From assembly GCA_003219265.1 (NCBI GenBank), contig QHQE01000001.1, positions 1 through 42,397 on the forward strand: a DNA stretch of 42,397 bases, in the 5' to 3' direction. A program made the translations under genes and the position numbers. Below, in pieces: positions 1 to 42,397 of the stretch. Source of the stretch: Verrucomicrobiota bacterium. Lineage in GTDB: Bacteria > Verrucomicrobiota > Verrucomicrobiia > Chthoniobacterales > UBA10450. The notes beneath the pieces are model-generated. The model searched no databases and was not told the DNA's origin. It saw only the letters and a list, made by a program, of their open reading frames with translations. Every line of letters begins with the position of its first letter. Within the stretch, counting starts at the first letter, position 1.

Positions 1-806
1 GTTATCGTTTCGAACATCGACTCGAGGATATCCAGACGCTGAATGAACGGGCACTCCGCGGCGAGCTTCACATTTCGGCCATCTCGATTCACGCGTATAC
101 GTATGCGGCGGATAAATATGCACTGCTGCCGTGCGGCGCGAGCATGGGCGATGGCTACGGACCAATTGTCGTTAGAAAACACCCACCATCCAGCTCCGAA
201 AGCTTTCGCGAGCAAGGCATCCAACATCCAACGCCGAATGAAGATGTCGATGTTCGCGAGTGGTTGCGCAGCTGTGTGATCGCTGTTCCCGGGCGTATGA
301 CCAGCGCGTTCCTCGCGTTGCAACTTTATCTCGGCGACTTCAAGCACGTCGTCGTCCCGTTCGATCAAATTTTCGACGCGATTAAAGATGATCGCGCGCA
401 GGCCGGCTTGATCATTCACGAAGGTCAACTGACCTACGCGCGATCCGGTTTTCAGAAAATCGTCGATCTTGGCAAATGGTGGAAACGCGAGACAGGATTG
501 CCGTTGCCGCTCGGCGGCAATGTGCTACGCAAAGATATCTCGCGGTCGGTTCGCCACGAGCTTCTCGAAATTGTGCGCCAAAGTATCGATTTCGGCCTCG
601 CCCATCGCGCGGAGGCGGTGCGCCACTCGCTGCCGTACGCGCGCGACATGAATGCAGAGCTCGCTGGCAAGTTCATCAGCATGTACGTGAACGATTATAC
701 GCGCGATTACGGCAAAACAGGGCGCGCTGCGATCCGGAAATTTTTGGGTGACGCACACGATGCCGGGTACATCGACAATCCCGTCGAAGTGGAGTTTGTG
801 GACTGA
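1..806 (+). CDS. MqnA/MqnD-family menaquinone (futalosine route) biosynthesis protein, MqnD-like; 5-prime partial at the window edge
   Basis: Frame 3 is open from nt 3 (YRFEHRLEDIQTLNERALRGELHISAISIHAYTYAADKYALLPCGASMGDGYGPIVV...), so the ATG at 144 in the ORF track is internal. Motifs DIxxLN, SxHAY and IIHEGQLTY match my memory of the 1,4-dihydroxy-6-naphthoate synthase family. No search was run. Confidence 0.6.
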   Translation, partial: YRFEHRLEDIQTLNERALRGELHISAISIHAYTYAADKYALLPCGASMGDGYGPIVVRKHPPSSSESFREQGIQHPTPNEDVDVREWLRSCVIAVPGRMTSAFLALQLYLGDFKHVVVPFDQIFDAIKDDRAQAGLIIHEGQLTYARSGFQKIVDLGKWWKRETGLPLPLGGNVLRKDISRSVRHELLEIVRQSIDFGLAHRAEAVRHSLPYARDMNAELAGKFISMYVNDYTRDYGKTGRAAIRKFLGDAHDAGYIDNPVEVEFVD

Positions 807-826
807 TGCGCTAATCGCCCGCGGCC

Positions 827-1003
827 TTATTTCTTCGGCTCTTCGGTTTTGCCCGTCTGCTGCATGACGAACGCTTTTACACGCGCAGCTTCCTTTTGGA
901 ACCCGTTCATGAAGTCATGCGTGCCGTACTCGAAGAGGACGATGAAGCAAAAGGTGAAGAAAACAAAAAGTACGAGCCAAAAGAGTCCGCGTAGCAACGC
1001 CAT
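827..1003 (-). CDS. small hypothetical single-pass membrane protein
   Basis: The 58-61 aa ORF has one strongly hydrophobic helix (LFWLVLFVFFTFCFIVLF) and a charged C-terminus. The start is ATG at 1003 or GTG at 1012. There is no clear Shine-Dalgarno sequence and I recognise no family. Confidence 0.35.
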   Translation of the reverse strand: MALLRGLFWLVLFVFFTFCFIVLFEYGTHDFMNGFQKEAARVKAFVMQQTGKTEEPKK

Positions 1004-1104
1004 GGCTGACACGATAACTTAGGCAAACTCGCCGGTCAACGGTGCCTAACCTCGCACAAACTTCGGATTGAACCGCGGACCGAAACTGCCATGCTTTCCG
1101 GGCC

Positions 1105-2292
1105 ATGCGGGTTCCGCTGCTCGATTTAAGCGAACAATACCGGACGCTGGCCAAGCCAATTCGGACCGAGATCGACGCGGTCTTGGCGAGCCAACGTTTC
1201 ATCCTCGGACCCCAAGTGGAAGCGTTCGAAAAAGCGATCTGCACCTATTGCGGCACGCCACATGCCATCGGCGTTTCATCTGGGACGGACGCGCTCTTAG
1301 CGATCTTGATGGCGCTCGAAATCGGCCGCCACGACGCCGTCATTACGACTGCTTACACGTTCTTTGCGACAGCCGGGTGCATTGCGCGCGTCGGAGCTAG
1401 GCCAGTCTTCGTTGATATCGATCCCGCAACCGGCAACATCTCGCCGGCAGCGATTCAGCGCTACATCGCAGAAAATTGTCAAGCAAATGCGGATGGAGGA
1501 TTGAAGACTAAGAGCGGAGAGAAAATTCGCGCGATAGTTCCCGTTCATCTGTTCGGCCTGTGCTCCGAGATGGACGCAATTCATCAAATTTCGGAACGCT
1601 ATCAACTGGACGTGATCGAGGACGCAGCGCAGTCAATTGGAGCGGAGTATCGTTTCGGTGAAAGAGCCGCCAAAGCGGGGACGATGGGTGAGGCCGGTTA
1701 CTTCAGCTTTTATCCTTCGAAAAATCTCGGCGCCGCCGGAGACGCCGGCATGATTGTTTGCCGTGACGAAGAGTTGGCGACACGATTGCGCGTGCTCCGG
1801 CAGCATGGGATGGAGCCGCGCTACTACCATCAGGTTATCGGCGGCAATTTTCGCCTGGATGAAATTCAGGCAGCCATCCTCAAGGTAAAGCTACCGCATC
1901 TCGACTCGTGGTCAGCGGCACGCCGTGCGGCGGCGGATTTTTATCGCCAAGAATTCACACGGCTTGGCCTAACAAAACGAATTGGGCTGCCCGCCGAACC
2001 ACATCGCAATCGTGGCCTAACGAATCACCACATCTATCATCAATATGTCATCCGCACGGCGAAGCGCGACCAGTTGCGTGAGCAGCTGGCGAAGCGCGAG
2101 ATCGACACCGCGATTTACTACCCGCTCGGATTACATGAGCAAAAATGTTTTTCTTATCTCGGTTACAAAAAAGGCGATCTGCCTGAGACCGAACGGGCTG
2201 CTCGTGAGACGCTGGCGTTGCCGATCTATCCCGAGGTCTCGCGCGAGGCACAACGCTATGTGGTCGGCGCGATCGCCGAGTTCTTCGAGTAA
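1105..2292 (+). CDS. DegT/DnrJ/EryC1/StrS-family PLP-dependent sugar aminotransferase
   Basis: The N-terminus is typical of the family (VPLLDLSEQYRTL...ILGPQVEAFEKA...GVSSGTDAL). The Schiff-base lysine context FYPSKNLGA is present. The 395-aa length fits. Confidence 0.9.
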   Translation: MRVPLLDLSEQYRTLAKPIRTEIDAVLASQRFILGPQVEAFEKAICTYCGTPHAIGVSSGTDALLAILMALEIGRHDAVITTAYTFFATAGCIARVGARPVFVDIDPATGNISPAAIQRYIAENCQANADGGLKTKSGEKIRAIVPVHLFGLCSEMDAIHQISERYQLDVIEDAAQSIGAEYRFGERAAKAGTMGEAGYFSFYPSKNLGAAGDAGMIVCRDEELATRLRVLRQHGMEPRYYHQVIGGNFRLDEIQAAILKVKLPHLDSWSAARRAAADFYRQEFTRLGLTKRIGLPAEPHRNRGLTNHHIYHQYVIRTAKRDQLREQLAKREIDTAIYYPLGLHEQKCFSYLGYKKGDLPETERAARETLALPIYPEVSREAQRYVVGAIAEFFE

Positions 2293-2350
2293 AGATCGAC
2301 AATTACTTGCGACGCGCACGGCGCCAGCCTATATCAACGCTCGCAAGCGA

Positions 2351-2434
2351 GGGTAGGTTCCGGAGTGGCCAAACGGGGCAGACTGTAAATCTGCTGGCTT
2401 TACGCCTTCGCTGGTTCGAATCCAGCCCTGCCCA
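2351..2434 (+). tRNA. tRNA-Tyr: tRNA-Tyr (anticodon GTA), type II with a long variable arm; CCA not encoded
   Basis: Hand-folded cloverleaf. The acceptor stem is GGGTAGG/CCTGCCC with one G-T pair. The anticodon stem is GCAGA/TCTGC with loop CTGTAAA. The variable arm is GGC..GCC. The T arm is GCTGG-TTCGAAT-CCAGC and the discriminator is A. It closely parallels E. coli tRNA-Tyr. Confidence 0.93.
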
Positions 2435-2449
2435 GTTCTTGCCGCTGCT

Positions 2450-2860
2450 CTAGCGGCGCCGCTTGCGACTACCCCGCGAAGATTTGGATCTTCGGCGGCT
2501 TTTTGCTGTTCGTCCGCCGCGGACCGCACGTTTCCGCGATTTTGCGGCAGTCGATCTTCGCGCTGGTCTTTTCTTTGCCGCCTTACTGCGCGGACGCTTT
2601 TTTGCGGGCCGCGATTTGGCGCGTTTAACAACCTTGGCGACCCTCTTCCTAACAGCAGGAACGATCGGCCGGCCACTTGCGGCGGCTTTTCCTGCGAGAG
2701 CACCGACGAATCCGCCCACGACCGCGCCGACCGGGCCGGCCATACTGCCGATCGCAGCGCCGGCTACGGCGCCGGCTGTTTGCTTCGGGATTGGTGGAAT
2801 CTGGATGTCCTCGGATGATTGTGGACTTTCTTTTTTTTGTGCGTCTGGTTCGTTAGGCAT
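2450..2860 (-). CDS. hypothetical small protein: acidic N-terminus, glycine-zipper hydrophobic segment, extremely basic K/R/A-rich tail
   Basis: 136-aa ORF with GGAAGGAG about 10 nt upstream of the ATG. The segment GAVAGAAIGSMAGPVGAVVGGFVGALAG is followed by about 75 aa of KR-rich sequence (AKKRPRSKAAKKRPARR...RKRRR). I recognise no family. Confidence 0.55.
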   Translation of the reverse strand: MPNEPDAQKKESPQSSEDIQIPPIPKQTAGAVAGAAIGSMAGPVGAVVGGFVGALAGKAAASGRPIVPAVRKRVAKVVKRAKSRPAKKRPRSKAAKKRPARRSTAAKSRKRAVRGGRTAKSRRRSKSSRGSRKRRR

Positions 2861-2952
2861 AAATCACGGAGCTCCTTCCGTTTTGTTTGGTTGTAATCAA
2901 AATGTAATTCGAATGACAAGCCTATTGCAGCCGTTCGCGCATTCTTTTCGTG

Positions 2953-2990
2953 AAAATAAAAAAAAGCGCCCGCCGCGGCGGGCGCTTTTC
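2953..2990 (-). terminator. rho-independent terminator downstream of the RRM-protein gene
   Basis: A GC stem GCGCCCGCC-GC-GGCGGGCGC lies at 2966-2985. On the minus strand it is followed by T8 then ATTTTC (the plus-strand A-run at 2954-2965). It sits about 20 nt after the stop at 3007. Confidence 0.7.
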
Positions 2991-3006
2991 GCGAGATTTG
3001 TTTGGC

Positions 3007-3363
3007 TTAGCGGCCGCGTCTTTGCCCGCCATCCCGGCGTCCGCCGCCGTAGCCTCCTCCACCGCCATAACCACCGCGACCACCACCGCCGCCGCCGCCG
3101 CCCGGTGGGCGAGGCTCACGCGGCCGCGCTTCATTCACGGTTAAAGACCGGCCTTCCACGCTTTTGCCGTTAAATTGAGTAATGGCATTCTGAGCTTCTT
3201 GTTCCGAGCCCATCGTTACGAAGGCAAACCCGCGAGATTTGCCAGTGAATTTGTCCTGCATGAGGGTGACTTCCTGCACCGCGCCGGCTTGTGAGAAAAG
3301 CTCCTGCAGTTCGTTTTCGGTCGTATTGAAGGAAAGATTTCCTACGTATAATTTAGTTCCCAT
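3007..3363 (-). CDS. RRM-type (RNP-1/RNP-2) RNA-binding protein with a Gly/Arg-rich tail
   Basis: RNP-2 is KLYVGNL and RNP-1 is SRGFAFVTM. The C-terminus is GGGGGGGGRGGYGGGGGYGGGRRDGGQRRGR. 118 aa. Confidence 0.9.
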   Translation of the reverse strand: MGTKLYVGNLSFNTTENELQELFSQAGAVQEVTLMQDKFTGKSRGFAFVTMGSEQEAQNAITQFNGKSVEGRSLTVNEARPREPRPPGGGGGGGGRGGYGGGGGYGGGRRDGGQRRGR

Positions 3364-3548
3364 TGAGTCTATTCTGGAAAACGCAGCCAGGTCACTGTTC
3401 CCGCTTATCGGATTTCAAATCGCCACTGAATAAACTCAACTGACAATCCACCAACTGCCGAGCTACCGTTTCCGTTTCGGTCACATTAGTAAAGGGCTTC
3501 TTTTAAGAAAGCAACAGGAAATCGAGGGTCAATCGGCCCTGCTGAAAA

Positions 3549-4778
3549 ATGTCTGAATCTACCGACGCGAGCGGAAAAAATGGCACGGCCCGTGTCGCGG
3601 TCGTAGCCGCCGGCGTAATCAGTCCCTTGGGTTTCGGGCTGGGCGAAACGCTCGATTCACTGCGTGCGGCACGGGACTGCGTCACGGCGGTGACACGATT
3701 TTCGGTAGCCCAATGTCGATGTAAAACTGCGGGTCAGGTGCCTGATGAGCGCCTTCTCGCCGAGCGACGCAAGTGCGCGCGTCCACAACGCTTCCATCGC
3801 GCAGCACACATGATGATCCGCGCGCTGGCCGAAGCGCTGAGGCAAGATGCCAAGTTCAAACCGGAATTGACAGTGATTGGGACGACGAGCGGCGGCATGT
3901 CTTACGGCGAAGATTATTTTCGCTCGTTACATCTACACGGTGACTTACGACGTTCGCCAACCTGGATCGCGAATTATCCTGCGCAAAAGCCGGTAGTGGA
4001 TGCGCTGGATACTTTCGGAATTCGTGCGCCGTGCCAGGTAATTGCCAACGCCTGCGCTTCAGGCACGAACGCGATCGGTCATGCCTTCGAGTGCGTTCGC
4101 TCGGGACGCTATGAGCGCGTATTGAGCGGCGGTTATGACGCGCTCTCGGAGCTGGTTTTTGTCGGCTTCGATTCGCTTCAGGCCTCGACGCCAGAAAAAT
4201 GCCGCCCCTTTGATCGAGATCGCACCGGAATGGTTCTCGGAGAAGGCGCCGCGATCCTCGCATTGGAAAATCTCGACACCGCGCGTGCGCGCGGCGCGCC
4301 CGTTCTCGCGGAAATAACCGGCTACGGCATTTCCACCGACAATTTTCATTTTACCCAACCGAACCCTTCCGGCAGCGGACCCCGCCAGGCAATGGAGCAT
4401 GCTCTCCAAAGCGCCCATCTTTCGGCCCATACGGTCGATTACATCAACGCGCACGGAACGGCCACGCCTTTTAACGACGCGGCCGAGGGAAAAGCAATTG
4501 GCGAGCTGTTCGGTCGCGGTGTGCCGGTCGGCTCGACCAAGAGCATGATGGGCCACTCATTAGGCGCGGCCGGCGCGGTCGAAGCCATTGTCTGCCTTCT
4601 CGCGCTTCAGCATCAATTTCTCCCTCCGAACATCAATTTTCACGCTCCAGATGAAGATGCCGATCTTAACATTGTCGCGAACGAATCGCGGCCAGCGTCT
4701 TTGCGCACAGTCCTCTCGAACTCTTTCGGTTTCGGTGGCACGAACGCTTCCCTTGTAATGCAAAAGTTCGAGGCATGA
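3549..4778 (+). CDS. beta-ketoacyl-ACP synthase, KAS I/II (FabF-like) family, catalytically intact
   Basis: The active-site Cys is in ANACASGTNAIG. The two His are in HFTQPNP and INAHGTATPFND. The GHSLGAAGAVE and SFGFGGTNASLV C-terminal motifs are present. Confidence 0.9.
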   Translation: MSESTDASGKNGTARVAVVAAGVISPLGFGLGETLDSLRAARDCVTAVTRFSVAQCRCKTAGQVPDERLLAERRKCARPQRFHRAAHMMIRALAEALRQDAKFKPELTVIGTTSGGMSYGEDYFRSLHLHGDLRRSPTWIANYPAQKPVVDALDTFGIRAPCQVIANACASGTNAIGHAFECVRSGRYERVLSGGYDALSELVFVGFDSLQASTPEKCRPFDRDRTGMVLGEGAAILALENLDTARARGAPVLAEITGYGISTDNFHFTQPNPSGSGPRQAMEHALQSAHLSAHTVDYINAHGTATPFNDAAEGKAIGELFGRGVPVGSTKSMMGHSLGAAGAVEAIVCLLALQHQFLPPNINFHAPDEDADLNIVANESRPASLRTVLSNSFGFGGTNASLVMQKFEA

Positions 4779-5908
4779 GTCTGGCAATCGCCGGCATGGG
4801 GTGGATTACCCCCCTCGGGGGTGGTGTTGATGCGGTGTGGGAACGTTTGCTTCAAGGTGATGAGGCGCACGCGGAAAAAATTACCGAGAAGTTCGATGAC
4901 CAAGCTTATACCGTTTTTCGAGTGCCGGATTCCGCGCTTGCCAGCCTGGCGCCTCATCCCCGCCTTCGCCGCGCCAGTTTAATCTCCCGCTTCGCCGCAG
5001 CCGCCGGCTTGGCGGCATTAGAAGAGGCAGGAGTGAAACTCGATCCGCGGAATGCGGAACGAGTTGCTCTCGTCTTCGCAATTTCGAACGGCGGCGTGAT
5101 CTACACGAAGCGCTTTTACCGCGACATCGTTGAATCGGGCGCGCAATCAGCCAGTCCACTCTTTTTTCCTGAAACGGTTTTCAATGCGCCGGCTAGTCAC
5201 CTGGCAGCGATTCTCGGGATTACCGGCGCCACTTACACGCTGGTGGGTGACGGTGCGGTAGGACTTCTGGCGATAAGAATGGCGGAGGATTTGATGGCCA
5301 ACGGCGCGCTTGATTATTGCCTTGTTGTCGGCGCGGAAGAAGTCGATTGGCTGCTTTGCGATGCGTATCACAAGTGGCGTCTTCTCCGTTTGGAACCTCC
5401 GGTGGAGCCGTTCAATGAAGTCGCCAGAGGAATGATTTTGAGCGAAGGCGCCGGAGCGGTCCTGCTCGCACGCGAAGGCCTAATAAAGATCGAGAGTACT
5501 CATGCTGGCGGATATTATCGCAAACGCGACGAAGCAGAGGACGTTTTGAAGCGAATCCTTTGCGATCTGATCGAAGCCGAAAGCGGCTTTGTCATCGCGA
5601 GCGCTAACGGCACATTTATCGATGAAGCGGAATGCCGGGCAATCTCGCAAGTCATCCCGGGCGCGATCGTGTACACGGCGAAGCCAGCGCTCGGGGAAAG
5701 TGTCGGCGCCGGAGGACTGTGGCAGGTCATTGTGGGAGGCCAAGCTCTGCGCCAGGGAGAGCTTCCGCCTCTGCTGCACGTGACTTCAAAAATTCCGTTG
5801 CGGATTTCAGCTTCGGGTTCAGCCGCGGCGACAGCGCGTGGCGCGATTGTCTTAAGCTGCGGACTCAATCAGCAAATTGCAGGTTTATGTCTCGGCGTGG
5901 ACCGCTGA
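4775..5908 (+). CDS. KS-like protein lacking the active-site cysteine (chain-length-factor-like partner)
   Basis: Its ATG overlaps the upstream stop (ATGA). It looks like a thiolase/KS fold (GMGWITPLG..., FFPETVFNAPASHLA, SANGTF), but the nucleophile position reads LVGDGAVGL instead of ACASG. Confidence 0.75.
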   Translation: MSLAIAGMGWITPLGGGVDAVWERLLQGDEAHAEKITEKFDDQAYTVFRVPDSALASLAPHPRLRRASLISRFAAAAGLAALEEAGVKLDPRNAERVALVFAISNGGVIYTKRFYRDIVESGAQSASPLFFPETVFNAPASHLAAILGITGATYTLVGDGAVGLLAIRMAEDLMANGALDYCLVVGAEEVDWLLCDAYHKWRLLRLEPPVEPFNEVARGMILSEGAGAVLLAREGLIKIESTHAGGYYRKRDEAEDVLKRILCDLIEAESGFVIASANGTFIDEAECRAISQVIPGAIVYTAKPALGESVGAGGLWQVIVGGQALRQGELPPLLHVTSKIPLRISASGSAAATARGAIVLSCGLNQQIAGLCLGVDR

Positions 5909-6021
5909 ACTGGATGAGCCGTTTTCTCGCGGGATTGGCTTTTTCCCAGGGCCGCGGCCTCGGTCGCGTCCCGCTTTTGCCTTTGCAAGAGCGCCTTCCT
6001 TCGGTACCTTCGGCGACCGCC

Positions 6022-8280
6022 ATGCGAAAGCCGGTTCGTTTGTTCTTTATGCTACTTCTGATAGCTGGTTTCGCCAGGGGAGCAATTAAAACTCCGGAGA
6101 ATGCTCCGATCGAAATCACCTCAACCGGGGAAACCAGTTACGAGAACGGGCTGGCCACCGCGCGCGACAACGTGGCCATTCACGTAGGCGACACAGATAT
6201 CTACGCCGACTACGCGCAGTACAATTCGCGCACACACGAAGTGCTGGCGGTAGGCCATGTGCGAATCTACCGCGATATCAGTCTCTACATTGCCGATCGC
6301 GGTATTTACAACATCGACACAAAAAAGATTCGCGCGACTAACATGCGCACAAAGTCTGATCCTTATTTCGTTAGCGGTGAAAATGTCAGCGAAATTTCCG
6401 AGAACGGTTATCTCGTCCAGAACGGAACCTTCACAACGCATGATGCGCCGACCGCCGATTTTCATCTCCAGGCGCAAACGATTCGTATTTACGAGAAAGA
6501 CCGCGTCATTTTTCGGAACGTGACCTTCTACGTCGGGAAGGTGCCTATTTTTTGGTGGCCTTACCTGTACCAGTCGCTCAGTGACGCGTTCAGTTTTACG
6601 GTCTCACCAGCGTTTTTGAGCTCATGGGGGCCATCGCTTCTCACTCAGGTCACCTTCCCCATCACGGACGACATCAAAGGCCGGATCCGGCTCGATTATC
6701 GGGGCCGTCGCGGCGTGGCCATCGGATTCGAATCGGATATCGACTACGGAAAGGACAAAAGCAGCTCGGCTAAACTCAAGACATATTATTTACAAGATCA
6801 AAATCCGCTTATAAATCGCACGAGTTTACCGCGAGGAGCAGTTCCGACCGGACGATACCGAGTCAGTCTGGAGGACCGCACGAACTTTACCGATGACATC
6901 TACGGCATCGTTGACATTACGAAGCTGAGCGATCCTTTCGTGATGCAGGATTTCTACCAAGGCGAGTTTCGTATCGATCCGGTTCCGGACAACGTGGTCG
7001 CAGTCACGAAAGCGAACCCGTTCTATACCCTTACGGGGATCACGCGTTTTCAGGCGAACGAGTTCTTCGAGCAAACGGAACGTTTGCCGGAAGTGGTCTT
7101 AGACATCAAACGCCACGCGCTTTTTGGCGGCCCCATTTTCTACGAAGGCGAAAGCGGATTTGCCAATCTGGAGCGAGCATTTGCCGACGGCTCGGGCTTT
7201 GAGGATTACAGCACCATCCGTCTCGATACCTTTCACCAGCTCCTCTACCCGAACACATATTTCGGTTGGCTTTCCATCGTGCCGCGGGTTGGTTTTCGCG
7301 GCACCTACTATACCCAGACCCGTGACCTCGGGAAAACCGTGTTCACGCCGGACTCAAACCCGCTGGTGCCTAGTTTTCTCCTGCCGAACCCGACACTGGC
7401 ACAGCCAATCAAGTACGGCAATGACACATTCCGCCCGGTTTTTAACACCGGAGTGGAAGCCTCTTTCAAACTCTCCCAGACGTGGGAGAATGTGCAAAGC
7501 CGAGCGCTTGGTCTCGATGGACTTCTCCACGTGATTCAACCGTTCACGAACTTCTCTTACGTGGCCAATGGCGGCGCCGACCCGGCCTCGATCCTTCAGT
7601 TCGATCGATTTCAACCTTCCACGCAACTTCGCACCATCGATTTCCCACAGTTCACTTCGATCGACTCAATCGATAATTGGACGGTCTGGCGCCTCGGCGT
7701 CCGGAATCGTCTCGAGACCCGGCGCGATGACTCGACGACCACTTGGTTCGAGCTCGATACTTTTTTTGACGTGAACTTCGATAATCCGTTCGACCGCACG
7801 CCGTATTCGAATTTTTTCAATAATATGCGCTTCACGCCGCTGCCGTGGGCGACGCTCAGCGTTAACTCCCAGGTACCGGCTTTCGACAAGGGTTTTACGG
7901 AAGTGGATACGACCCTGATTGTCCAACCAATCGCCAATTTGCAATTGAGCGTTGGGCATCGCTATTTGAATGGCAATCCCTTCTTCGACAACAGCAGCTT
8001 GTTTGTCGTCGGCGGATATTACCGCCTCGATGAGAACTGGGGCCTCGGCATCCAGGAGCAATACGAAGCGACCACCCGCATTCTCGAGGAGCAGCGTTAC
8101 TCGATTTATCGCGATCTGACGAGCTGGGTAGCTTCATTTGGCGCCGTGGTGCGCGACAATGCTGGGGTGAAAGAATATGGCGTGCTCTTTACCATCACCC
8201 TCAAAGCATTTCCGAAATTTGGTTTCGATTTGAATTTTGATCCAGCTGGCGCAGGTCAAGGCCAGAGCACAGGTCAATGA
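6022..8280 (+). CDS. lptD: LPS-assembly outer-membrane protein LptD (OstA family)
   Basis: The ATG at 6022 gives a signal peptide (MRKPVRLFFMLLLIAGFARG). An OstA-like N-domain follows (ATARDNVAIHVGDTDIYADYAQYNSRTHEVLAVGHVRIY), then a long aromatic-rich beta-barrel region. The 5632 start in the ORF track overlaps the upstream gene and is rejected. ATG 5914 is an alternative start. Confidence 0.75.
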   Translation: MRKPVRLFFMLLLIAGFARGAIKTPENAPIEITSTGETSYENGLATARDNVAIHVGDTDIYADYAQYNSRTHEVLAVGHVRIYRDISLYIADRGIYNIDTKKIRATNMRTKSDPYFVSGENVSEISENGYLVQNGTFTTHDAPTADFHLQAQTIRIYEKDRVIFRNVTFYVGKVPIFWWPYLYQSLSDAFSFTVSPAFLSSWGPSLLTQVTFPITDDIKGRIRLDYRGRRGVAIGFESDIDYGKDKSSSAKLKTYYLQDQNPLINRTSLPRGAVPTGRYRVSLEDRTNFTDDIYGIVDITKLSDPFVMQDFYQGEFRIDPVPDNVVAVTKANPFYTLTGITRFQANEFFEQTERLPEVVLDIKRHALFGGPIFYEGESGFANLERAFADGSGFEDYSTIRLDTFHQLLYPNTYFGWLSIVPRVGFRGTYYTQTRDLGKTVFTPDSNPLVPSFLLPNPTLAQPIKYGNDTFRPVFNTGVEASFKLSQTWENVQSRALGLDGLLHVIQPFTNFSYVANGGADPASILQFDRFQPSTQLRTIDFPQFTSIDSIDNWTVWRLGVRNRLETRRDDSTTTWFELDTFFDVNFDNPFDRTPYSNFFNNMRFTPLPWATLSVNSQVPAFDKGFTEVDTTLIVQPIANLQLSVGHRYLNGNPFFDNSSLFVVGGYYRLDENWGLGIQEQYEATTRILEEQRYSIYRDLTSWVASFGAVVRDNAGVKEYGVLFTITLKAFPKFGFDLNFDPAGAGQGQSTGQ

Positions 8281-8367
8281 GCGGCATGGTGCAAAGAATG
8301 CTGCGTTTCCCGGCGTCGTCCCGCTGCTTGCTCTGCTGCGACTAACTCGCTGCGTCGCTTCATTCGC

Positions 8368-9681
8368 ATGGATCTTTCCATTATTGGTTCCGGTTACGTC
8401 GGTCTTGTCACCGGCGCTTGCTTCGCCGACGTGGGCCACAACGTTGTCTGCGTCGATAACGACCCGCGGAAAATCGAAGCGTTGCAAGCTGGTAAAGTGC
8501 CAATTTACGAGCCCGGTCTCGAGGAAGTGATCCATCGCAACGTCTCCGCGCATCGGTTGCGGTTCAGCGGCAGCATTCGGGAAGGGGTCGATAATTCACA
8601 GATCGTTTTCATCGCCGTCCCCACTCCGCAGCAGCCGAACGGCGATGTCGATCTTAGCTTCATCGAGAAAGTCGCCCGGGAAATCGCGGGCGTATTGACC
8701 AGCTATCGCGTGATTGTCGATAAAAGCACCGTGCCTGTGAAAACAGGCGAAAAAGTCGCCGAGTCCATCAAACGCTACAATCGCCACGGCGCGAAGTTTG
8801 ATGTTGTCAGCAACCCGGAGTTCTTGCGTGAAGGCTGCGCCGTCGGCGATTTGATGCATCCGGATCGCATTGTGATCGGGGCGCAAAGCGAACACGCCAT
8901 CGACCTGATGAAGAAGGTCTATGAACCATTCATGGCGCCAATTCTTGTGACCGACATTAACAGCGCCGAGCTCATCAAACACGCCGCCAATTCATTTCTC
9001 GCGCTCAAAATTTCCTATATCAATGCTCTCTCGGCGATCTGTGAGGCCAGCGGCGCAGATATCGAAAAAGTCGCCGATGGAATTGGAATGGACCGGCGTA
9101 TCGGTCGTGATTTTCTCAATGCCGGAATCGGTTACGGCGGTTCCTGTTTTCCTAAAGACATCGCCGCCTTCGTCACGATCTGCGAACAACTCGGTGTCCC
9201 GTTTAATTTACTCAAGGAAGTGCAGCGAATAAACACGGCGCAAGAAGAGCGTTTCCTTAAGGCCATCCGCGAAACGCTCTGGGTCTTGCGCGAAAAGAAA
9301 ATTGCTGTCTGGGGCCTCACATTTAAACCAGATACCGATGATATTCGCTCCTCTGTCGCGATCGACCTCGTGGCCGCTCTGTTGCGCGAAGGTGCGCACG
9401 TCACCGCTTACGATCCGAAGGGAATGGAAAAGGCGCGCGAGGTGAAAACGATTGCCGATGCTAAGTTCGCTTCGTCCGCGCTGGAAGCGACGGACGGCGC
9501 CGAAGCGTTGATTATTGCGACGGAATGGAGCGAATTCGCCAATGTCGATCTTGCTGTCGTGAAGAGAAACATGACGACGCCGATCGTCTTTGACGGGCGA
9601 AACCTGTTTGATCCCGAGACGATGGGCCAGCTCGGTTTCCGCTATCATTCCATTGGTCGCGCGAGCGTGAAGCCGCACTAA
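8368..9681 (+). CDS. ugd: UDP-glucose 6-dehydrogenase
   Basis: The N-terminal Rossmann motif is IGSGYVGLVTGACFA. The catalytic Cys is in GGSCFPKD. KVPIYEPGL is present and the 437-aa length fits. Confidence 0.93.
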   Translation: MDLSIIGSGYVGLVTGACFADVGHNVVCVDNDPRKIEALQAGKVPIYEPGLEEVIHRNVSAHRLRFSGSIREGVDNSQIVFIAVPTPQQPNGDVDLSFIEKVAREIAGVLTSYRVIVDKSTVPVKTGEKVAESIKRYNRHGAKFDVVSNPEFLREGCAVGDLMHPDRIVIGAQSEHAIDLMKKVYEPFMAPILVTDINSAELIKHAANSFLALKISYINALSAICEASGADIEKVADGIGMDRRIGRDFLNAGIGYGGSCFPKDIAAFVTICEQLGVPFNLLKEVQRINTAQEERFLKAIRETLWVLREKKIAVWGLTFKPDTDDIRSSVAIDLVAALLREGAHVTAYDPKGMEKAREVKTIADAKFASSALEATDGAEALIIATEWSEFANVDLAVVKRNMTTPIVFDGRNLFDPETMGQLGFRYHSIGRASVKPH

Positions 9682-9706
9682 ACTTTTCTCGCAGCGGACT
9701 GACCGC

Positions 9707-10963
9707 ATGGCGCAATCCTCTGCTCGCCGATCCGCGCTTGCCGCGATGCGAGCGTGGCGAACGGAAAAACGCTTCGCCCATTTGGTCATCTTCAAGCTTT
9801 TGGCCGAAACGAAATTGAGCGCGTCGGACCGTGCTTTTGCTTTGGACTTGTTTTACGGCGTCCTGCGCAATTCAACGCTGCTTGATTTCTGGATCGGTCG
9901 TCTGCGGACCGCTCCCGTGGATATCGATCTTCGCGACATCCTTCGACTCGGCCTTTATCAACTCTTTATCCTCGGAACTTCCGAGCACGCGGCCGTTTAC
10001 GAAACCGTGGAGTTGGCGCAGAAGAAGCACCGTGCATTGATTAACGGAATCCTGCGCGCCGGCCTGCGACGCAAAGATGAGTTGCGCGCTCAGGGAAACA
10101 CGCAGCCCCTCGACGTTCGAACATCTCATCCGAAATTTTTGGTCGCACGCTGGGAACAGAATTTCGGAGCCGAAGCCGCGGAAGCACTGTGCACGTGGAA
10201 CAACCAGGCACCGCCTCTGTATGCCCGGATCAACCGATTGAAAATCGATTGCGAAAAGTTCCTGCGGACTTATCCGGAATCGCGCCCTTTGTTGCACAAT
10301 CCTGACTTCGTTGAGCTGGACGCATTTCCATCCGAAGCGCTCGAGCGGGGTCATTGCTATATTCAGGATCCGAGCACGGCGATCGCTTGCCAGCTTCTCG
10401 ATCCGCAACCGGGAGAAAAAGTCCTCGATGCGTGCGCGGCGCCGGGCGGGAAGACAAGTTACATCGCAGAGCTCATGCGAAATCGCGGCATGATTGTGGC
10501 CTGCGACCGCGCATCGGAGCGCGTTCGCATCCTTGAAAAAAATATGGCGCAACTCGGGGTCAGAATTGCTCATGTCTTCCATCATGATTGGGGACGCGGG
10601 CGCATCCCGAAAGAAATTGCTTCGATCGCTCCGTTCGATCGCATCCTGATCGACGCACCATGCAGCAATACCGGGGTGATGCGACGGCGCGTCGATGTCC
10701 GATGGCAGTTAAAGCCGGCGAACTTTCTTCGCATGCAAAAGCAGCAGCTCGAAATTGTCCGCACGGTCTTCGGTTTATTGAGACCGAGCGGAGTGCTTGT
10801 CTATAGCACGTGCAGTCTGGAGCCGGAGGAAAATGAAGAACTCGTGCGGCGCGTCCTGGCTGACCTGTCGATGTTGCGATTGGAACGGACGAAGCATTCA
10901 ATTCCATTTCGCGACTACTTTGATGGCGCTTTTGCAGCGAGACTTATGAAGTCGGGTTCGTGA
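9707..10963 (+). CDS. rsmB: 16S rRNA (cytosine-C5)-methyltransferase RsmB/Sun family
   Basis: There is a NusB-like N-domain. The SAM motif is DACAAPGGKT, and DAPCSNTGV and YSTCSL carry the catalytic Cys motifs. Confidence 0.88.
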   Translation: MAQSSARRSALAAMRAWRTEKRFAHLVIFKLLAETKLSASDRAFALDLFYGVLRNSTLLDFWIGRLRTAPVDIDLRDILRLGLYQLFILGTSEHAAVYETVELAQKKHRALINGILRAGLRRKDELRAQGNTQPLDVRTSHPKFLVARWEQNFGAEAAEALCTWNNQAPPLYARINRLKIDCEKFLRTYPESRPLLHNPDFVELDAFPSEALERGHCYIQDPSTAIACQLLDPQPGEKVLDACAAPGGKTSYIAELMRNRGMIVACDRASERVRILEKNMAQLGVRIAHVFHHDWGRGRIPKEIASIAPFDRILIDAPCSNTGVMRRRVDVRWQLKPANFLRMQKQQLEIVRTVFGLLRPSGVLVYSTCSLEPEENEELVRRVLADLSMLRLERTKHSIPFRDYFDGAFAARLMKSGS

Positions 10964-11000
10964 GTTGCATCCGGCACTGTCGATGGAATCATAAGATTCG

Positions 11001-12128
11001 ATGCACGATCTTCGCTTTGACAAACTCGCGAAACTTCTGGTGGAATATTCCACACGGCTCAAGCGTAACGAAACCGTCTTGATCGAAGCGTTCGATGTGC
11101 CTGATGAAATGCCGATCGCGCTCATTCAGGCAATACGAAAGGTCGGCGCGATTCCTTTTGTACAAATTCACCGCGCTCGAGTCAGTCGCGCGCTCACACT
11201 CGGGGCGTCGGATCGACAATTGAAACTAATGGCGAGCCATGAGCTCGCGCGCATGAAGAAGATGGACGCATACATCGCAGTGCGCGGGAGCGACAACATC
11301 ACCGAGCTTTCTGATGTGCCGGTAAAGCAAATGCAGTTGATGGCGAAGAAAATGCGGCCGGTGCAAGATCAAAGGGTCAAAAAAACGAAATGGGTGGTGC
11401 TGCGCTGGCCGACGCCGTCGATGGCGCAGCTTGCCGGGATGAGCACCGAGGCCTTCGAAGATTTCTACTTTGAAGTCTGCACGCTGGATTACCGCAAACT
11501 GCGACCGGCCATGAAAGCGCTTAAGGCGCTGATGGAAAGGACGGACCGTGTCGAGATTAAGGGGGCGGGCACCGACGTCCGCTTTAGCATCAAGGGAATT
11601 CCAGCTGTTATTTGCGGAGGCGATCGCAATATTCCCGACGGCGAAGTTTTCAGCTGCCCCGTGAAAAATTCCGTTCAGGGTTGCGTCGCGTTCAACGCAC
11701 CGAGCATTTATCAGAGCACCGGCTTCGATGGCATCCGCCTGGAGTTTCGCGATGGCAAGATTGTCGATGCAACAAGCAACCAGACGGAGAAGCTGAACAA
11801 AATTCTCGATTCGGATGCCGGCGCCCGTTACCTCGGCGAGTTTTCGCTCGGATTTAATCCCCACGTTCTGCAACCGATGAGGGACATATTATTCGATGAG
11901 AAAATCGCCGGTTCGTTTCATCTCACGCCGGGACAGGCTTATGAAGAAGCCGATAATGGGAATCGAAGCCAGGTGCACTGGGACATGGTAAGCATCCAGC
12001 GGTCGGACTACGGTGGAGGGGAGATTTATTTCGACGGCAAATTGATCCGGCGAGACGGAGAATTTCTGCCCACGCAACTACGGTCGCTCAATCGCAGCCA
12101 TTTCGTTAAACGCGGCAGAAGATCGTAA
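11001..12128 (+). CDS. M29-family aminopeptidase (AmpS/PepS-like)
   Basis: Family-typical N-terminus ([22 protein letters not shown]). The [11 protein letters not shown] and HLTPG motifs are present. 375 aa. Confidence 0.85.
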
Positions 12129-12202
12129 GCTAGAAGTTGCACGCGCGGCATCGGCGCGAAGTCCACGATTCCGCCGCATATAACGTAGCCATCCAACTCG
12201 CT

Positions 12203-15200
12203 TTACGCCCGCCTCGGGCCGTGACCGAGCAGATTGAGCTGCATCATTCCGATTTCGCCGGCGCCCGTGAGCTGCAAGTTTGCAATCTCGAACATCGGGA
12301 TGCCTTCGCTTGGGACCAGGCCCGCACCAGGCAACTGCACGGCAACCTGCTTGGAATTCGAATTCAGGACAATGGCCCCAATCTCAAACGACGGTGAAAA
12401 CTCGACCGTCCCAATCTGGAACGGAGCTGTTATCAGGACGGAGGCTTGTCCTTGCTGCGACGGAGTCAGTTGCAAAGGCGCAGCCTCGAAATTCGGGACG
12501 AGTTGCAACCCTCCGACCGTAAAGGAAGGCGAACCTGTGGCCGTCGGCCGCTGCTGTTGAGAGGGAGTCAATCGGACACTGCCAAGCGCTCCTCCCGCCG
12601 GCTGAATCTTTGCGATCTCGAAAGTGACCTGCAAATTCATTACTGGCTGCCCCTGTTGGGTAGGAGCCAGACGCATGGTGACGATCTTGGAGGTCGGCCG
12701 CACTTGCAAGGCACCCATTTTGAAGGTGGGCGTAAGTTGCATCGAGGCGATCTCGAAAGAGAAAGTGAGTTGCACGGCGGTGTGCATGGCGCCGGCCGGC
12801 TGCGGTGCGCCAGCGGGCTGCGGTGCACCTACGGCGGCTGGAGTTCTGGTTACTTGAGCGGTTGGGATTTGGATCGGTTCAGGCATGGTTACAGGTATGG
12901 TTGTTTGCGGGACTGACGGCTCGGTGGAAATGGCCTGCGGGACAAAAGAGGGCGTCTCGACAGCTTCCTCCACAGATGGTTCCATCGCGGAGACAGACAT
13001 TTGATACGGAATCGGTTGTCCTTGTCCGATCGGTTCTATCTCAGGCTCGATCACGGGCTCTGCTGTCGTCGTCCACGATTCAAACTCGGTGTCGATCGGT
13101 TCTACTTCAGGTTCAAACACAGGCTCCGCGACGGGCGCAGCCCCCATCACAATGACAGCAGCGGCCGCCATTTCCGAAACGGCAGGAGCGCCGTTCGTCC
13201 ATTCGATGGGCTCTTGCATTTCCGGCATTGGCGGAATGACTGGGGATAAAACCTCGGCACTTGGGGTGAAGTCGACGCTTGGAATCTCAACCTGTTCGAG
13301 GACAGGGCCAACTGAGGACTCAAAGATGGGCTCGGCGAGCGGCACCAACTCAACTTCGGCCTCGGGATTGCGATAAGCGAAAGTTTCCACCGCGCCAAGA
13401 GTTGCTCCTCCGCCGAAAGCGCGATCGAGTTTCCCCAGCGGCAGAACGCTGCGTCGCAACGAAGGTTCCGACGCTCTCAACTGGAGCGAGACCCGGCGCG
13501 GGCCACCAACGAAGTGATTGCTCACGGTCGCCAAGTGCTCTTGTGATGGAGCGAGAGTGACTTCGTCCAAGCGTGGTCCGGTAACGGGCGCTGCCTGGCG
13601 GTAAATCGTAATGTTGGTCAGGCGGCGGCGAACCTCAGGAGCGATCACCCGAGCCAACGGAACGATGACCCAAGCCAACAAGAAGATGCCGGCCAGGAGC
13701 AATCCGCCAACGAGCAACGTCTGCGGCGTCTCGCCCATGACAGGCCGGGACCACTCTCGGACGCGAGTCGGGGCGAGCACCGTGGCTGGCGTGGCAGCCA
13801 CGACAGCCGGGGCGCTGGCAGGCGCGGCCGATGGTAGCACCGAAGGCTGCGATTGAGCAGCAGCAGGTTGTTCACCCTGGCTGACAGGAGCAGCCGATGC
13901 AGCGATGGAAGCGGAAGGCGATGCTGCCGCAACCTGGGTTTCAACCGTAGGCGAGAACGCAGCTGCTGGAGCGGCAGCCGCCTCCTCCGGCTTCGCGGGG
14001 GCTTCATTTGAGGCCACAACGGGCGGCTGCGTAACCGCAACGGGAGATTCGGCCGCTCGCGAACTCGTCGCCTCCATTCCAGCAATCACCGGACTCGCGG
14101 CCGGCGAAGAAGAAGAAGGCGAAGATTCCGTCTTCGCTTCTTTGGCTGGATTATTTGCGGCTGCAACAGCGCTAGGAATCGGGCTGGGCTCGATTGCCGG
14201 GCTGGATTCAGTTGGCGCCGACATGGCAGCGGCTGCTTCAGTCGTCGGAGTGGAGGAAGCCACCATCGCTGGACTCTGCAGCCAGCCGAGATCATAGAAG
14301 GCATCCCCGAAAAGGTTGTTAAGGGCGGGCGAGTAGATCTTTTTGGCCGATGCAATCCAGTCGGTTGCTTTGTTCGGGTTGTTGTGCTGAAACTCCCAAG
14401 CTGCCTGCGCGTAGTACAGCGCCGGCGTGTCTCCCGTAAACTGGAACTGCTCCATCATCTTTTGCGCGCGGCTCTCTTTGCCTTCCAGCAAAAGCGTCAT
14501 GTAGATCTTGAACTTAATGATCTGCGCCGCCTGATTCTTATCGCCCCCTGGTGTCTGCTTAAAGAGCGCGTCGAAGCGCTCTCGCGCCCGTGTATAATCT
14601 TTTTTCTTAAACGGAATTTGCGCGAGATTGTATTGCGCCTCGCGGAATTTCGGATCCACTTTGGACGCCTTCTTAAACGCGGCTTCCGCTTCGTCGAATT
14701 CCTTCTGCTCCATCAAAATCTCGCCCCGCAAATTGAGGATCGGCGCCTGATTCGGGTCGGCCGCATTGGCCTCGTCGATAAATTTCCGCGCCGTCGCGAA
14801 GTCACGCTGTTGGACGGCTTGTTGCGCTTGTTCGAAACTTGAGAGCGCCAAAGCTTTGGTCTTTGCGGCGCGCTCGGCCGCAGTCGCTAACGGCAGCGAG
14901 GGGCGCGTCTGGCCGGCTGGCTTTTCCAGCCAGCCGACTTCATACAACGATTCTGCAAAAACCTTGTTCAGTTGTGGAGAAAAGTTCTTCTCCGCCACAA
15001 CGATCAAATCTCTTGCTTCCTTGTTCTTCTTGTGTTGGAGCGCGATGGCGGCGTTCGCGTAATGAACGGCCGGCGTATCGGGCGAAAGCTCGAACTTGGC
15101 CAGAATGGAATCGACCATGTTCTCTTTTCCCTCGAGCAGATAGGTCAGTAGAATCTTATATTGAATAAGTTGCGTCGCTTCACCCTCCAGACCGGCCACG

Positions 15201-15580
15201 TCACTCGAGAGAAGCTGTTGGAAACGAGTGCGAGCTCCCACCCAATCTCTCTTGAGAAACGGAATCTCCGCCAGGTTAAAGCGCGCGTTCCAAAACTTCG
15301 GATCGATCCGCACCGCTTCGAGCAAGGCTGCTTCCGCCTTGTCGTAGATGCCTTCCCGCATCAGGATTACGCCGCGCAGATTTTGCGATTCCGCCAGATC
15401 CGGTTGACGAGCGTCTATCGCATCGAGCTCTTTCAATGCCTCGGGAAAATTATTCGCCTCGAAATCCCGGAACGCTTTGTTATACATTTCCTCCAGTTCC
15501 GATTTCGACGGTGCAACGTTAGTGGCCGCGAGGGAACTGAACACCAAAACTGTGATGGCCGCGATTTTCCGAATGTTCAT
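12203..15580 (-). CDS. large bitopic envelope protein: signal peptide, 2 x ~190-aa TPR-containing modules, A/P/S/T-rich linker, TM helix, acidic P/E/V-rich region, C-terminal FEIxxxQLTP-like repeat array
   Basis: The start is placed at the ATG at 15580 (MNIRKIAAITVLVFSSLAATNVAPS), which is in frame with the 1442-aa ORF in the track. The upstream 317 codons overlap coaX in another frame and are rejected. The TM helix is LLVGGLLLAGIFLLAWVIVPLA (aa 621-643), followed by RRR, which is consistent with the positive-inside rule. 1125 aa. Confidence 0.75.
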   Translation of the reverse strand: MNIRKIAAITVLVFSSLAATNVAPSKSELEEMYNKAFRDFEANNFPEALKELDAIDARQPDLAESQNLRGVILMREGIYDKAEAALLEAVRIDPKFWNARFNLAEIPFLKRDWVGARTRFQQLLSSDVAGLEGEATQLIQYKILLTYLLEGKENMVDSILAKFELSPDTPAVHYANAAIALQHKKNKEARDLIVVAEKNFSPQLNKVFAESLYEVGWLEKPAGQTRPSLPLATAAERAAKTKALALSSFEQAQQAVQQRDFATARKFIDEANAADPNQAPILNLRGEILMEQKEFDEAEAAFKKASKVDPKFREAQYNLAQIPFKKKDYTRARERFDALFKQTPGGDKNQAAQIIKFKIYMTLLLEGKESRAQKMMEQFQFTGDTPALYYAQAAWEFQHNNPNKATDWIASAKKIYSPALNNLFGDAFYDLGWLQSPAMVASSTPTTEAAAAMSAPTESSPAIEPSPIPSAVAAANNPAKEAKTESSPSSSSPAASPVIAGMEATSSRAAESPVAVTQPPVVASNEAPAKPEEAAAAPAAAFSPTVETQVAAASPSASIAASAAPVSQGEQPAAAQSQPSVLPSAAPASAPAVVAATPATVLAPTRVREWSRPVMGETPQTLLVGGLLLAGIFLLAWVIVPLARVIAPEVRRRLTNITIYRQAAPVTGPRLDEVTLAPSQEHLATVSNHFVGGPRRVSLQLRASEPSLRRSVLPLGKLDRAFGGGATLGAVETFAYRNPEAEVELVPLAEPIFESSVGPVLEQVEIPSVDFTPSAEVLSPVIPPMPEMQEPIEWTNGAPAVSEMAAAAVIVMGAAPVAEPVFEPEVEPIDTEFESWTTTAEPVIEPEIEPIGQGQPIPYQMSVSAMEPSVEEAVETPSFVPQAISTEPSVPQTTIPVTMPEPIQIPTAQVTRTPAAVGAPQPAGAPQPAGAMHTAVQLTFSFEIASMQLTPTFKMGALQVRPTSKIVTMRLAPTQQGQPVMNLQVTFEIAKIQPAGGALGSVRLTPSQQQRPTATGSPSFTVGGLQLVPNFEAAPLQLTPSQQGQASVLITAPFQIGTVEFSPSFEIGAIVLNSNSKQVAVQLPGAGLVPSEGIPMFEIANLQLTGAGEIGMMQLNLLGHGPRRA
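12206..12781 (-). repeat. coding array of about 9-10 short degenerate repeats (core F-E-I-x-x-h-Q-L-T-P) at the C-terminus of the large protein
   Basis: Residues 934-1125 contain FEIASMQLTP, VTMRLAP, FEIAKIQP, SVRLTP, GGLQLVP, APLQLTP, FQIGTVEFSP, FEIGAIVL, VAVQLPG, FEIANLQLTG and GMMQLNL. The array is preceded by the direct repeat GAPQPAGAPQPAG. Confidence 0.7.
14273..15490 (-). repeat. internal tandem duplication (coding): two homologous ~190-aa TPR-containing modules, period about 216 aa
   Basis: Residues ~31-220 align by eye with residues ~247-436. Examples: NLRGVILMREGIYDKAEAALLEAVRIDPKFWNARFNLAEIPFLKRDW against NLRGEILMEQKEFDEAEAAFKKASKVDPKFREAQYNLAQIPFKKKDY, and LLTYLLEGKE...SPDTPAVHYANAA against MTLLLEGKE...TGDTPALYYAQAA. 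Confidence 0.8.
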
Positions 15581-15708
15581 GCCATTCGCATTACAACCTT
15601 TGCGCAACCGATGACAAGCATAAAATTTACAAGCCAGCCGGAGCCCTTTTCTGGCGCTATAATTAGCAGAATTGCGCCGGGAAGCTACCAGGCTTTTGGC
15701 GGGCGCGA

Positions 15709-16455
15709 TTACGAATTGAGATTCGCGACGATGCGCAACCCTTCCAAGGTCAGATGCGGATGGATCGCGTCGATCTCGCGCAACTTCGCCGCGATTAACT
15801 GTGCGTAGCCGCCCGTGGCTACGATGTGAACTTTCTCGCGCGGAAATCGCTCCGCTTTGATCCGGGTGATAATCTCGCGCACTAATCCGCGATAACCAAA
15901 GACGGCGCCGGACCTCATCGCGGCAATTGTCGATTTCCCAATGGCGCGGCGCGGTTCTATCAACGAGAGTTTGGGCAACAAAGCTGTGCGCTGATAAAGA
16001 AAATTTGTCATCGCCTCCAGACCCGGCGCAATCACTCCGCCAACATAATTTCGGCGTTTCGAAATAATATCGAAAGTCACAGCCGTGCCGAAATCCACCA
16101 CGATCGAAGGACAACCGTAAAGCTTTGCCACCGCGGCAGCATTGGCCAATCGGTCTGCTCCGATCGAACGCGGGTGTGGATAATCGATTCCAACCCCAAG
16201 ATTTAATCGCGAATTTAACCAAAGCACTTTTGTGTTTCCCGCAGCCGCGCGGACAACGCGATTTTTTCTGGGCACAACCGAACAAACAACCACCATCTCG
16301 ATCTTTCGGCGCTTTACGAATTGACGAAGACAAGCGCTCATCAATTTGTCCGTCGCCATTCGTCTCGGCCGAACAATTCGCGTTTTCGAAGCGAACGCCA
16401 GTTTCGTGAACGAATTGCTGATATCGATCAACAAGTAATCGGCCGCTTGAGACAT
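15709..16455 (-). CDS. coaX: type III pantothenate kinase
   Basis: ASKHA-fold motifs are present: LLIDISNSFTK (a variant of DIGNT), SIGADRLANA, VVDFGTAVTFD, GGVIAPG and VATGGYA. 248 aa. Confidence 0.88.
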   Translation of the reverse strand: MSQAADYLLIDISNSFTKLAFASKTRIVRPRRMATDKLMSACLRQFVKRRKIEMVVVCSVVPRKNRVVRAAAGNTKVLWLNSRLNLGVGIDYPHPRSIGADRLANAAAVAKLYGCPSIVVDFGTAVTFDIISKRRNYVGGVIAPGLEAMTNFLYQRTALLPKLSLIEPRRAIGKSTIAAMRSGAVFGYRGLVREIITRIKAERFPREKVHIVATGGYAQLIAAKLREIDAIHPHLTLEGLRIVANLNS

Positions 16456-16586
16456 GGAAAGAAGGCGGGCGCGCCAAGCACGCGCTACATGGAACGCTTC
16501 CTCCCGTCAAGTCCGGTCGCCGCGGCGACACGGACTCGTCCTATGGCGAGCTTGCGACGCCTGCGCCGAACGCGTAGCCTCGGTCT

Positions 16587-17573
16587 GTGAGAAAATTGGT
16601 GGATCGACCGCGCCGCTTGCGGCGTTCGCCGGCCTTGCGCAATCTCGTGCGCGAAACAAAACCCAGCCCGCACGATTTCGTTTTGCCACTTTTCGTGAGC
16701 GAGAAAATCGACCAGCGCCGGCCAATCGCGAGCATGCCAGGCGTCTTTCAATTGTCGATGCAAGGGATCGTCGATGAAGCGCAGCGCGCCCGGGACGTGG
16801 GGCTGCAAGCCATCCTGCTTTTCGGAATCCCGGAAAAAAAAGATGAACAGGCCAGTGGGGCTTACGCGGAAAACGGCGTCGTGCAAAAAGCATTGCGCGC
16901 GATCAAGAGAAAATGTCCGGAAATCGTCGCGATCACCGATGTTTGTTTGTGCGAATACATGAGTCACGGTCATTGCGGCGTCACGCGCATCGATGATGAT
17001 CACTTCCATGTTCTGAACGATGAGACTGTCGATCTTCTGGTCAAAACCGCGCTCTCCCATGCCCAGGCCGGCGCCGACCTGGTGGCACCAAGCGACATGA
17101 TGGACGGTCGCATCGGCGCGATTCGCGAGGCGCTCGACGCGGACGGTTTTGATCAAACTGGAATCCTGAGTTACGCGGCGAAGTTTGCTTCCGTCTTTTA
17201 CGGACCGTTTCGCGACGCCGCGGAAAGCCCGCCGCAATTTGGCGATCGCCGATCGTACCAGATGGATTGCGCAAATGCGGACGAAGCGCTGCGCGAAGTC
17301 GCGCTCGATATCGAGGAAGGCGCCGACATCGTGATGGTGAAACCGGCTCTGCCCTACATCGACATCCTATGGCGGGTGCGCGAACGTTTTGGCAAGCCGA
17401 CAGCGGCTTATCATGTGAGCGGCGAATACGCGATGATTAAAGCCGCGGCCGAAAAAGGCATCGTGGACGAGCGCGCGGCCGTTCTCGAGATCATGACCTC
17501 GCTCAAGCGCGCCGGCGCCGACATCATCATCACTTACTGGGCGCGAGAATTGGCGGAATGGACGCGAAATTGA
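16587..17573 (+). CDS. hemB: porphobilinogen synthase (delta-aminolevulinate dehydratase), zinc type
   Basis: RPRRLRRSPALRNLVRET N-terminus. The Cys-rich Zn site is DVCLCEYMSHGHCG. The active-site Lys is in IVMVKPALPY. The start is GTG at 16587, with nearby TTG and GTG alternatives. Confidence 0.95.
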   Translation: MRKLVDRPRRLRRSPALRNLVRETKPSPHDFVLPLFVSEKIDQRRPIASMPGVFQLSMQGIVDEAQRARDVGLQAILLFGIPEKKDEQASGAYAENGVVQKALRAIKRKCPEIVAITDVCLCEYMSHGHCGVTRIDDDHFHVLNDETVDLLVKTALSHAQAGADLVAPSDMMDGRIGAIREALDADGFDQTGILSYAAKFASVFYGPFRDAAESPPQFGDRRSYQMDCANADEALREVALDIEEGADIVMVKPALPYIDILWRVRERFGKPTAAYHVSGEYAMIKAAAEKGIVDERAAVLEIMTSLKRAGADIIITYWARELAEWTRN

Positions 17574-18286
17574 ATAACGGTCGCGCGGAAACTTTGATCC
17601 ATGCGCGTTTGAAACGTCTCGCGTTGCTTTGGGCGCAGGCTCAAGGCTACTCCGCTTGCGCGCTCGAAGTGAGTTTGCCTCATTGCCGATATCGCGCCGA
17701 TGTCGCCGCTTATCGACCAAAGCCGAGCGGAGTCGGGTTGACCGCGATCTTCGAATGCAAACAGGCGCTGCCTGATTTGCGAAGAGACAATTGTTGCAGC
17801 GTTGCCGTCCGCGCACGGTTAGAAACTGTTTATCGCCGCCGCCAAATTCTCGAAAGAAATTTGCGCGTGCATTATCCGAATCTCCGAATCGCGGACTCAC
17901 TTTTTCCCGAATTTGATTCGTACGATTTCGCAGCGATCGAACATCACGGTTATGCGCGCGTTTTGCGCGAGTTGTCCGCGCTGCAAAATTGTCTCTTCGA
18001 TTGCACCAAGTTCGAAAAACTACTTCGTTATCGCTGTGCGAATTTGTTCTTTCTCGTTTTGCCTAACGAATTGTTTGAGGAGATAGAAATTCCTGTTGGA
18101 TGGGGCGCGCTGGTGGAATCCGATGGCGCCATTTCGTTAGCGCGCAAACCGGTCCGACACGAAAATGCTCCCGAAAATCGATTACGTTTTCTCCAGCGAA
18201 TCGCTGCGGCCGGAACGCGCGTGTTGAATCGACAACTTGAGATCACGTTCGACGACGTCGTGACGGTGCGAGGTCGATGTTGCTAA
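17558..18286 (+). CDS. PD-(D/E)xK nuclease-fold protein, MmcB-like DNA repair family (tentative)
   Basis: The motif order resembles my memory of the MmcB-like family: HARLKRLA, RYRADVAAY (Asp), IFECKQALPDLRRDN (ExK), then CANLFFLVLP and GWGALVESDG. An insertion of about 70 aa lies between the core motifs. The ATG overlaps the hemB end by 16 nt. Confidence 0.5.
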   Translation: MDAKLNNGRAETLIHARLKRLALLWAQAQGYSACALEVSLPHCRYRADVAAYRPKPSGVGLTAIFECKQALPDLRRDNCCSVAVRARLETVYRRRQILERNLRVHYPNLRIADSLFPEFDSYDFAAIEHHGYARVLRELSALQNCLFDCTKFEKLLRYRCANLFFLVLPNELFEEIEIPVGWGALVESDGAISLARKPVRHENAPENRLRFLQRIAAAGTRVLNRQLEITFDDVVTVRGRCC

Positions 18287-19893
18287 CTGCTCGGGTGTTT
18301 CCCGGAAACCGGAACAAGCAAGTTGCGCCCGGTCATTTCCGCTGGCTGTTTCATTCCGAGCAAAAAAAGAAGCGTCGGAGCGACATCGGCGAGAATCCCA
18401 TCTTCGCAGCGAAACTTGGCGGCATCGCGCGCGACGTAAATGCAATGCACGAGATTTGTCGTGTGCGCCGTATTCGGCGAACCGTCGGCGTTGCGCATTT
18501 GTTCGCAGTTCCCGTGATCGGCCGTCACGATGCACTTACCGCCAAGATCAAGAAGCTTCGGAATGATCTTCCCAACGCATTCATCCACCGTTTCCACCGC
18601 TTTGACCCCCGCTTTCAGGATGCCGGTGTGGCCAACCATGTCCGGATTCGCAAAATTCAGCACGATGAAATCGTAATTCGCTATCCGGGCCAACACCTCG
18701 TCCGTGACTGGCGGCGCGCTCATTTCCGGCTGTAAATCGTAGGTCGCAACTTTGGGCGAAGGCACGATCTTCCGGTCCTCTTTAGGGAATGCGCGCTCGA
18801 TTCCGCCGTTAAAAAAATAGGTCACGTGCGGATACTTTTCCGTCTCGGCGACGCGCAACTGCGACTTGCTGGCCGCGCTCACGACTTCGCCTAGAATCTG
18901 CACGAGCTTTTCCGGAGCAAAAATGAACGGCGAAGGATAAGTGACATCGTATTGCGTGAGTGTGACGTAATGAACTCGCGGCCACGATTCCCGATCGAAG
19001 CCATTGAAGTCTTTTAAAATAAATGCTTGTGACAATTGCCGCGCGCGATCGGCACGGAAGTTGAAAAACAGAACCGTATCGTCGTCGCGAATGCGTTGCT
19101 CATTTGCGTCTGTAAAAATGAGCGGCGGCATGAACTCGTCGGTCTTGCCAAGTTCATACTGCCGAGCCAAGGCATCGGCCGGCGAAGATTTGCAAACTTC
19201 GCCGCGGCCGAAAACAATCGCGTCCCAGGCTTTTTTCGTTCGATCCCAGCGACGGTCGCGATCCATCGCGAAGTAACGGCCGACGATCGTCATGATCTTC
19301 GCGCCGCTCTGCTTCAACTCATTCTCGCAAACTTGCAAATCGTGCGCGCCACCGGTCGGCGAAGCGTCACGGCCGTCGGTGAAAGCGTGAACGAAGATTT
19401 TAGTAACGCCTGCTTCCTTGGCTGCGTTTGCCAGCGCAATCAGATGCGAGTAATGGCTGTGCACACCGCCGTCGGAAACGAGGCCGAGCAGATGCAGGCG
19501 GTGACCACGCGCGCCGGCGAACGTTTCTTGCGCGACTCGGTTACGCTCCAGTTCGCCCTCCGCGATAGCTTTGTTAATTCGGGTTAGATCCTGATCAACA
19601 ATCCTGCCCGCGCCCAAGTTAAGATGGCCAACTTCTGAGTTGCCCATTTGGCTGGCGGGCAAACCGACATCGCGTCCACTGGCGCTCAATTTAGCGCCGG
19701 GATAATCCCGATAGAGCTTGTCGTGAAACGGTGTGCGCGCGAGAAGTGTTGCGTCTCCATTTTCTTCGCTTTTGTTCCGACCGCCGGGATTGATGCCCCA
19801 GCCGTCGCGAATGATGAGCATGACCGGACTCGCCATACGGAGCGCACTTTGCCGACGATTGGGAAGATCGACAAGCGGTTCTTTCGTTGACAA
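18283..19893 (-). CDS. gpmI: 2,3-bisphosphoglycerate-independent phosphoglycerate mutase
   Basis: Motifs MLIIRDGWG, NSEVGHLNLGAGR, ADHGNCE and the DMVGHTG context are present. An alternative ATG at 19836 (MASPVMLIIRDGWG) looks more typical and would remove the overlap with the divergent neighbour. Confidence 0.93.
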   Translation of the reverse strand: MSTKEPLVDLPNRRQSALRMASPVMLIIRDGWGINPGGRNKSEENGDATLLARTPFHDKLYRDYPGAKLSASGRDVGLPASQMGNSEVGHLNLGAGRIVDQDLTRINKAIAEGELERNRVAQETFAGARGHRLHLLGLVSDGGVHSHYSHLIALANAAKEAGVTKIFVHAFTDGRDASPTGGAHDLQVCENELKQSGAKIMTIVGRYFAMDRDRRWDRTKKAWDAIVFGRGEVCKSSPADALARQYELGKTDEFMPPLIFTDANEQRIRDDDTVLFFNFRADRARQLSQAFILKDFNGFDRESWPRVHYVTLTQYDVTYPSPFIFAPEKLVQILGEVVSAASKSQLRVAETEKYPHVTYFFNGGIERAFPKEDRKIVPSPKVATYDLQPEMSAPPVTDEVLARIANYDFIVLNFANPDMVGHTGILKAGVKAVETVDECVGKIIPKLLDLGGKCIVTADHGNCEQMRNADGSPNTAHTTNLVHCIYVARDAAKFRCEDGILADVAPTLLFLLGMKQPAEMTGRNLLVPVSGKHPSS

Positions 19894-19922
19894 CGCGGAG
19901 TACGCGCATCTACATCGCCCAC

Positions 19923-21185
19923 GTGAAGTGGCGCAACCAATTGCTGGCGCTTTTCTGCCTCCTCGCCTTTGCCGGCCTCGGCGTTCTTTATTTTCAACAT
20001 TGGGTCGTGCAGAAGCCTTTCGGAATTATTCTGTTTATCGGAGAGGGACTCGCACCGGGCCGACTGGCTGCAACACGCCTCTACGTGGGCGGCGCGGACG
20101 CGCGTCTCACCTTCGACTCGATGAATCATCTCGCCCTGCTGATCAATTACTCGAAAGATTTCGCCGTTCCGGACCGGGCTGCCGCCGCAACCGCGCTGGC
20201 CACCGGAGTGAGAGTGAACAATCGAGCGATCTCTGTCGATGGCGATGGAAAACCACTCACGAGCATCGTCGAATTGGCGCGCAAGCGTGGACGAGCTACG
20301 GGCCTGGTAACGAATGCGAAACTGACCAATCCAACGAGCGCGGCTTTTTACGCGCATCCGGCCGATCCAAACGACGTTGACAGCGTCGCACGCGAATTCG
20401 TTGAAGGCGGAAAGATCGACATTGCCATGGGCGGTGGCGTCGGATCGTTTCTTCCGGAGACAAAAGGCGGAGAGAGGCAGGATGGCCGCGATCTTTTGCT
20501 CGAACTGCGCCGCAACGGTTTCGACATTGTGCGCACGCGGGCGGAGCTGGAAACGATTCCCGCATGGCGCCGTCCGAAACTTTTCGGCGCTTTTAGCAGC
20601 GCGGAACTCGCGTTTGCGAACCAACTCGAAGAGCGACGCGAACAACCCAGCCTTGCGGACATGGTGCGTCGCGCGATTGAATTGCTGCAATACAATGCCG
20701 GCGGGTATCTGCTCCTGGTCGATGCGGGACTGATGCGCAAAGCGGCGCAGGATAACAACGGGGAAAGAACGCTTGGTGAAACGGCGGAATTAGACCGCGC
20801 GGTTGCAGTTGCGCGACGTTATGCCGGGCAAAGATCGACAATCATTGTTTGCGGGGATGTTGCGATCGGTGGCATGAGCTTGAGTGGTTTTCCATTTCGC
20901 AAGGACAGCGGAATCGCGTTGCTGGGCCTCAATTCCGCGGGAGAGCCATGGATTACCTGGGCGACTGGTCCAAATGGCGCCAGCTCTTACGGCGCAGCGA
21001 AAGTGCCAGGCACCATCAACGCGCAACCCGAAGCGGAGCCTCTGGAGCCGGCCGCGTTTTACTCGAAGTCGGCGCTCAGTACCCTCGATGACGTCGTTGC
21101 GTTTGGAAGTGGCCCAGGAACGGACGCGTTGACAGGCTCGGTAGAGAACACGACCATTTTCAAAATCGTTCGCGACGAGCTGTAG
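19923..21185 (+). CDS. alkaline-phosphatase-family homolog with an N-terminal membrane anchor and degenerate active site (probable pseudoenzyme)
   Basis: The backbone is collinear with PhoA-type motifs, but IGDGMG reads IGEGLA, TDSAASATA reads PDRAAAATA, and VEGxxIDxxxH reads VDAGLMRKAAQ. TADHSH reads CGDVAI. The start is placed at the GTG at 19923 (KWRNQLLALFCLLAFAGLGVLYF). The TTG at 19887 in the track would overlap the gpmI start. Confidence 0.75.
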   Translation: MKWRNQLLALFCLLAFAGLGVLYFQHWVVQKPFGIILFIGEGLAPGRLAATRLYVGGADARLTFDSMNHLALLINYSKDFAVPDRAAAATALATGVRVNNRAISVDGDGKPLTSIVELARKRGRATGLVTNAKLTNPTSAAFYAHPADPNDVDSVAREFVEGGKIDIAMGGGVGSFLPETKGGERQDGRDLLLELRRNGFDIVRTRAELETIPAWRRPKLFGAFSSAELAFANQLEERREQPSLADMVRRAIELLQYNAGGYLLLVDAGLMRKAAQDNNGERTLGETAELDRAVAVARRYAGQRSTIIVCGDVAIGGMSLSGFPFRKDSGIALLGLNSAGEPWITWATGPNGASSYGAAKVPGTINAQPEAEPLEPAAFYSKSALSTLDDVVAFGSGPGTDALTGSVENTTIFKIVRDEL

Positions 21186-21232
21186 TAACCGGGCTGTAAC
21201 TCTTGCTGCGTATCCTGGCGATCAACTGCCAC

Positions 21233-21281
21233 CGCAAAAACAAAAAGCCCGTCGATCAGCGTGCTTTCCAATCGACGGGCT
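21233..21281 (-). terminator. rho-independent terminator after the discoidin-like protein gene
   Basis: An 11-bp stem AGCCCGTCGAT (21246-21256) / ATCGACGGGCT (21271-21281) has a 14-nt loop. On the minus strand it is followed by TTTTTGTTTTTGCGG. It lies about 17 nt after the stop at 21298. Confidence 0.65.
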
Positions 21282-21297
21282 CGTGCGTGAGAAATTA

Positions 21298-22632
21298 TTA
21301 GTCGGGACTGACAGGCACAATTTCAGGAACAAAAGTGAAAGGCGGCGGAGCAGGCAGATTCGGAGGAGGCCCTTCGGCTGGCGGTCCCTCCTCCGGCATC
21401 TCCTTGCCGGCTCGCAATTCTTTGAACCCCTCCTCAACAGCTTTCCCCTCAGACGCAATTCCTTCCCGACTTGGGCCCGCGATATTAGCAGCCATCAGGC
21501 TGGTGGGCTGGTTTCCGCCGAAGGTAGCGAGCTCTGCAACCGAAAAAGGCGTGTCCTGTTGCTCCTTCGGATTCCATTTCAACATGATATAACGACCACT
21601 CGTTTCCGGAAAGTCGATCGCGGCGCGGCCACTGCCGTCATCGACTACAGAACCGATCGGTTTCAGATCAGCCACCGTGCTGTCATCGAAATGAAGGGTC
21701 TTTGGCGCGTCTTCCGCGGTGGTCTCACGACCCGAGCCAGGCAACGATCGCAGGACAAAAAAATCGATGCTCCCCGGCCGCGACGAGTAGAGTGCGGAAA
21801 TCCGGCGCAGGGTCGTGTTTTTGCCGAGATCAATGATTGCCGTCGGCACCACATCGGTTGGAGCGAAAGTGAAGCTCGTGGCCGGTTGACCGTCGATCAT
21901 GTTATTCGCTTGTTTGAGATCCTCTCCTGAACTGACGTAGAGCGCGCGCGCCTTTGCGTGCAGGTCGGTCAGGCTGTAACTGATCAACCCAAAGCTATCC
22001 GGCTTTTCTTGCACATTAAGCTTACGCGGACGCGCCATGGTGAAATCTGACACCGTCGCGGTGCAATAAACGCCGAATCCCGCGATGCGTCCCGGCTCTG
22101 TTACGTCAAAAGTCAACCGGACATACTTCGCTTCACTTGGACCGAGCTTCGCCTTCACTGCATCGGAGGTCAGTTCCTGTTGCGAAACGTCATGCCATTG
22201 CGGGCTGTCCGCGGGTAACTTCGCGCTCGAAATCGCGATCTTCACATCGCCTTTGGCGCCGCGGTTAAGAAACGAAATGCTGTCGACGTTTTCAATTTTC
22301 GCAAATGAAACAAGCAAAGTCGTGCTGCCACTTGGCAACGCGTAGCCAACTGTCGGATCATCGCACAACAGAGCAGCCTCCGCAGTGTTGGTGTCTTCCG
22401 ATTTGGAACTAAGTTGCAAGGCCGCGATCGGCTGGCTTTGCCGCGCCGCTTCGACCTTTGCACCAAGATAATAACGAGCAAGATTTTGCGGGTAAGCCGA
22501 CGCTTGCTCGACCGTGAGCGGTGGAACTTTTTCAAGCACTAATTCCGTAGCGAATAGACCGGAGGCGTGACCGAGAAAAAGGCAGCAGGCAAGAGGGCAA
22601 ATTTGGGCGTGCAAAGATGTAGAGGTGCTCAT
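21298..22632 (-). CDS. secreted protein with two F5/8-type-C (discoidin / galactose-binding-like) domains and a Pro-rich C-terminus
   Basis: The ATG at 22632 gives a signal-peptide-like N-terminus (MSTSTSLHAQICPLACCLFLGHASGLFA). Two segments of about 150 aa have a discoidin-like pattern (AKYVRLTFDV...GFGVY and GRYIMLKWNP...VAELATFG). The tail reads EGPPAEGPPPNLPAPPPFTF. Confidence 0.6.
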   Translation of the reverse strand: MSTSTSLHAQICPLACCLFLGHASGLFATELVLEKVPPLTVEQASAYPQNLARYYLGAKVEAARQSQPIAALQLSSKSEDTNTAEAALLCDDPTVGYALPSGSTTLLVSFAKIENVDSISFLNRGAKGDVKIAISSAKLPADSPQWHDVSQQELTSDAVKAKLGPSEAKYVRLTFDVTEPGRIAGFGVYCTATVSDFTMARPRKLNVQEKPDSFGLISYSLTDLHAKARALYVSSGEDLKQANNMIDGQPATSFTFAPTDVVPTAIIDLGKNTTLRRISALYSSRPGSIDFFVLRSLPGSGRETTAEDAPKTLHFDDSTVADLKPIGSVVDDGSGRAAIDFPETSGRYIMLKWNPKEQQDTPFSVAELATFGGNQPTSLMAANIAGPSREGIASEGKAVEEGFKELRAGKEMPEEGPPAEGPPPNLPAPPPFTFVPEIVPVSPD

Positions 22633-22874
22633 ATAATTTCCATAGCTACCAAAAGCGATCATAGCCACCCGCCCCGCCTCTGGCAATACAAATTTTCATT
22701 CAGTCTAATTTTTTTGTCGGCAGCTACACCGCGTTTCGCTGAACGAAACGGCTGCAGCGTACACCGAAGCGGCGACAGAACTCGCGCCGCAACGGTCGAT
22801 GGTTAACGTGGCGCTCCAATTCCCAAGCAAATGGTTGGAAAGAACGCAAGTAGCCGGATGCGAGCCCGAGAAAT

Positions 22875-23453
22875 TTAGTTTTTCGCGTAAAGCGCGGCCG
22901 CAGCCGCGCGATACTTTCGGCTCCCGGCGTACGCGTAAAACGGAATGTAAGCGTCGTTGCCGAGTTGATCCGCGCGGCAGGCTGCCCAGTTGAAGGTGGG
23001 ATCGAGAACGTAAGCCCTGCCATCAGTGTTCCACTCCAGCCAGGCATGGGTCTTACGACTGATAAAGGTACGCTTGCCGATAACCAGGTGAATATGCTCC
23101 GCACCGTGCGATTGCATCCTTTGGTAAAGGGCGACCGCTTTACCTTTACAATCGGCCACAACAGCTGACTCCACCTCTGCCGGGGTTTTCCATTCAGGAG
23201 TAAAACCATAGGGAATGGCTCGAATATCCTCAATCCAGTGGTTCACAAGAGCGAGGGAAAGATTTTGCCTACCCCCGCCACTCTTGCAGAAGAGAACCGG
23301 GCGGATTCTCGTCATTTGCTTATCGTAAGGTGTGGAGCTGACCGTGAAGTAAAGCGATTGAGCGAAACAAGAAATGGAAGAGAGGCAGATCAATCCGATA
23401 AGAACGAGAAAGATCTTTTTGACGGGGTAAGGTCGGATGCTTACGAGAACCAT
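22875..23453 (-). CDS. transglutaminase-like cysteine peptidase superfamily protein, secreted
   Basis: A Cys-His-Asp arrangement is present: VVADCKGKAVALY, THAWLEW, YVLDPT. The signal peptide KKIFLVLIGLICLSSISCFAQ follows if the start is the ATG at 23453. The track start at 23489 is an alternative. Confidence 0.6.
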   Translation of the reverse strand: MVLVSIRPYPVKKIFLVLIGLICLSSISCFAQSLYFTVSSTPYDKQMTRIRPVLFCKSGGGRQNLSLALVNHWIEDIRAIPYGFTPEWKTPAEVESAVVADCKGKAVALYQRMQSHGAEHIHLVIGKRTFISRKTHAWLEWNTDGRAYVLDPTFNWAACRADQLGNDAYIPFYAYAGSRKYRAAAAALYAKN

Positions 23454-23582
23454 AATGATTATGGCCTCTATAAGCAGCGCCTGTGCCAATCCCGGGCCGG
23501 CCCACGCGATTTATTGGGAACGGTCTAGTTTTTTCGCCATGCCGTCGGATGTTGCAGTGGAAATTCGCTTATTTGCGACCCG

Positions 23583-25223
23583 TTGCTTGTGGCTGCAATA
23601 AACCCTTCCGTGACACACAAGATCGAGAGGCATAACAGATTCCTGCGCATCGCGTGGTGGATTTTGGCGGCGACCGTTCTTGGCCTGACGGTCGCCATTC
23701 GGATTCGCCTTCTTGGAATTCCGCTTGAGCGCGACGAAGGAGAATACGCCTATACCGGTCAACTCATGTTGCAGGGCATTCCGCCGTACAAACTCGCCTA
23801 CAATATGAAGTTCCCGGGAAGTTATGCCGCTTATGCGGTGATGATGTCGATCTTCGGGCAAACGATCACCGGAATTCATTTGGGCTTGCTCTTCCTGAAC
23901 GCTGCCACGGTTGCGCTCGTCTTTTTCCTGGGTCGAAGACTGGTGAATTCGACGGCGGGAATTGCTGCTGCTGCAACTTACGCAGTGCTTTCAGTCAGCC
24001 CGTCGGTTTTGGGTTTCGCCGCTCATGCGACGCACTTCGTAGTACTGTCGGTGCTCAGCGGAGCACTGCTCTTGCTTCGCCAGCCCGATCGACAATCACT
24101 GCCAATTCTTTTCGCCAGCGGCGCGCTTTTTGGAATTGGGTTGCTGATGAAACAGCCGGCCGTGTTTTTTGTTCTGTTCGGCGCGAGCTATCTTTTCTAT
24201 CGCGATTGTCGAGCCCGCGTCGGGTTAAAGAAAACTCTCGTGCAAACTGCCGCGTTCAGCTGCGGCGCGATCATGCCTTTCGGAATTGCCTGCTTTTTTC
24301 TGTGGCGGGCTGGCGTTTTCGCGAAATTTTGGTTCTGGACAGTCGACTATGCGCGCCAATATGGCGGCTTGGTACCTCTGACCGAGGGGATGCACATCTT
24401 CGTTCAGGTTGTTACGAGTGTGATTGGAAGTGGTTGGGCGCTGTGGATATTGGCTGGAATTGGTCTGGTTGTGTCTGCGTGGGATCCGATGATGCGCGCC
24501 AACGCAAGTTTCCTGATCGGCCTGCTGGTGTTTGCAGCGGCCGCGGTTTGTCCGGGATTCTACTTTCGCCCCCACTATTTTGTTTTGCTCCTTCCAGCAA
24601 TTTCGCTACTGGCCGCTCTCGCCGCCGTGAGGGTCTCGGACCTATTGAAGAGTCATCTGAGCCCGGTCCGCCTCGTCCCCTTCCTCTTCTTTGGCGCGGC
24701 GCTAAGCTTGCCGATTTTTCAAGAGAGAAGTTTTCTCTTCATCGCTCCTGTGGAGTCTGCTTCTCGTATGATTTATCCTGAAAGTCCTTTCTCGGAATCG
24801 GTCCGGGTTGCGCAATATATACGGGAACACTCCGCTCCGACCGACACGATTGCAGTCTTGGGTTCCGAGCCTCAGATTTATTTTTATTCGCAACGTCACT
24901 CGGCCACGGGCTACCTCTATACTTACGCGCTGATGGAACCACAACATTACGCGCACCAGATGCAACGGGAAATGATTCACGAGATCGAACGCGCGCGTCC
25001 AAAATATTTGATCTTCGTGGGAATGACCGACTCCTGGTTGAAGCGACCCGGATCCGATGGGTTGATCTTCACTTGGGCACATGATTATATCCCGCAAAAT
25101 TATTCGGTAACCGGCTTGGTCGATCTCAGTGCATTCGATCGCACCCATTATTATTTTGGGGATGTGCCGCGTCCGCTGCCACAGTTGGAAAATTATGTTT
25201 TGATCTGCGAACGGAAATCTTAG
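23583..25223 (+). CDS. GT-C-fold membrane glycosyltransferase, family 39 (ArnT/PMT-like)
   Basis: The protein is polytopic. The acidic loop-1 motif LERDEGEYAYTG follows the first TM helix, and there is a C-terminal soluble domain of about 130 aa. The start is uncertain: TTG at 23583, with GTG alternatives at 23589 and 23610. Confidence 0.7.
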   Translation: MLVAAINPSVTHKIERHNRFLRIAWWILAATVLGLTVAIRIRLLGIPLERDEGEYAYTGQLMLQGIPPYKLAYNMKFPGSYAAYAVMMSIFGQTITGIHLGLLFLNAATVALVFFLGRRLVNSTAGIAAAATYAVLSVSPSVLGFAAHATHFVVLSVLSGALLLLRQPDRQSLPILFASGALFGIGLLMKQPAVFFVLFGASYLFYRDCRARVGLKKTLVQTAAFSCGAIMPFGIACFFLWRAGVFAKFWFWTVDYARQYGGLVPLTEGMHIFVQVVTSVIGSGWALWILAGIGLVVSAWDPMMRANASFLIGLLVFAAAAVCPGFYFRPHYFVLLLPAISLLAALAAVRVSDLLKSHLSPVRLVPFLFFGAALSLPIFQERSFLFIAPVESASRMIYPESPFSESVRVAQYIREHSAPTDTIAVLGSEPQIYFYSQRHSATGYLYTYALMEPQHYAHQMQREMIHEIERARPKYLIFVGMTDSWLKRPGSDGLIFTWAHDYIPQNYSVTGLVDLSAFDRTHYYFGDVPRPLPQLENYVLICERKS

Positions 25224-25311
25224 GCCGTCTTTTCTCGCGAAATTTTAACGCTGCGCGTGCACCTTTATTAGTTCTCAATCAATAGCTGTACCGAAAACGA
25301 ACCGCCGCTGG

Positions 25312-27204
25312 TTGACTGTCAGCGTCTGCGTTTTTCTCGCGGCAATCACGTGGATGGTCTTTGGTCAGACCCTCGGTGACGACTTCATTAACTACGATGA
25401 TCAGAACTACGTCTATGAAAATACTAAAATAACAGGCGGGCTTAACCTGGCCGGCATTGCTTGGGCGTTTAGCCACGTTCATGCCCAGAACTGGCATCCG
25501 CTGACGACAATCTCCCACATGCTGGATTGCCAGCTATACGGATTGAAGGCGGGAGGTCACCACTTTACCAATGTTTTACTGCATACCGTGGCGGTGCTCC
25601 TGCTATTTGCAGTGCTACGGGAAATGACAGACGCACTTTGGCGAAGCGCTTTCGTTGCGGCAGTGTTCGCGATTCATCCCTTGCATGTGGAATCGGTGGC
25701 ATGGGTGGCCGAACGAAAAGACGTCCTCAGCGCAGTATTTTTCATGCTCACTCTGGGCGCCTATATGCGCTATGCGCGCGCGCCATCAATTGCGCGCTAT
25801 CTGACGATGGCAGCGCTTCTCGCTCTTGGCTTAATGTCCAAGCCGATGCTGGTGACGCTCCCTTTTGTCCTTCTGCTTCTGGATTATTGGCCACTTAAGC
25901 GATTTGCTCCGGCGACCCCGGTCGAATCGAAAGCCAAGTGGCTCGATTGGTGGGAACGACAATCCCGAAAGCTTTCGGGACTGATCCTGGAAAAAATCCC
26001 GCTGATCGCACTCTCGGCGATCTCGGGCACCGTTACATTTCTTGCCCAGCGACAGGCCCTCGGCTGGACCGAAGATTTGCCAGTGTCATTACGATTCAAC
26101 AATGCCGTGGTGACCTACATCGCCTATATCTGGCAAATGCTTTGGCCGGTGAAGCTGGCGGTTTTCTATCCGCATCCTGAAAATCGCTTGCCGATTTGGG
26201 AAATCGTCTTGGCACTCGCAGTTCTGATCGCCATCACCGTGGCCGGGATCGTTCTCCGGAGAAAACGGCCTTACTTTATCACTGGATGGCTATGGTATCT
26301 GGGCATGCTGGTGCCGGTGATCGGCGTGATTCAAGTCGGATGGCAGGGCCGGGCCGATCGATACACTTATTTGCCGCAGATTGGCCTATATGTCTTGGCC
26401 GCCTGGGCTGTCGCGGATTTGTCAGCTTCATGGCATCGCCAACGGCAAATTGCAGCCGTCGGAGCCGCGATCCTGCTCGGCGCTTTGACCTGGCACGCGT
26501 GGAATCAAGCTTCCTTTTGGCGCAATAGCGAAACGCTCTGGACCCACACCCTTGCAGTGACCTCAGACAATGATGTCGCTGAGAACAATCTGGGTATTAT
26601 TTTCCTGGGACGCGGGCAGATGGACGAGGCCATCTCTCGATTTCAAACCGCTGTGGATCTGCGGCCCGAAAATGCGCCGGCCCATGATAATCTTGCCAAG
26701 GCTTTTCTTCAAAAGGGTCAAGTGGCCGATGCGATGTTGCATTATCGTAAATTGCTGGAAATCCAGCCGGACAACGTGGAGGCACGCAATATTCTTGGCA
26801 CTGTCCTTATCCAGCAGGGGCGCGTTAGGGAAGCAATTGAGCAATGGCAGGAAACCCTGGCGATGCAGCCGGAAAACGGGAACGCCAAGAGTAACCTTGC
26901 ATGGGTGTTTGCAACTTATCCGGAAGAATCGGTCCGAAACGGAACACAGGCAGTCCAACTGGCAGCGCAGGCGTTACAACTTTCTGGTGGTAAGAATGCA
27001 ATCATTCTTCGAACGTTGGCTGCTGCTTATGCCGAGAGTGGCCGCTTTGCCGAAGCAGTCCATACTGCGGAGCGCGGTTTGGAGCTAGCCATCGGCCAGG
27101 GCAACGCTCATTTGGCAGCCGAGCTTCAACAGAATATCGCGCTCTATCGAATGAACTCGCCGCTGCGCGATACGAGTCCCGTAGGTGTCCACCGCCCACC
27201 ATAG
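25312..27204 (+). CDS. TMTC/DUF1736-like GT-C membrane domain fused to C-terminal TPR repeats (paralog A1)
   Basis: Loop-1 reads NYDDQNYVYEN. HHFTNVLLH and HPLHVESVAWVAERKDVL (the DUF1736-like core) are present. There are about 10 TM segments, then TPR repeats (NNLGIIFLGRGQMDEAISRFQTAVDLRPENAPAH...). TTG is the only start candidate in the open frame, so the N-terminus is uncertain. Confidence 0.8.
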   Translation: MTVSVCVFLAAITWMVFGQTLGDDFINYDDQNYVYENTKITGGLNLAGIAWAFSHVHAQNWHPLTTISHMLDCQLYGLKAGGHHFTNVLLHTVAVLLLFAVLREMTDALWRSAFVAAVFAIHPLHVESVAWVAERKDVLSAVFFMLTLGAYMRYARAPSIARYLTMAALLALGLMSKPMLVTLPFVLLLLDYWPLKRFAPATPVESKAKWLDWWERQSRKLSGLILEKIPLIALSAISGTVTFLAQRQALGWTEDLPVSLRFNNAVVTYIAYIWQMLWPVKLAVFYPHPENRLPIWEIVLALAVLIAITVAGIVLRRKRPYFITGWLWYLGMLVPVIGVIQVGWQGRADRYTYLPQIGLYVLAAWAVADLSASWHRQRQIAAVGAAILLGALTWHAWNQASFWRNSETLWTHTLAVTSDNDVAENNLGIIFLGRGQMDEAISRFQTAVDLRPENAPAHDNLAKAFLQKGQVADAMLHYRKLLEIQPDNVEARNILGTVLIQQGRVREAIEQWQETLAMQPENGNAKSNLAWVFATYPEESVRNGTQAVQLAAQALQLSGGKNAIILRTLAAAYAESGRFAEAVHTAERGLELAIGQGNAHLAAELQQNIALYRMNSPLRDTSPVGVHRPP

Positions 27205-27261
27205 CTACTAGCTCTTCTTTGCCGCACACGTGCAGTATCCATGAACGAAAGCAAGAGACCC

Positions 27262-29370
27262 CTAGTTCGGTGCTTCGCGGTAAGGCGATCCCGCCTGATA
27301 AATCGCGATTTCTTTTTGGAGCTGCGCGGCCAGTGCGCTGTCGCCTTGCGCCTCCGCCAGCCGCAAGGCGTCTCGCGCAATCTCAATCGCCTTCGCGAAT
27401 TGCCCGGTCTCTGCATAAGCCGCGGCCAGTGTGCGGCGAACGATCAGATTCGCGCCGCTTGAAAACTGATCGGCCTGCCGAGCCAATTCGAGCGCTTTGT
27501 TGCCATTTCGCGATGACGCGTTAGAACAGGTGGCCAATATCCAAGCGAGATTGTTTAATGCAGGAACGGATCGCGGAGAGATCGTTAAAGCCTTTTCGTA
27601 GTTCATGATTGCGTCCGAAACTTGGCCCTTTTGATCAAGAGCAATGGCAAGATTAATGCGCGCTTCTGCATGCTCAGGCTGGATCGACAAGGCAGCTCGG
27701 CAATGGGAGATTGCTGCGTCTAGTTCGCCTTTCTGGAGCAAGGCAGTACTGAGACTATAGAGAGCAATGACATAATAAGGCCGCAGCGCCAGCGCTGTTT
27801 CATAACGAACGATCGCGTCATCCACTAGTCTCTTTTGGAAAAGAACATTGCCGAGAGCAACCTGGGCGTCAGGATCAAACGGCTGAAGCATTACTGCCTT
27901 CTGGCAATAGAGAAGGGCCTCGTCGGTTTCACCTTTTTGGAGAAGCGCGTTGCCAAGATTATAATCCGCGTCCGAGAAATCTGGCTGCATTTGCAAAGTT
28001 TTCCGGTAATGAGCGATTGCCTCGTCAATTTCGCCTTTCTGAAAAAGTACGATGCCCAAATTATTGTGAGCCATCCAGCAGGTGGGGTTTCTTGCCAGCG
28101 TCGTCCGCCAGAGCGCTTCGATGTCAGCATACATCGTGCTTTGCCGCCAAGTCAGCACCGCCAAGGTCGCAACCATGGCGACCGCCGTGCCAAAGATCAA
28201 AGGACGGCTCCTTTCGAAAGTGCCAGCTAGACTTGCCACACCTGCCGAAACCAGCGCAATTGGTCCGATGCAGGCCAAATACTGGTAATGATCCGCCACA
28301 AACGCGTAGCGAAATGTGTAGAGCATGATCAAACCCGATACGGGACTGAGTGTTGCCACAAAGAACACCGCCGCGACCTCCACACCCCGCCCGACGTAGC
28401 GTCTCGCGAAGTAAATCGCCGCGCATAATCCAACTGCCGTCAACAACCATACATAGTCCAGAAGGTGGGTCGGCGAGATTGTCCATCGCGGATAAATAAA
28501 AGTCAGAGTCGATGGCCAAATCAGTTTGCCCAAATAGAACCAAACGGCGCGGCTGGCGATGAGGATGCGCTCGATGGGACCCAGCGCAAAGAGTGCCCCG
28601 CGCGTGCCTTGATGGTAGCGTTCCCACCAGACCGCGACCAAGCCCATCCCCAAACCAAGAAGGAAAAATGGGACGATCTGAAGAATACTTTCCCAATTGA
28701 TCCGCTTTCTTTGCAGCCACAAAATCAAGAGCAACGCCGCCGGTAGCGTGCATGCGGTGGTTTTGGCCGAAAGCGCCAGCCCATAAAGGACCAGTGCCAG
28801 TCCGTAGAAGCGCCATGGCCGCTTGGTTCGCTCGTCGACAAAGACCGCCCAGGCAAGCAGCGTGAGCAAGAAGAAACATCCCATGAGCACATTTTTTCGT
28901 TCCGTGATCCAGGCGACCGATTCCACCTGCACCGGGTGCAGCGCGAAAATCGCTCCAGCCAGCCACGCGCCGGGCACGTTCAAACGCGCCAGGAGCCGCC
29001 AGACCAGCAGAGCGTTCGCGACATGAAGAAGAATGTTGACCCAATGATAACCCAACGGGTTCAGCCCCCAAAGCGCGTGCTCGATCCGAAAAGTGGTATA
29101 AACCAGCGGGAAATATTGTGACGGGGAGTCGAACGAAAACCAAATCCGGCGCAAACCGTCGCGCGCGGTCAGCAACTCGTTATTCGTCACATAAGCATCA
29201 TCATCCCAGAGGAAGCCGCCATGCCATGCGGGGCGGTAGGCGAAAACCGTAGCTGCGGCCAAGATTAGAACGAAGAGCCAGACGCGCGATCGAGAACCAA
29301 GCGGCCAGCTAGTGACTCTATATGACATTTCCCGCGAGTGGATCATCCTTAGGCGTTGCCACTGCGTCAA
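27262..29370 (-). CDS. TMTC/DUF1736-like GT-C membrane domain fused to C-terminal TPR repeats (paralog B1)
   Basis: Loop-1 reads FLWDDDAYVTNN. YHWVNILLH and HPVQVESVAWITERKNVL are present, followed by a C-terminal array of about 8 TPR repeats. In-frame ATG alternatives exist at codons 9 and 15. Confidence 0.8.
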   Translation of the reverse strand: MTQWQRLRMIHSREMSYRVTSWPLGSRSRVWLFVLILAAATVFAYRPAWHGGFLWDDDAYVTNNELLTARDGLRRIWFSFDSPSQYFPLVYTTFRIEHALWGLNPLGYHWVNILLHVANALLVWRLLARLNVPGAWLAGAIFALHPVQVESVAWITERKNVLMGCFFLLTLLAWAVFVDERTKRPWRFYGLALVLYGLALSAKTTACTLPAALLLILWLQRKRINWESILQIVPFFLLGLGMGLVAVWWERYHQGTRGALFALGPIERILIASRAVWFYLGKLIWPSTLTFIYPRWTISPTHLLDYVWLLTAVGLCAAIYFARRYVGRGVEVAAVFFVATLSPVSGLIMLYTFRYAFVADHYQYLACIGPIALVSAGVASLAGTFERSRPLIFGTAVAMVATLAVLTWRQSTMYADIEALWRTTLARNPTCWMAHNNLGIVLFQKGEIDEAIAHYRKTLQMQPDFSDADYNLGNALLQKGETDEALLYCQKAVMLQPFDPDAQVALGNVLFQKRLVDDAIVRYETALALRPYYVIALYSLSTALLQKGELDAAISHCRAALSIQPEHAEARINLAIALDQKGQVSDAIMNYEKALTISPRSVPALNNLAWILATCSNASSRNGNKALELARQADQFSSGANLIVRRTLAAAYAETGQFAKAIEIARDALRLAEAQGDSALAAQLQKEIAIYQAGSPYREAPN

Positions 29371-29408
29371 ACGTCTCCGCCTAATTAGCGGTCTCCGGGA
29401 GCCGGCAG

Positions 29409-31601
29409 CTATCCCCGTTCCTTGTGATAAGGAAGACCAGACTGGTAGAGAGCGATTTCCTTGCGAAGCGCATTGATTAAAATGCTATCGTCTTTGGCAT
29501 CAGCTAGCTGCAACGCGTGTTCAGCGATTCGTATTGCGTCGGTAAAACGGCCGGTCTCGGCGTAAGCCGCAGCAAGGACCCGTAGAATAACTGGCCGATT
29601 TCCACCAGACAGACGGCTAGCCTTTTCAGCCCACAAAACCGCTTCCGATCCGTTTCTAAGTGATGGATCTGAACAAGTCGCCAGCAGCCAGGCAAGATTG
29701 CTTTGCGCGGCCACATTTTCCGGAGCACTCCTGAGAGCCTCTCTGTAGTGAGCGATCGCATCTTGCGGACGGCCTTTCTTAAGAAATGCGCTTCCCAGGT
29801 TTGCATGGGCATCTGCGTTGCCAGGCTGCAATTCGAGTGTTTTCTGGTAATGAGTAATGGCCTCGTCTGTTCGGCCTTTTCGAAGTAGAGCACTTGCAAG
29901 GTTGTACTGGGCCTCGGCGTGATTCGGCGATAAGGCCAGCCCAGCTAAGTAATAGACGATCGCGCCGTCCATATCGCCCTTGGAAAGAAGGGCGTTCGCC
30001 AGATTGCAGGAGGCATCGGCGTAATCAGGCTGAATCGCCAAGGCCTTTTGGTAGTGAACGATCGCCTCGTCCACTCGGCCGATTTGAAAAAACGTACTGC
30101 CGAGGTTGTTGTGCGCTTCCGGGTCGGCAGGATTTACAGCGAGCGCTTTTTCGTAATGGACGATCGCCTCCTCAAATTCGCCCTTCTCCACGAGAATGCG
30201 TGCGAGATTATAATGTGCTTCCGCGTAACCCGGCCGCAGGGCCACAGCCTGACGATAATGGGCAACTGCCTGGTCAGTTTCGCCTTTAGCGCGAAGAGCG
30301 ATACCCAAATTGTAATGAGCCATCCAACAACCAGGATTTTTTGCCAACGTTCCTGTGTACAACGCTACGATATCGTGATAAATGGCGTTTTGGCGCCACG
30401 TTAAAACGCCGAGTACGAGCAAGAGTAGCCCGCATACCGCCGGCCGGAAAGACGATTTCCATCCAGTGGCAGCGATCCCCTCTGTGATGCCAGCTCCGGC
30501 TAAGGCAAGCGGTCCCATGCTCGCGAGATACTGGAAATGGTCGCTTACAAACGAATAGCGGAAGAAATAAACGCTGAAAAAGCCCAGGACGGGAAATAGC
30601 GAAATCACAAAGTATGCGGCCGCAAACGATACGGAGCGCTTCCATTTTCCACGGGTGAGCCACAAAATAACCAGGCCGACCAACCCTGCCAGAAGCGGCA
30701 GATAGGCGGTCAGTCGTGACAGACTAATCTCCCACCGCGGGTAAACGAAAATGAGGGGATGGGGCCAGATCAGTTTGCCGAGATAAAACCATATCGTGCG
30801 TCCAGCTATGATGAGTCGTTCCGGCCAAGTTTGCGCCCACTCCGGACCGCTGGCGCCCGCGTGGAATTTCTGTTCCCAAATCGTCCAAACACTCGCGAGC
30901 GCAGAAATCAGAACGAACGGAATTAGGGCCATGAGGTTACGCGATTGGATTTGACCTCTGCGCCACCAGATACAAAGGGCGAGCACGGCCGGCAACATCA
31001 CCGTGGAAGGTTTGCTCGCGATCGCCATGACAAAAAACAGAAGTGCCCAACCAAGTCGCCGCCAGCGCAGGCGATTGCCCGTTCCTTCCGAGTCCACCTT
31101 CAAAAAGCAGAGGATCGACAAAAGGTAAAACAGGCACGACTGAGTGTTTTTCAACTCGGTTACCCACGCAACCGATTGCACCATCACCGGGTGCAGCCCC
31201 CAAAGTGCTGCCCCGAGCCACGCCCCGCGAACACCAAGTTCTCGCAACACGCGCCACAGCAACACCGCCGAGCCTGCGTGCATGAGCACGTTGAGAATGT
31301 GGTACGGCGACGGACTCAGGCCGACGAACTTGTGCAAAGTCCAAAAGGTAGTGAGCACCAGCGGGTAATAGACCGCTCGCGTAGTCGTCCAGATATCCTT
31401 CAATCCCAACGGTCCGACGACGCACGGGTTCTGCGTCAGATGCGATTCGTCGTCCCAAATGAATCCGGCATTAAGGACTCGGGCGTAGGACACAAAAACG
31501 AGGGCGATTAAGAGGAACGCCGAAAGCCAGTCTCGTTGCCACACCGGTCTTTGTACGTCGGGCCGTTCGCTAACAACGGCCGGGGTAGCGGACTTGGTCA
31601 T
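29409..31601 (-). CDS. TMTC/DUF1736-like GT-C membrane domain fused to C-terminal TPR repeats (paralog B2)
   Basis: Loop-1 reads FIWDDESHLTQN. YHILNVLMH and HPVMVQSVAWVTELKNT are present, followed by a C-terminal TPR array. It lies 38 nt upstream of B1 on the same strand, so co-transcription is likely. Confidence 0.8.
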   Translation of the reverse strand: MTKSATPAVVSERPDVQRPVWQRDWLSAFLLIALVFVSYARVLNAGFIWDDESHLTQNPCVVGPLGLKDIWTTTRAVYYPLVLTTFWTLHKFVGLSPSPYHILNVLMHAGSAVLLWRVLRELGVRGAWLGAALWGLHPVMVQSVAWVTELKNTQSCLFYLLSILCFLKVDSEGTGNRLRWRRLGWALLFFVMAIASKPSTVMLPAVLALCIWWRRGQIQSRNLMALIPFVLISALASVWTIWEQKFHAGASGPEWAQTWPERLIIAGRTIWFYLGKLIWPHPLIFVYPRWEISLSRLTAYLPLLAGLVGLVILWLTRGKWKRSVSFAAAYFVISLFPVLGFFSVYFFRYSFVSDHFQYLASMGPLALAGAGITEGIAATGWKSSFRPAVCGLLLLVLGVLTWRQNAIYHDIVALYTGTLAKNPGCWMAHYNLGIALRAKGETDQAVAHYRQAVALRPGYAEAHYNLARILVEKGEFEEAIVHYEKALAVNPADPEAHNNLGSTFFQIGRVDEAIVHYQKALAIQPDYADASCNLANALLSKGDMDGAIVYYLAGLALSPNHAEAQYNLASALLRKGRTDEAITHYQKTLELQPGNADAHANLGSAFLKKGRPQDAIAHYREALRSAPENVAAQSNLAWLLATCSDPSLRNGSEAVLWAEKASRLSGGNRPVILRVLAAAYAETGRFTDAIRIAEHALQLADAKDDSILINALRKEIALYQSGLPYHKERG

Positions 31602-31822
31602 TAACTAATGCTCCATGTCATTTCGAGCGGAGCAAGGCGCAATCGATAAATCTGTCCCACTTATCACTCAAATGAGATATTAGCACCAAGATCTCCCAAT
31701 GTGAGTTCAGTCGATTAAATTAGCCGAATCTTGTTAACTCCGGGGCATTTCTTCAACTGGAATTCCCTAGCGATCGCATGACGAGCAACAAGATCTTGGA
31801 GTGATTTGATACACATAGCGGA

Positions 31823-34012
31823 GTGAGCTACACATGGTCGATCCAGTCTTCAGGAATGGCAAAACACGTTTCCATCCGCTCAATGACTCCCAAATGCGGA
31901 GTAGTTCTCGCGATATGTGCTGTCCTTGCGGCGATCACGTGGTTGATTTTCGGTCAGACCCTGGGAGATCAATTCGTCACCTACGATGATCCACAGTACG
32001 TTTATGAGAATGCAAAGGTCGCCGCAGGCCTATCGCTAGAAGGGGTCTCCTGGGCTTTTACGCACACATTGGGCGGTAACTGGCACCCGCTCACGACCAT
32101 TTCTCACATGGTCGATTGCCAGCTCTATGGACTGAAGCCGGCCGGGCATCATTTCACCAATATTCTCTTGCACGCCGTCGATGTCATCCTCCTGTTTCTC
32201 GTGCTGCGACAAATGACAGGGACTTTATGGCGAAGCGCTTTTGTCGCGGCGCTGTTCGCAATTCATCCGTTGCACGTGGAATCGGTAGCTTGGATCTCTG
32301 AGCGGAAGGACGTGTTGAGCGCCGTATTTTTCATGCTGACTCTCGGCGCCTATATACGCTATGTCCACGCGCCCTCGCTCACATCCTACCTGCTCGTGCT
32401 GCTCTTGTTCGCTCTCGGTCTGATGTCGAAACCAATGCTGGTGACTGTTCCATTCCTTCTTCTGCTTTTGGATTACTGGCCGCTCGGTAGAATCAACGAT
32501 CCCGCCTTCGCAAAGGGTACGAAGCGGAAAGCAGCAACCAGTAGTCAGTGGTCAAAGGTCAGTGGCCTGATAACGGAAAAGATTCCTTTGTTTGCATTGT
32601 CTGCTCTTTCGTCCGTGGTGACATTGCTGGCACAGCTCTACAGTGCAGGAGCGATCGACCAGTTGCCATTCGCATGGCGACTGAACAACGCGGCTGTCAG
32701 TTGCGTTGCCTACATTTGGCAGATGTTCTGGCCCGCCCGGCTGGCGGCTTTCTATCCTCACCCTAATGACCAGCTGCCCCTCTGGCAGGTTCTTTTGGCA
32801 ACTGCATTTCTCATCGCAGTCAGCCTGCTGGCAATCCATTGGCGGAAGGAAAGACCGTACGTTTTCACCGGCTGGTTTTGGTATTTCGGGATGCTCGTGC
32901 CGGTGATCGGCCTGGTACAAGCCGGCGAGCAAGCACGCGCGGATCGATACACCTACCTGACACAGATCGGTTTATATCTGGTGATTGTTTGGGGCATCAC
33001 GGACCTGATGACGCTCATAATGACGCGCAGCTTTGGCTCGCGATCTGATACCGCCGGCGAGCGGGCTGCCACTAGTGGATCACGCGGAGTCCGAGCACAC
33101 GGCCCACACGCCTTCGCAGAGGTTCGGCAGGGCTACCAAGGCCATAGCTACAAGCCATTCCGCACCGCCATTGCGGCAGTAATCGTCATCGCGTTGAGCT
33201 GGCGCGCGTTTGTGCAGACGTCGTATTGGAAAAACAGCGAGACACTCTGGAACCACGCTCTTTCTGTTACCACTGACAACGACACGGCGCATAACAATCT
33301 CGGCTACCTTTTTCTCCAACGCGGCGAATGGGACAGCGCGATTTCGCATTTCGAGACGGCATTGGAGATTCGCTCTCGCAACGCTTCGGCGCATTACAAC
33401 TTTGGCGGGGCGCTCATCGAGAATAGTCTCGCCAACGCCCTGGCCCGAAAAGGTCTGCTAAGTGAGGCGGTTGGCCATTATGAGAAAGCGGTGAAACTGC
33501 GACCTGATTACGGCGATTCTTATCTCAACCTTGGCACTGTTCTATTTGAGCAGGGCCGGATCGGCGACGCGATTGCCCAATGGCAAAAGGCGATTGCAAC
33601 CCAGCCCAACGACGCGGGCTTCCACACTGCTCTGGGCGACGCGTTTCTACGAGGAGAATTACAGAAGGATGCAATCGCCGAGTACGAGCGTGCGGTGCAG
33701 ATCTCTGGCCAAGACCCTTTGGCTCGCAACAATTTGGCTTGGCTCCTCGCGACCTCCCCGGATGCTTCAATTCGCGACGGGACTCGAGCAATCGAGCTCG
33801 CCAAACAGGCCGTGCGACTTTCTCGCGGCAAAGATCCTAATTATCTGCGCACCCTCGCGGTTGCTTGCGCAGGGAGTGGCCGTTTCGCCGAGGCGAGAGA
33901 AACTGCTCGGCGGGCATTGCAAGCAGCCGAGATCCGGGGCAACTCCACTTTGGCCAACGCACTTCGGGATGAAATCGCACTCTACGAACTAGGCCTGCCA
34001 TACCACAAGTAA
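31823..34012 (+). CDS. TMTC/DUF1736-like GT-C membrane domain fused to C-terminal TPR repeats (paralog A2)
   Basis: Loop-1 reads TYDDPQYVYEN. HHFTNILLH and HPLHVESVAWISERKDVL are present. It is closely similar to A1 at both the protein and DNA level. The start is uncertain: GTG at 31823, ATG at 31856 or ATG at 31883. Confidence 0.8.
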   Translation: MSYTWSIQSSGMAKHVSIRSMTPKCGVVLAICAVLAAITWLIFGQTLGDQFVTYDDPQYVYENAKVAAGLSLEGVSWAFTHTLGGNWHPLTTISHMVDCQLYGLKPAGHHFTNILLHAVDVILLFLVLRQMTGTLWRSAFVAALFAIHPLHVESVAWISERKDVLSAVFFMLTLGAYIRYVHAPSLTSYLLVLLLFALGLMSKPMLVTVPFLLLLLDYWPLGRINDPAFAKGTKRKAATSSQWSKVSGLITEKIPLFALSALSSVVTLLAQLYSAGAIDQLPFAWRLNNAAVSCVAYIWQMFWPARLAAFYPHPNDQLPLWQVLLATAFLIAVSLLAIHWRKERPYVFTGWFWYFGMLVPVIGLVQAGEQARADRYTYLTQIGLYLVIVWGITDLMTLIMTRSFGSRSDTAGERAATSGSRGVRAHGPHAFAEVRQGYQGHSYKPFRTAIAAVIVIALSWRAFVQTSYWKNSETLWNHALSVTTDNDTAHNNLGYLFLQRGEWDSAISHFETALEIRSRNASAHYNFGGALIENSLANALARKGLLSEAVGHYEKAVKLRPDYGDSYLNLGTVLFEQGRIGDAIAQWQKAIATQPNDAGFHTALGDAFLRGELQKDAIAEYERAVQISGQDPLARNNLAWLLATSPDASIRDGTRAIELAKQAVRLSRGKDPNYLRTLAVACAGSGRFAEARETARRALQAAEIRGNSTLANALRDEIALYELGLPYHK

Positions 34013-34159
34013 AGCCGGGTGAGCCTTCGACGACCGGCAGTTTTTTGAGCGCCGTCGCTACGAAAACCGACGAGCCCTTGTCTAGGGGATATATTTGCGC
34101 TGATCACGACAATCTATGCGATCGCTGGCAAACAACTGCGCGGACGGTGTCTGCGCACT

Positions 34160-34197
34160 CCAAAGCAAACGGCCGGGCCTCGCTAGAAGGCCCGGCC
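34160..34197 (-). terminator. probable intrinsic terminator after the TonB-dependent receptor gene
   Basis: A 9-bp GC stem GGCCGGGCC (34171-34179) / GGCCCGGCC (34189-34197) is followed on the minus strand by GTTTGCTTTGG. It lies about 25 nt after the stop at 34223. The U-tract is imperfect. Confidence 0.5.
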
Positions 34198-34222
34198 GCT
34201 GTGAATTATTCGAGTCTTAACT

Positions 34223-37200
34223 TTAGAATCTCTTCTTTATCCCGGCGTACCAGAACCGGCCTTTGATCGTGGCAAGCGACTCATCGTAGCCGTTCTCAAA
34301 AGAGCCGGCAACAAATGGCGGATCTGCGTCCAAAACGTTCTGCATCCCAAGCTGGATCGTCGTGTTATTTAACCAAGCCCGCCATCCACAGGGATTGTAC
34401 TCGGCTGTGGAGACAGGCATGACGTTTTTGTCTTTGCCGCCCATCCTCACGTTCTTACCACCCTCTTTGGCTAAGCCGGGCACCTCGGCCGGAGCCGGCG
34501 GCGGCAGGTTGAACGTGTACGATACAATCAGGTCAAGCGTGGTCCACGGAGCTATTTTCCGCGCCTTTTTACCTGTCAGGCCAGTGGCAGGATCAGTTCT
34601 CGGGGTTTGTGGTTTGCCACCCACCAACGAGATATTGTCATCTTCATATTGGGCGACCCAGTGGACTACCGCGCCGATATCGAAACCCTGCAGCCATGAG
34701 TCAGCCGGACCGTCATAGAACAGACTGAAATTGGCCCGATGCCGCGGCAGCGAGCTGGTCAGGCTGAATGCCGACGGCAGAAACTCGCCTGCGATACCGA
34801 AGCGTTTTGTATCGGGCATGGTCTGAAGCTCAGCCCGGGCCAACCAGGTGCCGTTGACTGTGGCGGTCAGCCTGCCAAAATCCCCGGCCCCAAACATCGA
34901 AGATTCGAGAATATAGATCGCCTCGTAGTCGAGACCTTCGAAAATCGCACCAGCAAGGTTTTGCGACGGATCGAGGACAAAAATAACTGGTCCAAGCTCG
35001 CCAGGAATCGTAGAAACACCACGAGTAACCAAGCCCGGAAGATTATGCGAGATAATGAATTGCGCGCCCAGGGCCGACACGATGTCACGCATGTCGATAT
35101 GCCACCAGTCCGCACTCAGCGTCAGGCCTTTGAGCCATTTCGGACTGTAAATCGCGCCATAGCTATATTCATAGGCGACTTCCGGATGCAAGAAAGGATT
35201 TCCGGTAATACGTTCCTCGACCTGCGGCTCGGTTTGAGAAGAGAATGGATCGTGTACTATTGGGAAGCTCTGCAGGCCGGCAGGCGAAAGCTCCTGTACT
35301 GTCGGCGCATGAAACGCTTCGGTGTAGCTGCCACGCAAGGTCAGCGCTCCGATCCACTTGGGATCAAGCGGCTCCCAGCGAACGGAGACCTTCGGCCTCT
35401 GCGTTTGGTACGTGGTGTGTGCCGACGCCGTGACTGAAGTTGCAGAGGTATTCTGACTGTACCATTCCTCGCGCTCGGCGAAGTCAATCTCGAAGCTGTA
35501 CAAGCCGGGGAAGTTCCACGTTGGGCTAGTGACCGGGACCCGCACTTCCTCGTAGACGGACTTTACATCGCGGTTCACCCTTGCACCTTCTCGATCCACC
35601 GAGCCAATCGTTTGAAACGTCGTATTGAGCGAGTCAGGAGTGCGCGTCCATCTCTCTCCATGGTAATCAGCGCCGATCGCAAAGCCGACCGGCCCGGCCG
35701 GAAGATTGAACAGGTCACCGTCAATCTTGGCATACCAGAGAGGCAACTCAAAGCTACCGGTATTATGCAGGTTGACATAAACCCTGTTTTTGGCCGCGTT
35801 CGTGTTTACAGCAAGGAGGCCCTGGAACGGATTAAAAGCCGTGGCCGGGTTCGTATCCAGCAGCGCCGCACGCAGCCCAGGCTGGCTGACCTCGCCTATG
35901 GATATGTCCTGCCCATCGTTCCGAGCGTAACGGAAACCCAGTTCCCAATTCCAATTCTTGAAATAATCGCCAAATTCTCCCATCTCACCTTTGAGCCCAA
36001 CGTCGAAGATCGAATCCCAGAAGGTGTACTGCTCATGTCTGGGGCCGGTGTCGCTAATGCCGCGGAAACGAACCCCCGTATACATCGGGACAGGGACTCC
36101 GTTAATATTCAAAGTTGCATTCGCGACCGTGAACGGATTAAATGCATTTTGGATTGGCACGCTGATGCCGGAAGGACTGAAGTTCCTGCCCAAGTCACCA
36201 TCACCACTCACGTGGAATGGGTCGGGCGTAAACGGAACAGCCGCCAGGGATGCATCGAAAAACGAGCGCGTGTACTTAAAGTCCGCAAACACCACCAGGT
36301 ATTTGTCGCACAGATCGCGGGTGAACGAACCGTAGAAAGTTTGCCGATCCGCCGGCGGAAGGTCTGGCGTAAAAGCCGCGAAGTTGAAGAACTGATAGTT
36401 CCCATCCGGATAAGGAGCGAGCACCCCGGGCCTGATATAGAATGGAGAAGTCGCGGCGTTCGGAGCTGAGTGTGGCGTCGGCGAGCCAGAGCCGAAAAAC
36501 AATCTCGGGATCAACCTGAAGCTTCCAACGCGACCAGGTTCGTTTCCACTCCGGGCGTCGAACCCGCCAAACCGGGTGAAATTCCCGTTGCTCGAAATGT
36601 CGCGGTCCCGGCTAAAGAGGCCGCCGGTACGCTGCCAGAAATCAGCAATGACCACAACGTCAGTCTTATCATCTCCGGTGCCGGCTTTGAGCCATGCCTC
36701 CCACTCACCCATCTCGTTGGACGCTCCCAGGTTTGTGTTCCCGTAACTGCCCCCGATCTCAAGCCCGCGGAACTTGTGGACCAAAAAGTAGTTGACCACA
36801 CCGGACACCGCGTCGGCGCCATAAATAGCCGAGGCGCCATCCTTCAAAATTTCGAGATGATCGACCAACGCAAACGGAATGAGTTGGACGTCGTAGCCGC
36901 CGTTCAGTGAACTCGTCGCCCAGCGCTTGCCATCTATCAGGACCAAAGTCTCTTTCGGGAGCAGACCGCGCAAGTTGATCTGCACAGTGCCGTCACCGCC
37001 ATTGGCGATGTTCTGGTTAACCGTTCCGCCTGCCTCCTGTGGCAGAATGGTTGTGAGGTCCGTTGCGTTGCGGATGCCCAGTTTTTCGATGTCTTGTGGC
37101 CGATATGTGTCCACGGGATTTGGCCCGGTTTCTTCCGCAGTCGGAATGTTTGACCCGGTCACGATCACGCGTTCAGCGACGGCTTCGCCGGCCGGTGCTG

Positions 37201-37318
37201 GGGCTGCCGGGGCCGCCAACTGAGCGAATGCGTTCGATGCGAAAATTAAAGGAAATCCAACGCTCGCCACAAAAGCAACGCGAAGGGTTCCAAGTTTATT
37301 TAGCACGTTTTTTATCAT
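34223..37318 (-). CDS. TonB-dependent outer-membrane receptor (large, ~1030 aa)
   Basis: The ATG at 37318 is preceded by GGAG 6 nt upstream and gives the signal peptide MIKNVLNKLGTLRVAFVASVGFPLIFASNAFA. Plug motifs are VIVTGSNIP, DIEKLGIRNATDLTTILP and INLRGL..TLVLIDGKR. A long barrel ends in YAGIKKRF (terminal Phe). Confidence 0.9.
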   Translation of the reverse strand: MIKNVLNKLGTLRVAFVASVGFPLIFASNAFAQLAAPAAPAPAGEAVAERVIVTGSNIPTAEETGPNPVDTYRPQDIEKLGIRNATDLTTILPQEAGGTVNQNIANGGDGTVQINLRGLLPKETLVLIDGKRWATSSLNGGYDVQLIPFALVDHLEILKDGASAIYGADAVSGVVNYFLVHKFRGLEIGGSYGNTNLGASNEMGEWEAWLKAGTGDDKTDVVVIADFWQRTGGLFSRDRDISSNGNFTRFGGFDARSGNEPGRVGSFRLIPRLFFGSGSPTPHSAPNAATSPFYIRPGVLAPYPDGNYQFFNFAAFTPDLPPADRQTFYGSFTRDLCDKYLVVFADFKYTRSFFDASLAAVPFTPDPFHVSGDGDLGRNFSPSGISVPIQNAFNPFTVANATLNINGVPVPMYTGVRFRGISDTGPRHEQYTFWDSIFDVGLKGEMGEFGDYFKNWNWELGFRYARNDGQDISIGEVSQPGLRAALLDTNPATAFNPFQGLLAVNTNAAKNRVYVNLHNTGSFELPLWYAKIDGDLFNLPAGPVGFAIGADYHGERWTRTPDSLNTTFQTIGSVDREGARVNRDVKSVYEEVRVPVTSPTWNFPGLYSFEIDFAEREEWYSQNTSATSVTASAHTTYQTQRPKVSVRWEPLDPKWIGALTLRGSYTEAFHAPTVQELSPAGLQSFPIVHDPFSSQTEPQVEERITGNPFLHPEVAYEYSYGAIYSPKWLKGLTLSADWWHIDMRDIVSALGAQFIISHNLPGLVTRGVSTIPGELGPVIFVLDPSQNLAGAIFEGLDYEAIYILESSMFGAGDFGRLTATVNGTWLARAELQTMPDTKRFGIAGEFLPSAFSLTSSLPRHRANFSLFYDGPADSWLQGFDIGAVVHWVAQYEDDNISLVGGKPQTPRTDPATGLTGKKARKIAPWTTLDLIVSYTFNLPPPAPAEVPGLAKEGGKNVRMGGKDKNVMPVSTAEYNPCGWRAWLNNTTIQLGMQNVLDADPPFVAGSFENGYDESLATIKGRFWYAGIKKRF

Positions 37319-37749
37319 TGGTTTCTCCATGGGTTTGGTTAGGTTTGTGTAGGGATTAGGCATGATTTTGGGGTCTGACAAGGTTTTTTTTCACTTTTTT
37401 AAAGATTTTTTTGAACGGGCGCCCGTGGTCGTTTGTCACGCTCCGCCCTGTTTTTTGTCGTTTTATCGGATTTCGCAGCGGCTGCCTAGAAAAAAATTAA
37501 GAAATTTTTGCGGGCGGTCAGCGCCCGTCGGCTGCCCCAATTTCATTAGCGATGCAATGCAAAGTCGATCGTGCGCTTTTCATGAAATACGCAAAGAGGT
37601 GCACATTGCGTGCCATTCATGCGCCGCTTCGCGGATTATTTTTTAGCACCGACTGCTGACAGTTTCGACTTCACTGCGAGGGACCGGATAGTTTCCAAGC
37701 GGTGATCACATCAACGGCTGCGATATCCGTTGTGAAGGGATGCGTGCAC

Positions 37750-37775
37750 CGAATGCGCGAAAGAGCGCGCATTCG
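37750..37775 (-). other. perfect 10-bp stem-loop about 30 nt downstream of the methyltransferase stop (possible terminator or RNA-stabilising hairpin; no U-tract)
   Basis: CGAATGCGCG (37750-37759), loop AAAGAG, CGCGCATTCG (37766-37775). Neither strand has a convincing T-run after it. Confidence 0.35.
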
Positions 37776-37804
37776 ATTTGGAACTGCACCCTCGCCTCGT
37801 CAGG

Positions 37805-38506
37805 TTAAAAGTGCGCTCCTCCCTTGAAAAAGATTCGTTCGCGCTCCACATCCGCACCCCGGCGCAGAAAGAAATCGCACAGTTCGGGCGTATAGTAATT
37901 GCCACCGAATGTTGGATTGAGGCCGAAAAAAATGTTGCCCCCCGGTACAAGGTGCCGCTGCTGCAAATCGCGCAAGAAAAAATCCCATTCCGTTGGGCCC
38001 CAGAGACGTTCCGTCGGATAGTCCAAATTAAAATTGATCGAGAACGCGGTGATCCAATCGAATTTTTGGCCAAGATCAGGCAGCGCTTCGAATGCTTTGA
38101 TCCTCCACACGACGCGCGGCACGTCGAAAATATTGAGCAACTCAGCGTAAAGCGACACTTGGTCTATGTCCAGACCCAGGACGGAGTGACCAAGCTTTTT
38201 CAGGATGAACAAAAAGAATCCGCCGCCGCAGCCAAGATCGAGCACGCGCTTGGGCGCGGAGCGATGAAGTTTTAGATCTTGCACGCGTTCGCGATTCAGT
38301 CTCAACCAAGGATCAACATTCGCGTACTTGGCGTACCCGGCGGGCGAGCCGGCGTAGCGGTGCTGGATTTCGCGCAGATGTTCCGCATCGATGCCCGCGC
38401 GCAACGGCCCGAGTGGAAGCCGGAAAATAGAGCGTTGTGCTCTGCGCCAAGCGCGTCGATAGGTCAACCGCTGCGTGAGTTTGTTGATTTTATGGTAAAG
38501 CTTCAT
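37805..38506 (-). CDS. class I SAM-dependent methyltransferase
   Basis: Motif I is VLDLGCGGGFF, followed by an acidic loop (VLGLDID). 233 aa, with an N-terminal extension of about 85 aa before motif I. The substrate is not inferable. Confidence 0.8.
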   Translation of the reverse strand: MKLYHKINKLTQRLTYRRAWRRAQRSIFRLPLGPLRAGIDAEHLREIQHRYAGSPAGYAKYANVDPWLRLNRERVQDLKLHRSAPKRVLDLGCGGGFFLFILKKLGHSVLGLDIDQVSLYAELLNIFDVPRVVWRIKAFEALPDLGQKFDWITAFSINFNLDYPTERLWGPTEWDFFLRDLQQRHLVPGGNIFFGLNPTFGGNYYTPELCDFFLRRGADVERERIFFKGGAHF

Positions 38507-38622
38507 TTCGAAATTGACTGGCGCGCGCCGACGGGGCCAATAAATTGGTGCATGATGCTGACGTTACAAAAGAGTCCCGATGAATTCCAATTCCGTGCGG
38601 TGCTCTTCAGCGCAAGATCGCA

Positions 38623-38745
38623 TCAGTGCGGAGGATGAAATCCGAAATCGGTCTTCAATTTTGGCCAAAGCCCATCGATGAACCAATCTCTTTTGATAGA
38701 TCCGGCATTGTTGGCAACCAGCGTTTCCGCTCTGGCCCAGCGGGT
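38623..38745 (-). pseudogene. remnant of the 3-prime end of a paralog of the spermidine-synthase-like gene (fragment A)
   Basis: 38629-38731 aligns with 40477-40579, with about 14 mismatches in 103 nt by hand count. It encodes ...NNAGSIKRDWFIDGLWPKLKTDFGFHPPH-stop, against ...GNAGSIKRDWFIDWLWAKLETDFGFRPPAD-stop in the intact gene. There is no upstream ORF continuation. Confidence 0.65.
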
Positions 38746-38827
38746 CGTCAGCGAAACGATTCGGCTATTGGAGATTGAGAGAGATCAAGGATCGAGAGGC
38801 AGCGTCAATTTCGTCGCGCCTGCCTAG
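38746..38827 (+). pseudogene. second remnant of the same paralog, inverted relative to fragment A (fragment B)
   Basis: 38746-38809 matches the reverse complement of 40629-40689 at roughly 85-90% by eye. On the plus strand it reads VSETIRLLEIERDQGSRGSVN..., against VSEAIRLLEMERNRESRGVND in the intact minus-strand gene. Confidence 0.6.
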
Positions 38828-38847
38828 CAAAAGAAAATGTCGCCGAG

Positions 38848-40455
38848 CTAAACAGAACCGCCCATATGGAAGAAATTGTAGCGGCTCAGAAACGCTGGCC
38901 AGTTAATAATGACCTGCGAAACTGAGACGATGAGCACGATTCCTCCGAGCACGATTAATCGCAACCAATTGCGAGTAATTTGGCACATCGTCCAATCCAG
39001 TGCCCGAGCGTAAAGCAGGAAAAACGGAATCGCAGCCGCGCCGAGCAGTCTTCCGGAAGTGAAGTACGGATGCTCACGAGATGGATAGACGCAACCTCCA
39101 AAATCGAACGCGATTGACAAAAGCGCAACGAACGCGACCAGAGCAGCGAAACTTAAGAGCGCCAACCACAGGCTCTGTCGCTGAAGATACGTCAGCTTTG
39201 CTACGCTCGGAAAGAGACTGATGGTGGCCAAGCCAATCGCAAGGGTGGAAGAGATCCAGTAGAACGCATCGGTGAACGCGGAACCAAGTCGTTGGCCATG
39301 CCAGATAAATTCGCCTCGCCAGAAACTGGCCATCAGTTCCGGCCAGAACTCCTTTAATCCATCGAATGTGAAAATTGGATGCGGCCACCAATCACCGACG
39401 GTTTTGCGAGTCCATCCGAGGAACTCAATTTTCGAGCCGGTGGCAGTTAGATCGCCGAAAGTGTGATGGTTCCACGCAAGCCAGAGAGCGATTGGCACGG
39501 CCGCAGAAATTGTTAGCGCCGCGAGTGATACGATGGTCGTGCCAATCGCTCCGCCGCGAGCGAGCTGTCGCACCTTGAAGATTGCCGCGATGCCCGCCAC
39601 TGCCAGTAAAGGAACGTTAGTCGTCTTGACGAGGCAAGTGGTGGCGAGCGCGAGCCCGGTCCAAATTGCGAGACGCACACTCGGTCGTTCGGCCTGCAAT
39701 AATTTCACCAGACCGACAAACGCGATTCCAAAACAAAGTGGAGAGAGTACATCGCTCTGGATGGAATAGAAAGCGCTCTGCGGCCACACCGCCAGCAACA
39801 GCGGAACGCTTAATCGCGACAATTGTCGATCGGGAAAAACAGATTGCGCCGCAACGAACCCCACCCACACAAGACCTGCGGCGGCGAACACGTTCGAAAA
39901 ACGAATCCAATACAGCAGCCAGCCGCCTTTAAGGGCACAGGCGCGGCCAAGATTTAGCCATGCACCGGCAATGGCATAGTAAAGCGGAGGTTCCCCTGAT
40001 TCGTGATTTTGATTGGATTGCCACCAGGCCGCAATCCTGTTTACTACCTCGTCGCGCTCCTCAGCCGGCAACGTCCAGTTTGGCGGCGGAAACTGCCTTG
40101 TATTAAACTGCCGCGGACTCGCAAAGTACTCGGGCGTGCCGTAGAGAGAGAAATAATAGGCAGCCTCGGCGGAGAAATAGCCCAGATCGCGCGGTGAATC
40201 GCAATGCGCGTATTTCATTACCAGATCCACGTGCGCCTGCTCATCGACATTGTTGAAAAACGGAAAGGCCGCAGCAAACGTGAAGACGCGGACTGCGGCT
40301 ATCGCGCAGAGGAGCAAGACGATAATGCGTTCGTGCCCCGTTGACAATGTTATTGGAGCGTTCGTCTTGCTCACCAATGTGCGCAGTGCGAGTTGTAAAC
40401 AGTCATTGCCGGTCAGCCCGATTCTCGCTGAGTTGCAATTTCCGCGCAGGAGCAA
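38848..40455 (-). CDS. polytopic membrane protein, GT-C-like (DUF2142/ArnT-like) putative glycosyltransferase
   Basis: About 12 hydrophobic segments. The first-loop acidic motif FFNNVDEQAHVD resembles the DE..H loop motif of DUF2142/GT-C proteins. The start is uncertain: TTG at 40455, or GTG at 40374. It begins only 11 nt after the upstream stop. Confidence 0.6.
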   Translation of the reverse strand: MLLRGNCNSARIGLTGNDCLQLALRTLVSKTNAPITLSTGHERIIVLLLCAIAAVRVFTFAAAFPFFNNVDEQAHVDLVMKYAHCDSPRDLGYFSAEAAYYFSLYGTPEYFASPRQFNTRQFPPPNWTLPAEERDEVVNRIAAWWQSNQNHESGEPPLYYAIAGAWLNLGRACALKGGWLLYWIRFSNVFAAAGLVWVGFVAAQSVFPDRQLSRLSVPLLLAVWPQSAFYSIQSDVLSPLCFGIAFVGLVKLLQAERPSVRLAIWTGLALATTCLVKTTNVPLLAVAGIAAIFKVRQLARGGAIGTTIVSLAALTISAAVPIALWLAWNHHTFGDLTATGSKIEFLGWTRKTVGDWWPHPIFTFDGLKEFWPELMASFWRGEFIWHGQRLGSAFTDAFYWISSTLAIGLATISLFPSVAKLTYLQRQSLWLALLSFAALVAFVALLSIAFDFGGCVYPSREHPYFTSGRLLGAAAIPFFLLYARALDWTMCQITRNWLRLIVLGGIVLIVSVSQVIINWPAFLSRYNFFHMGGSV

Positions 40456-40466
40456 CGTGCTTCACC

Positions 40467-42397
40467 TTAATCAGCGGGAGGACGAAATCCGAAATCCGTC
40501 TCCAATTTTGCCCACAGCCAATCGATGAACCAATCTCTCTTGATCGATCCGGCGTTGCCCGCAACCAGCGTTTCCGCTTTGTCGACACTGCCGTTCAAGC
40601 AGTAGAGATAAGTGAGCAGCAATATATCATTGACGCCTCTCGATTCTCGATTTCTCTCCATCTCCAATAGCCGAATTGCTTCGCTGACGTGCCGCGAAGC
40701 CAGCGCTCCCGCAACCAAATCCGGCAGCGTTTCGGTGGGCGGGCTCTCGGAATTCAGCGCGACCCGCTCAGCGATCGAGAGCCGGAATTCATCGCTGCGC
40801 AAGACCTCCAAGACCGGCGTGCGCAAGCGTGAACCGCGCAGGTAAAGGTCCAGTTCGGCCAGCTTATTGCTGCCCATCAGTTCAGAAAGATAGCGCGATT
40901 CTCGGACCGCAAAAAATGAGTGAAGTGATTTGTTCAGCGTCTCGGGCCAAATCCTGTTGATCAGTGGAGACCAAAGGAATCGGTGAACGGCGGCGGCGGC
41001 TTCCATGTAGGGCCAGGCGAAGCGGTGTGTCGCCTGTTCATCCCAAGGCGCATCGGACAGACGCTTCGGATAAAAATCTGTCAAAGGCGCTATATCACGT
41101 GTAATGCGATCGATTTCTTCACCGTCCATCAGAAACAGGGCGGCCAACTGCTGCGGAACCTCGACGCCAATGCGCCTCAAGTCTGCGCCGGTGCCCGCCT
41201 CGCTCCACAAGCGTCCCATCTCTTCTTCTCTGACTCCGCGGCCCGGTCCTTTGATGCCCATCATAATCCATTCCTGATCGGCGCTGGCCCAGACCGACGC
41301 GTTCGAGAACGCATTATGAAACGCGCGGAGGATTGCCTTCGCCTCAGCCACTTTGAGCTGGTTAATCGGAAGCCAAAAGGTCGCGATTCCGCCTTCCTTC
41401 AGCCGGCTGTGCATGAGCGAAAAAAATTCCTCGGTGTAGAGATTGACTGAACCCGCCACCTTGGGTGGCGGCGGTTCTCCAGAAATAATGTCGTACTGCC
41501 GCGGGCTGGCCTGGAGGAAAAAGCGGCCGTCTTGAACAAACGCAGTGACACGAGGATCGCGCAGCGGATTCGAGTAGTTAATGCCCGAATATGAATCAGC
41601 GAGATCGAACACCTCCTTCGATATGTCCACGACGTCGATCCGCTTCAGATGCGACTCACGAACGAAGGCGTCTGCCGTAACCCCGCAGCCGTAACAAATG
41701 AGCAGCACGTCGGTCGATTCGGGACGGAAAGCCAACGGAATATACCCGAACAGCCTCATATAGCGTTGGCTGTGCGGGTTTGTGGCGGACATCGAAAACG
41801 CGTTCGTCAGCCGAAGCAATTGGAATGTGTCAGAGATGCCCTCCACTTTTTTGATCGGATGCGCGAGCGAGCGCCCATAATCATCCATTTCGTAAGGGCG
41901 GGTGGCATGGGCGAAGTGCGCTTCGTCGCGGTGATACGGAAAGATTGCGAGAATAAGAATCAGAACTGCGGAAAGCCCAATGATGATTAAGCCTACTGCT
42001 CGTCGAAATGACCAACTCGACCGTCCGCTCACAAGAATCCCGATCAGAGCATAACCCACAGAGCAGAATATAAGGCTCCATTGGAAACCGATCGTGGGCA
42101 GAAGCGCGAAACCAGCCAGCAGTGGACCAGCCGCCGCCCCAGTCGTGTTGAACAGAGTCGTTAGGCCAATGCTATTCATTCGGTCGCCCACGCTGGCCTG
42201 AACGGATGCAAGAATGGATGGAAAGAGAATTCCCGAGAGAAACGCGACGGGAAACATTAATGCGAGCGAGAGGAGCCCGATATTCCACCAAGCGACTTCA
42301 AACGAACCGGCGCGCGCTTGAACCGCCTTCCCAGGGAAGAACAAGTATGAAAGAAGAGTTGTAATCGCCGCCAGTAACAAGAAAACGGGCAGCAAGT
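40467..42397 (-). CDS. fused polytopic-membrane / spermidine-synthase-like (class I methyltransferase fold) protein with a helical TPR-like C-terminal domain; 5-prime partial at the window edge
   Basis: The ORF runs off the window end. N-terminal TM helices are followed by LLICYGCGVTADAF, VVDISKEV and DIISGEPPPPKVAGSVNLYTEEFF, which resembles the spermidine synthase signature D..D..P...LYT.EF. The C-terminal ~190 aa are helical-repeat-like. Confidence 0.75.
   Translation of the reverse strand, partial: LLPVFLLLAAITTLLSYLFFPGKAVQARAGSFEVAWWNIGLLSLALMFPVAFLSGILFPSILASVQASVGDRMNSIGLTTLFNTTGAAAGPLLAGFALLPTIGFQWSLIFCSVGYALIGILVSGRSSWSFRRAVGLIIIGLSAVLILILAIFPYHRDEAHFAHATRPYEMDDYGRSLAHPIKKVEGISDTFQLLRLTNAFSMSATNPHSQRYMRLFGYIPLAFRPESTDVLLICYGCGVTADAFVRESHLKRIDVVDISKEVFDLADSYSGINYSNPLRDPRVTAFVQDGRFFLQASPRQYDIISGEPPPPKVAGSVNLYTEEFFSLMHSRLKEGGIATFWLPINQLKVAEAKAILRAFHNAFSNASVWASADQEWIMMGIKGPGRGVREEEMGRLWSEAGTGADLRRIGVEVPQQLAALFLMDGEEIDRITRDIAPLTDFYPKRLSDAPWDEQATHRFAWPYMEAAAAVHRFLWSPLINRIWPETLNKSLHSFFAVRESRYLSELMGSNKLAELDLYLRGSRLRTPVLEVLRSDEFRLSIAERVALNSESPPTETLPDLVAGALASRHVSEAIRLLEMERNRESRGVNDILLLTYLYCLNGSVDKAETLVAGNAGSIKRDWFIDWLWAKLETDFGFRPPAD

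Follow-up and report, generated by a model that had tools for sequence, protein, structure and literature searches.

A candidate periplasmic-face glycosylation locus with six neighbouring GT-C-type genes in a Candidatus Udaeobacter-like soil verrucomicrobium

Introduction

Eukaryotic TMTC1-4 are GT-C O-mannosyltransferases for cadherins (PMC7801869), and in P. aeruginosa TfpW O-glycosylates pilin with D-arabinofuranose. TfpW (646 aa) spans the membrane with 11 transmembrane (TM) helices, requires a DDx motif in its periplasmic loop 1 and exposes its C-terminal TPR domain to the periplasm (bioRxiv 10.1101/2020.04.19.049825). Acceptor binding via the TPR domain has been shown for TMEM260. In the ArnC/ArnE-F/ArnT, GtrB/GtrA/GtrC, CsbB/GtcA/YfhO and actinobacterial Ppm1/PMT systems, a GT2 charges polyprenyl phosphate with a sugar, which a GT-C then transfers outside the cytoplasm. 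The mycobacterial Emb/Aft/PimE/Mpt sets comprise several GT-Cs with clustered genes that draw on one polyprenyl-phosphate sugar. Streptococcal and lactococcal DUF2142 proteins are polytopic as well and are encoded beside a GT2 in rgp/cwps glycan loci (PMC9746298, PMC12599335).

Here we describe a related gene cluster in a 42,397-nucleotide stretch of DNA (the window) from a Candidatus Udaeobacter-like soil verrucomicrobium of the Chthoniobacterales. We propose with moderate confidence that the region from position 23583 to the window edge is a multi-enzyme, periplasmic-face glycosylation locus that uses a polyprenyl-phosphate-linked monosaccharide donor. The locus would be a variant of the lipid-linked-sugar/GT-C scheme already known.

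Results and discussion

ORF listing and translation revealed nine long ORFs (g1 to g9) between 23583 and the window end, all of them intact and g9 still open at the window end. An earlier note on this DNA had counted ten genes, nine of them for membrane proteins; the count has to be corrected, but the membrane character holds for eight of the nine products, which are membrane or outer-membrane proteins, while g7 is soluble. Both strands are used, and the genes divide into at least four transcription units. With a GC content of 0.52-0.57, the same as in the rest of the window, the region is a gene cluster and not a compositional island.

Six of the products are polytopic proteins in which an acidic motif closely follows the first hydrophobic helix, and all motifs quoted in the earlier note are present: DEGEY in g1 (residue 51), YDD in g2 (residue 28), WDDD in g3 (residue 55), WDDE in g4 (residue 49), YDD in g5 (residue 54) and VDEQAH in g8 (residue 70). 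Judged by comparison of homologs, the six motifs are conserved well above chance expectation. The DD pair of the TPR fusions was invariant in 16 N-domains from five phyla and also in 70 representatives with <50% mutual identity, ERDEGEY was invariant among g1 homologs of five phyla, and NNVDEQA among g8 homologs.

The first gene, g1 (23583-25223, plus strand), encodes a PMT_2-type polytopic GT-C of 546 aa that matched Pfam PMT_2 with 44.5 bits (cut-off 26.1). It lacks a TPR domain, carries the ERDEGEY motif after TM1 and ends in ~170 non-membrane residues. Its previous description as family-39-like is too specific, since the generic PMT_2 model was the only match and a Pfam scan found neither a PMT (PF02366) nor a MIR domain.

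The four paralogs g2 to g5 combine an N-terminal membrane domain with a C-terminal TPR domain. TMTC-like g2 (25312-27204, plus strand, 630 aa) and its paralog g5 (31823-34012, plus strand, 729 aa) are 51% identical, whereas g3 (27262-29370, minus strand, 702 aa) and g4 (29409-31601, minus strand, 730 aa), which are 42% identical to each other, form a second TMTC-like subfamily; g3 shares 31% identity with g2 over its full length and shows ADHY in place of the ADRY of g2 and g5. The N-domain of g3 gave no Pfam match and has the family-wide DD, HP, E, K and D.Y positions. In g2, a membrane domain of ~405 aa precedes TPR Pfam matches in residues 420-600, and the AF2 model (pLDDT 81, pTM 0.76) contains ~11 TM helices followed by the TPR domain. 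A topology with 11 TM helices, the N-terminus inside and the TPR domain outside would fit, because both the AF2 secondary structure and the K/R-rich loops (193-222, 316-320 and 372-379) agree with it. In g5, an insertion of ~70 aa stands ahead of the last TM helix, which is followed by the TPR domain. For PMT_2, g2 scored just short of the cut-off (24.2 bits), while the N-domain of g5 alone reached 26.5 bits (cut-off 26.1). PMT_2 was also matched by 7 of the 16 TMTC-like N-domains and by 21 of the 70 diverse representatives (best E 4.9e-10). Aligned with the g1 family, a profile of 150 TMTC-like N-domains gave an hhalign probability of 94.8% (E 5e-8, 321 collinear columns); hhalign against E. 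coli ArnT alone was not significant, and sequence profiles of the TMTC-like N-domain or of g1 matched no PDB chain. Foldseek with a full-length TMTC-like model returned TPR proteins exclusively.

The sixth candidate, g8 (38848-40455, minus strand), encodes a polytopic, DUF2142-like protein and GT-C candidate in which FNNVDEQAH follows TM1. Its description as DUF2142-like in the earlier note finds backing in its homologs, as PF09913 was a precomputed match in all 120 g8 homologs among the matches listed, but g8 itself remained just under the family cut-off (28.9 vs 30.1 bits). The true start probably lies ~27-30 codons inside the ORF, near 40374, since homologs begin at about residue 31. In a Foldseek search with a weak g8 model, the top 14 matches were all GT-C enzymes, including PimE, Pmt4, ALG3, Pmt1/2, AftB, ArnT, EmbB, AftA, DPY19 and ALG12. 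Taken together, the PMT_2 match of g1, the hhalign result linking the TPR fusions to the g1 family, the structural matches and PF09913-bearing homologs of g8 and the invariant acidic motifs support the computational classification of all six proteins as GT-C-type, with a presumed glycosyltransferase activity.

Compared with TMTC1-4, g2 to g5 show the same ~11-TM N-terminal membrane domain followed by non-cytoplasmic TPRs, a DD pair that is strictly conserved in external loop 1 and an HP.H.E motif (TMTC3 'FAVHPIHT', window family 'FAIHPLHVE'), and many homologs bear the JGI label 'protein O-mannosyl-transferase'. The DUF1736 part of their previous designation as TMTC/DUF1736 fusions nevertheless had to be abandoned. 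DUF1736, which covers the TM7-TM8 loop and serves as the defining Pfam family of TMTCs, had no match in the four window proteins even at E<=10, nor in any of the 16 N-domains, and was absent from the 25 commonest families of the 70 diverse representatives. Furthermore, the TMTC 'DW' motif was not seen in the window family, the Arg of TMTC 'AERV' is not conserved across it, and the setting is the bacterial periplasm. By description, g2 to g5 have the architecture of TfpW, which takes a lipid-linked sugar to a protein. The view that bacterial TMTC homologs have no assigned substrate therefore needs qualifying, as TfpW, with the same architecture, has one (bioRxiv 10.1101/2020.04.19.049825). The tfpW gene directly follows pilA, whereas the whole window is devoid of type IV pilin signatures and holds four paralogs along with two further GT-C types.

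A TonB-dependent receptor, a SAM methyltransferase and a membrane/spermidine-synthase fusion had also been noted among the GT-C genes, and Pfam and NCBIfam matches bear this out. The outer-membrane receptor g6 (34223-37381, minus strand) matched Pfam Plug at 1.3e-16; its ORF comprises 1052 aa, and gene callers on identical contigs place the start ~21 codons later (1031 aa). The soluble class I SAM-dependent methyltransferase g7 (37805-38506, minus strand, 233 aa) matched Methyltransf_25/23/11, and 19 soil-metagenome contigs carry an identical copy. The MFS/spermidine-synthase-like fusion g9 (40467-42397, minus strand), whose 5' end lies beyond the window, matched Pfam Spermine_synth and NCBIfam NF037959 for fused MFS/spermidine synthases (fragment 56 bits, full length 99.9, cut-off 40); on identical contigs its full length is 947 aa, and the full-length gene was seen in L001.

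The earlier note had described the system as incomplete, with no polyprenyl-phosphate-sugar synthase, and indeed neither tblastn with three cluster-associated GT2s nor Pfam scans found a GT2 encoded in the window. In close relatives, a GT2 and a 521-aa PMT_2-like GT-C (GTC521) occupy ~2.5 kb between g9 and g8, and the order g9-GT2-GTC521-g8 is found in L011, L008, L009 and L012. The window is collinear with L011 7281-7558 and then jumps to L011 10053-10166, which places a deletion junction at 40319-40403 (minus strand). This comparison indicates that the window lineage deleted the GT2 and GTC521 (~2.5 kb), so that the 'missing' donor synthase reflects a lineage deletion and not a trait of the system. 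A repeat search revealed a rearrangement scar in the g8-g7 spacer (38630-38800), in which the g9 3' end recurs as a degenerate direct copy and adjacent g9 sequence as an inverted one (families D2 and I1); contigs of the same strain share this scar, whereas relatives lack it downstream of g8.

The deletion and the scar, together with a sister strain in which g4 is frameshifted (L001) and g3 truncated, and with a 12-aa deletion in g9, could mean that the locus is decaying in this strain, the remaining genes heading for pseudogenes after the loss of GT2 and GTC521. We consider this very unlikely. Against it stand the nine intact window ORFs and dN/dS values of 0.10-0.26 (g1 0.155 against a relative of 90% identity, g2 0.166, g7 0.17, g8 0.26 between two lineages that both bear the g9-g8 deletion, g9 0.10), which indicate that the remaining genes are under purifying selection. 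Moreover, g1 can take over the part of GTC521 as g8 partner, a pairing also present at seven further loci.

Clusters that unite homologs of g8, g1 and the TPR fusions occur in Armatimonadota, Thermodesulfobacteriota, Acidobacteriota and Myxococcota, and a small GT2 resembling polyprenyl-phosphate-sugar synthases is often part of them. The armatimonadotal locus L045 encodes two PMT-like proteins, g8, g1, a GT2 and 3-4 TMTC-like proteins, tightly packed on a single strand; L046 (Thermodesulfobacteriota) contains two TMTC-like genes, g1, a GT2, a HEAT-repeat protein and g8, and L061 (Terriglobales) an ArnC-like GT2, a TMTC-like gene and g8. The g1 gene adjoins g8 in L051, L053 and L060, and the g1-g2 pair is retained in L068, L069 and L035. 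Start and stop codons overlap in g1-g2 and in GTC521-g8; GTC521 overlaps the g8 start by 4 nt in ~30 Chthoniobacterales loci, five of which also contain the GT2. The gene set occurs together in related as well as unrelated genomes, and the scattering that the earlier note had named as grounds for refutation therefore does not overturn its reading.

One could still regard the region as a hotspot of tandem duplication and reshuffling whose members act independently, with receptor, methyltransferase and MFS/spermidine-synthase fusion as bystanders. The pairs g2/g5 and g3/g4 are recent paralogs, close strains differ in gene order, orientation and content, and deletions, a repeat scar and a frameshifted copy were found, as were the several transcription units. 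The linkage of g6, g7 and g9 to the GT-C genes is restricted to the Udaeobacter-like lineage, as is the position of g6 next to g8/g7. Many g8 homologs occur alone or in tandem without a TMTC-like neighbour (L032, L034, L037, L038, L047, L050 and L052), and because the TMTC-like family is enormous (115,492 clusters at 50% identity), some adjacency could arise by chance or tandem duplication. This interpretation appears improbable to us. Three GT-C families and a GT2 recur in single-strand, tightly packed arrangements (L045, L046, L051, L053, L061) across phyla in which g8 is only 36-44% identical, the codon overlaps also speak against it, and in 7 of ~14 distant loci a g1 or TMTC-like gene lies no more than 10 kb away, for which chance is roughly estimated at a few percent, assuming ten copies per genome. 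The neighbourhoods thus lend support to a real system.

In the mechanism that we propose, a small cytoplasm-facing GT2 of the Dpm1/ArnC/AglJ type would load a sugar onto polyprenyl phosphate; as the in-cluster GT2 is deleted in the window, another genomic copy must supply the donor. The cluster GT2s of relatives gave AglJ, PpgS, Dol-P-hexose transferase, PgfS and ArnC as best NCBIfam matches and best match the GT2 subgroup of the three-component systems. A flippase would then turn the lipid-linked sugar over to the periplasm, where the GT-Cs would transfer it by means of the acidic pair in the first periplasmic loop. Protein acceptors of g2 to g5 would most likely be picked through the TPR domains, as understood for TMTC1-4, TMEM260 and TfpW, while g1 and g8, which lack TPRs, might extend a glycan or serve another acceptor. 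Since g8-type enzymes almost always adjoin a PMT_2-type enzyme of 520-550 aa (GTC521 or g1), the two may work as a pair. The scheme departs from the three-component systems in that small flippase genes of the GtrA or ArnE type were not found here, the window is without a GT2, up to eight GT-C genes (instead of one) accompany each GT2, and GT-Cs bear TPR domains. Mycobacterial Emb/Aft/PimE/Mpt proteins are among the top structural matches of the weak g8 model, but those sets show no sequence-level similarity, arabinose or decaprenyl pathway genes are not seen here, and the present enzymes, some of them TPR-bearing, belong to diderm Verrucomicrobia and other phyla.

The same GT-C chemistry might instead serve a glycan or lipid acceptor, so as to decorate LPS, a capsule, EPS or a cell-wall polymer or to assemble such a product in the periplasm, a reading that we hold to be possible though rather unlikely. 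Precedents exist in Gtr O-antigen glucosylation, ArnT acting on lipid A and YfhO on teichoic acids, and mycobacterial Emb/Aft/PimE build arabinan and mannan from one lipid-linked sugar. DUF2142 proteins, whose Pfam family g8 approaches, are known only from streptococcal and lactococcal rgp/cwps cell-wall polysaccharide loci; these are Gram-positive side-chain enzymes of putative function, and g8 differs in scoring below the family cut-off. A single GT2 for up to eight GT-Cs in L045 would suit linkage-specific enzymes with a common donor, and polysaccharide-export proteins, BcsC and PgaA among them, have TPRs too (weak matches). In L069, a GT4, a Wzx-type flippase, TylF-like sugar methyltransferases and two YfhO genes adjoin the cluster, but polysaccharide genes do so in this one relative only. 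Likewise, an EPS-type polyprenyl glycosylphosphotransferase lies ~5 kb past the window end (TIGR03025, 369 bits, above cut-off), yet an opposite-strand riboflavin synthase gene stands between it and the cluster. Against this reading, every characterised TPR-fused GT-C (TMTC, TMEM260, TfpW) has a protein acceptor.

Conclusions

The enzyme families of this locus are themselves already known, and their combination, unstudied so far, recurs in several other phyla. In the verrucomicrobium, the six neighbouring genes probably encode membrane enzymes that attach sugars to proteins or glycans of the envelope, outside the cytoplasm.

Layout and surroundings of the cluster

The ORF listing yielded nine long ORFs from position 23583 to the window end, not the ten genes counted in the earlier note. 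Two genes on the + strand, g1 (23583-25223, 546 aa) and g2 (25312-27204, 630 aa), are followed by g3 (27262-29370, 702 aa) and g4 (29409-31601, 730 aa) on the - strand, g5 (31823-34012, 729 aa) on the + strand and four further genes on the - strand, namely g6 (34223-37381, 1052 aa), g7 (37805-38506, 233 aa), g8 (38848-40455, 535 aa) and g9, which extends from 40467 to the window edge with its frame still open at base 42397. Intergenic gaps measured 11-423 nt, and the alternating strands imply at least four transcription units. A scan for promoters and terminators of the cluster gave the same counts as shuffled sequence. Rfam and tRNA scans revealed no non-coding feature in the cluster, the sole tRNA being a tRNA-Tyr at 2351-2434. 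A compositional island was ruled out, as the GC content of the cluster is uniform with the rest of the window.

The first 23.5 kb comprise housekeeping genes unrelated to the cluster. Also encoded in this part are a DegT/ArnB-type sugar aminotransferase (1105-2292), two ketoacyl-ACP synthases (3549-5908), a long ORF of 882 aa without Pfam match (5632-8280), whose start overlaps the preceding gene and which probably corresponds to a shorter gene, and a UDP-glucose 6-dehydrogenase (8368-9681). The genes at 1105-9681 may represent a separate sugar or lipid modification pathway. A 1442-aa protein with several hydrophobic segments and, in its central part, a few TPR repeats (12203-16531, - strand) is kept upstream of the cluster in a relative of 90% identity (locus L068).

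Six candidate GT-C glycosyltransferases

As marks of a GT-C enzyme we used 8-13 TM helices, a DxD, DD or DE motif in the first extracytoplasmic loop, and a match to the Pfam GT-C clan. Hydropathy profiles of g1-g5 and g8, together with the invariant motifs DD, ERDEGEY and NNVDEQA, bore out the earlier description of six polytopic proteins with an acidic motif. At the match scores given below, computation shows all six to be predicted GT-C members with conserved catalytic-type motifs. Alignment of the N-domain (the membrane half of the TPR fusions), g8 and g1 profiles with ArnT of E. coli MG1655 by hhalign gave nothing significant, which says little because a single-sequence template is too weak.

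The sole Pfam match of g1 was PMT_2 (PF13231; 44.5 bits, cut-off 26.1). Neither PMT (PF02366) nor MIR nor PMT_4TMC was matched in Pfam at E ≤ 10, and the former label "family-39-like" had to be given up; judged by these profiles, g1 is no GT39 PMT. The motif ERDEGEY was invariant throughout the g1 family, and dN/dS against the 90%-identity relative was 0.155. A sequence search of the PDB with g1 returned zero matches, and the g1-family profile chance matches only.

The fusions g2-g5 showed strong Pfam TPR matches in their C-terminal 200-300 residues and are paralogous over their full length (g2/g5 51% and g3/g4 42% identical; cross-pairs about 30%, E 1e-57 to 1e-78). They had been labelled DUF1736 proteins, but PF08409, the DUF1736 model for the TM7-TM8 loop, was not matched by g2-g5 even at E ≤ 10, nor by any of 16 N-domains from five phyla, and the 25 families most common in 70 diverse representatives did not include it. 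On this profile evidence, the four fusions fall outside the TMTC family as defined by DUF1736. PMT_2 scored 26.5 bits on the N-domain of g5 and 24.2 on that of g2, both borderline at a cut-off of 26.1, and gave no match to g3 and g4; it was matched by seven of the 16 N-domains (DUF2142 by one) and by 21 of the 70 representatives (best E 4.9e-10), 63 of which carried TPR.

When the four N-domains of the window were used together in an exhaustive profile search, 115,492 cluster representatives (50% identity) were retrieved at E ≤ 1e-3, of which 34,437 reached E ≤ 1e-30. A profile of 150 N-domains aligned with the g1 family over 321 collinear columns (hhalign probability 94.8%, E 5e-8) and with the g8 family at 61.8%. 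The DD pair was invariant in the 16 N-domains as well as in the 70 representatives. The N-domain defines a very large predicted GT-C family, one of the largest seen, of which we found no characterised member; its proteins appear in public records only as "TPR repeat protein" or under the transferred name "protein O-mannosyl-transferase". The invariant residues, which include DD after TM1, an HP pair, one Glu and two Lys, resemble the DD, HP.H.E and Lys positions of TMTCs and ArnT (PMC7801869), as matched by eye only.

The AF2 model of g2 (pLDDT 81, pTM 0.76) contained about 11 TM helices. Its helices and K/R-rich loops are consistent with a topology of 11 TM helices that places the TPR domain on the non-cytoplasmic side, as derived from helix count and positive-inside rule. 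A Foldseek search of the PDB with the full-length model gave TPR proteins for all top 50 entries, a list filled by the TPR half. Similarly, the g2 sequence matched only TPR in the PDB, and the N-domain profile yielded chance matches only. The dN/dS of g2 against the 90%-identity relative was 0.166. With about 11 TM helices, a C-terminal TPR domain and DD in loop 1, the four fusions match the architecture of TMTC1-4, from which they differ by the absence of DUF1736, and that of a bacterial protein, TfpW. TMTC enzymes transfer mannose from dolichyl/polyprenyl-phosphate-mannose to Ser/Thr of folded protein domains. A TfpW-like pilin operon, in which the glycosyltransferase gene directly follows the major pilin gene pilA, was ruled out, as no window frame contained a type IV pilin N-terminal signature.

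As regards the designation of g8 as DUF2142-like, the window protein stayed below the cut-off for DUF2142 (PF09913; 28.9 bits, cut-off 30.1), and all 120 g8 homologs listed (62-96% identity) carry a precomputed PF09913 match. NNVDEQA was invariant in the family. The AF2 secondary structure comprised about 12 long helices, in a weak model (pLDDT 58) from a shallow alignment; when this weak model was compared with 350,542 chains by Foldseek, the top 14 were all GT-C (E 0.025-0.5, TM-score 0.24-0.32). A sequence search of the PDB with g8 gave no match. Homologs begin about 30 codons later than the window ORF, and the MAGs that encode them are for the most part labelled Verrucomicrobia, Chthoniobacterales or Candidatus Udaeobacter.

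Accessory genes and the region beyond the window edge

The identities previously proposed for g6, g7 and g9 were confirmed by a Plug domain in the TonB-dependent receptor g6, a class I SAM methyltransferase assignment for g7, and NCBIfam NF037959 (fused MFS/spermidine synthase) for g9, which scored 56 bits as a fragment and 99.9 at full length (cut-off 40). Full-length g9 has 947 aa on an identical contig. The window g9 is devoid of 12 residues found in the near-identical protein of the sister strain (L001:5104-7947, FQLLR[RELFGEPYYYRL]LTNAF). By eye, the GGGDGG of spermidine synthases is replaced by CYGCGVT in the spermidine-synthase-like domain of g9, which may therefore not bind decarboxylated SAM. 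The g9 alignment comprised only sequences of 70-77% identity. The g7 protein was found identical on 19 grassland-soil metagenome contigs and on the NCBI MAG contig QHRL01000019.1.

Identical contigs continue beyond the window edge with the rest of g9, a gene for a 645-aa polytopic protein with N-domain and TPR, a riboflavin synthase gene on the other strand and an EPS-type polyprenyl glycosylphosphotransferase gene. The 645-aa protein (L001:3071-5008, about 1 kb past the window end) has a His-rich N-domain that differs from the TMTC-like ones, contains the motifs HHLPGMIRAYGD, WHGMMQTYG, EVFHDVQYL and HFYYDGFIWK, and gave no Pfam match. Its gene lies between g5 and g4 homologs in L013 and directly upstream of a g4 homolog in L016 and L057, and because of these positions it may belong to the cluster.

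Recurrence of the gene families across phyla

We compared 60 genomic loci with g8 relatives, whose ORFs were annotated by tblastn, blastp and custom HMMs. About 30 Chthoniobacterales loci encode a 521-aa PMT_2-like GT-C (GTC521; PMT_2 20-22 bits) ending 4 nt inside the g8 start. In five of these (L007, L008, L009, L011, L012), GTC521 is preceded by a small GT2 resembling polyprenyl-phosphate-sugar synthases, and L011 and L012 display the complete same-strand string g9-GT2-GTC521-g8-g7-g6. In L019 and L035, g8 adjoins g1 in place of GTC521, with TMTC-like genes around. In g2 relatives of 90% (L068) and 71% identity (L069), g1 lies directly upstream of the g2-type gene, with an overlap of 4 nt in L069. 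Both loci retain further TMTC-like genes, a TonB receptor and a methyltransferase, and L069 also an MFS/spermidine-synthase gene; the L069 cluster adjoins two YfhO genes, a Wzx flippase, a GT4 and TylF-like methyltransferases.

The same families occur together in loci of distant phyla, where g8 is 36-44% identical. An Armatimonadota locus (L045) has its cluster genes closely spaced on a single strand, namely two of PMT-like type, g8, g1, GT2 and three or four of TMTC-like type, and a Thermodesulfobacteriota locus (L046) combines two TMTC-like genes, g1, GT2, a gene for a membrane protein with HEAT repeats and g8. In Terriglobales (L061), g8 is accompanied by an ArnC-like GT2 and one TMTC-like gene, in Verrucomicrobiia (L040) by two TMTC-like genes, and g1 adjoins g8 in Myxococcota (L051), Acidobacteriaceae (L053) and L060. 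Several g8 homologs are solitary or in tandem and have no such neighbours. The best matches of the GT2s are synthases of polyprenyl- or dolichyl-phosphate sugars, namely AglJ, PpgS, Dol-P-hexose transferase, PgfS and ArnC, all below curated cut-offs. Of the gene set proposed to co-occur, the GT-C families with GT2 recur across phyla; the linkage of g6, g7 and g9 is confined to one lineage, so that function cannot be told apart from inherited gene order. A weaker rival is that independent paralogs were gathered by duplication.

Paralogs of the g8 type number two to four per genome in some Verrucomicrobiota and Phycisphaerales. They stand in tandem in L037 (1541-12687), L048 and L052 (about 9.9-13.2 kb); those of L038 (3363-15429) are separated by a few kb. 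None of the four loci has a PMT_2-type or TMTC-like neighbour, and pairing of g8 with a PMT_2-type gene is thus not a universal rule. L014, binned as Pyrinomonadaceae (Acidobacteriota), and L035, assigned to Dormiibacterota, carry counterparts of g8, g9, g1 and the TMTC-like genes that share 59-71% identity with those of the window, the contigs being 62-68% identical to the verrucomicrobial genes; these labels are probably MAG binning errors rather than signs of recent transfer. Two small ORFs with similar N-termini occur in L039, one between GTC521 and g8 and the other downstream of the receptor gene (9436-9888 and 15508-15990; 150 and 160 aa; …IIFSTKNRE… and …CVWATKNRD…). They may be mobile-element transposase genes, fitting a recombination-prone locus.

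Deletion of GT2 in the window lineage

The absence of a GT2 gene that had been noted earlier holds for the window itself according to Pfam scans and tblastn, but not for relatives and distant phyla, in which L007-L009, L011, L012, L045, L046 and L061 encode one. The window is collinear with L011, a close relative with undeleted cluster, through the g9 end and the GT2 leader and then jumps to the g8 start, so that about 2.5 kb with GT2 and GTC521 are missing. The long g8 ORF of the window starts in the former GT2 leader and has the peptide RGNCNSARI in common with the L011 GT2 ORF. The g9-g8 junction is the same in a sister lineage whose g8 is 96% identical.

A locus in decay is another of the weaker rivals. 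The dN/dS between the two junction-sharing lineages was 0.26 for g8, 0.10 for g9 and 0.17 for g7, and the range of 0.10-0.26 over g1, g2, g7, g8 and g9 indicates that the genes are still constrained and not decaying.

Within the g8-g7 spacer (38630-38800), the 3' end of g9 recurs as a degenerate direct copy (about 105-113 nt, 87-88% identical) and adjacent g9 sequence as an inverted copy (about 72-80 nt; compare 40477-40581 and 40635-40706), which leaves g8 bracketed by g9-derived repeats. These repeats are present in same-strain contigs and absent in relatives, a further sign of rearrangement at g8. In the sister strain, whose g4 and g3 homologs lie at L001:16907-20682, the g4 homolog is frameshifted or truncated (a 616-aa ORF; 173- and 200-aa ORFs from the source gene caller) and the g3 homolog is without its first 60 codons, which points to pseudogenisation or to recombination between adjacent paralogs.

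Proposed pathway

Our computations show recurrent co-location with a GT2 of the lipid-sugar-synthase type, and purifying selection. The GT2 would load a monosaccharide onto polyprenyl phosphate at the cytoplasmic side, a flippase would move the lipid-linked sugar across the membrane, and the GT-Cs would pass the sugar to an acceptor in the periplasm. The TPR domains would probably select protein acceptors, and g1 and g8, possibly as a pair, would extend the glycan or serve another acceptor. No family match to a GtrA-, ArnE/F- or GtcA-type flippase was obtained among the proteins scanned by family models; the MFS domain of g9 as a flippase substitute is speculative. The same logic is known from the three-component systems ArnC/ArnT, Gtr, CsbB/GtcA/YfhO and Ppm1/PMT and from mycobacterial multi-GT-C sets.

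TMEM260 provides direct evidence for TPR-based choice of a protein acceptor, TfpW glycosylates pilin (bioRxiv 10.1101/2020.04.19.049825) and TMTCs act on cadherins (PMC7801869). The main rival assumes the same chemistry with a glycan or a lipid as acceptor. We tentatively consider, though with more doubt than conviction, that the TPR-GT-Cs are the bacterial counterpart of TMTC/TMEM260 in a very widespread periplasmic protein O-glycosylation, in which paralog TPRs would pick classes of envelope proteins, the TPR-less pair would extend the glycan and the cross-phylum operon would constitute the complete pathway. As a bacterial TMTC/TMEM260 counterpart, this pathway would comprise a Dpm1-like GT2, a PMT_2-type GT-C, a DUF2142-type GT-C and several TPR-GT-Cs.

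Significance

Our literature searches turned up no functional work on bacterial TMTC-like proteins or fused MFS/spermidine synthases and only locus descriptions for DUF2142; for the three GT-C families, they gave no paper that addresses what any bacterial member does. To our knowledge, the glycosylation of proteins and envelope has hardly been explored in soil-dominant phyla such as Verrucomicrobia, Acidobacteria and Armatimonadota. The enzyme types would not surprise a specialist; what makes the question directly testable is how large the uncharacterised family is and how compact the cross-phylum operons are. The neighbourhood analysis turned a vague annotation into a testable unit, and the compact operons in L045 and L046, which unite a donor synthase with three GT-C types, could be tried in heterologous expression. 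Should the acceptors be proteins, the system would be related, on the prokaryotic side, to the TMTC/TMEM260 pathways of O-mannosylation, which are relevant to human developmental disease. That strains gain, lose and reshuffle the genes suggests a cell-surface trait that varies within Ca. Udaeobacter, which is among the most abundant soil bacteria, with exposure to phages or predators as a possible driver.
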